From Candidatus Dojkabacteria bacterium (lineage in GTDB: Bacteria > Patescibacteriota > Dojkabacteria > GCA-002793355), in NCBI GenBank assembly GCA_030583825.1, contig CP129477.1, positions 576,308-620,490 on the forward strand: a stretch of DNA of 44,183 bases, given 5' to 3'. The position numbers and the translations under genes were made by a program. How positions within the stretch are numbered: position 1 is the first letter of the stretch; each line of letters starts with the position of its first letter. The notes under the pieces were generated by a model. It did not search any database, was not told the origin of the DNA, and worked only from the letters and a program-made list of their open reading frames with translations. This document shows positions 1-44,183 of this stretch, one piece after another.

Positions 1-1050
<1,050 letters not shown>

Positions 1051-1146
1051 CGGAGAAAAATAGTCGGTTTCTCCCGCCACACCAAGATTGTTAATTTGAG
1101 CAAACTTTCCAAATTAGGAAATTTTCTCTTTAAAGATAGAGAAATC

Positions 1147-1175
1147 TTGCTTTATCAAGATTTCTCACATAGAAT
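1147..1175 (+). promoter_or_regulatory. Putative sigma70 promoter of the FkbM gene (leaderless-type)
   Basis: TTGCTT-N17-TAGAAT, with the ATG 7 nt after the -10 box. Confidence 0.55.
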
Positions 1176-1182
1176 TCTCAAA

Positions 1183-2070
1183 ATGATCAAAGAACAAATC
1201 AGAACAGGACTTTATTCGTTTAGTCGTGCCTTTTTCAGCTCTTCATTTGGAAAGCAATTGGACACGTTTATGCAAAAAACTCCATTTTTAAAGCGTTTTC
1301 AAACAACAGCTATTGCATTTTTTGATGCAACAACAAAAGTTGAAGGTGAGAAAAAACTCACATTGGCTAATGGAACAGTATTTTTTGTTCCCCGTTCTGG
1401 TTCGTATGCTGCATTAGAGATCGAAACAACAGGCAAATACGAGCCTGAAGAAACAGAATTAATCACCAAAATACTCAAAAAAGGAGATACTTTTGTCGAA
1501 ATTGGAGGCAATATTGGGTACTTTTCTATTGTTTTTTCACCAATTGTTGGATCAGAAGGTAAAATTATCACCATAGAGCCCAGTCCAGCGATGGTTTCAA
1601 TACTCGAAAAAAATAAAGAGGCAAATAATGCTGAAAATATGACGATTGTTCCTGTTGCTATTGGAAAAGAAGAAGGGAAAATCTCGGTTGGAACAGAATC
1701 TTTTCATGATATGGCACGAATTTCTTTCGAAAATGGCACGATTCCTATGAAGCCTTTTGACATGATCTTGGACGAATTACATATTGACCATATTGATGTT
1801 GCTACTCTTGATATAGAAGGCGCAGAAATACTTGCGCTACAAGGCATGGAAAAGGTCTTAAAACAGAAAAAGATTGCAAAGATGATGGTAGAGGTCAATA
1901 AAGGTACACTTGCCGCTTTTGATGCCAAACCTATCCAATTACTTGAAATGCTTTCAGAATACTTCTCATTACGTTTGCTGGAATCTCCAGAACAGGAAGT
2001 TTCAATCGAGAAACTTGCCCAAATGGCGGATAATTTAACGTATGTGAATGTTTGGTGTGTCCGAAAATAA
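1183..2070 (+). CDS. FkbM-family SAM-dependent methyltransferase
   Basis: Motifs YEPEE, FVEIGGNIGYFS, IEPSP and LDIEGAE. Start set at ATG 1183 (MIKEQ) rather than the ORF-track TTG at 1096. Confidence 0.9.
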   Translation: MIKEQIRTGLYSFSRAFFSSSFGKQLDTFMQKTPFLKRFQTTAIAFFDATTKVEGEKKLTLANGTVFFVPRSGSYAALEIETTGKYEPEETELITKILKKGDTFVEIGGNIGYFSIVFSPIVGSEGKIITIEPSPAMVSILEKNKEANNAENMTIVPVAIGKEEGKISVGTESFHDMARISFENGTIPMKPFDMILDELHIDHIDVATLDIEGAEILALQGMEKVLKQKKIAKMMVEVNKGTLAAFDAKPIQLLEMLSEYFSLRLLESPEQEVSIEKLAQMADNLTYVNVWCVRK

Positions 2071-2134
2071 GCACTTTCGCCCGTATTTCCTAAAAATTTC
2101 GCCATATTCTTTTTATCGGCAAGCTCGAAAATAA

Positions 2135-2163
2135 TTGAGAATATATTTCCATTATGGTAAAAT
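2135..2163 (+). promoter_or_regulatory. Putative sigma70 promoter for tRNA-Ile/tRNA-Ala
   Basis: TTGAGA-N17-TAAAAT with an extended -10 TG. Confidence 0.6.
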
Positions 2164-2180
2164 TCATTTGTACCTTGAGA

Positions 2181-2255
2181 GGGCATGTAGCTCAGTGGTA
2201 GAGCACTGTACTGATAATGCAGTGGTCCGTGGTTCGATCCCACGCATGCCCACCA
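2181..2255 (+). tRNA. tRNA-Ile (GAT)
   Basis: Acceptor stem GGGCATG/CATGCCC, anticodon arm CTGTA-CT GAT AA-TGCAG, GGTTCGA T-loop, encoded CCA. Confidence 0.97.
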
Positions 2256-2339
2256 GTTATTGTTTTATAGTTATCCTAAAGGAAACAATTGTTGGTGGGC
2301 ATAAGAGACCGCATTATCCATGTCTTACAAGGACAAGCT

Positions 2340-2414
2340 GGGCCCATAGTTCAGTTTGGCTAGAACGTTCGCTTTGCATGCGAAAGGTCGTGGGTTCGAG
2401 TCCCACTGGGTCCA
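2340..2414 (+). tRNA. tRNA-Ala (TGC)
   Basis: Acceptor GGGCCCA/TGGGTCC with the G3:U70 identity pair, anticodon arm TTCGC-TT TGC AT-GCGAA. CCA not encoded. Confidence 0.96.
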
Positions 2415-2457
2415 AAAAGGCAAAGATTCTCTGTTCTGAGAACCTTTGCCTTTTTTT
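2414..2457 (+). terminator. Intrinsic terminator after tRNA-Ala (possibly bidirectional)
   Basis: AAAAAGGCAAAG-A-TTCTC / GAGAA-C-CTTTGCC followed by T7. Confidence 0.85.
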
Positions 2458-2499
2458 ATTAACTTGAGGGACTCCCTTTTTTTGTTTAAATGGGTGTGT

Positions 2500-2597
2500 T
2501 ATTTACGGAGCAGGTAAGAGTAAAAAGCACGCAGGTTGTGGCGAATTTATGAGCGTGATAATCAACCGAGTATTTCTTTTTACGAGTAGCAGCGACG
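2500..2597 (-). repeat. Degenerate ~100-bp intergenic repeat, inverted homologue of 35370-35473
   Basis: The reverse complement shares the collinear blocks CGTCGCT, GAAATACTCGGTT, AACCTGCGTGC and GCTCCG with 35370-35468. Confidence 0.8.
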
Positions 2598-2625
2598 TTG
2601 TGACCGAGTCCCACCTAAAAATCTT

Positions 2626-3594
2626 TTACAATTTTTTCCTTCTCAACGACGGCTTTCCTTTTTCTGGAACCAAACCTCTTATTTGTGGATAAAAAATTAC
2701 AAACAAAGAGCTTACAAGTAACGAAAGGAGAAATACTGCAGAACTTGGCTCCAGATAAGAGCGTCTATTACCTACAAACTCAAGTGCCCATTTTCTTTGG
2801 CCAAATCGTAATTCTAGTGTTTTACTAACAATTGCCACATTTTTGGGTACTTCATTTGTATTATCGTGAACCACTCGGCCTGTTTCTACATCAGTAATTT
2901 TCAGTCGTACATCTTTAACCGTGTTTTTATTTAAAATTGTTTCTGCAAATTCTTCTGTAGGAATAACAAATGACACAAATCCAAAGAGATTTTCTTGTCT
3001 TTCTTCTGGAGTTGTCGGAAATGTCCCTCGGTGATATACCGGCAGATAGAGAATAACGCCTTCTCTGTTTGAACCAAAAATAGTGAGAGGGGGGACTGCA
3101 GCAATAAGTCCATTATCTCGTGCTGTATTAAGTGCCTGAAGTCTTTCCGGATTTGTTGTGAGGTCATTGCCAACAGTAGATTGTCCTTCTGCGTGGCCAG
3201 AATGGTACTGGATAATGTAATGGTAATCTAAATTGCCGACTGTTTTTAATTGTGAGCGCTCTTCTTCTGTAAGCTCTGAATCTTTTATATATCGCGTCCA
3301 TCCCATTTCAATGGTGTCTCCAAATCTTTCTGAAGTATTAAAAGATTGGTTAAAAGTTTCCCACTCTTGAGGCGTAATTGATACCTGTGAATGAAATAGT
3401 CCACGAAATGCATACATGATATTTGAGTACAGCTCTAATCTGTCGGAAGTATCGTACACAACAGACCACAACTCTTTATCAAAATCTTTTTCAACTTCCC
3501 GCGATACTTGCATAGTAAAAGTCGCTAATCCGAAGATTAACAACCCAGCGAGAAAGATTCTGCTGAAAAGTATTTTATTGATAAAGTCCCCCAT
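2626..3594 (-). CDS. CHASE-domain membrane protein (two TM segments, no cytoplasmic output domain)
   Basis: N-terminal TM; CHASE-like GNDL..NPERLQALNTARDNG, GVILYLPVY, GFVSFV and FGQRKW; second TM then short basic tail. Start set at ATG 3594 to avoid overlap with the upstream gene. Confidence 0.8.
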   Translation of the reverse strand: MGDFINKILFSRIFLAGLLIFGLATFTMQVSREVEKDFDKELWSVVYDTSDRLELYSNIMYAFRGLFHSQVSITPQEWETFNQSFNTSERFGDTIEMGWTRYIKDSELTEEERSQLKTVGNLDYHYIIQYHSGHAEGQSTVGNDLTTNPERLQALNTARDNGLIAAVPPLTIFGSNREGVILYLPVYHRGTFPTTPEERQENLFGFVSFVIPTEEFAETILNKNTVKDVRLKITDVETGRVVHDNTNEVPKNVAIVSKTLELRFGQRKWALEFVGNRRSYLEPSSAVFLLSLLVSSLFVIFYPQIRGLVPEKGKPSLRRKKL

Positions 3595-3610
3595 TATAGG
3601 TACAAATAAA

Positions 3611-6556
3611 TTATTTAGTATCTTTCTTTTTTCTCTTTGCAATCGTCCCGAAGGTAAATCTCCCGAGTGCTACGCTGCCTCCGAACCCTCCAGCCATAAG
3701 TGTTTCCATAGAAATAGCTTGCTTTGTCTCGACTTCCGAAATATCTGTATAACTATCTACATTTACTACTTCTGCAAGCCTTTCCCATCCGAATTTTTGG
3801 GCAAGAAGATCAGAAACCTCTGATGTCTCCGAAATATTTATTTCAGTGTTTGTGCTGTCATTTTCCGGTTGTGAAGGTGCATTTTGTTCTGGCTGAGTAT
3901 TGTTATTATCTGAACCGGAGTCTTCTGGTGGCTCTGGTTCTTCAATTTGCTCAAGTGAAAGAAGTACTGTTGCAAATGGTGTTTGTATCGAAGATTCGAC
4001 TAATGATGGCTCGTATCCCGAAGTATTTACACTAAATTCAATAGGGTTTATTCCTCCGGCGGTTGCGACGTATGGGCCACCACTCGCGATTGTTGTTACC
4101 AATATCGTCGGACAAAACGATGTATGACCATCAACTCCGGAAACAGGAGCGCAGATAGCTGAGCCTAACGCATCTTTAATAGTTACTGTTACGCCATTAA
4201 TTGCACTGAGGTCTGAAGAATTTTGTACTTTTGCACGGAATGAGTGGTAAATTTCAATGCTTCCTGTACCGTCTTGCACCAAAGATGCAATTCCAAATGT
4301 ACTATTTATCAATTTTGTAACGCCATTGGCATTTGAAATTACGGCGTTTGCGTTTGACGTAAGTACAGACTCAATAAATTCATTGTCTACAGAATTTTCG
4401 TCAAGAACAATTCCTCGGTCATTGTTTTCCAAAGTGATGCTGTCAAAGCTATTGTTTGATGCATTTATTAATGTCATGCCTGCAAATGTGCTTGTAGATG
4501 CTTCGGTATCAATACGTGGGGGATTTGCAATTCCCGGCTTTACCGAAATCCCTGCACCTGCAACGGTGGCTGAGTTATAGGTAAATATATGATTGCTAAC
4601 TGTAAACAAATCTGGGAGAAAATAGTCAACATTCAGGGCAGGAACACCACATTGCGTTGTTAAGTAGTCTACAAGTTCGGAGTCTGAAGAAATAACATTG
4701 TTTGGTGCAACAACAGTTAACTTTAGGCCGTATACATCTACAAGTGCCAGGTTCCAATTATCGGTTGCTGATCCTATTACTGAAGTAATGTCAGTATCAT
4801 CTTCGAATACTGGAAGTACCATACACCCCGGAGCGGCAATAAAAACGGTTGAGTTTGCAGGCATACCTAAAAACTCGGTCTGATCGTAAGTATTGCTATT
4901 ATATTCAAACAGCATATTTGTCATTTTATACGAGTATATTGCTGCTTCGCTTGCATTTTTAATTGTGAGGTTTGAAAAAGAGGAATGACTGACATCTTTT
5001 ATTGAAATACCGTCGGAAACTCCTGCTGCATCAAAAATAACGTTTGCGCTTTCGCCGATTATTGTGACATTTGTAACAGCCCGATCAATAGTAAGAGGGG
5101 CGTAGTTTCCATCTTTTATATGCACAGTATCGTTTGAAGAGAGTGCATGTGTAATAGTGGAACTGAACTGTGAATGGCAAGTTACATAATCCACAACGCA
5201 GTTGTCATCAATAGTATATTCGTTAATTCGTGCAGCGCTATATACGCCGATATCAATTGTACCGTTTACGTCGAGGAAACGGCTCATTGGAGCAAGATGC
5301 CAGTCGTCGTCTGGAGATGCATTTTCGGTCTTAAATAGTGCGTTTCCCGTGACTGTTGTCGCATCTAAAGATGTCCAAAGGCCAGTTGTATCCTGAATAG
5401 GGTATTCAATCTCTGATAATCCATTATATTCGTTTGTAAGCAACACTGTCGTGAATGCAGAATCATATTGAAAGTTAAATCCTGTGCTGTCGGTTGCATT
5501 AGTGATATCGGCACAAAGATTGTAGCTAAATTCAAAATGGACAGTTGCTGGCGTAGTTGCATCCGAAGACTGAAATATTCCTGTGCAGGAAGCGCTCCCT
5601 CCATGCATTAAAAACATGTTATGTTCGGCAACGACGTAAAGATCTACATCTTGGGTTCGAAGGTTCAGTCCCCAAGTACCGGAATTTGCAGGAGAATCTT
5701 TCGAAGGAAAAATAAAGGAGTTATTTGCAATATAAAATTCTCCTTTCTCAGCAGTAAGCATGACTTGGTACGTATTTTGTGTTGTCACATACGATTGGAG
5801 AAGGTTTTCTGTAAAATCAATATCTACTCCTGCATTAAAAATGACCCAATCTCCCCATGTATTGGTGTTGTAATTAATAAAGTCGTTATCGTGAATATCT
5901 ATATTGCTTGGAACCAGTGATGGATCGAAGTAATCTTCTGGGCTTCCTCCTGCTGGTGTGACACTCAAGCAGTTGTTGTTCCAGCGGCACTCAAACGAGT
6001 TGTTTGAAATTGTTCCATTAAATGCTGTTTGAATCTGTACCTTTTGGAGACCGCCATTGTTTGTTACGGAGAATCCATCAACTCCGGTAAATATTAATTG
6101 TGATGGAGAGCTCGGTAAAAAGGTATTATGGGAATATGATACATTTACTTTCCACGATGCGTCGAAAGTAATGTTCTCAAAAGTACAGTGTTGAATCGTT
6201 GTATTACTTCCTATCCAAAGCTGGATCATTGCTTCTGCGGCATCTCCGAAAGTATCGGAACCATTGGCGCATTCCAGTGTTGTATTGTCAGCAAGAGAAA
6301 ACACTGTTGGCTCAACCATGGGGTCAAATATATACGTTTCGGTTAGCTGTATAATGCTGTCTGCGGTAATAGGGTCTGATGCCGCAGCACCGAAGGAATC
6401 ATAATCACATTCTGATGGGCATACGGTATAAACGCCAGAAGCACGAACATTATGAAGCTGATACATATTCAGAGCGAAAAATACGCCTGAAAGTACGAAT
6501 GCGATTGTCAAGAACTTTGCCAATGCATTTTTATGTAAACGGGGCAGTTTACTCAT
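3611..6556 (-). CDS. Secreted or surface right-handed parallel beta-helix (pectin-lyase-like) protein
   Basis: Signal peptide/TM; repeated I.NN.F, I.HN.F and EHNMF beta-helix turns; DTVHIKDGNY motif; Pro/Glu/Asn linker; weakly hydrophobic C-terminal segment ending KRKKKDTK. Confidence 0.75.
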   Translation of the reverse strand: MSKLPRLHKNALAKFLTIAFVLSGVFFALNMYQLHNVRASGVYTVCPSECDYDSFGAAASDPITADSIIQLTETYIFDPMVEPTVFSLADNTTLECANGSDTFGDAAEAMIQLWIGSNTTIQHCTFENITFDASWKVNVSYSHNTFLPSSPSQLIFTGVDGFSVTNNGGLQKVQIQTAFNGTISNNSFECRWNNNCLSVTPAGGSPEDYFDPSLVPSNIDIHDNDFINYNTNTWGDWVIFNAGVDIDFTENLLQSYVTTQNTYQVMLTAEKGEFYIANNSFIFPSKDSPANSGTWGLNLRTQDVDLYVVAEHNMFLMHGGSASCTGIFQSSDATTPATVHFEFSYNLCADITNATDSTGFNFQYDSAFTTVLLTNEYNGLSEIEYPIQDTTGLWTSLDATTVTGNALFKTENASPDDDWHLAPMSRFLDVNGTIDIGVYSAARINEYTIDDNCVVDYVTCHSQFSSTITHALSSNDTVHIKDGNYAPLTIDRAVTNVTIIGESANVIFDAAGVSDGISIKDVSHSSFSNLTIKNASEAAIYSYKMTNMLFEYNSNTYDQTEFLGMPANSTVFIAAPGCMVLPVFEDDTDITSVIGSATDNWNLALVDVYGLKLTVVAPNNVISSDSELVDYLTTQCGVPALNVDYFLPDLFTVSNHIFTYNSATVAGAGISVKPGIANPPRIDTEASTSTFAGMTLINASNNSFDSITLENNDRGIVLDENSVDNEFIESVLTSNANAVISNANGVTKLINSTFGIASLVQDGTGSIEIYHSFRAKVQNSSDLSAINGVTVTIKDALGSAICAPVSGVDGHTSFCPTILVTTIASGGPYVATAGGINPIEFSVNTSGYEPSLVESSIQTPFATVLLSLEQIEEPEPPEDSGSDNNNTQPEQNAPSQPENDSTNTEINISETSEVSDLLAQKFGWERLAEVVNVDSYTDISEVETKQAISMETLMAGGFGGSVALGRFTFGTIAKRKKKDTK

Positions 6557-6833
6557 GCTGTGTATAAAATATATGAATTGTTTTTAAAAGTCAACAAGTA
6601 AATAGTGAGGAAACCGTAGTAAATCGTTCTTTGGATATGTGTTCAATATTTATGGCACACAATAGTTTCTGTCCTAAAAAAAGCAGAGCAATAAATAAAA
6701 ATATCCAAAATTGCGGAAAGTCTTAATAGCGTATATGTCCCTTTTCTCTGTAAAAATAACTATTACGCCGGAAATACCTACAATACAAAAGAATACACGC
6801 AAACTTTGTGATTAAAACGCAGAAAAACAAACT

Positions 6834-7544
6834 TTATTTCCCGCTGATAATTTTTCGTTCTCGGATTTGTTTAAGAATAGAGAAGTAGAAACCAAAGAAT
6901 TTAAAAACTTTGAATTTCCGGATGATTCCATCAATCAGGAATTCCATATCGTGGAGAAATCCTGTGATTGGATCATATTTTTTCATTTTGAGAATATGGT
7001 TTACTCCTGCGAATTCAACAATAGCAAACTTCAATTTATGCTTTGTGACATATTCATTTAAGTTTGGTTCAAATGACCAACGGCTGTCTTTAAAAAAGTA
7101 GTCGTGATTATTTGCAAGGATTTCCCGGCGGATTAATTGTTCTCCACCCACAACATAGGTCAAACCTACAAATTTTGCCCACCCATAATCTGCTCCGCGC
7201 GCAATTCTAATAACATCATTATCTCCGATACTTTCTACAAAACCAATAAAATGCTTCTGTGTTAACCCGGTTAAGTCTGCGTCCAAAAACAAAATATAGT
7301 CCCCAGATGCGTATTCTACGCCGGTATTCATGGCAAGTGTTTTTCCAAGATTCTTCTCTTTGTGTCGAAGCAATGTGATTCCCTCGATGTTCTGATACAT
7401 TTTCTCAAATTCAGGCTTTGAATGGTCATCAACAAGAATAACTTCTTTAAATTGTGGAATATTTTGAACTGCTGAGATGACAGACTTAATATGTTCCCCT
7501 TCATTGTAAGCGGGGATAACGACAGAAATAGTTGGTTTATTCAT
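6834..7544 (-). CDS. Glycosyltransferase family 2
   Basis: ISVVIPAYNE, EVILVDDHS, NLGKTLAMNTG and ILFLDADL (DxD). Confidence 0.93.
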   Translation of the reverse strand: MNKPTISVVIPAYNEGEHIKSVISAVQNIPQFKEVILVDDHSKPEFEKMYQNIEGITLLRHKEKNLGKTLAMNTGVEYASGDYILFLDADLTGLTQKHFIGFVESIGDNDVIRIARGADYGWAKFVGLTYVVGGEQLIRREILANNHDYFFKDSRWSFEPNLNEYVTKHKLKFAIVEFAGVNHILKMKKYDPITGFLHDMEFLIDGIIRKFKVFKFFGFYFSILKQIRERKIISGK

Positions 7545-7550
7545 GGAAGA

Positions 7551-7579
7551 AGTGTAGCAAAATGCGTATTTTTATACAA
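7551..7579 (-). promoter_or_regulatory. Putative sigma70 promoter of the GT2 gene (leaderless-type)
   Basis: Minus strand TTGTAT-N17-TACACT with extended TG; ATG 6 nt downstream. Confidence 0.6.
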
Positions 7580-7726
7580 TGCGATAAGCAGTCATTGTGA
7601 AAACTGATAAAAGACTTTCTTTATGCTCTTTGTAGGGTAGTTTTTAGAATTGTCACAATCGCATGAATATGATAAAGTTTTTAATAAGAAAAAACGGAGA
7701 GAAAAATGCCCTAAAAAGGCTATATG

Positions 7727-7845
7727 CAATTCCCCAGTGTTTGACATTGGGAATTGTTCTACTTCTGTTTGTTACACAAACGTTCAAATCTAGTGATTTG
7801 AACTTAATACCCGAGTTACTCAGGTATTAAGCGAAGTACGAATAA
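7727..7845 (+). other. Highly structured leader (hairpin plus four-way junction) upstream of the 1700-aa gene
   Basis: Closing stem TACTTC/GAAGTA encloses three abutting hairpins: GTTTG/CAAAC, GTTCAAATC/GATTTGAAC and TTAATACC/GGTATTAA. A separate upstream hairpin CAATTCCC/GGGAATTG is also present. Confidence 0.6.
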
Positions 7846-7861
7846 TACTAGGGAGAGAGGA

Positions 7862-10800
7862 ATGAAGCTGTCCAAAAAATGGGCGAAAAAGATCGTGCGC
7901 TCATTAGCAATACTTATAGTTGTGATTCTTTCGTTTTCTATTGTCTTTTCATCTTCATCATTAGCTGCTGTAAACCAGGAGCTCAATTTTCAATCAAAAA
8001 TTGTTAATACGAATGGAACCAATGTCACTCCTTCAACAACTTCGTGTGTAAAGTCAGGAGCAGATACTTGTGACTTCCGTGTGTCGGTATATAGCGATTC
8101 TTCCGGAGGTACAGCATTATGGTCTGAAATTCACACTGACGTAGAGATAGGCAATGACAGTATTTTGAAGCTTTCAATTGGTTCATACTGTATTTCTAAC
8201 CAGGGTGGATCATGGACAACCGATGGAGATGGCGTAGGAACACGATGTACAGTATCAGGCGGCGGTGTTGATTGGGGAGCAGATAGCACACTATATCTTC
8301 AAGTGGAATTCGATGTTGCTGACACAGCAGGACAAAACTCATTTTCTTCTCCAGAAGTATTTACTCGTAAACTAATCACTTCTGTTCCGTTTGCCCAAAA
8401 AGCAGGTAGTGCAGACCATGTACGTAATGTTTCTGGAGTTATTTATTTTAATGACGTAAATACTGGTGAGATTGCATTCAGCGATACAACATATACCGCT
8501 CTTCCAGGTGGAATGAACTCTATCTTACATGCTCTTAATGCAGCATCCGGTGGTGGTGGTGGTTTGTGGACAATTAACGGAGATGTCACGTATTTGACTT
8601 CTACCGGCTCAGACTTGTCGTTGTCTTCAACTCTTGTTTCAGCATTCAGTGTAGATAAGAGCGAGAACTTAATTCGATTTGGTGATGGAAGCGCCGGCAA
8701 TGCAAAGTTAGACTTTTTCTCGCAGTCAGGTGAAACTGCCAGGCTTGAATATACTAACTCTGACATACTCCAACTAAGCGGTGGAGACTTTAAAATTGTT
8801 GATAATACTTCAGCAATTTTTGGTACTGACAACGATATTGAGGTCGCATATGTAAGTGCAAACAACCGCCTCGAACTTTCTGATGGGACTAATCTTTTGG
8901 CATACCTTACTGATAACGGCACAACTGGAACTCTTACAGCAACTGGTAATTTAGTTGCACTGGGCGGAAATGTTCAATCTGGCTCAAGCTCCCAAACTGG
9001 CGGACTTAGGCTTTATGATGGCTCGTCAAATAGCGTATTATTGACCGTTCCTGGCATTGCAAGTGACTACACATTAACACTGCCAACAACCGATGGAGAT
9101 GCGAATCAGGTACTCAGAACAGACGGTTCTGGAGCGCTTTCATGGGTAAGCACTGATTTTACCCTTGCAGGAGGAACAGGAACCCCACAAACAATCAGCT
9201 CTGGAAATACACTAACAATTGCAGGAGGAACAGCGATTGTCACTTCTACAAGCGATACTGATACATTAACAGTTGCATTTAATCCAAATGCCAACCTTGA
9301 TATTAATGGTCAGTGGGAATTTCAGGATAGCGTTGCGGTTCGCTTTGGAACAGATGCAGATTTCCATGTCTCATTTAATGGAACTAATGCATTAAACTTT
9401 ACTGATGGTACAAACAATCTCTTTTCTATTATTGATTTAGGAACAACCGCGAGAATTCGACTCGGCTCTGGAACAAACGACTTATTTGGAACAACTGCGG
9501 CAGGCTCGATTGCAGATGGAGATCTCTATTGGGGAAATGACCTTCTTTGTGATGTTAGCGAAACAAACTGTGGATGGGCATCAATTACCGGCTCGAGCAA
9601 GTGGACAGATGGTGGTGATACTACTTATCTGACAGACACTGCGGATAATCTGGCAATTGGTGGCGTGGATGATACTTCACCATTTTTCTTTAATGTAGAA
9701 GATGATGAATTTTTTATCTCTAATGATGCTTCTATCAATTTTGGTGATGATGGACGAATTTCTGCTGGAGACGGTGGGGCACTTTCTGTGTCGGATGGCA
9801 GCGGAACTGTATATGTCAGCCTTCATGAAACCTTAGGTGCATCTCTCAATGCTGGGGTTAACCAATTAGGTGTAACTGGTAGTAGCGTCGGACTATATGC
9901 TAACAGCGGCCATATTAACATGGAAACAACAGGAAATGTGAACATCCTTACAGACGGCGGAGTATTTATTCGAGACAATGCGAATGCAAATCTTAGCCTT
10001 GTTAATACAACAACTGGCGCAGATGCGAATTCCGGATACCTTATATTCCAAGGTAATGACTGGAATGGATCTTCAAATACCACACTAACAATGCGCTCAC
10101 AGTTAGTTATTACATCAACCACAGATTACAGAACAGGATTTTTCAATAACGCACTAACAGAAGTCGCAAGTCTCGACGAATCGGGTAATTTCCAGATTGA
10201 TGGACGATTAAATATTGGAACAAATACACTTGATCTTCTTGGTGTGAGTGCAGCTTCTGCTGCAAATGGTGATCTTTACTGGGGAGACAAGCTTGTTTGT
10301 GATGCAAGTGAAACAAACTGTGGATGGGCAACTACCGCAGGATCAAGCAAATGGACAGATGGTGGAGCAATTTCATATTTGACGGAAACAACAGATGACT
10401 TGGCCGTTGGAGGATCAACAAGTGCTGCGCCGTTCTTCTTTGATACCAGCGCGGGGCGGCTTGCATTAAATGTTGATGGTTCAGGCGGAGGATTAGTTAT
10501 CGGCACAGATACTCAATTGTATCGAAGTGCTACGAATACGTTACGAACACCCGATAGCTTTACAGTAGATGGAAACTTCTTAGCTTCTGGTACAGGAACA
10601 ATTACTGGATTACTCACAACATCAACAAATGGTATTGGTGGAGGTATTGTTATTGGTTCAGATACCCAACTTTATAGAAGCAATACAAATCTTTTGAGAA
10701 CACCAGATGCATTTACTGTTGATGGAGCATTTACAGGTAGTGCCGGAGCGACAATTGCCGGTGGAGCAGTGAATATTACCGGAGGTAACCTCATTGTACA

Positions 10801-12964
10801 GAATACGACACCGTTCAATATTATTCTTGACAATAGTACTGTTGGTGCAGATGCAAACTCCGGAGTTTTCGTACTTCGTGGAAATGATTGGGATGGCGCA
10901 ACTAATACCGAAATTGAAATGGGCCAGCAGCTAATAATTACTTCAACCACAGACTACCGTATTGCTTTCTTGAACGATGCTGGAACTGAAATCGGAAGCA
11001 TTGATGAAGGCGGAAACCTTCAAATAGATGGAAGGTTTAATTTAGGAACAGATACGGCAGATGTCTTAAGTATTGGCACAGCCGGAGCAGCAGCAAATGG
11101 CGATCTTTACTGGGGAGAAGATCTTTTATGTGATGTCAGCGAGTCAAACTGTGGATGGTCTGCCGGTGGTGGATCATTGCTTACAGATGCCGGTGCAATC
11201 ACATATTTGACCCAGACTGCGGACGATTTTGCAATTGGTGGTACAGGACTTAACTCATCGTTTAGTGTTGATGTTAGTGCAAACACCGTTCGAATTGGTA
11301 CAGGAACAACAGCAAATGCAGTATTGCAGATGTTTGCAAGCGATGGAGATACAGGAAATATCACTTACGGAACAAACGATCGCTGGGAATTTATCGGCGG
11401 AGACTTACTTATTGGAGATGACCAAAGATTATTCATGGGTACCGATACCGATTTCTTTATGGTCTATGACGAAACAACGGATGATAGGCTCGAATTTGGA
11501 TTCGGTGCCAATCAATTTGGCTCAATTGACAATGTAGCCGCTCAAACATATGGAAGATTTGAATTTACTGGCGTAACTGTCCTTGGGGCCGGTTTGACGG
11601 GCACAGAAACTGCCCTGCTCGTCAATACCGGCGCAGGATTTACCGGTAAGTTACTCGATTTGAACATTAATGGCACGGATATCTTTGAAGTATCTGCAAC
11701 CGGTATCCGCGGTGATGTTCCTGCAACATTTGCAACAGCCGGAAATGTTCAGATTGCAAATAATCTCGAATTTACAAACTCGGTTGCGTCGTATATTACC
11801 TCGCAGTCGCCGTTGTATGTTATTGCCGGAGATATCGTCAGCAGCGAAGATCTTATCTTGAAAGCAAATAACGAGGGTTATGTTATTATTGACGACCGAC
11901 TTGATGTTACCGACAAGATCTCGATTGGTAACGATCCATCAAACTTGTTGGCAACAACGGCAGCGGGTGCAGCAGCAACAAACAACCTTTATTGGGGAAA
12001 CAAACTTCTTTGTGATACATCAAAAACAAACTGTGGAAATGCATTCTCAATTGCGGGTAACCTGACTTATCTTGATCCAACAACACAAGACTTTGCCGTT
12101 GGAGGTTCAAGCTTAACAGCATCATTCAGTATTGACTCAAGCGAAAACCTCATGAGACTTGGTGTCGGTTCAGGAACAAATGCACGAATTGATCTCTTTG
12201 CATCAAACGGAAATAGTGTTCGTTTCGAAATGACTACTGCAGACGTCTTAGAGCTTAATAACGGTGGATTTCACTTTAACCAGGCCGGTGATGCTGTTGA
12301 TTTTGTTATCGAAGGAGACACAGACGCGAACCTCTTTACAGCAGACGGATCGGCTGACTCAATTGGTGTAGGAATTGCAACTCCAGGTGCAAAATTACAT
12401 ATTGTTGGGACATCAGACAACGAAGGATTTATTCTCGATGCATGGTCATCACAAACAGAAGATCTGTTCAAAATCAGAAACTCAAGCGCTAACAATTTGA
12501 TTGTCTTTACATCATTAGGAGGAGCAATCTTTAACGAGCAAGGCGCAGATGCCGACTTTAGAATTGAAAGCACATCAAATGCGAATATGTTCTTTGTAGA
12601 TGCAAGCACAAATAGAGTAGGTATAGGTACAAATACCCCAGGCAGTATGCTTCATGTAAATGGTTCATTCGGTGTGGGAATACAAAGCATGTCATCAAGT
12701 GGAAGTGTTGGCGATGTCGCAGTTGTTTTTGTAGATACAACTGGCGGTGCAGTTGTTGCTGATTTGCCTCAATGTTCCGGTACAGCCACGGGAAGAATGC
12801 TTACAATTAACCAGGTAGGTGGGGATGACTTAGTATTGGATCCGTTTTCATCAGAACAAATTAATAATAGTTCCATCCTCGTTTTTACGGATGGAGCAAC
12901 AGCTTCTATTGTATGCGACGGAACTCAATGGCGCATTCTCTACCTGCAGCCTGCAACATTCTAA
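7862..12964 (+). CDS. 1700-aa secreted fibre/adhesin-like beta-repeat protein
   Basis: SD-like GGGAGAGAGG; signal peptide; N-terminal NFQSKIVN..G domain ending SVPFAQKA; Gly/Thr/Asp-rich beta repeats; four LYWG...CD....NCG repeats; VGIGTNTP..LHV and DTTGGAVVADLP...CDGTQW tail-fibre-like motifs. Confidence 0.75.
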   Translation: MKLSKKWAKKIVRSLAILIVVILSFSIVFSSSSLAAVNQELNFQSKIVNTNGTNVTPSTTSCVKSGADTCDFRVSVYSDSSGGTALWSEIHTDVEIGNDSILKLSIGSYCISNQGGSWTTDGDGVGTRCTVSGGGVDWGADSTLYLQVEFDVADTAGQNSFSSPEVFTRKLITSVPFAQKAGSADHVRNVSGVIYFNDVNTGEIAFSDTTYTALPGGMNSILHALNAASGGGGGLWTINGDVTYLTSTGSDLSLSSTLVSAFSVDKSENLIRFGDGSAGNAKLDFFSQSGETARLEYTNSDILQLSGGDFKIVDNTSAIFGTDNDIEVAYVSANNRLELSDGTNLLAYLTDNGTTGTLTATGNLVALGGNVQSGSSSQTGGLRLYDGSSNSVLLTVPGIASDYTLTLPTTDGDANQVLRTDGSGALSWVSTDFTLAGGTGTPQTISSGNTLTIAGGTAIVTSTSDTDTLTVAFNPNANLDINGQWEFQDSVAVRFGTDADFHVSFNGTNALNFTDGTNNLFSIIDLGTTARIRLGSGTNDLFGTTAAGSIADGDLYWGNDLLCDVSETNCGWASITGSSKWTDGGDTTYLTDTADNLAIGGVDDTSPFFFNVEDDEFFISNDASINFGDDGRISAGDGGALSVSDGSGTVYVSLHETLGASLNAGVNQLGVTGSSVGLYANSGHINMETTGNVNILTDGGVFIRDNANANLSLVNTTTGADANSGYLIFQGNDWNGSSNTTLTMRSQLVITSTTDYRTGFFNNALTEVASLDESGNFQIDGRLNIGTNTLDLLGVSAASAANGDLYWGDKLVCDASETNCGWATTAGSSKWTDGGAISYLTETTDDLAVGGSTSAAPFFFDTSAGRLALNVDGSGGGLVIGTDTQLYRSATNTLRTPDSFTVDGNFLASGTGTITGLLTTSTNGIGGGIVIGSDTQLYRSNTNLLRTPDAFTVDGAFTGSAGATIAGGAVNITGGNLIVQNTTPFNIILDNSTVGADANSGVFVLRGNDWDGATNTEIEMGQQLIITSTTDYRIAFLNDAGTEIGSIDEGGNLQIDGRFNLGTDTADVLSIGTAGAAANGDLYWGEDLLCDVSESNCGWSAGGGSLLTDAGAITYLTQTADDFAIGGTGLNSSFSVDVSANTVRIGTGTTANAVLQMFASDGDTGNITYGTNDRWEFIGGDLLIGDDQRLFMGTDTDFFMVYDETTDDRLEFGFGANQFGSIDNVAAQTYGRFEFTGVTVLGAGLTGTETALLVNTGAGFTGKLLDLNINGTDIFEVSATGIRGDVPATFATAGNVQIANNLEFTNSVASYITSQSPLYVIAGDIVSSEDLILKANNEGYVIIDDRLDVTDKISIGNDPSNLLATTAAGAAATNNLYWGNKLLCDTSKTNCGNAFSIAGNLTYLDPTTQDFAVGGSSLTASFSIDSSENLMRLGVGSGTNARIDLFASNGNSVRFEMTTADVLELNNGGFHFNQAGDAVDFVIEGDTDANLFTADGSADSIGVGIATPGAKLHIVGTSDNEGFILDAWSSQTEDLFKIRNSSANNLIVFTSLGGAIFNEQGADADFRIESTSNANMFFVDASTNRVGIGTNTPGSMLHVNGSFGVGIQSMSSSGSVGDVAVVFVDTTGGAVVADLPQCSGTATGRMLTINQVGGDDLVLDPFSSEQINNSSILVFTDGATASIVCDGTQWRILYLQPATF

Positions 12965-13083
12965 ATCTTCGATTATGGTGGATCTAAAGTACTGCAATAT
13001 GATTATTCTAAGCAAATACCAAGATGAATATCTCTAAAATAGGAAACGCACAGATTAAAATTGTAAGCATTTTTTCAGGCTGA

Positions 13084-13157
13084 TATTGGTGCATTAATCA
13101 CCAATAAATGCTAGAATGCTATAGATAAAAACGTTCGTTAATTATTGTCTATAGCAT
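13084..13157 (+). promoter_or_regulatory. Two inverted repeats and an extended -10 at the head of the LamG array
   Basis: TATTGGTG-N7-CACCAATA (13084-13106); TGCTAGAAT (13109-13117); ATGCTATAGA/TCTATAGCAT (13116-13125 and 13148-13157), overlapping the ATG. Confidence 0.5.
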
Positions 13158-16100
13158 GTTTGAAGGAAAAAAGATTTACAAAATTTGGCAGTTATCCCTC
13201 TCTCTTTTTGTCGTGACCATGGTATTCTTGCCAATTTTTGTATTATCACTTACAAAATCTGTAAATGCCTCATGGTTTAATGATCAGTGGGCATACAGAC
13301 AAAAGATTTCTATTACAGGAAATTCTTCTGCTGCCACTGACTTCCAAGTCCAGCTAAGTATTAACACTCAAACTTTATATACGGCAGGAAAATTACAGCC
13401 TCATTGCGAAGATTTACGCTTTACCGACGGAGAAGGAAACTTGCTGGAATATTGGGTAGAAGATACAGTTACTCCGTGTTTTGCAGCGACAAATCAGATT
13501 ATTTGGGTCAGAGTGCCTTCATTGCTCGCAAACGGTACAGACATATACATGTATTATGGCAATCGCTTGGCAGAAAGAGCTGAAAATCCATACAAAACAT
13601 TCGATTTCTTTGACGACTTCGAGTACACAGCGTGGTACAACAATGCGTGGAGATTTAGAATTCCAATTCGTATTAATAATGAAAAACTCCAAGGAACACT
13701 TACCAACTTTCCGGTATATATTGATCTTTCGACACTCGGAAAAGACTTTTTTGATAGAGTTAAAGCGGATGGCACAGATATTGTTGTTACCAACAGTGAT
13801 GGAACGACAAAGCTTGACCGCGAATTGGTTAGTCTGAATATGGCGGATAGAACCGGCGTATTGTGGGTACGTGTGCCGACTTTAGCAAACTCTGCAGATA
13901 AGTACGTATACGTCTATTTTGGAAATGCCGCTGCGTCCGAAGTAAATACTTCAAGTGTGTGGAATAGTAACTACGTCATTATGCAGCACATGGAAAACAA
14001 TCCTGCAGGAAGCGCGCCGCAAATGCTTGATAGTACGGCAAATGGAAATAACGGAACGTCTAATGGAGCTATGCCTTCAAGTGCATTAATTAAAGGAAAA
14101 ATAGGAAAAGCTCTCGCATTTGATGGAAGCAATGACTATATTGCTATTCCACATTCATCATCACAGGAGCATCAAACTATTACATTTAGCGTGTGGGCAA
14201 GATCAAAGCCTACTACGTGGAATGCCAATGGCCCCGTACTTTCTAAGCGATCTGTCTCATTTGGAACCACAGAATATATTATCCATCCTGATCCCGACGG
14301 TCGTGATATTAAAGTATATGTTTCAACTGCGTCTACATGGAGATTCGTAAATAATACTCCAGCAAATATTCAGGAATGGAATCATTATGTAGGAACTTAT
14401 GATGGCTCTACTTTACGTTACTATGTAAATGGTACTTTTGTTGGATCTGCCAGCGCACCGGGAGCAAGAAACCTTAACGCAACACCACTGAATATTGGAG
14501 CAGATTTTTGTAATGCTTGTGGCTCACGATTTCTCTTCGGTGATATTGATGAAGTCCGTACGATGAATGTTGCAGCATCTGCTGATTGGGTTGCTGTTGA
14601 ATATAATAATCAAAATGATCCTGCAAGCTTTTATAAAGTCCTTCCAATAGAAAGTCCTGAAGGCTTGAATGCAAAGCTCGTGCGATGGGAAATGAGCGGA
14701 ACACCGCAGTTTTCTGGAAGTAGCATGTCGTTAACTAATTCAGCAAAGCTTCGAACAATTCAGCAATTTCCAATTGGGAAACGGTTTATGACCCGCCTGA
14801 CACAACAATCTACTTCCCTTGCTACTGCATTAGCAGGATTTTCCAATAGTGCATTAGGAAGTGAATTTACTGCAGACGATTCAGCATTTCTTAATTTCGA
14901 TAGCTCAACAACTCTCGAAGAAACTGGTGTTTCAGACGAAGGGGCAGTTTCTATAGCCACCTACGGCACCGAACCAACATCTGCGAGAGCAACAATTGGA
15001 ACGCTTGTCGCAAGTACGTATTTTAGGGTTGCCACTGGAAATAGTACTGCAACAACAAATCGTCCAAATGAAGCAATGAATGTTCGCTTTGAAAATAACT
15101 CCGCGGGTGAAACACTTACTGTAGATCATGTGATGGTTGGGAATTTCACGTTTGCATTTGTAGATTCGGGATCTGCCGGATCGGAAGAAAAGAGCATAGC
15201 ACCAATTGTTCACTGGAAACTGGACGAAACTGAGGGACAAATCTACAAATCATCCGGCATATTACCAGGTTACGACATGATGCGTGGGGGAACACTTGCA
15301 GTTGAGAATGGAGATCCCGCAAATAGAGAAAATTGTGTTGTTGGAAACTGTGCGCAATTCAACAGTGGTCATGCCGCTTTTATAGACAAAGCCTTGCCGG
15401 CAAAGAATAACGCAACTATTTCTCTGTGGATGTACACAAACAGAATTACACCAACAATTCGGCAAACTATTCTATCTGCCGGAGAAGCAAACTCAACAGG
15501 AGTTACTCTTGTGTTGCCTTCGCAATCTGAAACAAGTGCAAACCCAAATAAATTACGTTTTTATGTGAGGACATCTACCGCGTGGACATTCTGCGACAGT
15601 ACAACTTCGATTATTCCTCAGCAGTGGCATTACGTAACAACAACGTATGCCCATCCGAATGTGAATATTTACATTAATGGCAGGTTGGATGCCAGTTGTA
15701 TCATAGCCGGCAACTATCTTGCGCCAACAAGTAGCATGGCACTGGGTTCTTTCAATAGTTTGAATCAATATTACCTGAATGGCATGCTCGACGATGTCAA
15801 AATTTATGACTATGTACGTACGCAACAGCAAATTAACAATGAATATTCTTCTTTCGCAAATGTTCTGGGAACTTCTACAGACAGAAGAGAAGACGGACTT
15901 TCGGCGTGGTGGAAATTCGAAGAAATTTCGGGGACATCGGTTGTTGATAACGGAACCGGTAGAGTGAATGGTACATCTTCTGGCCCGACATTAGGTAATA
16001 CAGGAATATTTGGTAAGTCATACTTATTTGACGGAATCAACGATACAATTTCTGTTCCAGCAACTGCTGCGCTCGATACACAGTTTTTGACAATTTCAGC

Positions 16101-19100
16101 ATGGATCAACGCTGCAAGCTACGATCAGCAGGGAAATATCTTTGTGAAAACGACAAACGGCAGTGACAATACGCAATATCTCCTATATTTTGGCAATGCT
16201 GATAATGGCTACTTAAACTTCCGTACGGTAAATGCCTCTGCTGTACAAGATACGCTTGCTTTGGATGTAAGCTCTTCAGGACTTATTCCAAACCAGTGGA
16301 ACCATGTCGTTGCTGTGTATGATGGTCAGGAAAAGGCGATATACGTAAACGGTGAAAAGAAAGTCTCTGCACCGTATTCTCAAACACTCGCAGTAAACGC
16401 TGCAGGAATTTCCCGAATTGGATCACTTGCAAGCAGTTACTACTTTAGCGGACGAATAGATGAGTTACGTGTGTACAACAAAGGAATGTCTTTGCAGGAA
16501 GTGGAATCTCTATATCGAGAAAGACCTGAGCCAGTCGGCTATTTCGAATTTAACGAGCGAATTGGCCTTACCGCATATGACAACTTTGCACGAAATCCTT
16601 CGATGAGTTTTAGTGTATGGAAGCCTTTTCAATGGGGAAATGGCGTTGTGGGTGGAAGTGCTCGTGTATACGATGGAGCATATATTAGTCAGACAGCATG
16701 TACGTTCTGCCAAGTGGCAAGAGATAGCTTTTCACTCGCATTCTGGGCAAAAGTAGAAGATGGTGCATCTGTAGTGATTCCACTTATTGAAAAAATGGCA
16801 AACCAAGGTGGTGGCAGTGAGCTTGAAGGATATACTTTCTCCCTGCTCGATGATGGCGGTATCCGCGCTGGAATTCGCCAAGATGTAAGTAGTTCTACTA
16901 CCAGCATTACTGACTACAATACCTCTGTAGAATATGACGACGGTCAATGGCACCACTTTGCAATGGCAATTGATCGTAACTCTTTGGAACAGAAGATATT
17001 TGTAGATGGCACACTCATTGGAAATACTTCGCTTTCAGGCTTTACACAGAGTATCCAAAACCCCGGTAATTTCTATATCGGAACAAACAGTGCAGTTACT
17101 GACTTTGGAGACTTTCATATAGATTCATTCCGATTCTACGACTATGCGTTAACAGAGCAAGAAGTAAGCGCAATTAAAAATCAGCAGGTACTTGGACAGT
17201 CATCTGGCAGTGGAAATGCTACAGTGTCGGCATCAGTAAACATTTCGACAGACATTATTGCAGACGGAAGAACTTCAGCAGATGGAGAAGCATTTGCTGT
17301 ATCGGCAATTGACGGCAATACAATCACTGTTACCGGTACGGGAACAGACGGAACAACTGCCGCAACTCTGGGTAATGCGGTAACAATAGGTGACTTAGTA
17401 CTGCTTATTAACATGCAGGGAGACGGCACAAACTATTCAAACGTTGGGAGTTATGAATTCTGTCGAGTGCAATCAGTCGCAGGTGCAGTTATTGCATGCA
17501 CAGCGCCAATTTCAAAGGTTTATGGAGCATCGTCAAATAGCTCACTAAGTGGCCAAAAGGTCATGGTACAACGTGTTCCAGAATTTGAAAATCTGACGGT
17601 AACTTCTTCAGGAGTACTTACTGCAAATGCCTGGAATGGAACACTTGGAGGCATTTTTGCTGTTATTGCATCGGGAGATGTAACTGTTGAGTCCGGTGGA
17701 AGTATTACGATGAGTGCAAAAGGCTATACAGCGGCAACTGACTGGCAATGTAATTTCCCTTATCAAGGAGATTCATACACAGGTATAGGTATTAAATCTA
17801 ATGTTGCAAATAATGGAGGTGGCGGCGCTGGTCGGAATGAAAATTGTACCGACAACTGGGCAGGTGGCGCTGGCGGTGGTGGATATGGAACATCGGGAAG
17901 TAGTGGAAGCGCTGGTTCAGGAGGTGGTACTGCAGGAACGGGCGGTGGAACATATGGTGATACACAACTAACAAAGCTATTTATGGGATCTGCCGGTGGT
18001 ACCGGTGGTGGAGATGGTTGGGAAAGCAGTCAGATTAATGGGCAAAATGGTGGATCCGGTGGAGGTATTGTCTTTGTTCAATCCGGCGGAAATATTAGTG
18101 TTAATGCTGGAATCACTTCAAATGGGCAAACTCGAGGAAATGGTGATTATGCCGGTGCCGGAGGGGGTGCTGGTGGCTCAATTTATCTTCGTGCAAATAC
18201 TATGAATATTGGATCTTCATTAGTATCGGCAGTAGGGGGCAATGGGTCGGTTTCCGGTAGCTCTCGTGGAAACGGAGGAAATGGTGGCGTGGGAAGAATT
18301 CGCCTTGATGCTCTAACGGTAACAGGAACATCTTCACCAACCCCTGGATATACGGGTAATACCAATCAGTCAATGATTAATAGCCTTGCACTGAGTACTG
18401 TAAAAACTCAGAAAGAAACGAGAATTACAGCAAACCTACAAGGGGAATGGCTTTTTGATGAGCGATCTGGTGTAACAGCGCGGGACACAACAGCAAATGG
18501 ATCACACGCAACATTTGTAAATATAACCGACACAAACTGGGTTCTTGGCAATATTGGACGTGGAATAAGCCTCAATGGTGTGGATCAATATGCCACTGTT
18601 CCAAATGCTTCCCACTTTAATTCTACAGATTGGACAATTAGTGCATGGGTCAAAACAACCCAAACCTCCATGGGCAGAATTATTGTAAAAGAGGGAAATA
18701 CCCCAGGACAGCAGCGATTTTCGTTAGGAGTAAATGTCGTTACGCTTGGAAAAGCAGAAGTAAGGTTTGATGGTGGGACATTCAATACTGCAACAAGTAC
18801 GACAAATGTAAACGATGGGAAATGGCATCATGTCGTTGGCACATTTAACGATGCATCTAACCGGCTCAGAATCTACGTTGATGGACGCTTAGAGCAACAG
18901 ACAACAACTGCCCAGACCCCAACAGCAAGTGCAAATGATATTAATATTGGAAGATTCAGTGCTGCGGGACAATACCTTCAGGGGAGTATTGATCAAATTC
19001 GTTACTGGAATACGGAACTTACGCCTCGCGATGTGGCAATGGAATATAATCAGGGGCTCCCATTTGCTTGGTGGAGATTTGATGAAGGCCAAAGCACAAT

Positions 19101-19755
19101 TGTGAAAGACTTTAGTGGAAGAGGCAATCATGGAACGTTAACAAATATGGATCCTGTAACAGATTGGCTGACAGGAACAGATTGTAAACGCAATAGCTGC
19201 CTGGATTTTGATGGAACAAATGATCATATTCTTGTTGCGAATGAATCGCAGTTTGATTTTGAGCGAACAAGAGAATTCTCGGTATGCACTTGGTTTAGAC
19301 CCGATCAAATTGCTTCAACATCGCACACACTTGTAAGTAAACTGTCATCTGGAAATGTCGGATGGGAACTCACTGCATATGATGGCACAGCAGCAAGTGA
19401 CGGGATTCTTGTGTATTTAATTAACTCGTGGCCAGGAAATAGAATATCAGTTGCCTATGACAATGTTTTACAAGCGAACCAATGGCATCATATCTGCTTT
19501 GCTTACAACGGAAGTAGTGCGGCAAGCGGAGTTGCTATATATCTTAATGGAGTACTTTTAACATCACCTGTTGTGCAGATTTCTACTCTGAGCGGTAGCA
19601 TTTTGAATAATGAACCGTTGAGAATAGGATCTCGTCAAAGCAATGTTTTGCCTGCAGATGGGCGAATAGATGAAGTCAAAGTGTTTAATTACAGACTTAC
19701 GCAAGAAGATATATTAATTGACTATAACATGGGCGCTGCCCTTAGGTTCGAGTAA
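13156..19755 (+). CDS. Giant secreted DUF2341 + LamG-like jellyroll repeat protein A (2199 aa, includes a Gly-rich domain)
   Basis: Signal peptide; DUF2341 motifs W.YRQKI, DLRFTD, YWVE, IWVRVP, IYMYYGN (twice); six LamG-type modules (W.FDE...FDG..D...WHHV..YDG...IDEV..Y); ends DYNMGAALRFE. Confidence 0.9.
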   Translation: MFEGKKIYKIWQLSLSLFVVTMVFLPIFVLSLTKSVNASWFNDQWAYRQKISITGNSSAATDFQVQLSINTQTLYTAGKLQPHCEDLRFTDGEGNLLEYWVEDTVTPCFAATNQIIWVRVPSLLANGTDIYMYYGNRLAERAENPYKTFDFFDDFEYTAWYNNAWRFRIPIRINNEKLQGTLTNFPVYIDLSTLGKDFFDRVKADGTDIVVTNSDGTTKLDRELVSLNMADRTGVLWVRVPTLANSADKYVYVYFGNAAASEVNTSSVWNSNYVIMQHMENNPAGSAPQMLDSTANGNNGTSNGAMPSSALIKGKIGKALAFDGSNDYIAIPHSSSQEHQTITFSVWARSKPTTWNANGPVLSKRSVSFGTTEYIIHPDPDGRDIKVYVSTASTWRFVNNTPANIQEWNHYVGTYDGSTLRYYVNGTFVGSASAPGARNLNATPLNIGADFCNACGSRFLFGDIDEVRTMNVAASADWVAVEYNNQNDPASFYKVLPIESPEGLNAKLVRWEMSGTPQFSGSSMSLTNSAKLRTIQQFPIGKRFMTRLTQQSTSLATALAGFSNSALGSEFTADDSAFLNFDSSTTLEETGVSDEGAVSIATYGTEPTSARATIGTLVASTYFRVATGNSTATTNRPNEAMNVRFENNSAGETLTVDHVMVGNFTFAFVDSGSAGSEEKSIAPIVHWKLDETEGQIYKSSGILPGYDMMRGGTLAVENGDPANRENCVVGNCAQFNSGHAAFIDKALPAKNNATISLWMYTNRITPTIRQTILSAGEANSTGVTLVLPSQSETSANPNKLRFYVRTSTAWTFCDSTTSIIPQQWHYVTTTYAHPNVNIYINGRLDASCIIAGNYLAPTSSMALGSFNSLNQYYLNGMLDDVKIYDYVRTQQQINNEYSSFANVLGTSTDRREDGLSAWWKFEEISGTSVVDNGTGRVNGTSSGPTLGNTGIFGKSYLFDGINDTISVPATAALDTQFLTISAWINAASYDQQGNIFVKTTNGSDNTQYLLYFGNADNGYLNFRTVNASAVQDTLALDVSSSGLIPNQWNHVVAVYDGQEKAIYVNGEKKVSAPYSQTLAVNAAGISRIGSLASSYYFSGRIDELRVYNKGMSLQEVESLYRERPEPVGYFEFNERIGLTAYDNFARNPSMSFSVWKPFQWGNGVVGGSARVYDGAYISQTACTFCQVARDSFSLAFWAKVEDGASVVIPLIEKMANQGGGSELEGYTFSLLDDGGIRAGIRQDVSSSTTSITDYNTSVEYDDGQWHHFAMAIDRNSLEQKIFVDGTLIGNTSLSGFTQSIQNPGNFYIGTNSAVTDFGDFHIDSFRFYDYALTEQEVSAIKNQQVLGQSSGSGNATVSASVNISTDIIADGRTSADGEAFAVSAIDGNTITVTGTGTDGTTAATLGNAVTIGDLVLLINMQGDGTNYSNVGSYEFCRVQSVAGAVIACTAPISKVYGASSNSSLSGQKVMVQRVPEFENLTVTSSGVLTANAWNGTLGGIFAVIASGDVTVESGGSITMSAKGYTAATDWQCNFPYQGDSYTGIGIKSNVANNGGGGAGRNENCTDNWAGGAGGGGYGTSGSSGSAGSGGGTAGTGGGTYGDTQLTKLFMGSAGGTGGGDGWESSQINGQNGGSGGGIVFVQSGGNISVNAGITSNGQTRGNGDYAGAGGGAGGSIYLRANTMNIGSSLVSAVGGNGSVSGSSRGNGGNGGVGRIRLDALTVTGTSSPTPGYTGNTNQSMINSLALSTVKTQKETRITANLQGEWLFDERSGVTARDTTANGSHATFVNITDTNWVLGNIGRGISLNGVDQYATVPNASHFNSTDWTISAWVKTTQTSMGRIIVKEGNTPGQQRFSLGVNVVTLGKAEVRFDGGTFNTATSTTNVNDGKWHHVVGTFNDASNRLRIYVDGRLEQQTTTAQTPTASANDINIGRFSAAGQYLQGSIDQIRYWNTELTPRDVAMEYNQGLPFAWWRFDEGQSTIVKDFSGRGNHGTLTNMDPVTDWLTGTDCKRNSCLDFDGTNDHILVANESQFDFERTREFSVCTWFRPDQIASTSHTLVSKLSSGNVGWELTAYDGTAASDGILVYLINSWPGNRISVAYDNVLQANQWHHICFAYNGSSAASGVAIYLNGVLLTSPVVQISTLSGSILNNEPLRIGSRQSNVLPADGRIDEVKVFNYRLTQEDILIDYNMGAALRFE

Positions 19756-19814
19756 GACCTCGCTCCGGTCTGCAAAAAGAAAAAACTTTTTGCAGAACCG
19801 TCGCTCGGTTCTAA
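19753..19814 (+). repeat. 62-bp hairpin spacer element, type A
   Basis: TAA-GACC-TCGCTC-CGG-TCTGCAAAAAG-A6-CTTTTTGCAGA-A-CCG-TCGCTC-GGTTC-TAA; identical to 30189-30250. Confidence 0.92.
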
Positions 19815-19854
19815 GAGGTGAGTAAAAATGACTCACAAAGTGAAAGATAAAAAA

Positions 19855-22800
19855 ATGAAAGAACAAAGAGACATTAACAAAATTTGGAAATGGGGAGGCA
19901 TGATATTGCCTCTTATTGTCGTATTTGTACTTCTTGGGTGGGTATCACTTACAAAAAATGTAAATGCTGCCTGGTTCAATGACCTGTGGAGATTTAGGCA
20001 AAAGATCTCTATTTCTTCCGTAGTAACCATGTCGAATCAACAAATTGAGCTGATTGCGCTAGATACCCAGGCTCTCTACAATGCAGGTAAGCTCCAAGCA
20101 AACTGTGAAGATCTTCGATTTACTGATGTAGACGGAAACTTACTGCCATATTGGGTAGAAGAAAACGGTCAAACATGTGCTGCAAGTACTGCGAAGGACG
20201 TATGGATACTCATTCCTCAGGTATATACGACCGGAACAACAATTTATATGTATTACGGCAACGCAGGAGCAGAAGCTGAATCATCGGGAAAGCAGACATT
20301 TGAACTATTTGAAGATTTTAATGACGCAAACTTGCCTGGATGGTCAGTTGCAGGTAATCCAGCCGTAAGTGGTGGTTCAATCACACTCAATAGTGGAGAT
20401 AAAATTATGTCGGCCGGGCAGTTTATTGAGCATAGATTCCTTGCACGAGGAAGCCAATCATCTACAGCGCTTGACTCCGGAAGATTCGGATTTTCGAATG
20501 CCCCAATTAACTCGAACTTTAGTCTAGACGACAGTGCATTCTTTCTTTTTGATACGACAACCGGCGGTGGATTCGAATTCGGTGCCAGCAACGCTGGTGC
20601 TACAACATTGGATGCTGGCTCTGTTACAGAGACAACGTCAAATACAATATTCGACATAATTAAAGCCCCTGCAGTTGTCTCGAGTCGAGTAAATAATACC
20701 GATAATGGCGGCTTTATTTTGAGTAATATTCCAAACGCTACAATGAATGTCCGCCTTGAAAATACGGCTGCTTCTGGAACAATGACGTTTGACTGGGTTG
20801 CAATAACGAAAGCAATTTCGGTTCTTCCAACAATAGGCTTTGGTACCGAAGAAAAAGGTCGCTCGCCAATTGTGTATTTGTCATTTGATGAAGGCCAGGG
20901 ACAGGAAGTAAAATCATATGGGCCGAAGGTTTTGACAGGATATTTGGGCGGCTCAGCATCTATTCAGTCCAGTGATCCTCAGTGGCGTGATGATTGTATA
21001 AAAGGTAATTGCTTGTACTTTGATGGTACAAACGATATTCTCGATATTTCTCACGATGCAATAATGAACCTTGGAACGGGAGACTTTACAGTGAGCGTAT
21101 GGACAAAATATCCGTCGCAAGCTGGAGGAACAAATAATTATTCTGTTCTTGCAATTAAAGCATCTAATCCTAATACTCCATTCGAAGGGTTGACTATGAT
21201 GGTTGATCAACCATCTGATGGAAATATACATTTTCGAGTGAATTCCACGAATGTGTATAACTCGTCAGGTAAAACATATAACAATTATTCATGGAATCAC
21301 TTTGTGTTTATTCGTCAAGGAACACAATTAAAAATATATGTAAATGGTATTTTAATAGGAACCCAGAATATCGGGGTAGTTAATATAAGTAATACTGCGC
21401 CGCTGCGTTTTGGATCAAATCATATTGTAGCAACAAACCAGAATTATCAAGGATATGTTGATGAATTCAAGCTTTGGGATGTTGCTCTTACCGAGGCGGA
21501 AATATTACAGCAATATAATACAACAGGTCATGTTCTTGGCGCGTCAGTACCGCATTTGTATGACAAGCTTATAAGTTGGTGGAAAATGGATGAAAGTACT
21601 GCCAATAGTGCTTTTAGCGATTCTTCTGGACGGAATGTTAACGCAAGCCAAACCAGTAGTCCTGGACTGTCAACAGGGAGAATTGGAGGGGCGAGAACCT
21701 TTAATGGAACAAACCAGTTAGGAACTGTATCTTCAACGCTTTTTAATACACAGGAATTCACCATATCTTCGTGGGTATATGCGAGTACATTTGATCAAAA
21801 CGCTTCAATCTTTAGCAAGACAACGAATGGAAGCGACAATACTCAATACGCGTGCTTCTTCCAAACGACGCCATTTTCTACACCGTCAGTATTGATATTT
21901 AGAACTGTTCAAGGTTCAACACTATACGATTTATCCGTTACAGTTGCATCATCCGGGTTGCAGGTAAACCAGTGGAACCATGTTGTATGCACGTACGATG
22001 GTGAAACAAAGCAAATTTATATTAATGGCGCACTTAAAGCTCAGGAAAAAGTAAAACATACGATAAATACCGGTGGCGGCGTCGCAAGAATTGGCTCGCT
22101 AAATGGAGGATTCTTCTTAAACGGCCGATTGGACGATATGAAAATATTCGCACGCGGACTAAGTGCTCCAGAAATCGTTGCTTTGTACAATATTGACAAT
22201 ACACCAAATACTTACTGGAAGTTTGATGAAAAGTCCGGTACAACGGCATTTGATTCGTCTGTGCGTGGTTTGAACCTGGCAACTAGCGGTATGACAAATA
22301 CAAACTGGAGACTTGGAAAGAAAAGCAATGCACTCTACTTCGATGGAGTAGACGATAAAGCAACATCAGCAGCAAACACGGCAATTGATCGAACTGGAGT
22401 CATGTCTGTATCTCTTTGGGTAAATCGCGATATAGCCATAGGAACAGACGATACGATCTTTTCCAAATTTAAAGATGGATCATTCAATAAACAGTACGCA
22501 ATTACCGTAAATAACAATAAGATCAGGTTTGGAGACCAAGATGGTGGAATTGAAAGTACCACAACGATTTCTGACGATATTTGGTATCACATTGTGGGAA
22601 CATATAACGGAAATGGGGCAGCTTCGGGACTTTCACTGTATATCAATGGCGCAAAAGAAACGACCGCTAATTATGGAACTTTCAATGGAATTGAATCAGG
22701 CGCAAGTTTTGGATTGGTCGTAGGGCAAAAAGGCGATAACACTGAATACTTTGCCGGACTTGTGGACGATTTCAAAATTTGGGAGCATGAACTTTCTCTT

Positions 22801-25131
22801 GCTCAAGTGTTAAACGAGTTTTATGGCAAGCCTCAAAATGCTTCTTCGTTTGGGTCTTTCGAAAGAAAACTGACACTTTCGGCTGCAACGCCGCTTAATG
22901 ATTACCAAGTACGAATAGTTCTTAATACTGGCAATTTCGACTATTCAAAGGCAAAAAGCGATGGTGCCGATATTCGTTTTTATGATGTGACCGGTACAAA
23001 AATGAATTACTGGGTTGAATCATGGAATCCTGCGGGCAATTCGGTAGTATGGGTAAAAGTCCCCTCTGCAGGTACCTCAAGCGTCATTTTGCGCTATGGA
23101 GATGTCTCTGCAACATCGGAAAGTAGTGGTGCAGAAACATTTCTTTTCTTTACAGATCTTTCTTCTGATCCGGGACTTGCTGGCTCTAATTCTGTCGAAA
23201 GTTACGCAAATTATAATGCCGGCGGCTACATAGAGTATAGATTTAGAAGAGATGCAAACTCAGGTGTTGATAGATACTTTACTCTGCCTTCTACGACATC
23301 TGAAAATAACATTGCTATTGATTTTAGCTGGATTCGTATTTCGCAGCAGACTGGGACTTTTGGCGATGCGTTTGGATATATTGGCCTTTCCAAGAGCTCT
23401 TCAGGGAGTACTGTCCTAGGCTTTAATTACCAAACAGATACAGATTGTTGTGCAAATGCGGCATTCCGCGGAAGTGTTAATGACACGATGTATGGGTCAT
23501 ACTTGAGCTCGAATACAAGTGTATACCAAGTAACAACCGGTATTGACGGTACAACGGCAGAAACACGAGCGTATCAAAGCGGTAACCAAGTATATTCGAC
23601 AAGTGGAACTATTCCCGCAAACAGTGGTGGCTATACAAGATTTCAAATTTATCGCCAGAATTATGGTAATCCACAAGATTTTAATAATCATGTTGCGCGT
23701 ATTGACGATATTCGAGTACGAAAGTTTGTCAGTGGCAGTGGCGTTATTACTGCAACGGTTGAATCTGAAGTGGTATCTGCGCAATCTCTTAGTGTTCCTG
23801 TAGAGCTGAACGCTTCATCGCCAAAATCGGCACTATGGAAATTTGATGAGAAAACTGGAGCAACAGCAAATGATAGTAGTGGAAACAACTTAAATGCGAC
23901 ATTATTCAATACGACAAATGCAAATTGGGTGCTATCTAAAGTGGGGAATGGGCTTATACTGAATGGAACTGATCAATATGCAACGGTGCCAAATAATGTA
24001 TTACTCAATTCCGCAGATTTTACGATAAGCGCGTGGATAAAAACGACTCAAACGAGTAATGGAAGGGTCATTGTGAAAGAGTCAAATACAAACGGAAGCC
24101 AGCGATATGCTCTAGGAATAAACGTGGGGAGCGCAAATAAAGCAGAAATCCGTTTTGATGGCACTGGTGCCAATGTTGCTACAAGCACAACAGATGTAAA
24201 TGACGGTCAGTGGCACCATATTGTCGGCACATTCAGCGATACGAACAATAGACTGAGAATTTATGTTGATGGTAGATTAGAAGCACAAACAACGACATCG
24301 CAGACACCTCAAGCAAGTTCCGGTGAGCTGCAAATTGGCCGATTTGACGCTGAATTTGGGCACTACTTTAATGGTGCTATAGATAACCTAACATATTGGG
24401 GAGCTGAGTTAAGCCCACGCGATATAGCAATAGAGTATAACCAAGGATTACCGTTTTCGTGGTGGAAATTCGATGATATGCAGGGAGGAGTTGCAAGAGA
24501 TTATGGAGGCAGCGGTCTCAACGGTTCACTTACGAATATGGATCCACCAACTGACTGGCTCTCCGGAACCGATTGTAAATCAAATGGATGTCTCGACTTT
24601 GACGGTACAAATGACCGAATTGTTATACCTCATAACGCAAAATTAAGCTTTAACAGCGATTTCTCTTACTCGCTGTGGTTTTATGCTCGAAGTTTGCCTA
24701 CGGGAACGTATAGCCATCTCTTACGCAAAACAAATGGTGACGTAATGAACTATTCTTTGGCTGCAACAAGCTTATGGGGTGGTGATCCTGCAATTCAGTC
24801 GCTGGACTTTACTGTTCACGATGGCAGTTATCGCTCGGTACGGTGCCAAAATGTGGTGCAAGCAGGGCGTTGGTACCATGCGGCATTTCGGTTTATACGG
24901 AGCACGAATACAGTCGAGTTATACGTAAATGGTGCCCTATGTGGGCAGAGAACAGATGTGACTGGGAATTTGACTCAAAATACACAACCGCTCACCATTG
25001 GGTCAAAAAGTGCAGAAGCGACTACGTTTTGGAATGGTCAGATTGACGAAGTAAAGTTTTGGAACTATTCGCTGACGCCGGAAGATATAAAAAGGGACTA
25101 TAACTTAGGTGCTGCATTACGGTTTGAATAA
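19855..25131 (+). CDS. Giant secreted DUF2341 + LamG repeat protein B (internal second DUF2341)
   Basis: Same scaffold as A with five LamG modules; internal DUF2341 (DGADIRFYD..YWVESWN..VWVKVP); ends DYNLGAALRFE. Start chosen by homology to C and D; ATG 19828 with a GAGG SD is an alternative. Confidence 0.9.
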   Translation: MKEQRDINKIWKWGGMILPLIVVFVLLGWVSLTKNVNAAWFNDLWRFRQKISISSVVTMSNQQIELIALDTQALYNAGKLQANCEDLRFTDVDGNLLPYWVEENGQTCAASTAKDVWILIPQVYTTGTTIYMYYGNAGAEAESSGKQTFELFEDFNDANLPGWSVAGNPAVSGGSITLNSGDKIMSAGQFIEHRFLARGSQSSTALDSGRFGFSNAPINSNFSLDDSAFFLFDTTTGGGFEFGASNAGATTLDAGSVTETTSNTIFDIIKAPAVVSSRVNNTDNGGFILSNIPNATMNVRLENTAASGTMTFDWVAITKAISVLPTIGFGTEEKGRSPIVYLSFDEGQGQEVKSYGPKVLTGYLGGSASIQSSDPQWRDDCIKGNCLYFDGTNDILDISHDAIMNLGTGDFTVSVWTKYPSQAGGTNNYSVLAIKASNPNTPFEGLTMMVDQPSDGNIHFRVNSTNVYNSSGKTYNNYSWNHFVFIRQGTQLKIYVNGILIGTQNIGVVNISNTAPLRFGSNHIVATNQNYQGYVDEFKLWDVALTEAEILQQYNTTGHVLGASVPHLYDKLISWWKMDESTANSAFSDSSGRNVNASQTSSPGLSTGRIGGARTFNGTNQLGTVSSTLFNTQEFTISSWVYASTFDQNASIFSKTTNGSDNTQYACFFQTTPFSTPSVLIFRTVQGSTLYDLSVTVASSGLQVNQWNHVVCTYDGETKQIYINGALKAQEKVKHTINTGGGVARIGSLNGGFFLNGRLDDMKIFARGLSAPEIVALYNIDNTPNTYWKFDEKSGTTAFDSSVRGLNLATSGMTNTNWRLGKKSNALYFDGVDDKATSAANTAIDRTGVMSVSLWVNRDIAIGTDDTIFSKFKDGSFNKQYAITVNNNKIRFGDQDGGIESTTTISDDIWYHIVGTYNGNGAASGLSLYINGAKETTANYGTFNGIESGASFGLVVGQKGDNTEYFAGLVDDFKIWEHELSLAQVLNEFYGKPQNASSFGSFERKLTLSAATPLNDYQVRIVLNTGNFDYSKAKSDGADIRFYDVTGTKMNYWVESWNPAGNSVVWVKVPSAGTSSVILRYGDVSATSESSGAETFLFFTDLSSDPGLAGSNSVESYANYNAGGYIEYRFRRDANSGVDRYFTLPSTTSENNIAIDFSWIRISQQTGTFGDAFGYIGLSKSSSGSTVLGFNYQTDTDCCANAAFRGSVNDTMYGSYLSSNTSVYQVTTGIDGTTAETRAYQSGNQVYSTSGTIPANSGGYTRFQIYRQNYGNPQDFNNHVARIDDIRVRKFVSGSGVITATVESEVVSAQSLSVPVELNASSPKSALWKFDEKTGATANDSSGNNLNATLFNTTNANWVLSKVGNGLILNGTDQYATVPNNVLLNSADFTISAWIKTTQTSNGRVIVKESNTNGSQRYALGINVGSANKAEIRFDGTGANVATSTTDVNDGQWHHIVGTFSDTNNRLRIYVDGRLEAQTTTSQTPQASSGELQIGRFDAEFGHYFNGAIDNLTYWGAELSPRDIAIEYNQGLPFSWWKFDDMQGGVARDYGGSGLNGSLTNMDPPTDWLSGTDCKSNGCLDFDGTNDRIVIPHNAKLSFNSDFSYSLWFYARSLPTGTYSHLLRKTNGDVMNYSLAATSLWGGDPAIQSLDFTVHDGSYRSVRCQNVVQAGRWYHAAFRFIRSTNTVELYVNGALCGQRTDVTGNLTQNTQPLTIGSKSAEATTFWNGQIDEVKFWNYSLTPEDIKRDYNLGAALRFE

Positions 25132-25190
25132 CACGTCGCTCGACTTCTCAAAACGAGAAAACGTTTTGAGAAAGTCTCGCTCCGTATTAA
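25129..25190 (+). repeat. 62-bp hairpin spacer element, type B
   Basis: TAA-CACG-TCGCTC-GAC-TTCTCAAAACG-AGAAAA-CGTTTTGAGAA-A-GTC-TCGCTC-CGTAT-TAA; same geometry as type A with compensatory stem changes. Confidence 0.9.
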
Positions 25191-25226
25191 AAACGTGGGA
25201 AATAACCCACAAAGTGAAAGTAACAA

Positions 25227-28200
25227 ATGAAAGGACAAATAAACATTAACAAAATTTGGAAATGGTTAGGGCAGATTCTTCCTGTTTCGCTATTCTTTGT
25301 TCTTCTTGGATGGGTATCATTTACGAAAAGTGTAAATGCTTCCTGGTTTAACGAATTGTGGAGATACCGTCAACGAGTGGCTTTAGGATCGGTAACAACA
25401 GAATTAAGTGGTTACCAGGTTCAGTTAACAGGTATTAATACGCAATCGCTCTACAATGCTGGAAAAATCAAAGCAAACTGTGAAGACTTACGCTTCACTG
25501 ACAATGAAGGAAAGCTACTTGAATACTGGATAGAAGACGACGGCACAACCTGCCAAAATGATACGTCAACCGACGTGTGGGTAAAGACAACTCGGTTAGC
25601 TATCGGTGGTACAGCAATTTACATGTATTACGGAAATCCGGGAGCGGAGGCGTATCAAAGTCCTCACAATACATTTGAATTCTTCGATGGTTTTGATTCT
25701 GCGACACTTGACTCTTCTATCTGGGCAAGCTCCCAAGATCCGGCAATATCTTCAGGAAAATTACTTCTCAATAATGACAAAGCAGTACGCTCGTATGCTA
25801 CATTCGCTGCAAATTCACGCATTATCGTAAGAGCAAGCCAGCAAAGCACTGGTTTACGCAATGGATATCTTGGGTTTTCAAATGCAGTGTTGAGTAGCTC
25901 GTATATCGCTGATGACGCTATGGCCTATCAGTTTGACTCATCAACTGGTGGAAACTTCGAAGTCGTGTTTGGAAACGAAGGAACGACTTCTACGGATACA
26001 TTGTTACTACCTGAAAATTCATCAGATAATGAGTTTGAAATTGGCTGGTTGTCTAGCAGAATTGATTTCTTTGCTAACAATGATCTTCATACTTCGACAT
26101 CATCGGCCACCCATATTGCGGATGAGTCACTCAATATTCGTATGGAAAACTCTTCTGCAACAGAGACTTTATCTATTGATTGGGTAGCTGTCGCAAAATA
26201 TGCGGCGTCTTTGCCGGCAACAACAAGCTTTGGCACTGAAGAAAAAGGCAATGGGCCGGTTGTGTATCTTGATTTCGACGAGAGTGCAGGAACAACAGCA
26301 TTTGATAAATCTGGAAGTGGAAACAACGGAACATTGGTTAATGACCCATCAAGAGTATCCGATTGTATAAAAGGTAACTGCTTAAACTTCGACGGAACTA
26401 ACGATTTAGTGACAGTTGCTAATAATCCAAGCTTTAATTTTGGATCTGGGTGGACAATTTCTGCATGGGTGAATCCGGCGACGTCACAGACAACAAGCCC
26501 GACAATTTTTAGATACGGAACAAGCGCATCTTCTGAAGTTTTTATTCTTGATGCTCCATCTGGATTATGGAGAGTTGCTGCAAGAAATACTTCAAATGTT
26601 GCAACAATCATGTCCACAAGTGAGCCTATGGTTCCGAATAAATGGGTATATGTAGTAGCAACATTCAACGGCTCGACGCTAAGCCTTTGGCTTGATGGCA
26701 AACTTATTGCAACTCAGGCATTTTCAGGGACACCAAAAACAATTGGAAATACTACAATTGCGATAGGAAACTCTCCAGAGAACAGTAATGCGCTGCTTCG
26801 ATACCGAGGTCAGATTGATGAAGTGAAAATCTACGATAGAGCATTGTCACAATCGGATATTTATAAGGAATTCAGTCTTTATCACAATGTGCTGGGAGCC
26901 TCTGCGAACATTCAGCGCGATGGGCTTGCGGCGTGGTGGAAAATGGATGAAGCATTGTGGAATGGAACATCTGGAGAAGTAATTGATTCATCGCTAAATG
27001 GAAATAATGGATCACGAGGTGGAAATGTTACAACTTCGGGAGGCACTTTAGGAAATGCCGGCATCTTCGATGGCAATGATGACTATGTTGTAACATCGTA
27101 CATGTTGCCGACAAATAACGGAACAATGGCTGCATGGCTTTCAACAACTGCTCCAGCAACAACTCAGGTTGTGATTGGCCAGGAATCCTTAACTGCTGCA
27201 ACAGAAAATGGAATAAAAATCGTAACGTCTAAAATCCAGTGCCAAAAGAGAACAGCGACAGATACAATTTTGCTCACTTCTGCAACAACAGTTGTTGCAA
27301 ATACCTGGTATCACGCAGTATGTACATATTCTTCGGTAGATGGGGTAAAGCTTTATGTGAATGGCGTGCTCGAGGCGCAGTCTACGGACAAAGCGAACCT
27401 TACAGCTAACGGAACCTTTAGGTTCCACATTGGGGCGCATAGACATTCGGGTGGTTATGTAAGCGACTTTTCTGGAAAAATAGACGATGTTCGTATTTAC
27501 ACACGCGCAATTTCCGGCGAAGAAGCAAAAGATATATATACATTCACTCCTCCATCAACAGGAACATGGAAATTCGACGAAACTATCGGCACATCCTTCG
27601 CAGATACATCTTTGTCACAATTTACAGGAACACTTACTAATACAGTTGATTCTGACTGGACGACAGGAAAGATTGGCAATGCTATACGGTTTGATGGCAG
27701 TACTTCTTATGGAACAGTTACGCATGACGTAAAGCATAACATTCTTGCAGGAGGATCTTTTACTATCTCTGCATGGGTAAAAACGAATGGAACAATTTCT
27801 GCCGTGCAACATATTGTTGGAAAAGGCGGTAGTAGCGCAGGTGGAGTAGGCTATAACCTTTACTTTACTGCTGCTGGAAACATCGCCTGTGGTATTGATG
27901 ACGACGCGACTTCATTCCCCGAAGATGTCGCAACCTCTGCGTCTGACTATGACGACAGCAACTGGCACTTTGTTATCTGTACCAAAACTCAAGCACGCTT
28001 GGAGGTCTACGTAGATGGCCTTCTTGCTGGGGCAGATACGTCTTTATCGTCTACAGGCTCGCTCGCAAATACAGAAAACTTACGCTTTGGAGGTCAGGGA
28101 ACATCATACTTTAACGGCATTTTGGATGAAGTAAATCTCTACACGCATGCAATGCCGTACGAAACAATTCAACGAATGTATTCTCAACAAAGACCAACAT

Positions 28201-30191
28201 ACGGTGTATTAAGTACAAACGGGTTGGTAGGCTATTGGAAATTTGATGAAACTTCTGGCACTGCTGTGACAGATGGCTCAGGGTTGGGAAATCATGGAAC
28301 TGCCGTTAATGGTGCAAGTATTACGTCGGGAATAAGTGGAAATGCTCGCGACTTTAGCGGTTCGAGCCAATATATTTCGTTCTCTTCGCCAAGCGGTATC
28401 CCTCTTGGGGGATCGCAATATTCCATTTCAGCTTGGTTCTGGGCAGACTCAGGTGGATCTCGTGGAATCGTCGGGTGGGGGAACTTTGGAGCAAGTAATC
28501 AAGTAAATGCCTTACGACTTGATGAAACTTGTTGTTTCAGACATTACTGGTGGGGAAATGACTTGGATGTAAATGTAGGTTCAACGACGGGAAAATGGAA
28601 TCATGTTGTGGTCACTTACGACGGTGCAACTCGCCGGTTATATTTTAATGGAGCACAGGCCGGTTCTCTTAATTCATCGTCAATTAATGTCCCTCATGCG
28701 AATAACTTGCGTATTGGTTCTACTAATAACGGAGAGTTTTTTGACGGAAGGATTGACGAATTAAGCATATGGAATAGGCCACTCTCTGCGGGAGAAATTA
28801 GCTTACTGTACAACATGCAGTCAGTATCTTCGATTGCAGAAGGAAGTAATAAAACACTTTCTGTAACGACAGAAGTGCAGTCAAAAGGTTCAGTAATGCA
28901 GCTGCTCTTTGACCATAAATCGGGGGCAGTTGCGTCTGATTCCTCTGGAAATAATTATGCCGGAACACTTCAAAATATGAGTGCTTCCAGTTGGGTTAAA
29001 GGATATCTGGGGTCAGCGCTTAGCTTTGATGGTGATAATGACTATGTCTCATTTGCTAATTCTTCGGTTGCAAATGTGACAGGAAGTACGATGACTATCT
29101 CGTTTTGGTTATATCCAAAAACATTTGCTCATCAAAATACAATTATTCATAAAGATCAGCAGTATTCGTTTAATATTGATACTTCAGGAAACGTTGCGTG
29201 GGCAGAAAGCTCGAATTTCAGTTACTCAAACTTCGGATACAGCAATATTGGTCTTGTAACAAATCAGTGGCAGCATGTCATGTTAGTGAAAAATGGATCA
29301 AATATAAAGATATATCGAAACGGTATTCTCCGCGCAGAAAAAACTTTTGGTGGAAACCTTTCTTCAACAGGAAATATTCTTGCGGTTGGATGTTACTTTT
29401 ATAGCGGTGTTTGTGACAATATTGTTGACCAAAACTTTGAGGGAATGCTCGATACACTAAAAATATGGAATACTGCTCTCAGTCCACGAGACGCGGCAAT
29501 AGAATATAATGCAGGAATGCCTATTGGTTACTGGAAATTTGATCGTGGCGAAGGGAACATTGCGCACGATTATAGTGGCAATGCATTTCATGGAACACTT
29601 ATGAACATGGATCCTGCGAATGACTGGCTTGCTGCTTCTAATTGTAAATTTAACGCATGTCTGGATTTTGACGGCAGTAATGACTATATTTCAGTTCCTG
29701 ATGACAATGCTCTCGACTTTACGTCAACAATGAGTATTTCTATGTGGATATATCAGCGTAGTGCTATCGCTAATGGTTACAGAATTGTAGACAAAGGAAC
29801 TGCTGGGTTAGACAATGGGTTAAACTTTGATACGTATAATGGCGTTAATGGCAGAGGATTACGTTTATGTGGCGCTGGCGGATGTTATACAGCAAGCGGG
29901 CAACGGGAATTAAATCGTTGGTATCATGTTGCTTTGGTATTTAACAATGGCACTTTACAGTTTTATATAGATGGAAAACTTGATACTTCAACAACGACAA
30001 CCAATCCGGTTTTGTTTACAAATAATTTAGATTTGAGAATTGGTGCCGCGCATGTGGGCTGTTCCGGAGCCTGTGGAAACACAGAATATTTTAATGGAAG
30101 GATGGATGATGTCAGAATTTATAGCTATCCTCTGACAGAAAATGATATTAAAAGAGATTATAACTTAGGTGCTGCGTTGCGTTTCGAATAA
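25227..30191 (+). CDS. Giant secreted DUF2341 + LamG repeat protein C (1654 aa)
   Basis: Signal peptide, DUF2341, six LamG modules; ends DYNLGAALRFE. Confidence 0.9.
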   Translation: MKGQININKIWKWLGQILPVSLFFVLLGWVSFTKSVNASWFNELWRYRQRVALGSVTTELSGYQVQLTGINTQSLYNAGKIKANCEDLRFTDNEGKLLEYWIEDDGTTCQNDTSTDVWVKTTRLAIGGTAIYMYYGNPGAEAYQSPHNTFEFFDGFDSATLDSSIWASSQDPAISSGKLLLNNDKAVRSYATFAANSRIIVRASQQSTGLRNGYLGFSNAVLSSSYIADDAMAYQFDSSTGGNFEVVFGNEGTTSTDTLLLPENSSDNEFEIGWLSSRIDFFANNDLHTSTSSATHIADESLNIRMENSSATETLSIDWVAVAKYAASLPATTSFGTEEKGNGPVVYLDFDESAGTTAFDKSGSGNNGTLVNDPSRVSDCIKGNCLNFDGTNDLVTVANNPSFNFGSGWTISAWVNPATSQTTSPTIFRYGTSASSEVFILDAPSGLWRVAARNTSNVATIMSTSEPMVPNKWVYVVATFNGSTLSLWLDGKLIATQAFSGTPKTIGNTTIAIGNSPENSNALLRYRGQIDEVKIYDRALSQSDIYKEFSLYHNVLGASANIQRDGLAAWWKMDEALWNGTSGEVIDSSLNGNNGSRGGNVTTSGGTLGNAGIFDGNDDYVVTSYMLPTNNGTMAAWLSTTAPATTQVVIGQESLTAATENGIKIVTSKIQCQKRTATDTILLTSATTVVANTWYHAVCTYSSVDGVKLYVNGVLEAQSTDKANLTANGTFRFHIGAHRHSGGYVSDFSGKIDDVRIYTRAISGEEAKDIYTFTPPSTGTWKFDETIGTSFADTSLSQFTGTLTNTVDSDWTTGKIGNAIRFDGSTSYGTVTHDVKHNILAGGSFTISAWVKTNGTISAVQHIVGKGGSSAGGVGYNLYFTAAGNIACGIDDDATSFPEDVATSASDYDDSNWHFVICTKTQARLEVYVDGLLAGADTSLSSTGSLANTENLRFGGQGTSYFNGILDEVNLYTHAMPYETIQRMYSQQRPTYGVLSTNGLVGYWKFDETSGTAVTDGSGLGNHGTAVNGASITSGISGNARDFSGSSQYISFSSPSGIPLGGSQYSISAWFWADSGGSRGIVGWGNFGASNQVNALRLDETCCFRHYWWGNDLDVNVGSTTGKWNHVVVTYDGATRRLYFNGAQAGSLNSSSINVPHANNLRIGSTNNGEFFDGRIDELSIWNRPLSAGEISLLYNMQSVSSIAEGSNKTLSVTTEVQSKGSVMQLLFDHKSGAVASDSSGNNYAGTLQNMSASSWVKGYLGSALSFDGDNDYVSFANSSVANVTGSTMTISFWLYPKTFAHQNTIIHKDQQYSFNIDTSGNVAWAESSNFSYSNFGYSNIGLVTNQWQHVMLVKNGSNIKIYRNGILRAEKTFGGNLSSTGNILAVGCYFYSGVCDNIVDQNFEGMLDTLKIWNTALSPRDAAIEYNAGMPIGYWKFDRGEGNIAHDYSGNAFHGTLMNMDPANDWLAASNCKFNACLDFDGSNDYISVPDDNALDFTSTMSISMWIYQRSAIANGYRIVDKGTAGLDNGLNFDTYNGVNGRGLRLCGAGGCYTASGQRELNRWYHVALVFNNGTLQFYIDGKLDTSTTTTNPVLFTNNLDLRIGAAHVGCSGACGNTEYFNGRMDDVRIYSYPLTENDIKRDYNLGAALRFE

Positions 30192-30250
30192 GACCTCGCT
30201 CCGGTCTGCAAAAAGAAAAAACTTTTTGCAGAACCGTCGCTCGGTTCTAA
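30189..30250 (+). repeat. 62-bp hairpin spacer element, type A (second copy)
   Basis: Base-for-base identical to 19753-19814. Confidence 0.92.
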
Positions 30251-30285
30251 AACGTGGGAAATAACCCACAAAGTGAAAGTAAAAA

Positions 30286-33200
30286 ATGAAAGACAGGATA
30301 AGCATTAACAAAATTTGGAAATGGATAGGAGTGTCTCTTCCTCTTTTCGTGGTATTTATACTTCTTGGGTGGGCATCATTTACAAAAAATGTAAATGCGG
30401 TGTGGTTTAACGACTTATGGCAGTATCGCCAAAAAGTAACATTAGGCACTGTCACAACAGAGTTAGTCGGGTACCAGGTGCAATTAACAGGAATTAATAC
30501 GCAAGCTCTGTATAACGCAGGAAAGTTGCAGGCAAATTGTGAGGATCTTCGCTTTACAGATATAGACGGAAAGTTGCTTGAGTACTGGGTAGAAGATAAA
30601 GGAGTCACCTGCCAAAATAGTACTTCTACTGATATTTGGGTCAAAACAACGCGACTTGCTGTTGGAGGAACCACTCTGTATATGTATTATGGCAATTCGA
30701 CGGCTTCGTCATATCAAAGTGCAAGAAAAACGTTCGACTTTTTCGAAGATTTTAATGGTGTGACTCTTGACTCGACCGTATGGACAAATTCCGGAAGTCC
30801 GTCTTTATCATCAGGAAGGCTACAACTGCTCAATGATCAGGCAATTCGATCGTTTGCGGAATTTAGCGCAAATACGCGAATTATTATGCGTGCAAGTCAG
30901 CCATCAACAGCGTTAAATACCGCAATTATGGGACTCTCGAATACAGTATTAGCTTCACCATTTAATACTGACGACTCTCTTGGTTTTAACTTTGATTCAA
31001 CAACAGGTAGCAACTTCGAAGTTATGCTCAGCAATGATGGAACGACTGCAACGAATAATACAAGTTTGGCAGAAAATACCGCAGATAATGAGTTCGAACT
31101 TGGATGGGCTCCTTCCACAATTACTTACTTTATTAACAACACTTCTCGAGGAAGCTCTTCAGTAAGCGGGAATATTGCTAATGAGCCAGTAAATATTCGT
31201 ATTCAGAATTCTTCGGCAACAGATACCTTTTCGGTTGATTGGGTAGGCATTGCAAAGTATGCGTCGTCGTTACCTGCGACAGTATCGTTTGATACGGAAG
31301 AAAAGGGAAGATCCCCGATTGTGTATCTTTCTTTCGACGAAGGGCAAGGTCAGGAAGTAAGGTCTACAGCAGGAAAAGGATTAATCGGATATTTAGGTGG
31401 TTCAGCGTCTGTAGAAGCGGCTGATCCAGTATGGCGTGATGATTGTATAAAAGGAAACTGCTTATATTTTGATGGTACAAACGATATTCTCGATATTGCA
31501 CACGATGCAATTATGAACCTTGGCACTGGAGACTTTACAGTCAGTATGTGGGCAAAATATCCATCGCAAGTTGGAGGAACATTTAACTACAGCATGCTTG
31601 TAACAAAAGCTTCTAATCCGAATCCTCCATATGAGGGACTCACAGTCTTTGTTGATGAGCCGACAAATGCGAATCTTCAATTCCGTGTAAACTCTGCAAA
31701 TGCTCTGAGCACCACAGTTGGTGGGTTAAATAACTACGAGTGGAAACACTTTATTTTCCGCCGTCAGGGCACTGAACTTCGAGTGTATGTGAACGGAAAA
31801 TCTATTGCGTCAGGGACTGTAGCGAGTATCAATATTAATAATACTGCGCCGCTTCGTTTTGGATCAAACCATATTGTAACAACAAGTCAGAATTATCAAG
31901 GGTATATTGATGAATTCAAGCTTTGGAATGTCGCACTTACCGAGGCAGAAATTCTCCAACAATATAATTCAACTTCTACAGTAATAGGCGAGAGCAAAAA
32001 ACCGCAAATTAACGGCCAAGTCGCGTGGTGGAAGATGGATGAAGCGCTGTGGAATGGAACATCAGGCGAAGTTAAGGATGCCGGAGGGTTGGGGATGAAT
32101 GGAACTTCTACAGGAAGTGCCGCTGTAGGGGTGGGAAAATATGGCAATGGAGGGAGCCTTAATGGCTCAACTGCGTATGTTAATGTCGCAGATAATTCAT
32201 ATCTTGATAGGAATGATATCGGACTATCTCTATGGGTAAACCGCGCTGTATCAACTGGATTTCATGGAATAATCGCAAAAGATACAAATGCCGTATGGAA
32301 CGGACAGACAAACTATCAATTACTCTTTACAAATGGCGGAGCACCGGGTACAACGGCAAATGGAGCACTTGAGCTCCGCTGGGAAACTAGTGGAGGTGGA
32401 AAGGTCGTTGCAAACACGCAAGGAGTAGCTTTTAACTCCACAAATACTTGGTATCACATCGCTGCAAATCGCTGGCAAATGCCTTCTGGAGAATACGCCG
32501 CGTCTCTCTTTGTTAACGGAGTAGAGCAGGTACTGTCATGTTATTTTGACCCAGGAAGTGGATGGGTACAGTATGAATGTAACAAAATTCCTGGAACAGT
32601 CGTGCATAACAATGGGAACTTTCAAATTGGCAGATATGGCGGAGGACAATATTTTAATGGAAGAATCGATGAAGTGAGAGTATTTAGCCGAGCACTGAAC
32701 GCAGAAGAGGCTCAAACACTAACACAGTATCTTCCCTCTGTAATCCAGCACTGGAAATTTGACGAAAGAACCGGAAATACAGCAAAAACTTCAGCTATTG
32801 GGGGTGTCGATACCACGCTCACAAATATGGAAAATACAGATTGGGTAACAGGAGTCCGGGGTAATGCGCTTACTTTTGATGGGGTAGATGAATATGCTTC
32901 TGCAGGAAATCTTGTATCTTCAGCGTTGCGACAGTTTACTTTCAGTTGGTGGGTAAATGTAAATTCTTTTACAAATGCAAATTATATGTCGCTTTTCTGT
33001 CAGGCCGAAGGAGTGTATCCGTCATCTTTGAATAACTTCTGTTTTTATGCCGGGAATGGAGCATCTGCATTTGGATTACAGGGGAAATGGTCTGATGGTA
33101 CAGCACTTGATGCTCGAACTAATATTCCGTTTGGCACTAGCACTTGGAAAATGATCACCGTGACTTATGATGGCACTACATTACGCCAGTATGTCGACGG

Positions 33201-35367
33201 AAAACAAATAAATAGTGTCAGTTACGCGAATAAGTCTCTTGCAAACGCAAATACATTCACTATTGGAAGAGGGTACGCATATCCAAGCGCTCTTGTAACA
33301 ACCTACTTTGACGGCAAAATAGACGACTTTAAAGTGTATAACTATGCAATGTCAGCAGTGGATATTCTTGCAGACTATTCAAATGACGCCTCACTTTCTT
33401 CATCTGAAACCGGGCTGATACGACATTATCAAATGGAAGAATTAGGTTGGAATGGAACAACCGGCGAAGTAATAGACTCTTCTGGCTATTCAAACCATGG
33501 AACAGCGATGAATGGGGCAACAACTTCGACAATGAGCAAAATCGGTCTTCGTGCGGGGCAACTTGATGGCAACAATGACTGGATTAATATTGGAGATCCA
33601 GGAAGTGATGTGCAAACCATTGCGTTCTGGTTCAATACATCAAATGCTGCAACCGATAAAAGACTACTTAGTGCAACAAATGGAGGGACAGGTAAATTTT
33701 CGTTGAGATTTTCAAGTAATACATTACAAGCATGGGATGGAGGGGTATGGAGAACTATTTCCACAGCATTTGTTACAACAGGAACTTGGTATCACGTAGC
33801 TCTTGTATTTGGTGAAGGGGGAAATGGTGTTACAACCTATATCAATGGTGTACAAGACGGAAGTAGTAGCGCAACATTTAACAATTTTAGCGCAAATTTT
33901 GGTCTTGGAGTTATTTTTCAAGGCTCACATGGAGGATATTATAGTGGCTATATCGATGACTTTCGGTTTTATACCGAACCAGTGGATACAGCTACAATTA
34001 CGAGGCTTTCAAGTAATGATCCAAGCGCAGCACAAAGGCTTTTTGCCGGATCTGAAATAAAAGCTCCTACTGCTTTAATTCATTTGAAAATGGATGAAAA
34101 ATCTGGAACAACAGCAATAAACAATGGCACTATGCTTTCAAGTGGAAATGCCACATTAAATAATTTCAGCTCTACTCCGTGGAGATTCGGAAAAATCGGA
34201 AATTCATTACTTTTTGACGGAACAGACGACTTTGTTTCAACGCCAGATCATGCGAGTTTTGTGTGGGGAAATGCTGTTACTGTATCTACGTGGTTTAAAA
34301 CAGGAAGTATTACGACTGCGAAATCTCTTGTTGCGAAAACGGGAGAATCTTCGGGAATGGAATTTCATCTTAGTCTTGAAACTGACGGTCGTGTCAGGTG
34401 TTGGGTATCTAATAACGGTACAGCTTCAGGTACTTTTGCGTATAGTAGAGCAGTAAATTACACCGACAATACGTGGCATTTTGCATCCTGCGTATATAAT
34501 GGCTCAACGCTCCAGGTGCAGGTTGATGGGCATACAGGAACGGCAGTTGCTAGAACTGGGGCTATATTTAATGGCACGCAGCCCTTAACAATCGGGGGCA
34601 ATACAGCATGGACTGGTGCCAACTGGATGTTTAATGGTCAAATAGATAATGTAAAAATCTGGAATTCTGCGCTTTCTATTCGAGATATCATGGTTGAATA
34701 TAACCAAGGAAGGCCGTTACATTGGTGGAACTTTGATAGTGGCGAAGGAACTGTTTCTTACGATATTGCCAGTAAAATTAATGGAACGATGACTAACTTT
34801 ACTCCATCAACTGCATGGAGAAGTGGAGCAGACTGCAAGCTAAATAAATGCTTGCAATTCGATGGAATAAACGATTACATAACCACTCCTCCGATATATA
34901 TTGGCACAGAATATACTATATCTGGCTGGTTTAAAACGAGTGCTGCACATGCCGGGGGAGGAGATATCTTTGCACTTACAAGTTCTGGTTCTCTCCATGG
35001 AGTCCTTATTGAAATGACTGGCGGAGAGGTTCGATTTTTGCATAGAATGCCCACGGGAAACATCGGTGGCCCGAACATTTTTTCACCATTAACAAACTAT
35101 AATAATGGTCAGTGGCATCACTTTGTGGCAACAGGGCAAGGAAGCGGAGCAATGAATCTATATCTAGATGGACGGTTGGTCGGAACAAATACGACGGGTG
35201 CACCTTTTATGCAGACATTATTTTTGACAATGGGAAGACTTTCTCAGACCTCGGACACTCGCTACTTTAATGGAATGATAGATGAAATCAAGGTATTCCC
35301 GTACGCCTTTAATGAAACTGATGTGAAAGTGGATTATAACTTGGGGGCTGCGTTACGATTTGAATAA
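30286..35367 (+). CDS. Giant secreted DUF2341 + LamG repeat protein D (1693 aa)
   Basis: Signal peptide, DUF2341, six LamG modules; ends DYNLGAALRFE. Confidence 0.9.
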   Translation: MKDRISINKIWKWIGVSLPLFVVFILLGWASFTKNVNAVWFNDLWQYRQKVTLGTVTTELVGYQVQLTGINTQALYNAGKLQANCEDLRFTDIDGKLLEYWVEDKGVTCQNSTSTDIWVKTTRLAVGGTTLYMYYGNSTASSYQSARKTFDFFEDFNGVTLDSTVWTNSGSPSLSSGRLQLLNDQAIRSFAEFSANTRIIMRASQPSTALNTAIMGLSNTVLASPFNTDDSLGFNFDSTTGSNFEVMLSNDGTTATNNTSLAENTADNEFELGWAPSTITYFINNTSRGSSSVSGNIANEPVNIRIQNSSATDTFSVDWVGIAKYASSLPATVSFDTEEKGRSPIVYLSFDEGQGQEVRSTAGKGLIGYLGGSASVEAADPVWRDDCIKGNCLYFDGTNDILDIAHDAIMNLGTGDFTVSMWAKYPSQVGGTFNYSMLVTKASNPNPPYEGLTVFVDEPTNANLQFRVNSANALSTTVGGLNNYEWKHFIFRRQGTELRVYVNGKSIASGTVASININNTAPLRFGSNHIVTTSQNYQGYIDEFKLWNVALTEAEILQQYNSTSTVIGESKKPQINGQVAWWKMDEALWNGTSGEVKDAGGLGMNGTSTGSAAVGVGKYGNGGSLNGSTAYVNVADNSYLDRNDIGLSLWVNRAVSTGFHGIIAKDTNAVWNGQTNYQLLFTNGGAPGTTANGALELRWETSGGGKVVANTQGVAFNSTNTWYHIAANRWQMPSGEYAASLFVNGVEQVLSCYFDPGSGWVQYECNKIPGTVVHNNGNFQIGRYGGGQYFNGRIDEVRVFSRALNAEEAQTLTQYLPSVIQHWKFDERTGNTAKTSAIGGVDTTLTNMENTDWVTGVRGNALTFDGVDEYASAGNLVSSALRQFTFSWWVNVNSFTNANYMSLFCQAEGVYPSSLNNFCFYAGNGASAFGLQGKWSDGTALDARTNIPFGTSTWKMITVTYDGTTLRQYVDGKQINSVSYANKSLANANTFTIGRGYAYPSALVTTYFDGKIDDFKVYNYAMSAVDILADYSNDASLSSSETGLIRHYQMEELGWNGTTGEVIDSSGYSNHGTAMNGATTSTMSKIGLRAGQLDGNNDWINIGDPGSDVQTIAFWFNTSNAATDKRLLSATNGGTGKFSLRFSSNTLQAWDGGVWRTISTAFVTTGTWYHVALVFGEGGNGVTTYINGVQDGSSSATFNNFSANFGLGVIFQGSHGGYYSGYIDDFRFYTEPVDTATITRLSSNDPSAAQRLFAGSEIKAPTALIHLKMDEKSGTTAINNGTMLSSGNATLNNFSSTPWRFGKIGNSLLFDGTDDFVSTPDHASFVWGNAVTVSTWFKTGSITTAKSLVAKTGESSGMEFHLSLETDGRVRCWVSNNGTASGTFAYSRAVNYTDNTWHFASCVYNGSTLQVQVDGHTGTAVARTGAIFNGTQPLTIGGNTAWTGANWMFNGQIDNVKIWNSALSIRDIMVEYNQGRPLHWWNFDSGEGTVSYDIASKINGTMTNFTPSTAWRSGADCKLNKCLQFDGINDYITTPPIYIGTEYTISGWFKTSAAHAGGGDIFALTSSGSLHGVLIEMTGGEVRFLHRMPTGNIGGPNIFSPLTNYNNGQWHHFVATGQGSGAMNLYLDGRLVGTNTTGAPFMQTLFLTMGRLSQTSDTRYFNGMIDEIKVFPYAFNETDVKVDYNLGAALRFE

Positions 35368-35523
35368 TGCGTCGCTTGTAATTCGTGAAAGGAAATACTC
35401 GGTTCTAAACGCAAAATATTCAATGAAGTTTGCTAAACCTGCGTGCCTTTCACTCATTACTCGCTCCGCATAAGAAACGTATCTCATGTCTTGGGTTTCG
35501 TCTCACCTTCGCTCCGCATTAAC
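35365..35523 (+). repeat. Composite TCGCTC-family repeat cluster after gene D
   Basis: TAA-TGCG-TCGCTT ... TCGCTCCGCAT (35461 and 35509); outer arms TAATGCG/CGCATTA are complementary; homologous to 2500-2597 and 36715-36732. Confidence 0.75.
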
Positions 35524-35641
35524 TCTCGAAAACTATGCGTGTTTTTATTCAATAGCTCTCAGTATAAGCTATGGAGAGATCTGCCTCAATCGCTGATTTC
35601 AATCACTTGCGAATTGCAGTCAAATCATGCTATAAAGCAAC

Positions 35642-36640
35642 ATGGATATGACAATAAATAACAACGACAAACCTCTTAACCGATTGCAGTATGCAGGGTC
35701 GGAGACGCCCGTATTTCCTCAGGGTTTCCCTCAGCAGACAGAAAGCAATAACAATATTCCGTCGGTACAAAGTCAGTCCGTTCCTAATTCTGCTCCACAA
35801 ACAAGCGCAGAACCTATAAATCAAGTGCTTCAAGATATGCAAAATCAATCTATTCCAAATCAAATGCCATTACAGCAGCAGCCTATGACAACAGCATCTG
35901 TAACAGGTAAGCCAAATGCAGCAAGCGTAAACAAACCAAACATGACCATGATTGTTGCAGGAATTCTTTTTGCAGGCTTAGCAACAGGATTCGCAGGCAT
36001 GAGCTATATGTATTTGCAGGAAAGAGCAAAAACAGCAGGCCAGGAGTCAGTTCTTGGAACAAAAGAACAGCGAGAATATACAGAAATTATGAGTGAAATT
36101 CGTGGGTTAGTTAACCTTCCAGAAGATGAGAAAATCAATATCGCAAGAATTGATAATCCAGACACATTAAAGCAACAGAATCCAGAATTTTATATGAATG
36201 CACAAGTAGGTCACTATCTTGCAGTTATGCCATCAAGCCAGAGAGTATTGATTTACGACAGATCAGCAAAGAAAATTGTAAACTTTTCGTCATACTCAAT
36301 TCGTGTTGAACTTATTCCTGAAAAAGAGATTCCTGAAACGGAAAAGCCATTGAAAATTGAAATTCGTGCGACATCGTTTGCAGATGCAGAAAAAGTAAAA
36401 ACTTTGGAGTCAGCATTGAAGTCAGCAAGCAAATTCTACGATGTGACACAGGTCAAAAACTCCGATGTGAATAAAGAATTTAAAGGAATGCAGGTTGTTC
36501 TTTTGAACAGAAATGCAAAGCCAAAACTTTCACAGAATATTGTTGCTCACATTGGTTCTAACAATGTCGTCGAGAAAATGCCAGAAGGAGAAACTCCATC
36601 AACCGCAGATGTTGTGGTAATTGTTGGAAAACTGAACTAA
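35642..36640 (+). CDS. Membrane protein with C-terminal LytR_C-like domain
   Basis: Gln/Pro-rich N-terminus; one TM; LVNLPEDEKINIARIDNPDTLK...FYMNAQ.G segment; C-terminal KIEIR...PEGETPSTADVVVIVGK. Confidence 0.72.
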   Translation: MDMTINNNDKPLNRLQYAGSETPVFPQGFPQQTESNNNIPSVQSQSVPNSAPQTSAEPINQVLQDMQNQSIPNQMPLQQQPMTTASVTGKPNAASVNKPNMTMIVAGILFAGLATGFAGMSYMYLQERAKTAGQESVLGTKEQREYTEIMSEIRGLVNLPEDEKINIARIDNPDTLKQQNPEFYMNAQVGHYLAVMPSSQRVLIYDRSAKKIVNFSSYSIRVELIPEKEIPETEKPLKIEIRATSFADAEKVKTLESALKSASKFYDVTQVKNSDVNKEFKGMQVVLLNRNAKPKLSQNIVAHIGSNNVVEKMPEGETPSTADVVVIVGKLN

Positions 36641-36803
36641 GGCGTAGCTCAGGTTCGTCTCAATGTCCAAAGGTTTGAAGACACATACGTCCTACAAACA
36701 CTTTGGGATTTCGCCTCACCTTCGCTCCGCATAAAACTATTCTCGCTTGGGATATCTTCAAATTCTCTTCATGCTATCAATTGCTCACCTTTTCTCCGCA
36801 ATA
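36638..36803 (+). repeat. TCGCTC-family repeat cluster after the LytR_C gene
   Basis: TAA-GGCG-TAGCTC-AGGT...ACCT-TCGCTC-CGC; 18-bp CTCACCTTCGCTCCGCAT identical to 35502-35519; degenerate third copy at 36784-36800. Confidence 0.75.
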
Positions 36804-36922
36804 ATTAGTCCATATTGCGCTTTTTCCTTGCAAACGCAGTGAGTTTCTAATTAGTGAAAGCAGGTTACTCCAAAAAGTAACTTTTGGAGCCGTAATACAG
36901 TCTCTCAACGCACGAGGGGTTA

Positions 36923-36951
36923 TTGCAAATTCATACAAATCAGTGTATAAT
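36923..36951 (+). promoter_or_regulatory. 23S rRNA promoter P1 (putative)
   Basis: TTGCAA-N17-TATAAT. Confidence 0.7.
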
Positions 36952-37008
36952 TCTATTCAGAAACTAGAAAATCAAATCCAACGATTCCTCAATTAAAAAA
37001 TGTACTCC

Positions 37009-37037
37009 TTGTAAAAGGCATTAGTCGCTGGTATAAT
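37009..37037 (+). promoter_or_regulatory. 23S rRNA promoter P2 (putative)
   Basis: TTGTAA-N17-TATAAT with extended TG and an upstream A-tract. Confidence 0.75.
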
Positions 37038-37184
37038 ACTGCACGCACATAAAACTAACCTCCAGAATCTACGGAAAATAAGGAAGAAAGAAGTTCTCTT
37101 GTCAAAGAGGATTTCAACTTTCTTTAAGTCCTAATCTCACGTTTTCGTGTAAGTGAGAAACGATCGCCACTTCGTTGGTGATTG

Positions 37185-37212
37185 TCGGAACTTTGACAAT
37201 TGAATAGGTGGT
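37185..37212 (+). other. 5' arm of the pre-23S processing stem (contains boxA-like ACTTTGACAA)
   Basis: Pairs with 40406-40433: 25 Watson-Crick pairs, 2 G-U pairs and 1 mismatch over 28 nt. Confidence 0.85.
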
Positions 37213-40342
<3,130 letters not shown>

Positions 40343-40405
40343 ATTTATCTTTGAGCTTGCTTGAAGATAAAGGCGCGTAGTTACAATAGGAACGAAACGC
40401 CCAAA

Positions 40406-40433
40406 ACCACCTATTCAGTTGTAAAAGTTTCGA
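40406..40433 (+). other. 3' arm of the pre-23S processing stem
   Basis: Complementary to 37185-37212; followed by TTCTCAC and AGGACT, which complement GTGAGAA and AGTCCT in the leader. Confidence 0.85.
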
Positions 40434-40486
40434 ACTTCTCACAAGAAGGACTCGATTTTCACAAACTTTTTATAGAAACAAATTCT

Positions 40487-40864
40487 TTATGAGAGATACT
40501 TTTTGGCAGCATTTTTAAGTTTTCTGTCAAAAGTGACAAGTTGAGATTTTTTTCGTTTTGCAATTGCAAGAATCATACAATCATTAGCTTTTAATGATCG
40601 TCTTGTTCGTGAAGGTAAAGTTTTTATGAATGCAATGTCTTTTGCTTCAGAAAATTCTAGTTCCTCAGCAATTTCATCAACGAATTTGCTGAAAGGATAG
40701 TCCTCGCCTGAAGCATACAACTCTACAAGCGCATTAAATGGTACATGTAGGGGTAGTTCTTCTTCAAGTAGCTGAGCATAAATTTCATGTGCTTTTCTAT
40801 GTAAAATATCATCAGGCACAAACAGTGCGTAGAGAAAGCTTGAATCTAAAATGTATTTAGTCAT
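40487..40864 (-). CDS. vapC: PIN-domain (VapC-type) toxin
   Basis: ILDSSFLYAL...D..H..A, LVE, NDCMILAIA and LVTFDRKL (PIN acidic residues); overlaps the antitoxin stop by 8 nt. Confidence 0.9.
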   Translation of the reverse strand: MTKYILDSSFLYALFVPDDILHRKAHEIYAQLLEEELPLHVPFNALVELYASGEDYPFSKFVDEIAEELEFSEAKDIAFIKTLPSRTRRSLKANDCMILAIAKRKKSQLVTFDRKLKNAAKKYLS

Positions 40865-41117
40865 CTTTACGCATGAATTGTTTTAGCTCTCTCCCACTTT
40901 TGAAATACTTCGGTTTGTAATGCTTATATTTATTAATTAACTCTAAAAGCTTCTGATGGCGTGCCTTTTTTGTACTTAAGATAACGTCTTTTGATATAAG
41001 AGTCATCTCTTTTTTCTCTGGCTTTTCTTTAACAATACGAATATGTTTTCCTTCGAAGAGTTGTTCGAGATAATAGCCGGCGTTATTTTGGAACTTTGTA
41101 GAGCTTACTGTTATCAT
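40857..41117 (-). CDS. Phd/YefM-family antitoxin
   Basis: MITVSSTKFQNNAGYYLEQL..GKHIRIVK; 86 aa, directly upstream of the PIN gene. Confidence 0.82.
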   Translation of the reverse strand: MITVSSTKFQNNAGYYLEQLFEGKHIRIVKEKPEKKEMTLISKDVILSTKKARHQKLLELINKYKHYKPKYFKSGRELKQFMRKDD

Positions 41118-41120
41118 TTT

Positions 41121-41178
41121 ATAGCTAACAAATAAATATTATTGTAGCTATTATAACGTGGCAATAATATATTGTCTA
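41121..41178 (-). promoter_or_regulatory. TA operon promoter and palindromic operator
   Basis: Minus strand TAGACA-N17-TATAAT; inverted repeat ATAGCTA...TAGCTAT (41121-41151) abuts the -10 box. Confidence 0.7.
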
Positions 41179-41223
41179 CCAAGCTAAATACTCAATACTC
41201 CTGCTTTTATAGAGAAAATATTT

Positions 41224-43200
41224 TTACAAATCTTCACCGCCCATTCTCCAAAATGCGAGGCCTTTGATTTTGTATTTCTTGGCAAGTTTTTCGCGCTCTT
41301 GAACAGCACGTTTATCGAGATGAAACATTACTCGATTAATAGAGCCGTCTCGAAACGTGGAACGAACTTCGCTATTCCAAGTATCAAAGTTTTCGTTATA
41401 TCCGCGTATTGTTCTTTTTATCTCGGCAATATCATCGTGTTGCAGTGAGATTGTGTTTTTCTGTGCAACTGAAATCTCTTGGTCATTATTTGGCCCAGCT
41501 GGATCGCTTGATGAAGGCTCTGGCCATCCGTGAGAATAAATTGGCAATGCGAGAACTAACTTTTCTGCAGGAACTTTTTGCAGCGCATAGTCTAAGATCG
41601 CTTCGTTCCAAATAATCGGCGATAACGGGCCAGGAATAATACTGCCTTGGCTTGTAAAATCGTATCCCATGATTCGGATTTCATCCACATGTTTTGCAAG
41701 AAATGCCCAATCCTGAACTTGCCTCGTTTGTGGAAGGAATGTGTATATCTTTTCATCACTCCATTTAGGGAGCACTGTAAATACGAGAGTTTTGTTGGTT
41801 TTCTTTAGTTCAACACTGAGTGTCTCAATAAATTTCTCGAATAATTCTTTGTCTGCGAGATAGGTACTTTCATAGTCTAAATCAATACCAACATAGTTAT
41901 TTTTGTTCACCAAGTCCACAATATTCTTAATATGCTCGTCAAAATGATTATTCAAGGCCTCGCTTAAAATATCCGGGTCAAATTGTGTAATTGTAGGAAT
42001 GACGGTAATATTGTTATTTCTCGCAATTGAAAGTAATTCTGGATGATTTACGTTTCGTTCAACCGTAAATGTTCCATCTTTATTTAAAAAGTACCAAACC
42101 GGTGAAATCGTATTCCATCGTTTTGGATTTGCTCTGAGCGAAGTAAGTGCTCTCGCCATTCCCCAGTCAGGAATCCACGCAATGTATTGAGTATTTCCTG
42201 AAATATCTCCAGAAAGATCAGGAAGGGCAAACTGGTGGCTAAATTGCTTTGTTACAGTCAGAGTTGACGAAATTGAGGGACTTTCCAAATCTAATCCATA
42301 CCACACATTCAATTTATACAAAAAGTTATTTTCTTTTGGCTCTGAGGTTGGTACAAAATATCCTCCGGTTACCTGTGTCCAGACTTTTCCAGACTTAACA
42401 ACAGATTCCTGTGTTGATGCATAGAGAACTTCTGAGCTATATGCCTGCTGAATAAACATCCCTGATGGATCATTTATTTTCCATAAAATTGCTGGAACCT
42501 TTTCTGCTTTGATGTCAATTTCTAGCTGTGGCAAACGAGTTACAAATGGCGTTAGTTGCTGTTTGTCATTTCGCAACAGTATAAAAGACGTCTTTCCCGT
42601 CGTATTTTGCGCAACAGATGGCGGAGTAGCAAGAAAACTTTCTAAACAGGCTTCGTCTTGAACACAGGCAAACATGTGCAACGTGTGGCGAGAAGCTTCA
42701 TCAAAGAACTGTACGCTTTTTTCGTAAGTTACTGGCGAAGATGGTAAGAGCTCCATTGATTCAGTATTCGTAGAATATACAAAACATGTATATTTTAGAG
42801 TTTTGCATGTTTCGGCTAATGCCTCTGGAACAAAGAAATGTGCGACGGTTGGCGCAATTTCAGATTGTAATTCTTCTACAGAAGCAACAAGCAAATATAC
42901 CGGAGTTCGCTGCTTGAGCGTGGTAATAACTTCGCTTGAAAGCATTGTGCTATATTCAAAAACATAGCTGGAATATGCTGTTTTATCTGAAAGTAAGCGT
43001 GTTTGTTCTGCTTCTGTGAGCTGGTTTCCTGCCGTAAGGTAGAAAACCGAACTAAGATCCGGCTTTTGAGGCTCTTGTGCCTGTTGCTGAGAAAAGGAAG
43101 GTAATTTGCCCAAATATGCGAGAGTTGCAATGATCACTAAAACAATAATAGTAATTATTGCAATTCCAATAATAATGAGTTTTTTACGGGAGAGAGGCAT
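41224..43200 (-). CDS. Membrane-anchored protein with C-terminal GH18 (chitinase/SleL-like) domain
   Basis: N-terminal TM; ISPVWY, GIDLDYE (DxDxE), IRIMGYD, KLVLALPIYS and GLAFWRMGGED. Confidence 0.88.
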   Translation of the reverse strand: MPLSRKKLIIIGIAIITIIVLVIIATLAYLGKLPSFSQQQAQEPQKPDLSSVFYLTAGNQLTEAEQTRLLSDKTAYSSYVFEYSTMLSSEVITTLKQRTPVYLLVASVEELQSEIAPTVAHFFVPEALAETCKTLKYTCFVYSTNTESMELLPSSPVTYEKSVQFFDEASRHTLHMFACVQDEACLESFLATPPSVAQNTTGKTSFILLRNDKQQLTPFVTRLPQLEIDIKAEKVPAILWKINDPSGMFIQQAYSSEVLYASTQESVVKSGKVWTQVTGGYFVPTSEPKENNFLYKLNVWYGLDLESPSISSTLTVTKQFSHQFALPDLSGDISGNTQYIAWIPDWGMARALTSLRANPKRWNTISPVWYFLNKDGTFTVERNVNHPELLSIARNNNITVIPTITQFDPDILSEALNNHFDEHIKNIVDLVNKNNYVGIDLDYESTYLADKELFEKFIETLSVELKKTNKTLVFTVLPKWSDEKIYTFLPQTRQVQDWAFLAKHVDEIRIMGYDFTSQGSIIPGPLSPIIWNEAILDYALQKVPAEKLVLALPIYSHGWPEPSSSDPAGPNNDQEISVAQKNTISLQHDDIAEIKRTIRGYNENFDTWNSEVRSTFRDGSINRVMFHLDKRAVQEREKLAKKYKIKGLAFWRMGGEDL

Positions 43201-43204
43201 AGTA

Positions 43205-43233
43205 TTGCATTCATAAATTTATCCTGTTATAAT
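43205..43233 (+). promoter_or_regulatory. 5S rRNA promoter (putative)
   Basis: TTGCAT-N17-TATAAT with extended TG, ending 4-6 nt before the 5S 5' end. Confidence 0.75.
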
Positions 43234-43237
43234 ACAT

Positions 43238-43354
43238 TGCTTGGTGATTAGAGCGGGGTAGACCCACCTGATTCCATTTCGAACTCAGAAGTGAAATATC
43301 CCAGCGTCGAAGATACTTAGATTTTCTCTGGGGAAAATAGATCATCGCCAAGCA
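43238..43354 (+). rRNA. rrf: 5S rRNA
   Basis: Helix I TGCTTGGTGAT/ATCGCCAAGCA, CACCTGATTCCATTTCGAACTCAGAAGTGAA, about 117 nt, followed by a T-tract. Confidence 0.95.
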
Positions 43355-43456
43355 TTTTCTTTTTTTAATATTCTAAAAGAACTCTCACATTCAAGTTTTT
43401 CACTTTCTTGTGTTACTTATTATCTGAAACTGTACACGTAATTCGAGAGTACCTAC

Positions 43457-44182
43457 TTACTTTGATTTCGGCTGAGCTTTTTGATCAATACTCGACCCAT
43501 TCAGCCTCTCATGAAATAGTTTTACCCCAAGCTGCTGAATAAGTCCAACAAAGTTTTGAATAATCAAATAGACTGAGATAATAGAAGGAAATGACAACAT
43601 GCTGAAAGTTACCATAATTGGCATAATATACAGTGTGGATGTGCTCATAGACTGAGCAAATGTTTCTTCAAAGCTAGGCTCTGCATTTGGATCGGCAGGC
43701 TTCTTTGGAACCATCGCGTTAGGATTCATTATTTTCATGTTAATATACGTCGGCAGGAAGTTGGAAAGTCCAACAAGCGCGATAAGAATAATGTATGGTA
43801 ATGAGCCTACAATGTTCTCAAGAGAAAGATGTGCCACGGGATTGTCCATAATTGCAATACCTAGCAGGTTTGTATTAAAAGTTGCCTGACCAAGATTGTT
43901 TAATGCATTTTGAACAAAAGAATATAGTCCCGGCATTGTTTCTGGAGTATATTTTGTGAAGGTTAAGACTGATTGATACAGTGCAATAATAATTGGCAAC
44001 TGAATAACAAAGTTTACAAAACATCCCAATGGATTGTATCCGGCATCTTTGTAAAGTTTTTGCTGTGCTGTCGCAAGTTTCTGCGGTTCCTTTTTAAACT
44101 TTTCCTGAAGTTCCTGAAGTTTTGGCCTTAGAGAGTTGAGTTTTCGTGTATCACTAAACTGCTTATATACAAGTGGAGTCAT
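43457..44182 (-). CDS. yidC: YidC/Oxa1 membrane protein insertase (5' end outside the window)
   Basis: LRPKLQELQEKFK, KLYKDAGYNPLGC...IQLPIIIALY, YIMPIM and VYLIIQN...QQ. Confidence 0.93.
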   Translation of the reverse strand: MTPLVYKQFSDTRKLNSLRPKLQELQEKFKKEPQKLATAQQKLYKDAGYNPLGCFVNFVIQLPIIIALYQSVLTFTKYTPETMPGLYSFVQNALNNLGQATFNTNLLGIAIMDNPVAHLSLENIVGSLPYIILIALVGLSNFLPTYINMKIMNPNAMVPKKPADPNAEPSFEETFAQSMSTSTLYIMPIMVTFSMLSFPSIISVYLIIQNFVGLIQQLGVKLFHERLNGSSIDQKAQPKSK

Positions 44183-44183
44183 C

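Follow-up and report, generated by a model that had tools for sequence, protein, structure and literature searches.

Domain organisation of four giant tandem genes

The window analysed here is a 44,183-nucleotide stretch of DNA from the 1.09-Mb, single-contig genome (94% complete) of a bacterium from sludge. It contains four giant, adjacent open reading frames (ORFs), genes A–D, all on the + strand as had been described, which lie at 589–612 kb of the genome and make up 2% of its DNA. Gene A (13156..19755, +; 2199 aa) encodes a signal peptide, DUF2341, an additional DUF2341 with a LamG domain, a jelly roll, three LamG domains, a Gly-rich beta-solenoid and two further LamG domains, while gene B (19828..25131, +; 1767 aa) encodes a signal peptide, DUF2341, a jelly roll, three LamG domains, a second DUF2341 with a jelly-roll-like region, and two LamG domains (for both: ORF, Pfam and LamG HMM). 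Genes C (25227..30191, +; 1654 aa) and D (30286..35367, +; 1693 aa) have the canonical series of signal peptide, DUF2341, jelly roll and six LamG domains; the entry P0006 is a duplicate of D with a shorter start. The common scheme originally proposed for all four proteins does not hold for A, in which a further DUF2341 and LamG had been missed; they follow the first DUF2341 and precede the beta linker.

Pfam matches of A–D to Laminin_G_3 (E 5e-115 to 2e-145) and DUF2341 (E 1e-19 to 1e-38) are far beyond chance, with the DUF2341 (PF10102) near each N-terminus scoring 70.9–132 bits against a gathering cut-off of 23.4, and all six DUF2341 matches in the genome fall inside the array. A local LamG HMM counted six LamG domains in each of A, C and D and five in B. 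Each protein starts with a Sec-type N-terminus, in which a hydrophobic signal is followed by a W-x-N-D-x-W-x-Y-R mature start, and each ends in DYN(L/M)GAALRFE, as predicted. No families other than lectin-fold ones, and no SLH or other wall-binding domain, were found in A–D with Pfam and NCBIfam. No anchor was recognisable (LPXTG, C-terminal transmembrane helix or lipobox); the genome has three sortases, and A–D end in ...GAALRFE without the hydrophobic tail of a sortase sorting signal. The description of A–D as modular, exported proteins is supported, with no catalytic domain among their modules. In a four-way alignment, the N-terminus and the linker between the fifth and sixth LamG domains (L5–L6) are the best conserved parts, and the LamG interiors are only ~20% identical, pairwise patches excepted; what had been called a fixed scaffold is thus fixed in domain order but not in sequence.

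A Patescibacteria family with a canonical plan

Sequence comparison indicates that A–D are old paralogs within a large Patescibacteria family annotated as "DUF2341 domain-containing protein". Of 8000 candidates scored, 278 proteins belonged to this family at E <= 1e-10; their source names were solely "DUF2341 domain-containing protein" or "hypothetical", and they came from Dojka-, Moran-, Parcu-, Roizman- and Daviesbacteria. A typical member has a signal peptide followed by DUF2341, a jelly roll that is GH16-like without being catalytic, and six ConA-like LamG domains strung together by a conserved linker; this canonical U-b-L6 architecture was present in 42 of 117 parsed homologs, a set that excludes the four window proteins and P0006. 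C and D fit the plan exactly, and A and B fit it with the fourth LamG domain (LamG4) replaced; position-specific LamG HMMs built from the 42 canonical homologs recognised positions 1, 2 and 5 in all four. Family members match C at E values down to 0, with 24–38% identity among the matches listed, most of which cover 55–100% of C, and they have the same Pfam content, N-terminal start and C-terminal tail as A–D. The array differs from them in its four tandem copies, two of which have LamG4 replaced.

In 96 of 122 family proteins, the DUF2341 start motif falls within the N-terminal 160 aa, and it is preceded by a hydrophobic stretch in 93 of the 94 that could be tested, usually with an Ala two residues ahead of the start-motif Trp, a pattern that fits signal peptidase I cleavage. 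At the other end, a tail of the YN-x-G-A-x-x-RF type is common to A–D and their family homologs. The C-terminal motif of A–D corresponds to a shortened form of the ordinary inter-LamG linker and first strand (compare EYNQGLPFAWWRFDE), and giants of 5000–7400 aa contain as many as 8 internal copies of the DUF2341 and jelly-roll unit. The idea that the proteins have constant ends dedicated to export and assembly is therefore not upheld.

Replacement of the fourth LamG domain

A variable slot had been placed after the third LamG domain, and its coordinates agree with the LamG HMM parse: the region is Gly-rich and non-LamG in A, contains a second DUF2341 in B, and is LamG in C and D. In A and B, the slot is flanked by a weakly position-3-type and a clearly position-5-type LamG according to the position HMMs, which makes the two slots positionally homologous to the canonical LamG4. 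The modules in C and D are indeed LamG domains, but instead of being special to the slot they are simply the fourth of six canonical ones. LamG4 of C (aa 1044–1191; 28356..28799, +; LamG HMM E 3e-37) is ambiguous in the position HMMs (105 for position 2 versus 103 for position 4), and its nearest module is the fourth LamG of the family protein P0005 (P0005.L4, 38%). LamG4 of D (aa 1094–1238; 33565..33999, +; LamG HMM E 4e-30) carries no position signal, scoring 59–68 bits in all six position models.

The slot of A (aa 1338–1806; 17167..18573, +) lacks LamG by HMM and is modelled as a Gly-rich beta-solenoid, confidently folded over aa 1351–1734 (pLDDT 79.7, pTM 0.80). No Pfam family was found in it. 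The NCBIfam model gliding_AgmC_N (NF047640) aligns with it over model positions 102–403 of 412 (E 9e-24), with a score of 84.2 bits that is below the cut-off of 275, and the slot thus appears to be homologous to the N-terminal Gly-rich domain of AgmC without being an AgmC equivalog. Its 147 homologs occur in giant surface proteins, and its model resembles the FHA TPS domain 1rwr (VIA Z 11.0) and a prasinovirus PA14 protein (BFVD; E 3e-20, TMq 0.61). The slot of B (aa 1008–1378; 22849..23961, +) comprises the second DUF2341 (Pfam E 1.5e-18) and ~260 aa resembling the start of a jelly roll. It matches the N-terminal module of B itself (BLASTP, 27% over 149 aa, E 7e-15), the match reaching the jelly-roll start, and its LamG HMM score is weak (E 0.02).

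Insertions also occur elsewhere. The extra DUF2341 (about aa 175–270; Pfam E 4.8e-9) and extra LamG (aa 323–479, LamG HMM) of A, at 13678..14592 (+), have no counterpart in the other three proteins, which are gapped here in the four-way alignment. Across the family, non-LamG inserts occur at several sites; most of them follow LamG1, precede the last LamG or separate DUF2341 from the jelly roll.

The DUF2341 and jelly-roll module

In the structure predicted for aa 39–343 of C (25341..26255, +; pLDDT 86.4, pTM 0.83), the DUF2341 beta-sandwich packs on a GH16-like jelly roll. The jelly roll matches the lichenase 3i4i (VIA Z 19.7, rmsd 2.4, 165 aligned, model residues 112–287) and many other GH16 structures (VIA Z 17–19.7, model residues 111–288), and the model of DUF2341 with the jelly roll matches 6t2o (Foldseek E 1.4e-9). 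The catalytic motif of GH16 enzymes is ExDx(x)E. This motif was found, anywhere in the sequence, in none of the four window proteins and in one of 122 family proteins. In a 28-row alignment, no column of the jelly roll proper (model residues 118–288) was at least 70% acidic, the sole such columns in the scanned range being 116, at the junction of DUF2341 and jelly roll, and 300, in the linker that follows. The domain after DUF2341 therefore has the GH16/ConA jelly-roll fold in common with the GH16 glycoside hydrolases but lacks both their motif and their conserved acidic residues, and membership of GH16 was rejected.

Exchange of LamG modules

Sequence identities and trees indicate that LamG modules have been exchanged between proteins and between positions, at most positions. 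Among 2729 pairs of LamG domains from different proteins, the median identity was 22.9%, and only 15 pairs reached at least 45%. The last LamG of A (aa 1968–2191; 19057..19728, +) is of the first-position type: it is 61% identical over 224 aa (E 8e-78) to the first LamG of P0005 (residues 344–560), and it falls in a clade with P0005_L1 and P0007_L1 (SH-aLRT 99). Three of 11 strongly supported clades mix modules of different positions, and a 946-aa LamG protein encoded 430 kb away has one module that is 70% identical to the fifth LamG of D. Relative to P0005, its nearest relative, D is a block mosaic with identities of 68% (U), 51% (b), 32% (L1), 28% (L2), 69% (L3), 27% (L4), 71% (L5) and 34% (L6). 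In such mosaics, identity steps between ~70% and ~25% at domain borders. The partner of D is B at L1 and P0005 at L3 and L5, while the partner of B at position 5 is A. Block mosaics could partly come from very uneven selection instead of exchange, but the cross-position matches of 61–70% argue for real exchange.

Variation among strains had also been envisaged. However, contigs of three independent studies match the array at >=99% and the array is invariant among them, giving no sign of ongoing switching. A–D were also considered, and rejected, as targets of a diversity-generating retroelement: no RVT_1 reverse transcriptase match was found in the 94%-complete single-contig genome, and the array contains no near-identical repeats (best 87% over 143 nt).

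Neighbouring genes and synteny

Upstream of the array lies a gene for a secreted, repeat-rich protein of 1700 aa (P0123; 7862..12964, +), recognised from its ORF and synteny. No Pfam family, Peptidase_S74 included, was found in P0123, and the NCBIfam model Bdello_MAT_N (NF053851) matches it weakly (E 0.0025, 17.6 bits versus a cut-off of 60). Its designation as a fibre protein thus lacks Pfam support and draws on the repeat-rich sequence and this weak match. Homologs of P0123 (52–61% identity) adjoin LamG genes in genomes G033, G025, G076 and G077, and the analogous neighbour in G011, an adjacent protein of 1201 aa, carries a Peptidase_S74 fibre chaperone; an S74 chaperone is also a feature of one subfamily of the Bdellovibrio MAT fibres.

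Downstream, P0124 (35642..36640, +) is a single-pass membrane protein of 332 aa with a conserved ectodomain, as judged from its translation and synteny. It belongs to a family of 13 proteins, found in 13 of 221 genomes of the class, whose alignment has 47 invariant columns. Pfam did not detect the LytR_C domain (PF13399) attributed to it earlier, even with E values as high as 5 allowed, and precomputed Pfam annotation gave no family on any of the 13 members. A LytR_C-like nature is possible at the level of a lead from the ESM Atlas, where P0124 has a feature score of 0.88 to LytR_C-bearing clusters; for residues 226–332, one structural row meets the bar (TM 0.43).

A conserved neighbourhood had been predicted and was found: of the seven other genomes of the class in which the membrane protein has a strong homolog, four have fibre, LamG protein and membrane protein side by side, and the outer flanks differ among these four. 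Synteny was sought around the membrane-protein homologs only, and this rate of linkage is the one seen from that side. Pfam also confirmed the nearby glycosyltransferase of family GT2 (6834..7544, −; E 6.8e-23), which is divergent from the fibre gene, and the FkbM-type methyltransferase (1096–2070). A GH18 gene lies in the window 6 kb downstream of the array. Neither GT2 nor GH18 had a tblastn match at E <= 1e-8 in nine loci from relatives. Among G000 and 40 relatives, DUF2341 was present in 21 of the 41 genomes, and within the same family in only 3 of 10. Given this patchy occurrence, and that of the membrane-protein family, the cluster cannot be regarded as a core organelle.

Relation to described systems

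The system is less novel than was first claimed. The family is widely annotated, and attachment through lectin-like proteins of Patescibacteriota has already been put forward as speculation (PMC12911398). Giant forms of DUF2341/LamG-like jellyroll proteins of Patescibacteria are also mentioned in PMC11809585. No published account of the canonical architecture, of module exchange, or of synteny with the fibre and membrane protein was found; Table S13 and Fig. S8 of PMC11809585 may list such proteins.

The MAT fibres of Bdellovibrio offer a parallel, in that a bacterium living on bacteria encodes many paralogous surface proteins that combine a conserved part with chimeric, diversified binding parts, and one member has been shown to bind prey glycans (PMC10769870). 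However, MAT proteins are described there as trimeric beta-prism fibres with variable tips, whereas A–D are strings of LamG jelly rolls, and the MAT N-terminal model matches only the neighbouring fibre P0123, weakly and below its cut-off. In haloarchaeal tat-fimbriae, TafC displays a LamG_3-type domain at the tip of a surface filament as a proposed adhesin (PMC11821415). The NCBIfam TafC model matches A–D (E 2e-33 to 5e-76; 116–256 bits versus a cut-off of 410), but the match covers the LamG part only and A–D have neither a Tat signal nor a pilin-like N-domain; they are therefore not TafC members. Host-dependent nanobacteria of the Omnitrophota also encode very large extracellular proteins with laminin_G_3 or discoidin domains. 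According to PMC10066038, these are single ORFs of >10 kb with several transmembrane helices, whereas the array consists of four ORFs of 5–6.6 kb, each with a single signal peptide, that follow a defined plan of six LamG domains.

Possible functions of the array

On balance, A–D, which are old tandem paralogs with shuffled modules, probably form a combinatorial repertoire of surface lectins or adhesins working with the fibre. They are exported, non-enzymatic, beads-on-a-string members of one Patescibacteria-wide family, expanded here to four adjacent copies that have a long fibre protein and a small membrane protein of the single-pass type as neighbours. The copies retain the N-terminal module and the linkers and differ in their LamG modules; across the family, modules have moved between proteins and between positions, and in A and B other adhesin-type modules have taken the place of the fourth LamG. 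We infer that this repertoire binds differing glycans or proteins, either on host cells or in the surrounding matrix, in cooperation with the fibre and possibly also with the membrane protein.

A structural role, in which A–D are building blocks of an S-layer or sheath and LamG serves lattice contacts instead of ligand binding, would suit large exported proteins that lack enzymatic domains and occupy so much of the genome. Among solved structures, sequence comparison found a single relative, 4qvs (E 9e-10), which is named "S-layer domain-containing protein", and the adjacent membrane protein may carry the cell-wall-related LytR_C-like domain for which there is a lead. Yet divergent LamG cores and shuffled modules poorly suit a regular lattice, no wall-binding domain was found, and the family is absent from about half of the relatives searched, making this reading rather improbable. 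It is likewise improbable that the LamG strings serve as carbohydrate-binding modules, keeping environmental polysaccharide (e.g. chitin or glucan) at hand for nearby enzymes such as the GH18. Their lectin and CBM folds, the GH16-like jelly roll, the downstream GH18 gene and a Laminin_G_3 module cited as an arabinofuranosidase CBM (PMC10066038, its reference 41) are all consistent with capture of this kind. However, A–D have no fused catalytic domain, the conserved neighbours are the fibre and the membrane protein and not glycosidases, and the GH18 went unmatched in the relatives' loci.

DUF2341 might also mark riders on type IV pili, with A–D as adhesins of the tip or shaft. Archaeal type IV pilus loci hold DUF2341 proteins proposed as tip adhesins (PMC4858521), the transformation-defective mutants listed for M. 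maripaludis include some with transposon insertions in a DUF2341 gene of its epd pilus locus (PMC10133366), and the present genome has a type IV pilus locus with PilB-type ATPases and N_methyl pilins. This locus, however, lies at 883–891 kb, ~270 kb from the array; none of the four genome matches to the prepilin motif N_methyl (PF07963) at E up to 0.1 falls in A–D, whose N-termini resemble ordinary Sec signals, and the conserved neighbours are not pilus genes. An association with pili is accordingly very unlikely. The model of the original prediction, in which a fixed export and assembly scaffold has one specificity slot only, after LamG3 and before LamG4, draws some support from the slot-type non-LamG replacements of the array, all at the homologous place of the canonical LamG4, and from the good conservation of the N-terminus and L5–L6 linker. 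It is nevertheless too narrow, as inserts occur at several places family-wide, A carries another one close to its N-terminus, exchange extends to the modules at positions 1, 2, 3, 5 and 6, and the C-terminal motif is an ordinary linker. Multi-site inserts and cross-position exchange contradict the model in its strict form, and it retains scarcely any plausibility.

A more far-reaching version of the surface repertoire, which we regard as tentative and on the unlikely side, is that the LamG strings, a trimeric-type fibre and a LytR_C-like membrane protein constitute one host-recognition apparatus of Patescibacteria, whose specificity would be re-dealt over evolution as LamG cassettes are exchanged at the conserved linkers among paralogs, positions and genomes. 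Such an apparatus would be a cellular counterpart of the mosaics of phage receptor-binding proteins and of the Bdellovibrio MAT fibres. On this view, the four copies would amount to a repertoire for host range, and the hosts to which an uncultured episymbiont can attach would be predictable from its modules. If the proteins are instead structural or nutrient-binding, the mosaic would still usefully illustrate how very small genomes recombine at the level of domains. Beyond type IV pili, the means by which ultra-small episymbiotic bacteria recognise their hosts and keep hold of them are largely obscure. The locus provides a concrete and widespread candidate, with a defined protein plan, cassette-shuffled modules and two conserved partner genes, and it makes the statement that CPR genomes encode lectin-like proteins testable, with LamG modules as single units.

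The DUF2341 and LamG family and its usual plan

The four adjacent genes of the array were delimited by their open reading frames and translations, all on the + strand: A (13156-19755, 2199 aa), B (19828-25131, 1767 aa), C (25227-30191, 1654 aa) and D (30286-35367, 1693 aa). Each protein matched Laminin_G_3 (E 5e-115 to 2e-145) and DUF2341 (E 1e-19 to 1e-38) in Pfam, and the remaining Pfam matches were all to lectin-fold domains (pentaxin, sialidase N-terminal, neurotoxin HCN-type lectin and trans-sialidase C-terminal), while a LamG HMM made from the window itself counted six LamG domains each in A, C and D and five in B. Sludge communities of eight studies contain the genome, which is assembled as one contig of 1,090,595 bases (94% complete); the array takes up 22.2 kb of it, or 2%, and holds all six DUF2341 matches and 24 of the 29 Laminin_G_3 matches (23 domains, one being split in two). 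Run contigs from three independent studies reproduce the array with at least 99% identity, so it is not an assembly artefact. A promoter and terminator scan gave no more than shuffled sequence would, and is uninformative.

A word-indexed search with C retrieved 278 proteins at E <= 1e-10 among 8000 candidates scored, their source names being only "hypothetical" or "DUF2341 domain-containing protein". Family members come from Dojkabacteria, Moranbacteria, Parcubacteria, Roizmanbacteria, Daviesbacteria and unclassified Patescibacteria; whole-protein C searched against genome contigs matched only distant LamG proteins of other phyla. Local HMMs were used to parse 122 proteins, namely the best 120 among the matches listed (B and C included) plus A and D. 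A typical member has a DUF2341 domain (U), a beta domain of ~200 aa (b) and six LamG domains (L1 to L6) in ~1650-1750 aa, and 42 of 117 homologs follow this plan exactly and without long gaps, a count that leaves out A-D and P0006, a duplicate of D with a shorter start. A-D have every defining feature of this DUF2341 and multi-LamG family, and C and D, which keep the canonical plan, are therefore ordinary members.

The original prediction placed a single interchangeable slot after LamG3 on a scaffold common to all four proteins. Per-domain HMM parsing confirmed the coordinates of that slot. In C and D its contents, previously read as different LamG modules, are the canonical LamG4; in A this domain is replaced by a 469-aa Gly-rich region, and in B by a second DUF2341 followed by ~260 aa that align with the start of the b domain. 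Position-specific HMMs made from the 42 canonical homologs recognised positions 1, 2 and 5 in all of A-D and positions 3 and 6 less clearly, leaving the fourth LamG of C and D unrecognised; from these matches, the replacements in A and B occupy a position homologous to LamG4, and the slot is positionally homologous there. The common scheme does not extend to A, which has a second DUF2341 (aa ~175-270) and an extra LamG (aa 323-479) besides.

Mosaic structure of the LamG modules

The signal peptide, U, part of b, the L5-L6 linker and the C-terminus are common to A-D at ~45-80% identity, whereas the LamG cores are ~20% identical, pairwise patches excepted. For example, B and D are alike in L1 (64-86%), A and B in position 2 (~52%) and position 5 (~70%), and C and D at the N-terminus. 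Among close family pairs, U is 66-84% identical in five of the nine pairs compared (44-84% across all nine), and the LamG positions of several such pairs fall into two identity classes, ~70% or ~21-43%. Between D and its nearest relative, P0005, identity jumps sharply at domain borders, running from 36-86% in U and b through ~30% in L1, 10-46% in L2, 43-80% in L3, 20-33% in L4 and 63-80% in L5 to 23-43% in L6. The background across 2729 LamG pairs from 13 subfamily proteins has a median identity of 22.9% (5th-95th percentile 17-29%), with only 15 pairs reaching 45% and a maximum of 33.5% within any one of these proteins. Similarities also cross positions: over 224 aa, A's last LamG (aa 1968-2191) matches the LamG that comes first in P0005 at 61% identity (E 8e-78), L2 of C pairs with L3 of a protein from the relative's genome G033 (53%), and L6 of the homolog P0007 pairs with L3 of P0010. 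In a tree of 77 LamG modules, built by a quick search with SH-aLRT support only, three of the 11 strongly supported clades mix different positions, and a fourth mixed-position clade may reflect deletion.

Because these similarities are incongruent, the simplest reading of the sequences is that whole LamG modules have repeatedly been exchanged between paralogs, positions and genomes. The prediction of one interchangeable slot thus gives way to block mosaics at domain borders, with modules exchanged at many positions. The only DNA-level repeats between modules are the conserved linkers (repeat families D9, D11 and D14), which are likely to be the joints of the exchange.

Hypervariation driven by a diversity-generating retroelement (DGR) was rejected, as the genome has no reverse transcriptase and the array no near-identical repeats, and so was recent gene conversion between paralogs, the best DNA identity being 87% over 143 nt; no tandem repeats were found. 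Contigs of the runs X11, X13 and X19, one per study, are at least 99% alike, with one substitution and zero indels, and the strain variation anticipated in the slot was not seen in these contigs, which drop rare variants. Given the low paralog identity at the DNA level, the lack of reverse transcriptase and the invariance of the array across the contigs of three studies, the exchange events are old. A further run, X20, carries a diverged relative of the array. The changes listed for it do not cluster in the slot: in A they affect a linker that follows the slot, in B the beginning of position 5, in C both L2 and the L4-L5 linker, and in D L1.

Two further observations concern the modules. One X11 contig links the L5-L6 linker region of D (34670) back to that of A (19129), with a short side of 39 letters, and this conserved linker is also where further contigs end loosely (19064, 19167 and 34621); possible sources of the D-to-A junction are recombination, the gene of a relative and chimeric assembly across a repeat. 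In addition, a fifth LamG protein (946 aa, four LamG, without DUF2341) is encoded 430 kb from the array at 1042708-1045548 of the genome, between ABC ATPase and FtsW/RodA genes; its third LamG is 70% identical to L5 of D and its first 43-44% identical to L3 of C.

Predicted folds of the b domain and of the A slot

The U+b region of C gave a confident predicted model (pLDDT 86.4, pTM 0.83), in which the b part (residues ~112-288) is a ConA/GH16 jelly roll resembling lichenase 3i4i (VIA Z 19.7) and O-glycanase 6t2o (VIA Z 19.4), with Foldseek matches at E ~1e-9. A GH16 enzyme was rejected on the absence of the catalytic motif, found in none of A-D, and of any conserved acidic residue inside the jelly roll in a 28-row alignment; b is a non-enzymatic binding or structural domain. 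No match was named for the fold of DUF2341 itself in Foldseek or VIA, where the jelly roll filled the lists.

The A slot fragment folds confidently over residues 14-397 (pLDDT 79.7, pTM 0.80), and the model looks like a beta-solenoid. Its best VIA matches, all at middling Z, are the beta-helix secretion domains of the filamentous adhesins FHA (Z 11.0, rmsd 2.9, 118 aligned), HxuA, HMW1 and EtpA; Foldseek against the PDB returned only low-TM tailspike matches (TM ~0.15). In sequence, the slot is homologous to the N-terminal domain of AgmC, a Myxococcus gliding protein, with a score under the model's cut-off, and a literature search on AgmC turned up nothing that bears on it. Giant surface proteins with this domain number 147 and belong to Chloroflexota (RHS and CARDB proteins), Patescibacteria and archaea, among other groups; the Gly-rich region of A is thus a promiscuous extracellular module.

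Viral sequences were also among the matches. In a viral library, the A slot (17167-18573) closely matched, in structure and in sequence, a PA14-domain protein of a Bathycoccus virus (prasinovirus; E 3e-20, TMq 0.61, 24% identity) and, more weakly, other giant-virus 'collagen-like' proteins. In a phage collection, a single hypothetical protein, that of record BK063669.1 (25411-26238; virus assigned to a Methanomicrobiales host), weakly matched U+b over 96% of its length, at 25.5% identity and E 8e-9. PHROGs gave no match for the fibre protein, the membrane protein, P0125, the A slot or the U+b module.

Export and the protein ends

The N-termini of A-D comprise a basic stretch, ~20 hydrophobic residues and V-N-A, followed by (S/A/V)-W-F-N-(D/E). 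This Trp-containing start lies within the first 160 residues in 96 of the 122 family proteins, mostly with Ala two residues ahead of the Trp, and has a hydrophobic stretch upstream in 93 of 94 testable proteins, a pattern that fits Sec export with signal-peptidase-I cleavage. An LPXTG-type tail, a C-terminal transmembrane segment and a lipobox are all absent from the translations of A-D; the genome encodes three sortases, and A-D are not sortase substrates.

Neither end is as distinctive as originally proposed. The linker after every LamG reads like EYNQGLPFAWWRFDE, with a conserved region of the type YN-x-G-x-P-x-x-WWKFDE, and the C-terminal DYN(L/M)GAALRFE is no special signal but this inter-LamG linker, the protein stopping after the first strand of a would-be seventh LamG. 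Similarly, U+b is not confined to a constant N-terminal end: a phmmer search of 1.84 billion representatives found it in 7829 proteins (2980 at E <= 1e-10), and many giants of 5000-7400 aa carry up to eight internal copies.

A conserved gene neighbourhood

Upstream of the array, the 1700-aa fibre protein P0123 (7862-12964) is putatively secreted, has no Pfam family and weakly matches the N-domain of Bdellovibrio MAT fibres. Five copies of a Cys-containing unit, GDLYWG-x-x-L-x-CD-x-SE-x-NCGW, lie along its length, and TRF found no DNA-level tandem repeat in its gene. Downstream, P0124 is a 332-aa single-pass membrane protein with a strongly conserved ectodomain, from a family of only 13 proteins; its earlier assignment to LytR_C was not seen by Pfam, though ESM Atlas points there at lead level.

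Homologs of P0124 (E <= 1e-10) occur in 13 of 221 genomes of the class, and synteny was judged in the seven other genomes with a strong match. In four of them (G033, G025, G076 and G077), a fibre homolog (52-54% identity in the best segment, 59-63% in another search) and a LamG protein directly adjoin the P0124 homolog, while the outer flanks vary by genome (NusG/L11/L1, DnaB/PGA_cap or PRPP synthase). Adjacency kept amid differing flanks indicates that the fibre, LamG and membrane-protein genes travel together, in line with the predicted conserved neighbourhood. In G069 and G042, a fibre-like gene lies less than 7 kb from the P0124 homolog, with no LamG gene in the fetched stretch (which reaches a contig end in G069), and in G080 neither was seen in the 15 kb available. 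In relatives, the LamG gene usually precedes the fibre gene on the same strand and the membrane-protein gene converges on them, whereas the window has the fibre, A-D and the membrane protein on one strand throughout. The cluster contains a single LamG gene in those relatives and two in a further genome, G011, so the four-copy array is a local expansion. The GT2 and FkbM genes earlier associated with the cluster were not seen in the relatives' fetched loci, where tblastn with every ORF of the window recovered no classes but fibre, LamG and membrane protein. In G011, a 1201-aa neighbour of the two LamG genes (L007:13709-17314) carries Peptidase_S74 (endosialidase chaperone), a domain of phage tail fibres and of one MAT subfamily.

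The array sits inside the normal place of the 16S-23S spacer: ~35 kb of protein genes, the whole array included, separate tRNA-Ala from the 23S. The window opens with the 16S rRNA (1-1050, truncated by the window edge), an FkbM-type methyltransferase ORF (1096-2070) and tRNA-Ile and tRNA-Ala (2181-2415). Beside the cluster lies a 338-aa CHASE extracellular sensor protein (2626-3642, - strand; Pfam E 3.5e-25), followed by the 981-aa P0125 (3611-6556, - strand), whose weak beta-helix/NosD-like matches and C-terminal hydrophobic segment, with KRKKK after it, suggest a surface protein that is sorted or anchored. The 23S rRNA (37218-40339) matches over 3122 bases against a 2925-position model, the ~200 extra bases being possible insertions, and PIN and GH18 genes stand between it and the 5S rRNA (43240-43353).

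Proposed function and alternatives

A-D are exported lectin-fold proteins, non-enzymatic and mosaic, whose genes keep synteny with those of a fibre and of a membrane protein; their route of export is probably Sec. A string of eight or nine jelly rolls in a row would, by estimate, be ~50-60 nm long. The lineage is known to live on other cells, and a secreted adhesin or lectin repertoire whose ligands are host envelope glycans or proteins is somewhat favoured. Passages of PMC12911398 on lectin-like proteins of Patescibacteriota, and of PMC11809585 on giant DUF2341-bearing proteins, give the same reading in general terms.

A structural role as S-layer-type proteins appears unlikely, and polymer capture about equally so. 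Pilus-borne adhesins have been proposed for archaeal DUF2341 proteins in parts of PMC4858521 and PMC10133366, but the genome's type IV pilus locus lies ~270 kb from the array, A-D are not encoded with pili, and such a role is very improbable here. A strict model with a single exchangeable slot is scarcely credible beside the mosaic at many positions. A-D are neither GH16 enzymes nor DGR targets. Among the closest systems in working are the mosaic adhesin repertoire of Bdellovibrio MAT fibres, as described in sections of PMC10769870, and, likewise, phage receptor-binding proteins, but A-D are made of different parts from both.

The open-access full texts searched contained no account of the canonical plan, of exchange between modules or of the three genes as a cluster. 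The family itself is already annotated as DUF2341 proteins, and the LamG mosaic structure is the main new point. As an adhesin or lectin repertoire, each string would dock by its constant U+b end or its conserved L5-L6 end to a common partner, be it the fibre, the membrane protein or the wall, while the variable LamG modules, A's beta-solenoid and B's additional U-b would offer different binding surfaces, and the four copies may widen the range of ligands.

Follow-up and report, generated by a model that had tools for sequence, protein, structure and literature searches.

A stop-codon-anchored, REP-like family of hairpin repeats in the genome of a Candidatus Dojkabacteria bacterium

The window, by which we mean the whole 44,183-nt stretch of DNA analyzed here, belongs to the 1.09-Mb, single-contig genome of a Candidatus Dojkabacteria bacterium. 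It contains an array of four tandem paralogous genes, and the stop codons of these LamG-type paralogs carry short structured units (Table 1). Within the array, the next start codon lies only 13–36 nt past the H-class unit, and a promoter scan found no promoter-like site in the spacers. The ORF that follows the array, at 35642–36640, matched 0 Pfam families at E ≤ 0.001 and 0 NCBIfam families. The search of the whole window against Rfam at the gathering threshold gave rRNA and tRNA matches only; at E ≤ 1, eight related loci gave only tRNAs and chance-level matches.

Table 1. Coordinates of the genes and structured units in the window
Feature	Position	Strand	Description
T-class copy	2503..2588	-	Downstream of a CHASE-domain gene (2626-3642, minus strand), in the sense of that gene
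Four tandem paralogous genes	13156-19755, 19828-25131, 25227-30191, 30286-35367 (span 13156..35367)	+	DUF2341 plus 5-6 LamG-type domains; 1654-2199 aa
H-class unit A1	19753..19814	+	Between paralog genes 2 and 3; model R1, 91.3 bits
H-class unit B	25129..25190	+	Geometry as A; outer pair ACG/CGT; model R1, 89 bits
Small second hairpin	25195..25210	+	GTGGG-AAATAA-CCCAC; 5' leader of gene 4; repeated at 30254-30269 before gene 5
H-class unit A2	30189..30250	+	62/62 identical to A1; model R1, 93.6 bits
T-class unit after gene D	35365..35473	+	TAA TGCG TCGCTT, long hairpin (GTGAAAGG..TACTCGGTT..AACCTGCGTGCCTTTCAC), TCGCTC CGC ATAA
Further repeat module	35474..35520	+	Ends in a third TCGCTC (GGGTTTCGTCTCACCT-TCGCTC-CGCAT); copies at several other loci
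M-class unit after the 332-aa ORF (35642-36640)	36638..36734	+	TAA GGCG TAGCTC, nested TCGTCTC/TCGCCTC bracket, TCGCTC CGC ATAA

The three spacers with H-class units were read directly from the sequence, and all three (3/3) showed the geometry given in the initial annotation: TAA-N4-TCGCTC-3 bp-11 bp stem-6 nt loop-stem-bulged A-3 bp-TCGCTC-N5-TAA. In unit A1 this order is the stop codon TAA, GACC, TCGCTC, a 14-bp stem with a bulged A and an AAAAAA loop, TCGCTC, GGTTC, and TAA. The spacer that holds A2 resembles that of A1 on its left side and that of B on its right side. The pattern TCGCTC-N35-TCGCTC occurs at 19760-19806, 25136-25182, and 30196-30242, with a looser fourth match at 35461-35514; 0.09 matches would be expected against these 4, a number that none of 100 shuffles attained. 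The extrahelical base is kept in A and B. The small second hairpin that follows unit B has CTCGGTTCTAAA(A)CG / AAATAACCCA in common with the 5' half of the T-class units.

Covariation between the H units was as the initial annotation had described. A and B differ at 7 of 14 stem pairs, every one of them compensated, and their outer arms also covary (ACC/GGT vs. ACG/CGT). The genome holds a fourth strong copy, unit C, outside the window (model R1, 70.2 bits). Unit C lies 3' of an unrelated gene for a class-II Asp/Asn-tRNA synthetase, between convergent genes and not within an operon. It has a third stem sequence (top stem CAAAANG/CN'TTTTG), the AAAAAA loop of the A/B/C set, and the same 41-nt TCGCTY-to-TCGCTC register as A and B. 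When the four sequences were aligned, 97.3% of the cells were paired and 9 of 19 pairs changed on both sides, a result that 0 of 500 shuffles reached; slid registers of the same alignment gave 0–2 pairs changed on both sides. Both strands of the H units folded with z-scores of −4.5 to −7.0 against shuffles (0/200 equally stable), and the fold energy of the 63-nt unit was −21 to −25 kcal/mol. As had also been claimed, no T-run stands 3' of the stem in any of the three hairpins of the array, and a terminator scan listed none of them. A possible promoter within the H unit (TTGCAG-N16-TAAAAC) matched the consensus at 7 of 12 positions only and was absent from the promoter scan, so we regarded it as weak. 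Stop-codon read-through that would fuse the paralogs was rejected, since the in-frame extension stops after about 21–33 codons and the genes stay separate.

Our results showed that the H hairpins belong to a larger family, in which a constant base module is common to H and to three other kinds of palindromic insert (T, G, and M). In every unit the upstream stop codon is drawn into a short covarying outer helix, and two direct TCGCTC repeats lie opposite one another in a symmetric 6x6 internal loop that has two G-C pairs at its center. Insert H is a 35-nt perfect hairpin (units A, B, and C); insert T is an A-tract/hairpin/U-tract element of roughly 85 nt, present in 14 copies; and inserts G and M carry nested TCGYCTC brackets. 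The T-class unit that follows the array combines an H-type base module with a terminator-like insert. The distance between the two TCGCTC copies varies among units from 41 to 108 nt, complementary triplets always flank them, and the outer pairs found among the units were ACG/CGT, ACC/GGT, GCG/CGC, and ACA/TGT. In TCGCTY..TC[GA]CTC pairs, all three outer pairs were Watson-Crick in 10 of 31 intergenic cases vs. 0 of 29 coding ones, and in a permutation test of 60 hexamers TCGCTC alone gave such brackets (7), each of the other 59 giving 0. In total there are about 25–30 units of all classes, of which about four are strong H copies; the H class itself counts four strong and two degenerate copies. 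The alignment of the T class displays both an A-tract and a U-tract, and by sequence this class resembles a terminator made of A-tract, hairpin, and U-tract. Small bottom-strand ORFs in the T units were discarded, as their frame differs between copies.

The units are tied to stop codons. Ten of the 13 units that we accepted, by our own judgement, as family members begin 3–6 nt past a stop codon in the sense of the gene, and TCGCTC is on the mRNA sense strand in 10/13, the units being oriented with the upstream gene. This bears out the proposal of a dispersed, structure-defined, REP-like family anchored at gene ends. Across the genome, TCGCT was found at offsets 3–6 past the stop in 14 of 901 ORFs, vs. 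about one per offset elsewhere. Among the 14 T-class copies, 12 are co-oriented with the upstream gene, 10 lie ≤20 nt from its stop, and nine face a convergent neighbor; one T/M composite has the reverse orientation and sits between co-directional genes. No single function unites the upstream genes (ParB-like, adenylate cyclase, aaRS, VirD4-like, Pol I, MreB, and LamG). The register TAA-N4-T(C/A)GCT(C/T), which had been noted beyond the H units, is indeed present after gene D (35365-35377) and after the 332-aa ORF (36638-36650), but the LytR_C label given to that ORF could not be reproduced.

None of the other genomes searched carried the family. Model R1 had only stem-only partial matches, at E 0.001–0.07, and not a single full-length one in 150 genomes of the class, and the T-class pattern had 0 matches in 220 other genomes of the class; no member of the genus was in the collection searched for relatives. 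A search with the exact pattern in one genome per species of 185,579 species (genome_contigs) gave one chance, non-hairpin match, and the same search in metagenome_contigs gave none. No unit was seen in the regions downstream of polA in nine relatives of the same family.

The two strands of the units do not fold equally well. The purine (GAGCGA) strand folds 4–17 kcal/mol better than the TCGCTC strand in 11 of 11 units (ViennaRNA). Read on the sense strand, the bracket makes a weak loop of facing pyrimidines (U.C, C.U), and the opposite strand would form tandem G.A pairs. The better fold of the GAGCGA strand would be odd if the sense RNA alone mattered. In the 14-copy T class, the sense register counted 151 Watson-Crick, 49 G.U, and 6 A.C pairs, and the antisense register 168, 20, and 2. 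The idea that the G.A brackets are K-turn or box C/D motifs was rejected because the genome has no L7Ae and no Nop domain (PF01798, 0 matches, although the Pfam model might miss a divergent Nop domain of the Tas kind).

Taken together, the data point, with a probability of about one half, to a lineage-specific REP/BIME-like repeat family that acts in the sense RNA as stop-codon-embedded 3'-end hairpins, that is, as a stabilizer, a processing site, or a partial terminator, and that has spread as discrete units. We infer the action at the RNA level from the sequences, and each mechanistic step below is proposed on the same footing. The units would be 3'-end elements in the sense transcript, flush with the end of the ORF. 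At T units transcription would terminate; at H units, which have no U-tract, it would continue downstream. The H hairpin would then serve the upstream cistron as a stable 3' barrier against exonucleases, and might also be a processing site for an endonuclease such as RNase III, or a partial attenuator. The genome encodes an RNase III homologue (rnc), and the helix that an H unit offers is about 3–7 + 2 + 14 bp (RNase III: a helix of about 20 bp). A terminating ribosome would have to melt the base of the hairpin. The H units may thus combine stabilizer and attenuator roles of the kind seen in E. coli REPs. In the LamG array, tandem duplication would have carried the units along, and a later round of copying, as separate pieces of 62 nt, would have made A1 and A2 identical.

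A more far-reaching version, which we put forward only tentatively, is a new modular 3'-end system in a tiny-genome, probably CPR-type, bacterium. A factor would read the constant base module (the stop-codon helix and the TCGCTC x TCGCTC loop, whose complementary strand forms tandem sheared G.A pairs), exchangeable inserts would choose between termination and read-through with processing, and the whole unit would be copied between gene ends without a recognizable transposase.

The strongest competitor, although still rather unlikely, is a selfish, non-autonomous DNA repeat (a MITE-like or palindromic insertion) that is tolerated just past stop codons, its hairpin and bracket reflecting an insertion mechanism and not a host function. 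By sequence comparison, the units do behave as discrete copyable pieces with sharp boundaries: A1 and A2 are identical inside a coding flank that matches at 93 of 150 positions, and two G units, 3' of polA and of the VirD4-like gene, are identical at 98 of 105 positions beside flanks of 91/150 and 64/100. A selfish repeat that spread recently would account for the confinement to one searched genome as well as a function would. TAA...TAA flanks, found in 5 of 11 units, resemble a 3-bp target duplication, but a TTAA that pairs with the stop codon also accounts for the TAA on the downstream side. Against this explanation, random tolerated insertion would not predict the position and gene sense of the units at stop codons. 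The outer helix covaries between near-identical copies (ACA/TGT vs. ACG/CGT), which indicates selection on pairing. Finally, Y1-HUH, TnpB (PF07282), IS110, rve, and reverse transcriptase (PF00078) all had 0 matches in the genome; the last search left no candidates either, which speaks against a DGR target-site hairpin.

We consider it distinctly improbable that the H hairpin is a non-canonical, U-less, possibly factor-dependent terminator or attenuator between paralogs that sets a falling expression along the array. Its place directly past each stop, its stable stem, and the sister T class, which looks like true terminators, agree with this, and REP325 is a precedent, being described as a partly Rho-dependent terminator (bioRxiv 10.64898/2026.03.23.713779). 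However, the T-run is absent, and at other sites the genome has canonical terminators, so that hairpins without a U-tract are not the usual terminator form here. With short spacers and no promoter-like site in them, full termination would therefore silence genes 3–5.

The model of the initial annotation, in which the purine-rich bottom strand folds as single-stranded DNA into a recombinase substrate (attC-like or REP/RAYT-like) that makes each gene an excisable cassette, now appears very doubtful. The better fold of the bottom strand with tandem G.A geometry in 11/11 units, the extrahelical base, and the discreteness of the units speak for it. Like attC sites, the units lie directly past a gene stop, are imperfect palindromes with an extrahelical base, and keep structure above sequence. 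In attC, however, inverted core sites R''/R' (RYYYAAC ... GTTRRRY) flank the palindrome and IntI is needed; here the brackets are direct repeats and no integron integrase was found in the genome. The RAYT/Y1-HUH partner that had been envisaged was missing (PF01797, 0 matches in the single-contig genome; the same search, as a control, had matches in 6 of 14 reference genomes). A tyrosine recombinase partner fared no better: the only two PF00589 proteins are Xer-like, with best matches to XerC/XerD models, and scored 55 and 76 bits on TIGR02249, whose cut-off is 265. At the fork, the lagging-strand template (assigned by GC skew) should be the single-stranded one, and in 9 of 11 units this is the TCGCTC strand and not the GAGCGA strand. 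No excised or reordered form was found in the DNA contigs of two other studies, which bridge A1 and B in the reference order. The single joint, 19812->25190 in one contig, has exactly the sequence of the A2 spacer, and we rejected it as a mapping artefact. Integron cassettes are short, promoterless, unrelated genes, whereas the genes here are tandem paralogs of 5–6.6 kb.

That the perfect inverted repeat upstream of each next gene is a duplex DNA operator, bound by a dimeric regulator of the next paralog, is barely credible, because the arms change sequence yet stay complementary at 7 of 14 pairs, the variable TCGCTC spacing with constant complementary triplets is sensible only in a folded single strand, and copies also occur at convergent gene ends.

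REP-type families have been studied mainly in large proteobacterial genomes, where the RAYT transposase explains their spread. In E. coli, REPs of roughly 35–40 nt are dispersed imperfect palindromes in 3' untranslated and intercistronic regions, many of them ≤15 nt from a stop codon, with sequence types mixed into mosaics, and they resemble our units in this; the roles documented there are those of upstream-mRNA stabilizer, partial terminator, and ribosome staller (PMC12306157; bioRxiv 10.64898/2026.03.23.713779). REPs ≤15 nt from the stop codon stall ribosomes (PMC12306157), and REP325, inside an operon, is both a partial terminator and a stabilizer of the upstream mRNA (bioRxiv 10.64898/2026.03.23.713779). 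The present units differ from E. coli REP/BIME elements in having no GTAG-type head, no RAYT gene in the genome, and a low copy number. REP/REPIN elements are many dispersed extragenic imperfect palindromes with a conserved head, mostly in 3' regions; the present units are dispersed, extragenic, and placed at 3' ends, but the strong and degenerate H copies number only six and their conserved part is the TCGCTC direct repeat. REPs are not known to have a direct-repeat bracket whose covarying outer helix takes in the stop codon.

Intercistronic RNase III hairpins of the phage T7 type contain an internal loop, lie between cistrons without a U-tract, and provide the upstream message with a hairpin that protects its 3' end. 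Our units are likewise U-less intercistronic hairpins with an internal loop; in contrast, their lower helix is only 3–7 bp. rRNA processing stems are classic RNase III substrates, and by eye the bracket was absent from the genome's own 16S and 23S stems. Repeat-type intrinsic terminators exist as well, for example, the uptake-sequence inverted repeats of Neisseria and Haemophilus. The T class is similar to these as a conserved-sequence U-tract hairpin at gene ends in 14 copies, but it differs in sequence, has the bracket module in addition, and is not known to be linked to DNA uptake. TIGR arrays, found in small parasitic (CPR) bacteria, place variable palindromes between short conserved motifs with periods of 35–41 nt, and form tandem arrays beside a Nop-domain Tas gene with two 8–12-nt spacers in the loop (PMC12045711). 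Unlike them, our units are dispersed at stop codons and have 6-nt loops, and no Nop domain was found in the genome.

A 1.09-Mb genome without a detectable transposase thus holds about 25–30 structured units that share a single base module, with the stop codon as part of it. That A1 and A2 are identical over 62 nt although their flanks have diverged prompts one to ask by what route such units copy. The bracket, two direct hexamers facing each other between covarying helices and sometimes nested, is a concrete and testable recognition motif in RNA or DNA. If the units do set message stability, termination, or processing, they would give an organism with few regulators a compact means of tuning the expression of tandem genes for giant surface proteins together with housekeeping genes.

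The pattern TCGCTC-N35-TCGCTC occurred in the window at exactly the three spacers between LamG paralogs for which the initial annotation had proposed a common hairpin, with one looser match after the last paralog (gene D); this makes four occurrences against 0.09 expected. Sequence reading also bore out the geometry, as all three units (H units A1, B, and A2) follow the order TAA-N4-TCGCTC-3 bp-11 bp-loop-11 bp-A-3 bp-TCGCTC-N5-TAA. The claimed covariation was confirmed: types A and B differ at 7 of 14 stem pairs, every change is compensated, and the outer triplets covary too. In a four-sequence alignment, 97.3% of cells were paired and 9 of 19 pairs had changed on both sides; none of 500 shuffles reached that level, a result that is descriptive and not a probability because there are only three distinct sequences, and slid registers yielded 0–2 two-sided pair changes. 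The folds were far stabler than shuffles on both the sense (TCGCTC) and the purine (GAGCGA) strand. The absence of a U-tract also held, with no T-run after the stem in the three units and no H hairpin returned by a terminator scan. In several of the minimum-energy folds, the second TAA belongs to a TTAA that pairs with the stop codon. The H feature is real, non-random, and structured, and its first description was accurate.

The genome is a single contig of 1,090,595 bp (39.8% G+C; the window is bases 576308-620490) and alone represents its genus among the species genomes searched; genome sizes across the class are 0.4–2.3 Mb. Eight studies of sludge and bioreactor metagenomes contained matching DNA. 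These features would fit an organism of CPR/Patescibacteria type. The LamG paralogs (1654–2199 aa) each carry DUF2341 and five or six LamG-type domains; a fifth, shorter paralog elsewhere has the identical ...LGAALRFE-TAA ending without a unit. Models for Toxin_R_bind_N, Pentaxin, and the Sialidase N-terminal region also match the LamG paralogs. All are concanavalin-like lectin folds, and the matches look like a fold common to surface adhesin-like proteins, not a toxin. The rRNA genes are unlinked within the window: about 35 kb including the LamG array separates 16S-tRNA-tRNA from 23S, which is in turn separated from 5S by a GH18-domain gene. At 3122 nt against a 2925-position model, the 23S match may contain insertions. 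Two large ORFs had no Pfam family at E<=0.001; the one of 1700 aa, directly 5' of the array, also lacked an NCBIfam match and has no unit after it.

Features in the window and elsewhere in the genome (window coordinates unless marked genome)
Feature	Coordinates	Strand	Remarks
16S end	1-1050		
tRNA-tRNA region following 16S	2181-2414		
ORF	3611-6556	-	981 aa
ORF	7862-12964		1700 aa
Four tandem LamG paralogs	13156-19755, 19828-25131, 25227-30191, 30286-35367	+	array 13156-35367; carry the H units in their spacers
H units A1, B, A2	19753-19814, 25129-25190, 30189-30250		
23S	37218-40339		
GH18-domain gene	41224-43200	-	
5S	43240-43353		
H copy C	genome 425060-424996	-	70 bits (covariance model); also perfect-stem scan
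Insert class H			35-nt hairpin
Insert class T			~85 nt: A-tract, conserved helix AGTACTCGGTT/AACCTGCGTGC with variable tip, then T-run
Insert class G			75 nt; behind polA and behind VirD4-like gene
Insert class M	e.g. 36638-36734		
TCGCTC array (L037)	genome 356634-356788	-	3' of adenylate-cyclase gene
T unit with added module (L039)	genome 638603-638812		
tRNA-linked units (L068-L071)	genome 521060-521190, 626975-627105, 909705-909840; 943745-943640	+; -	

The genome-wide search that had been proposed combined a perfect-stem scan with a covariance model of the units. It added one more strong copy (C), the fourth, and two degenerate ones (28 and 25 bits), one about 85 nt beyond an ORF end and the other immediately after tRNA-Tyr. 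Copy C (TAA-ACG-TCGCTT-GA-13 bp stem-AAAAAA-stem-C-TCGCTC-CGTAT) directly follows the stop of an unrelated class-II Asp/Asn-type tRNA synthetase gene and sits between convergent genes, outside any operon. It shares with the window units the 41-nt bracket register, the loop, the outer helix (ACG/CGT), and the top stem CAAAANG/CN'TTTTG, with N covarying as A-T, C-G, and T-A; its lower stem is new.

The TCGCTC bracket, two direct copies with an outer 3-bp helix, is a base module common to several insert classes (H, T, G, and M). Among intergenic TCGCTY...TC[GA]CTC pairs 20–130 nt apart, 10 of 31 were flanked by three perfectly complementary bases, versus 0 of 29 in coding sequence, and TCGCTC was the only one of 60 hexamer permutations to give such brackets (7; the remaining 59 each gave 0). 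Allowing one mismatch, the scan gave 22 hits: 13 accepted family members, three tRNA genes, and six uncertain. Class T has 14 copies (nhmmer, E<1e-4; nine exact pattern matches), and G and M inserts contain a nested second bracket, TCGYCTC. Outer triplets vary among units (ACG/CGT, ACC/GGT, GCG/CGC, ACA/TGT), even between two G units that are 98/105 identical. Several of the minimum-energy folds include the stop codon itself in the pairing at their foot. One locus (L037) has four TCGCTC in a row (spacings of 78, 35, and 36 nt) whose short 29–30-nt intervals are alike (TNTTT..AGNGTGC.TTTT), so that the locus forms a short, degenerate tandem array from the same vocabulary. At another (L039), a T unit and a GGGATTTCGCCTCACCT-TCGCTC module lie inverted between the co-directional mreB and the next gene; a TATAAT box after the unit, 6 nt ahead of the next ATG, suggests a leaderless or very short-leader start.

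To judge from sequence identity, copying acts on whole, discrete units. From TAA to TAA, A1 matches A2 at 62/62 positions, against 93/150 in the preceding coding bases and 33/43 in the following bases; the two G units lie behind unrelated genes, with flanks at background identity. The A2 spacer is A1-like on its left side and B-like on its right. Homology links the A 3' flank (CTCGGTTCTAAA(A)CG ... AAATAACCCA) with the 5' half of T units. The spacers are thus mosaics drawn from a common intergenic vocabulary, in much the way that BIMEs are mosaics of REP types.

Among 901 ORFs of at least 100 aa from a crude longest-ORF call, TCGCT stood 3–6 nt past the stop in 14, with about one per offset elsewhere up to 55 nt. 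Ten of the 13 units accepted as members start at a stop codon and run in the sense of that gene; the upstream genes have no function in common. Of the 14 T copies, 12 were co-oriented with the upstream gene, 10 lay within 20 nt of its stop, and nine faced a convergent neighbor, the pattern expected for terminators at ends of transcription units. Canonical A-tract/stem/U-tract terminators occur elsewhere in the genome too.

A second repeat family lies 3' of four tRNA genes (Ala, Lys, Leu, Thr). A canonical terminator comes first, then a unit of ~110–130 nt: GGGNNNCG, AAGCTGARTGA, a covarying 10-bp hairpin, GARYGAAGAAGGGGTCGAGGAG ... GCGAGGTGAC, and CGNNNCCC. Its last part copies the preceding tRNA's own 3' end (~18 nt for tRNA-Lys). 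Direct GARYGA repeats bracket the hairpin in tRNA sense (tandem G.A geometry). Rfam gave no match for the unit, which might be either a small RNA linked to the tRNA or a miniature element that integrated in the T-loop.

No Rfam family matched any bracket unit. In related genomes, which the initial annotation had suggested scanning, the H model gave no full-length match among 150 of the class. The exact H pattern matched once, by chance, among the species genomes searched and never in metagenome contigs, and a scan of 220 other genomes of the class for the T pattern gave no hit. Likewise, no unit was seen 3' of polA in nine family relatives (54–66% protein identity). In one relative (G001, locus L073), a long, A+T-rich imperfect palindrome, unrelated in sequence, comes 3 nt after the polA stop; anchoring palindromes at stop codons may be more widespread in this family, with rapid sequence turnover.

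In anatomy and distribution the units are closest to REP/BIME elements of E. coli. The main rival, that they are a selfish, merely tolerated repeat, leaves both the stop-codon anchoring and the covarying outer helix unexplained. Another reading makes the purine strand a DNA substrate. That strand folded 4–17 kcal/mol better than the sense strand in 11 of 11 units folded, its bracket forming tandem G.A pairs around two G-C pairs, so the structural point of the initial annotation was fair. Other observations weigh against such a substrate: the units run in the sense of their genes; their anchoring to the stop codon is polar, through the TCGCTC end; GC skew marks the TCGCTC strand as template for the lagging strand in 9 of 11 units (confounded with gene orientation); and no partner enzyme turned up in the genome. 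The G.U versus A.C count in class T does not separate the strands because each prefers another register. We lean toward sense RNA as the acting form. The proposal of attC- or HUH-like sites that make each gene a cassette failed its defining tests. Family searches found no Y1-HUH/RAYT, TnpB, IS110, rve, or reverse transcriptase in the genome; the only tyrosine recombinases were two ordinary Xer-like proteins, far below the integron-integrase cut-off. DNA contigs of two other studies were identical across the region and bridged A1 and B in reference order, and the sole candidate rearrangement, a joint 19812->25190, is an artefact that reproduces the A2 spacer. TIGR stem-loop arrays, which PMC12045711 reports from CPR bacteria, were rejected on architecture and because a family search found no Nop domain in the genome. 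L7Ae was likewise searched for and not found.

The units are best read as a variant form of REP/BIME element, and not as a system of recombination cassettes. PMC12306157 describes REPs within 15 nt of a stop codon as stalling ribosomes, and a large fraction of REPs as lying that close; REP325 is presented as a partial terminator and stabilizer of the upstream message within an operon (bioRxiv 10.64898/2026.03.23.713779). By analogy, T units would terminate transcription, and H units would let it pass into the next paralog, whose start codon lies 13–36 nt beyond; a promoter scan listed no promoter-like site in the spacers. H units would also supply a 3' hairpin flush against the ORF end, and the bracket loop may be a cleavage site; the genome encodes RNase III. 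With a ribosome on the stop codon, the outer helix and the 5' bracket would already be melted; the 14-bp stem, some 10 nt further downstream, would still be intact, with the ribosome abutting it. A narrow literature search found no description of such units in small-genome bacteria. Their interest is threefold: a stop-codon-embedded bracket module is common to them, inserts are exchangeable on this one base module, and they are copied within the genome without a recognizable transposase.
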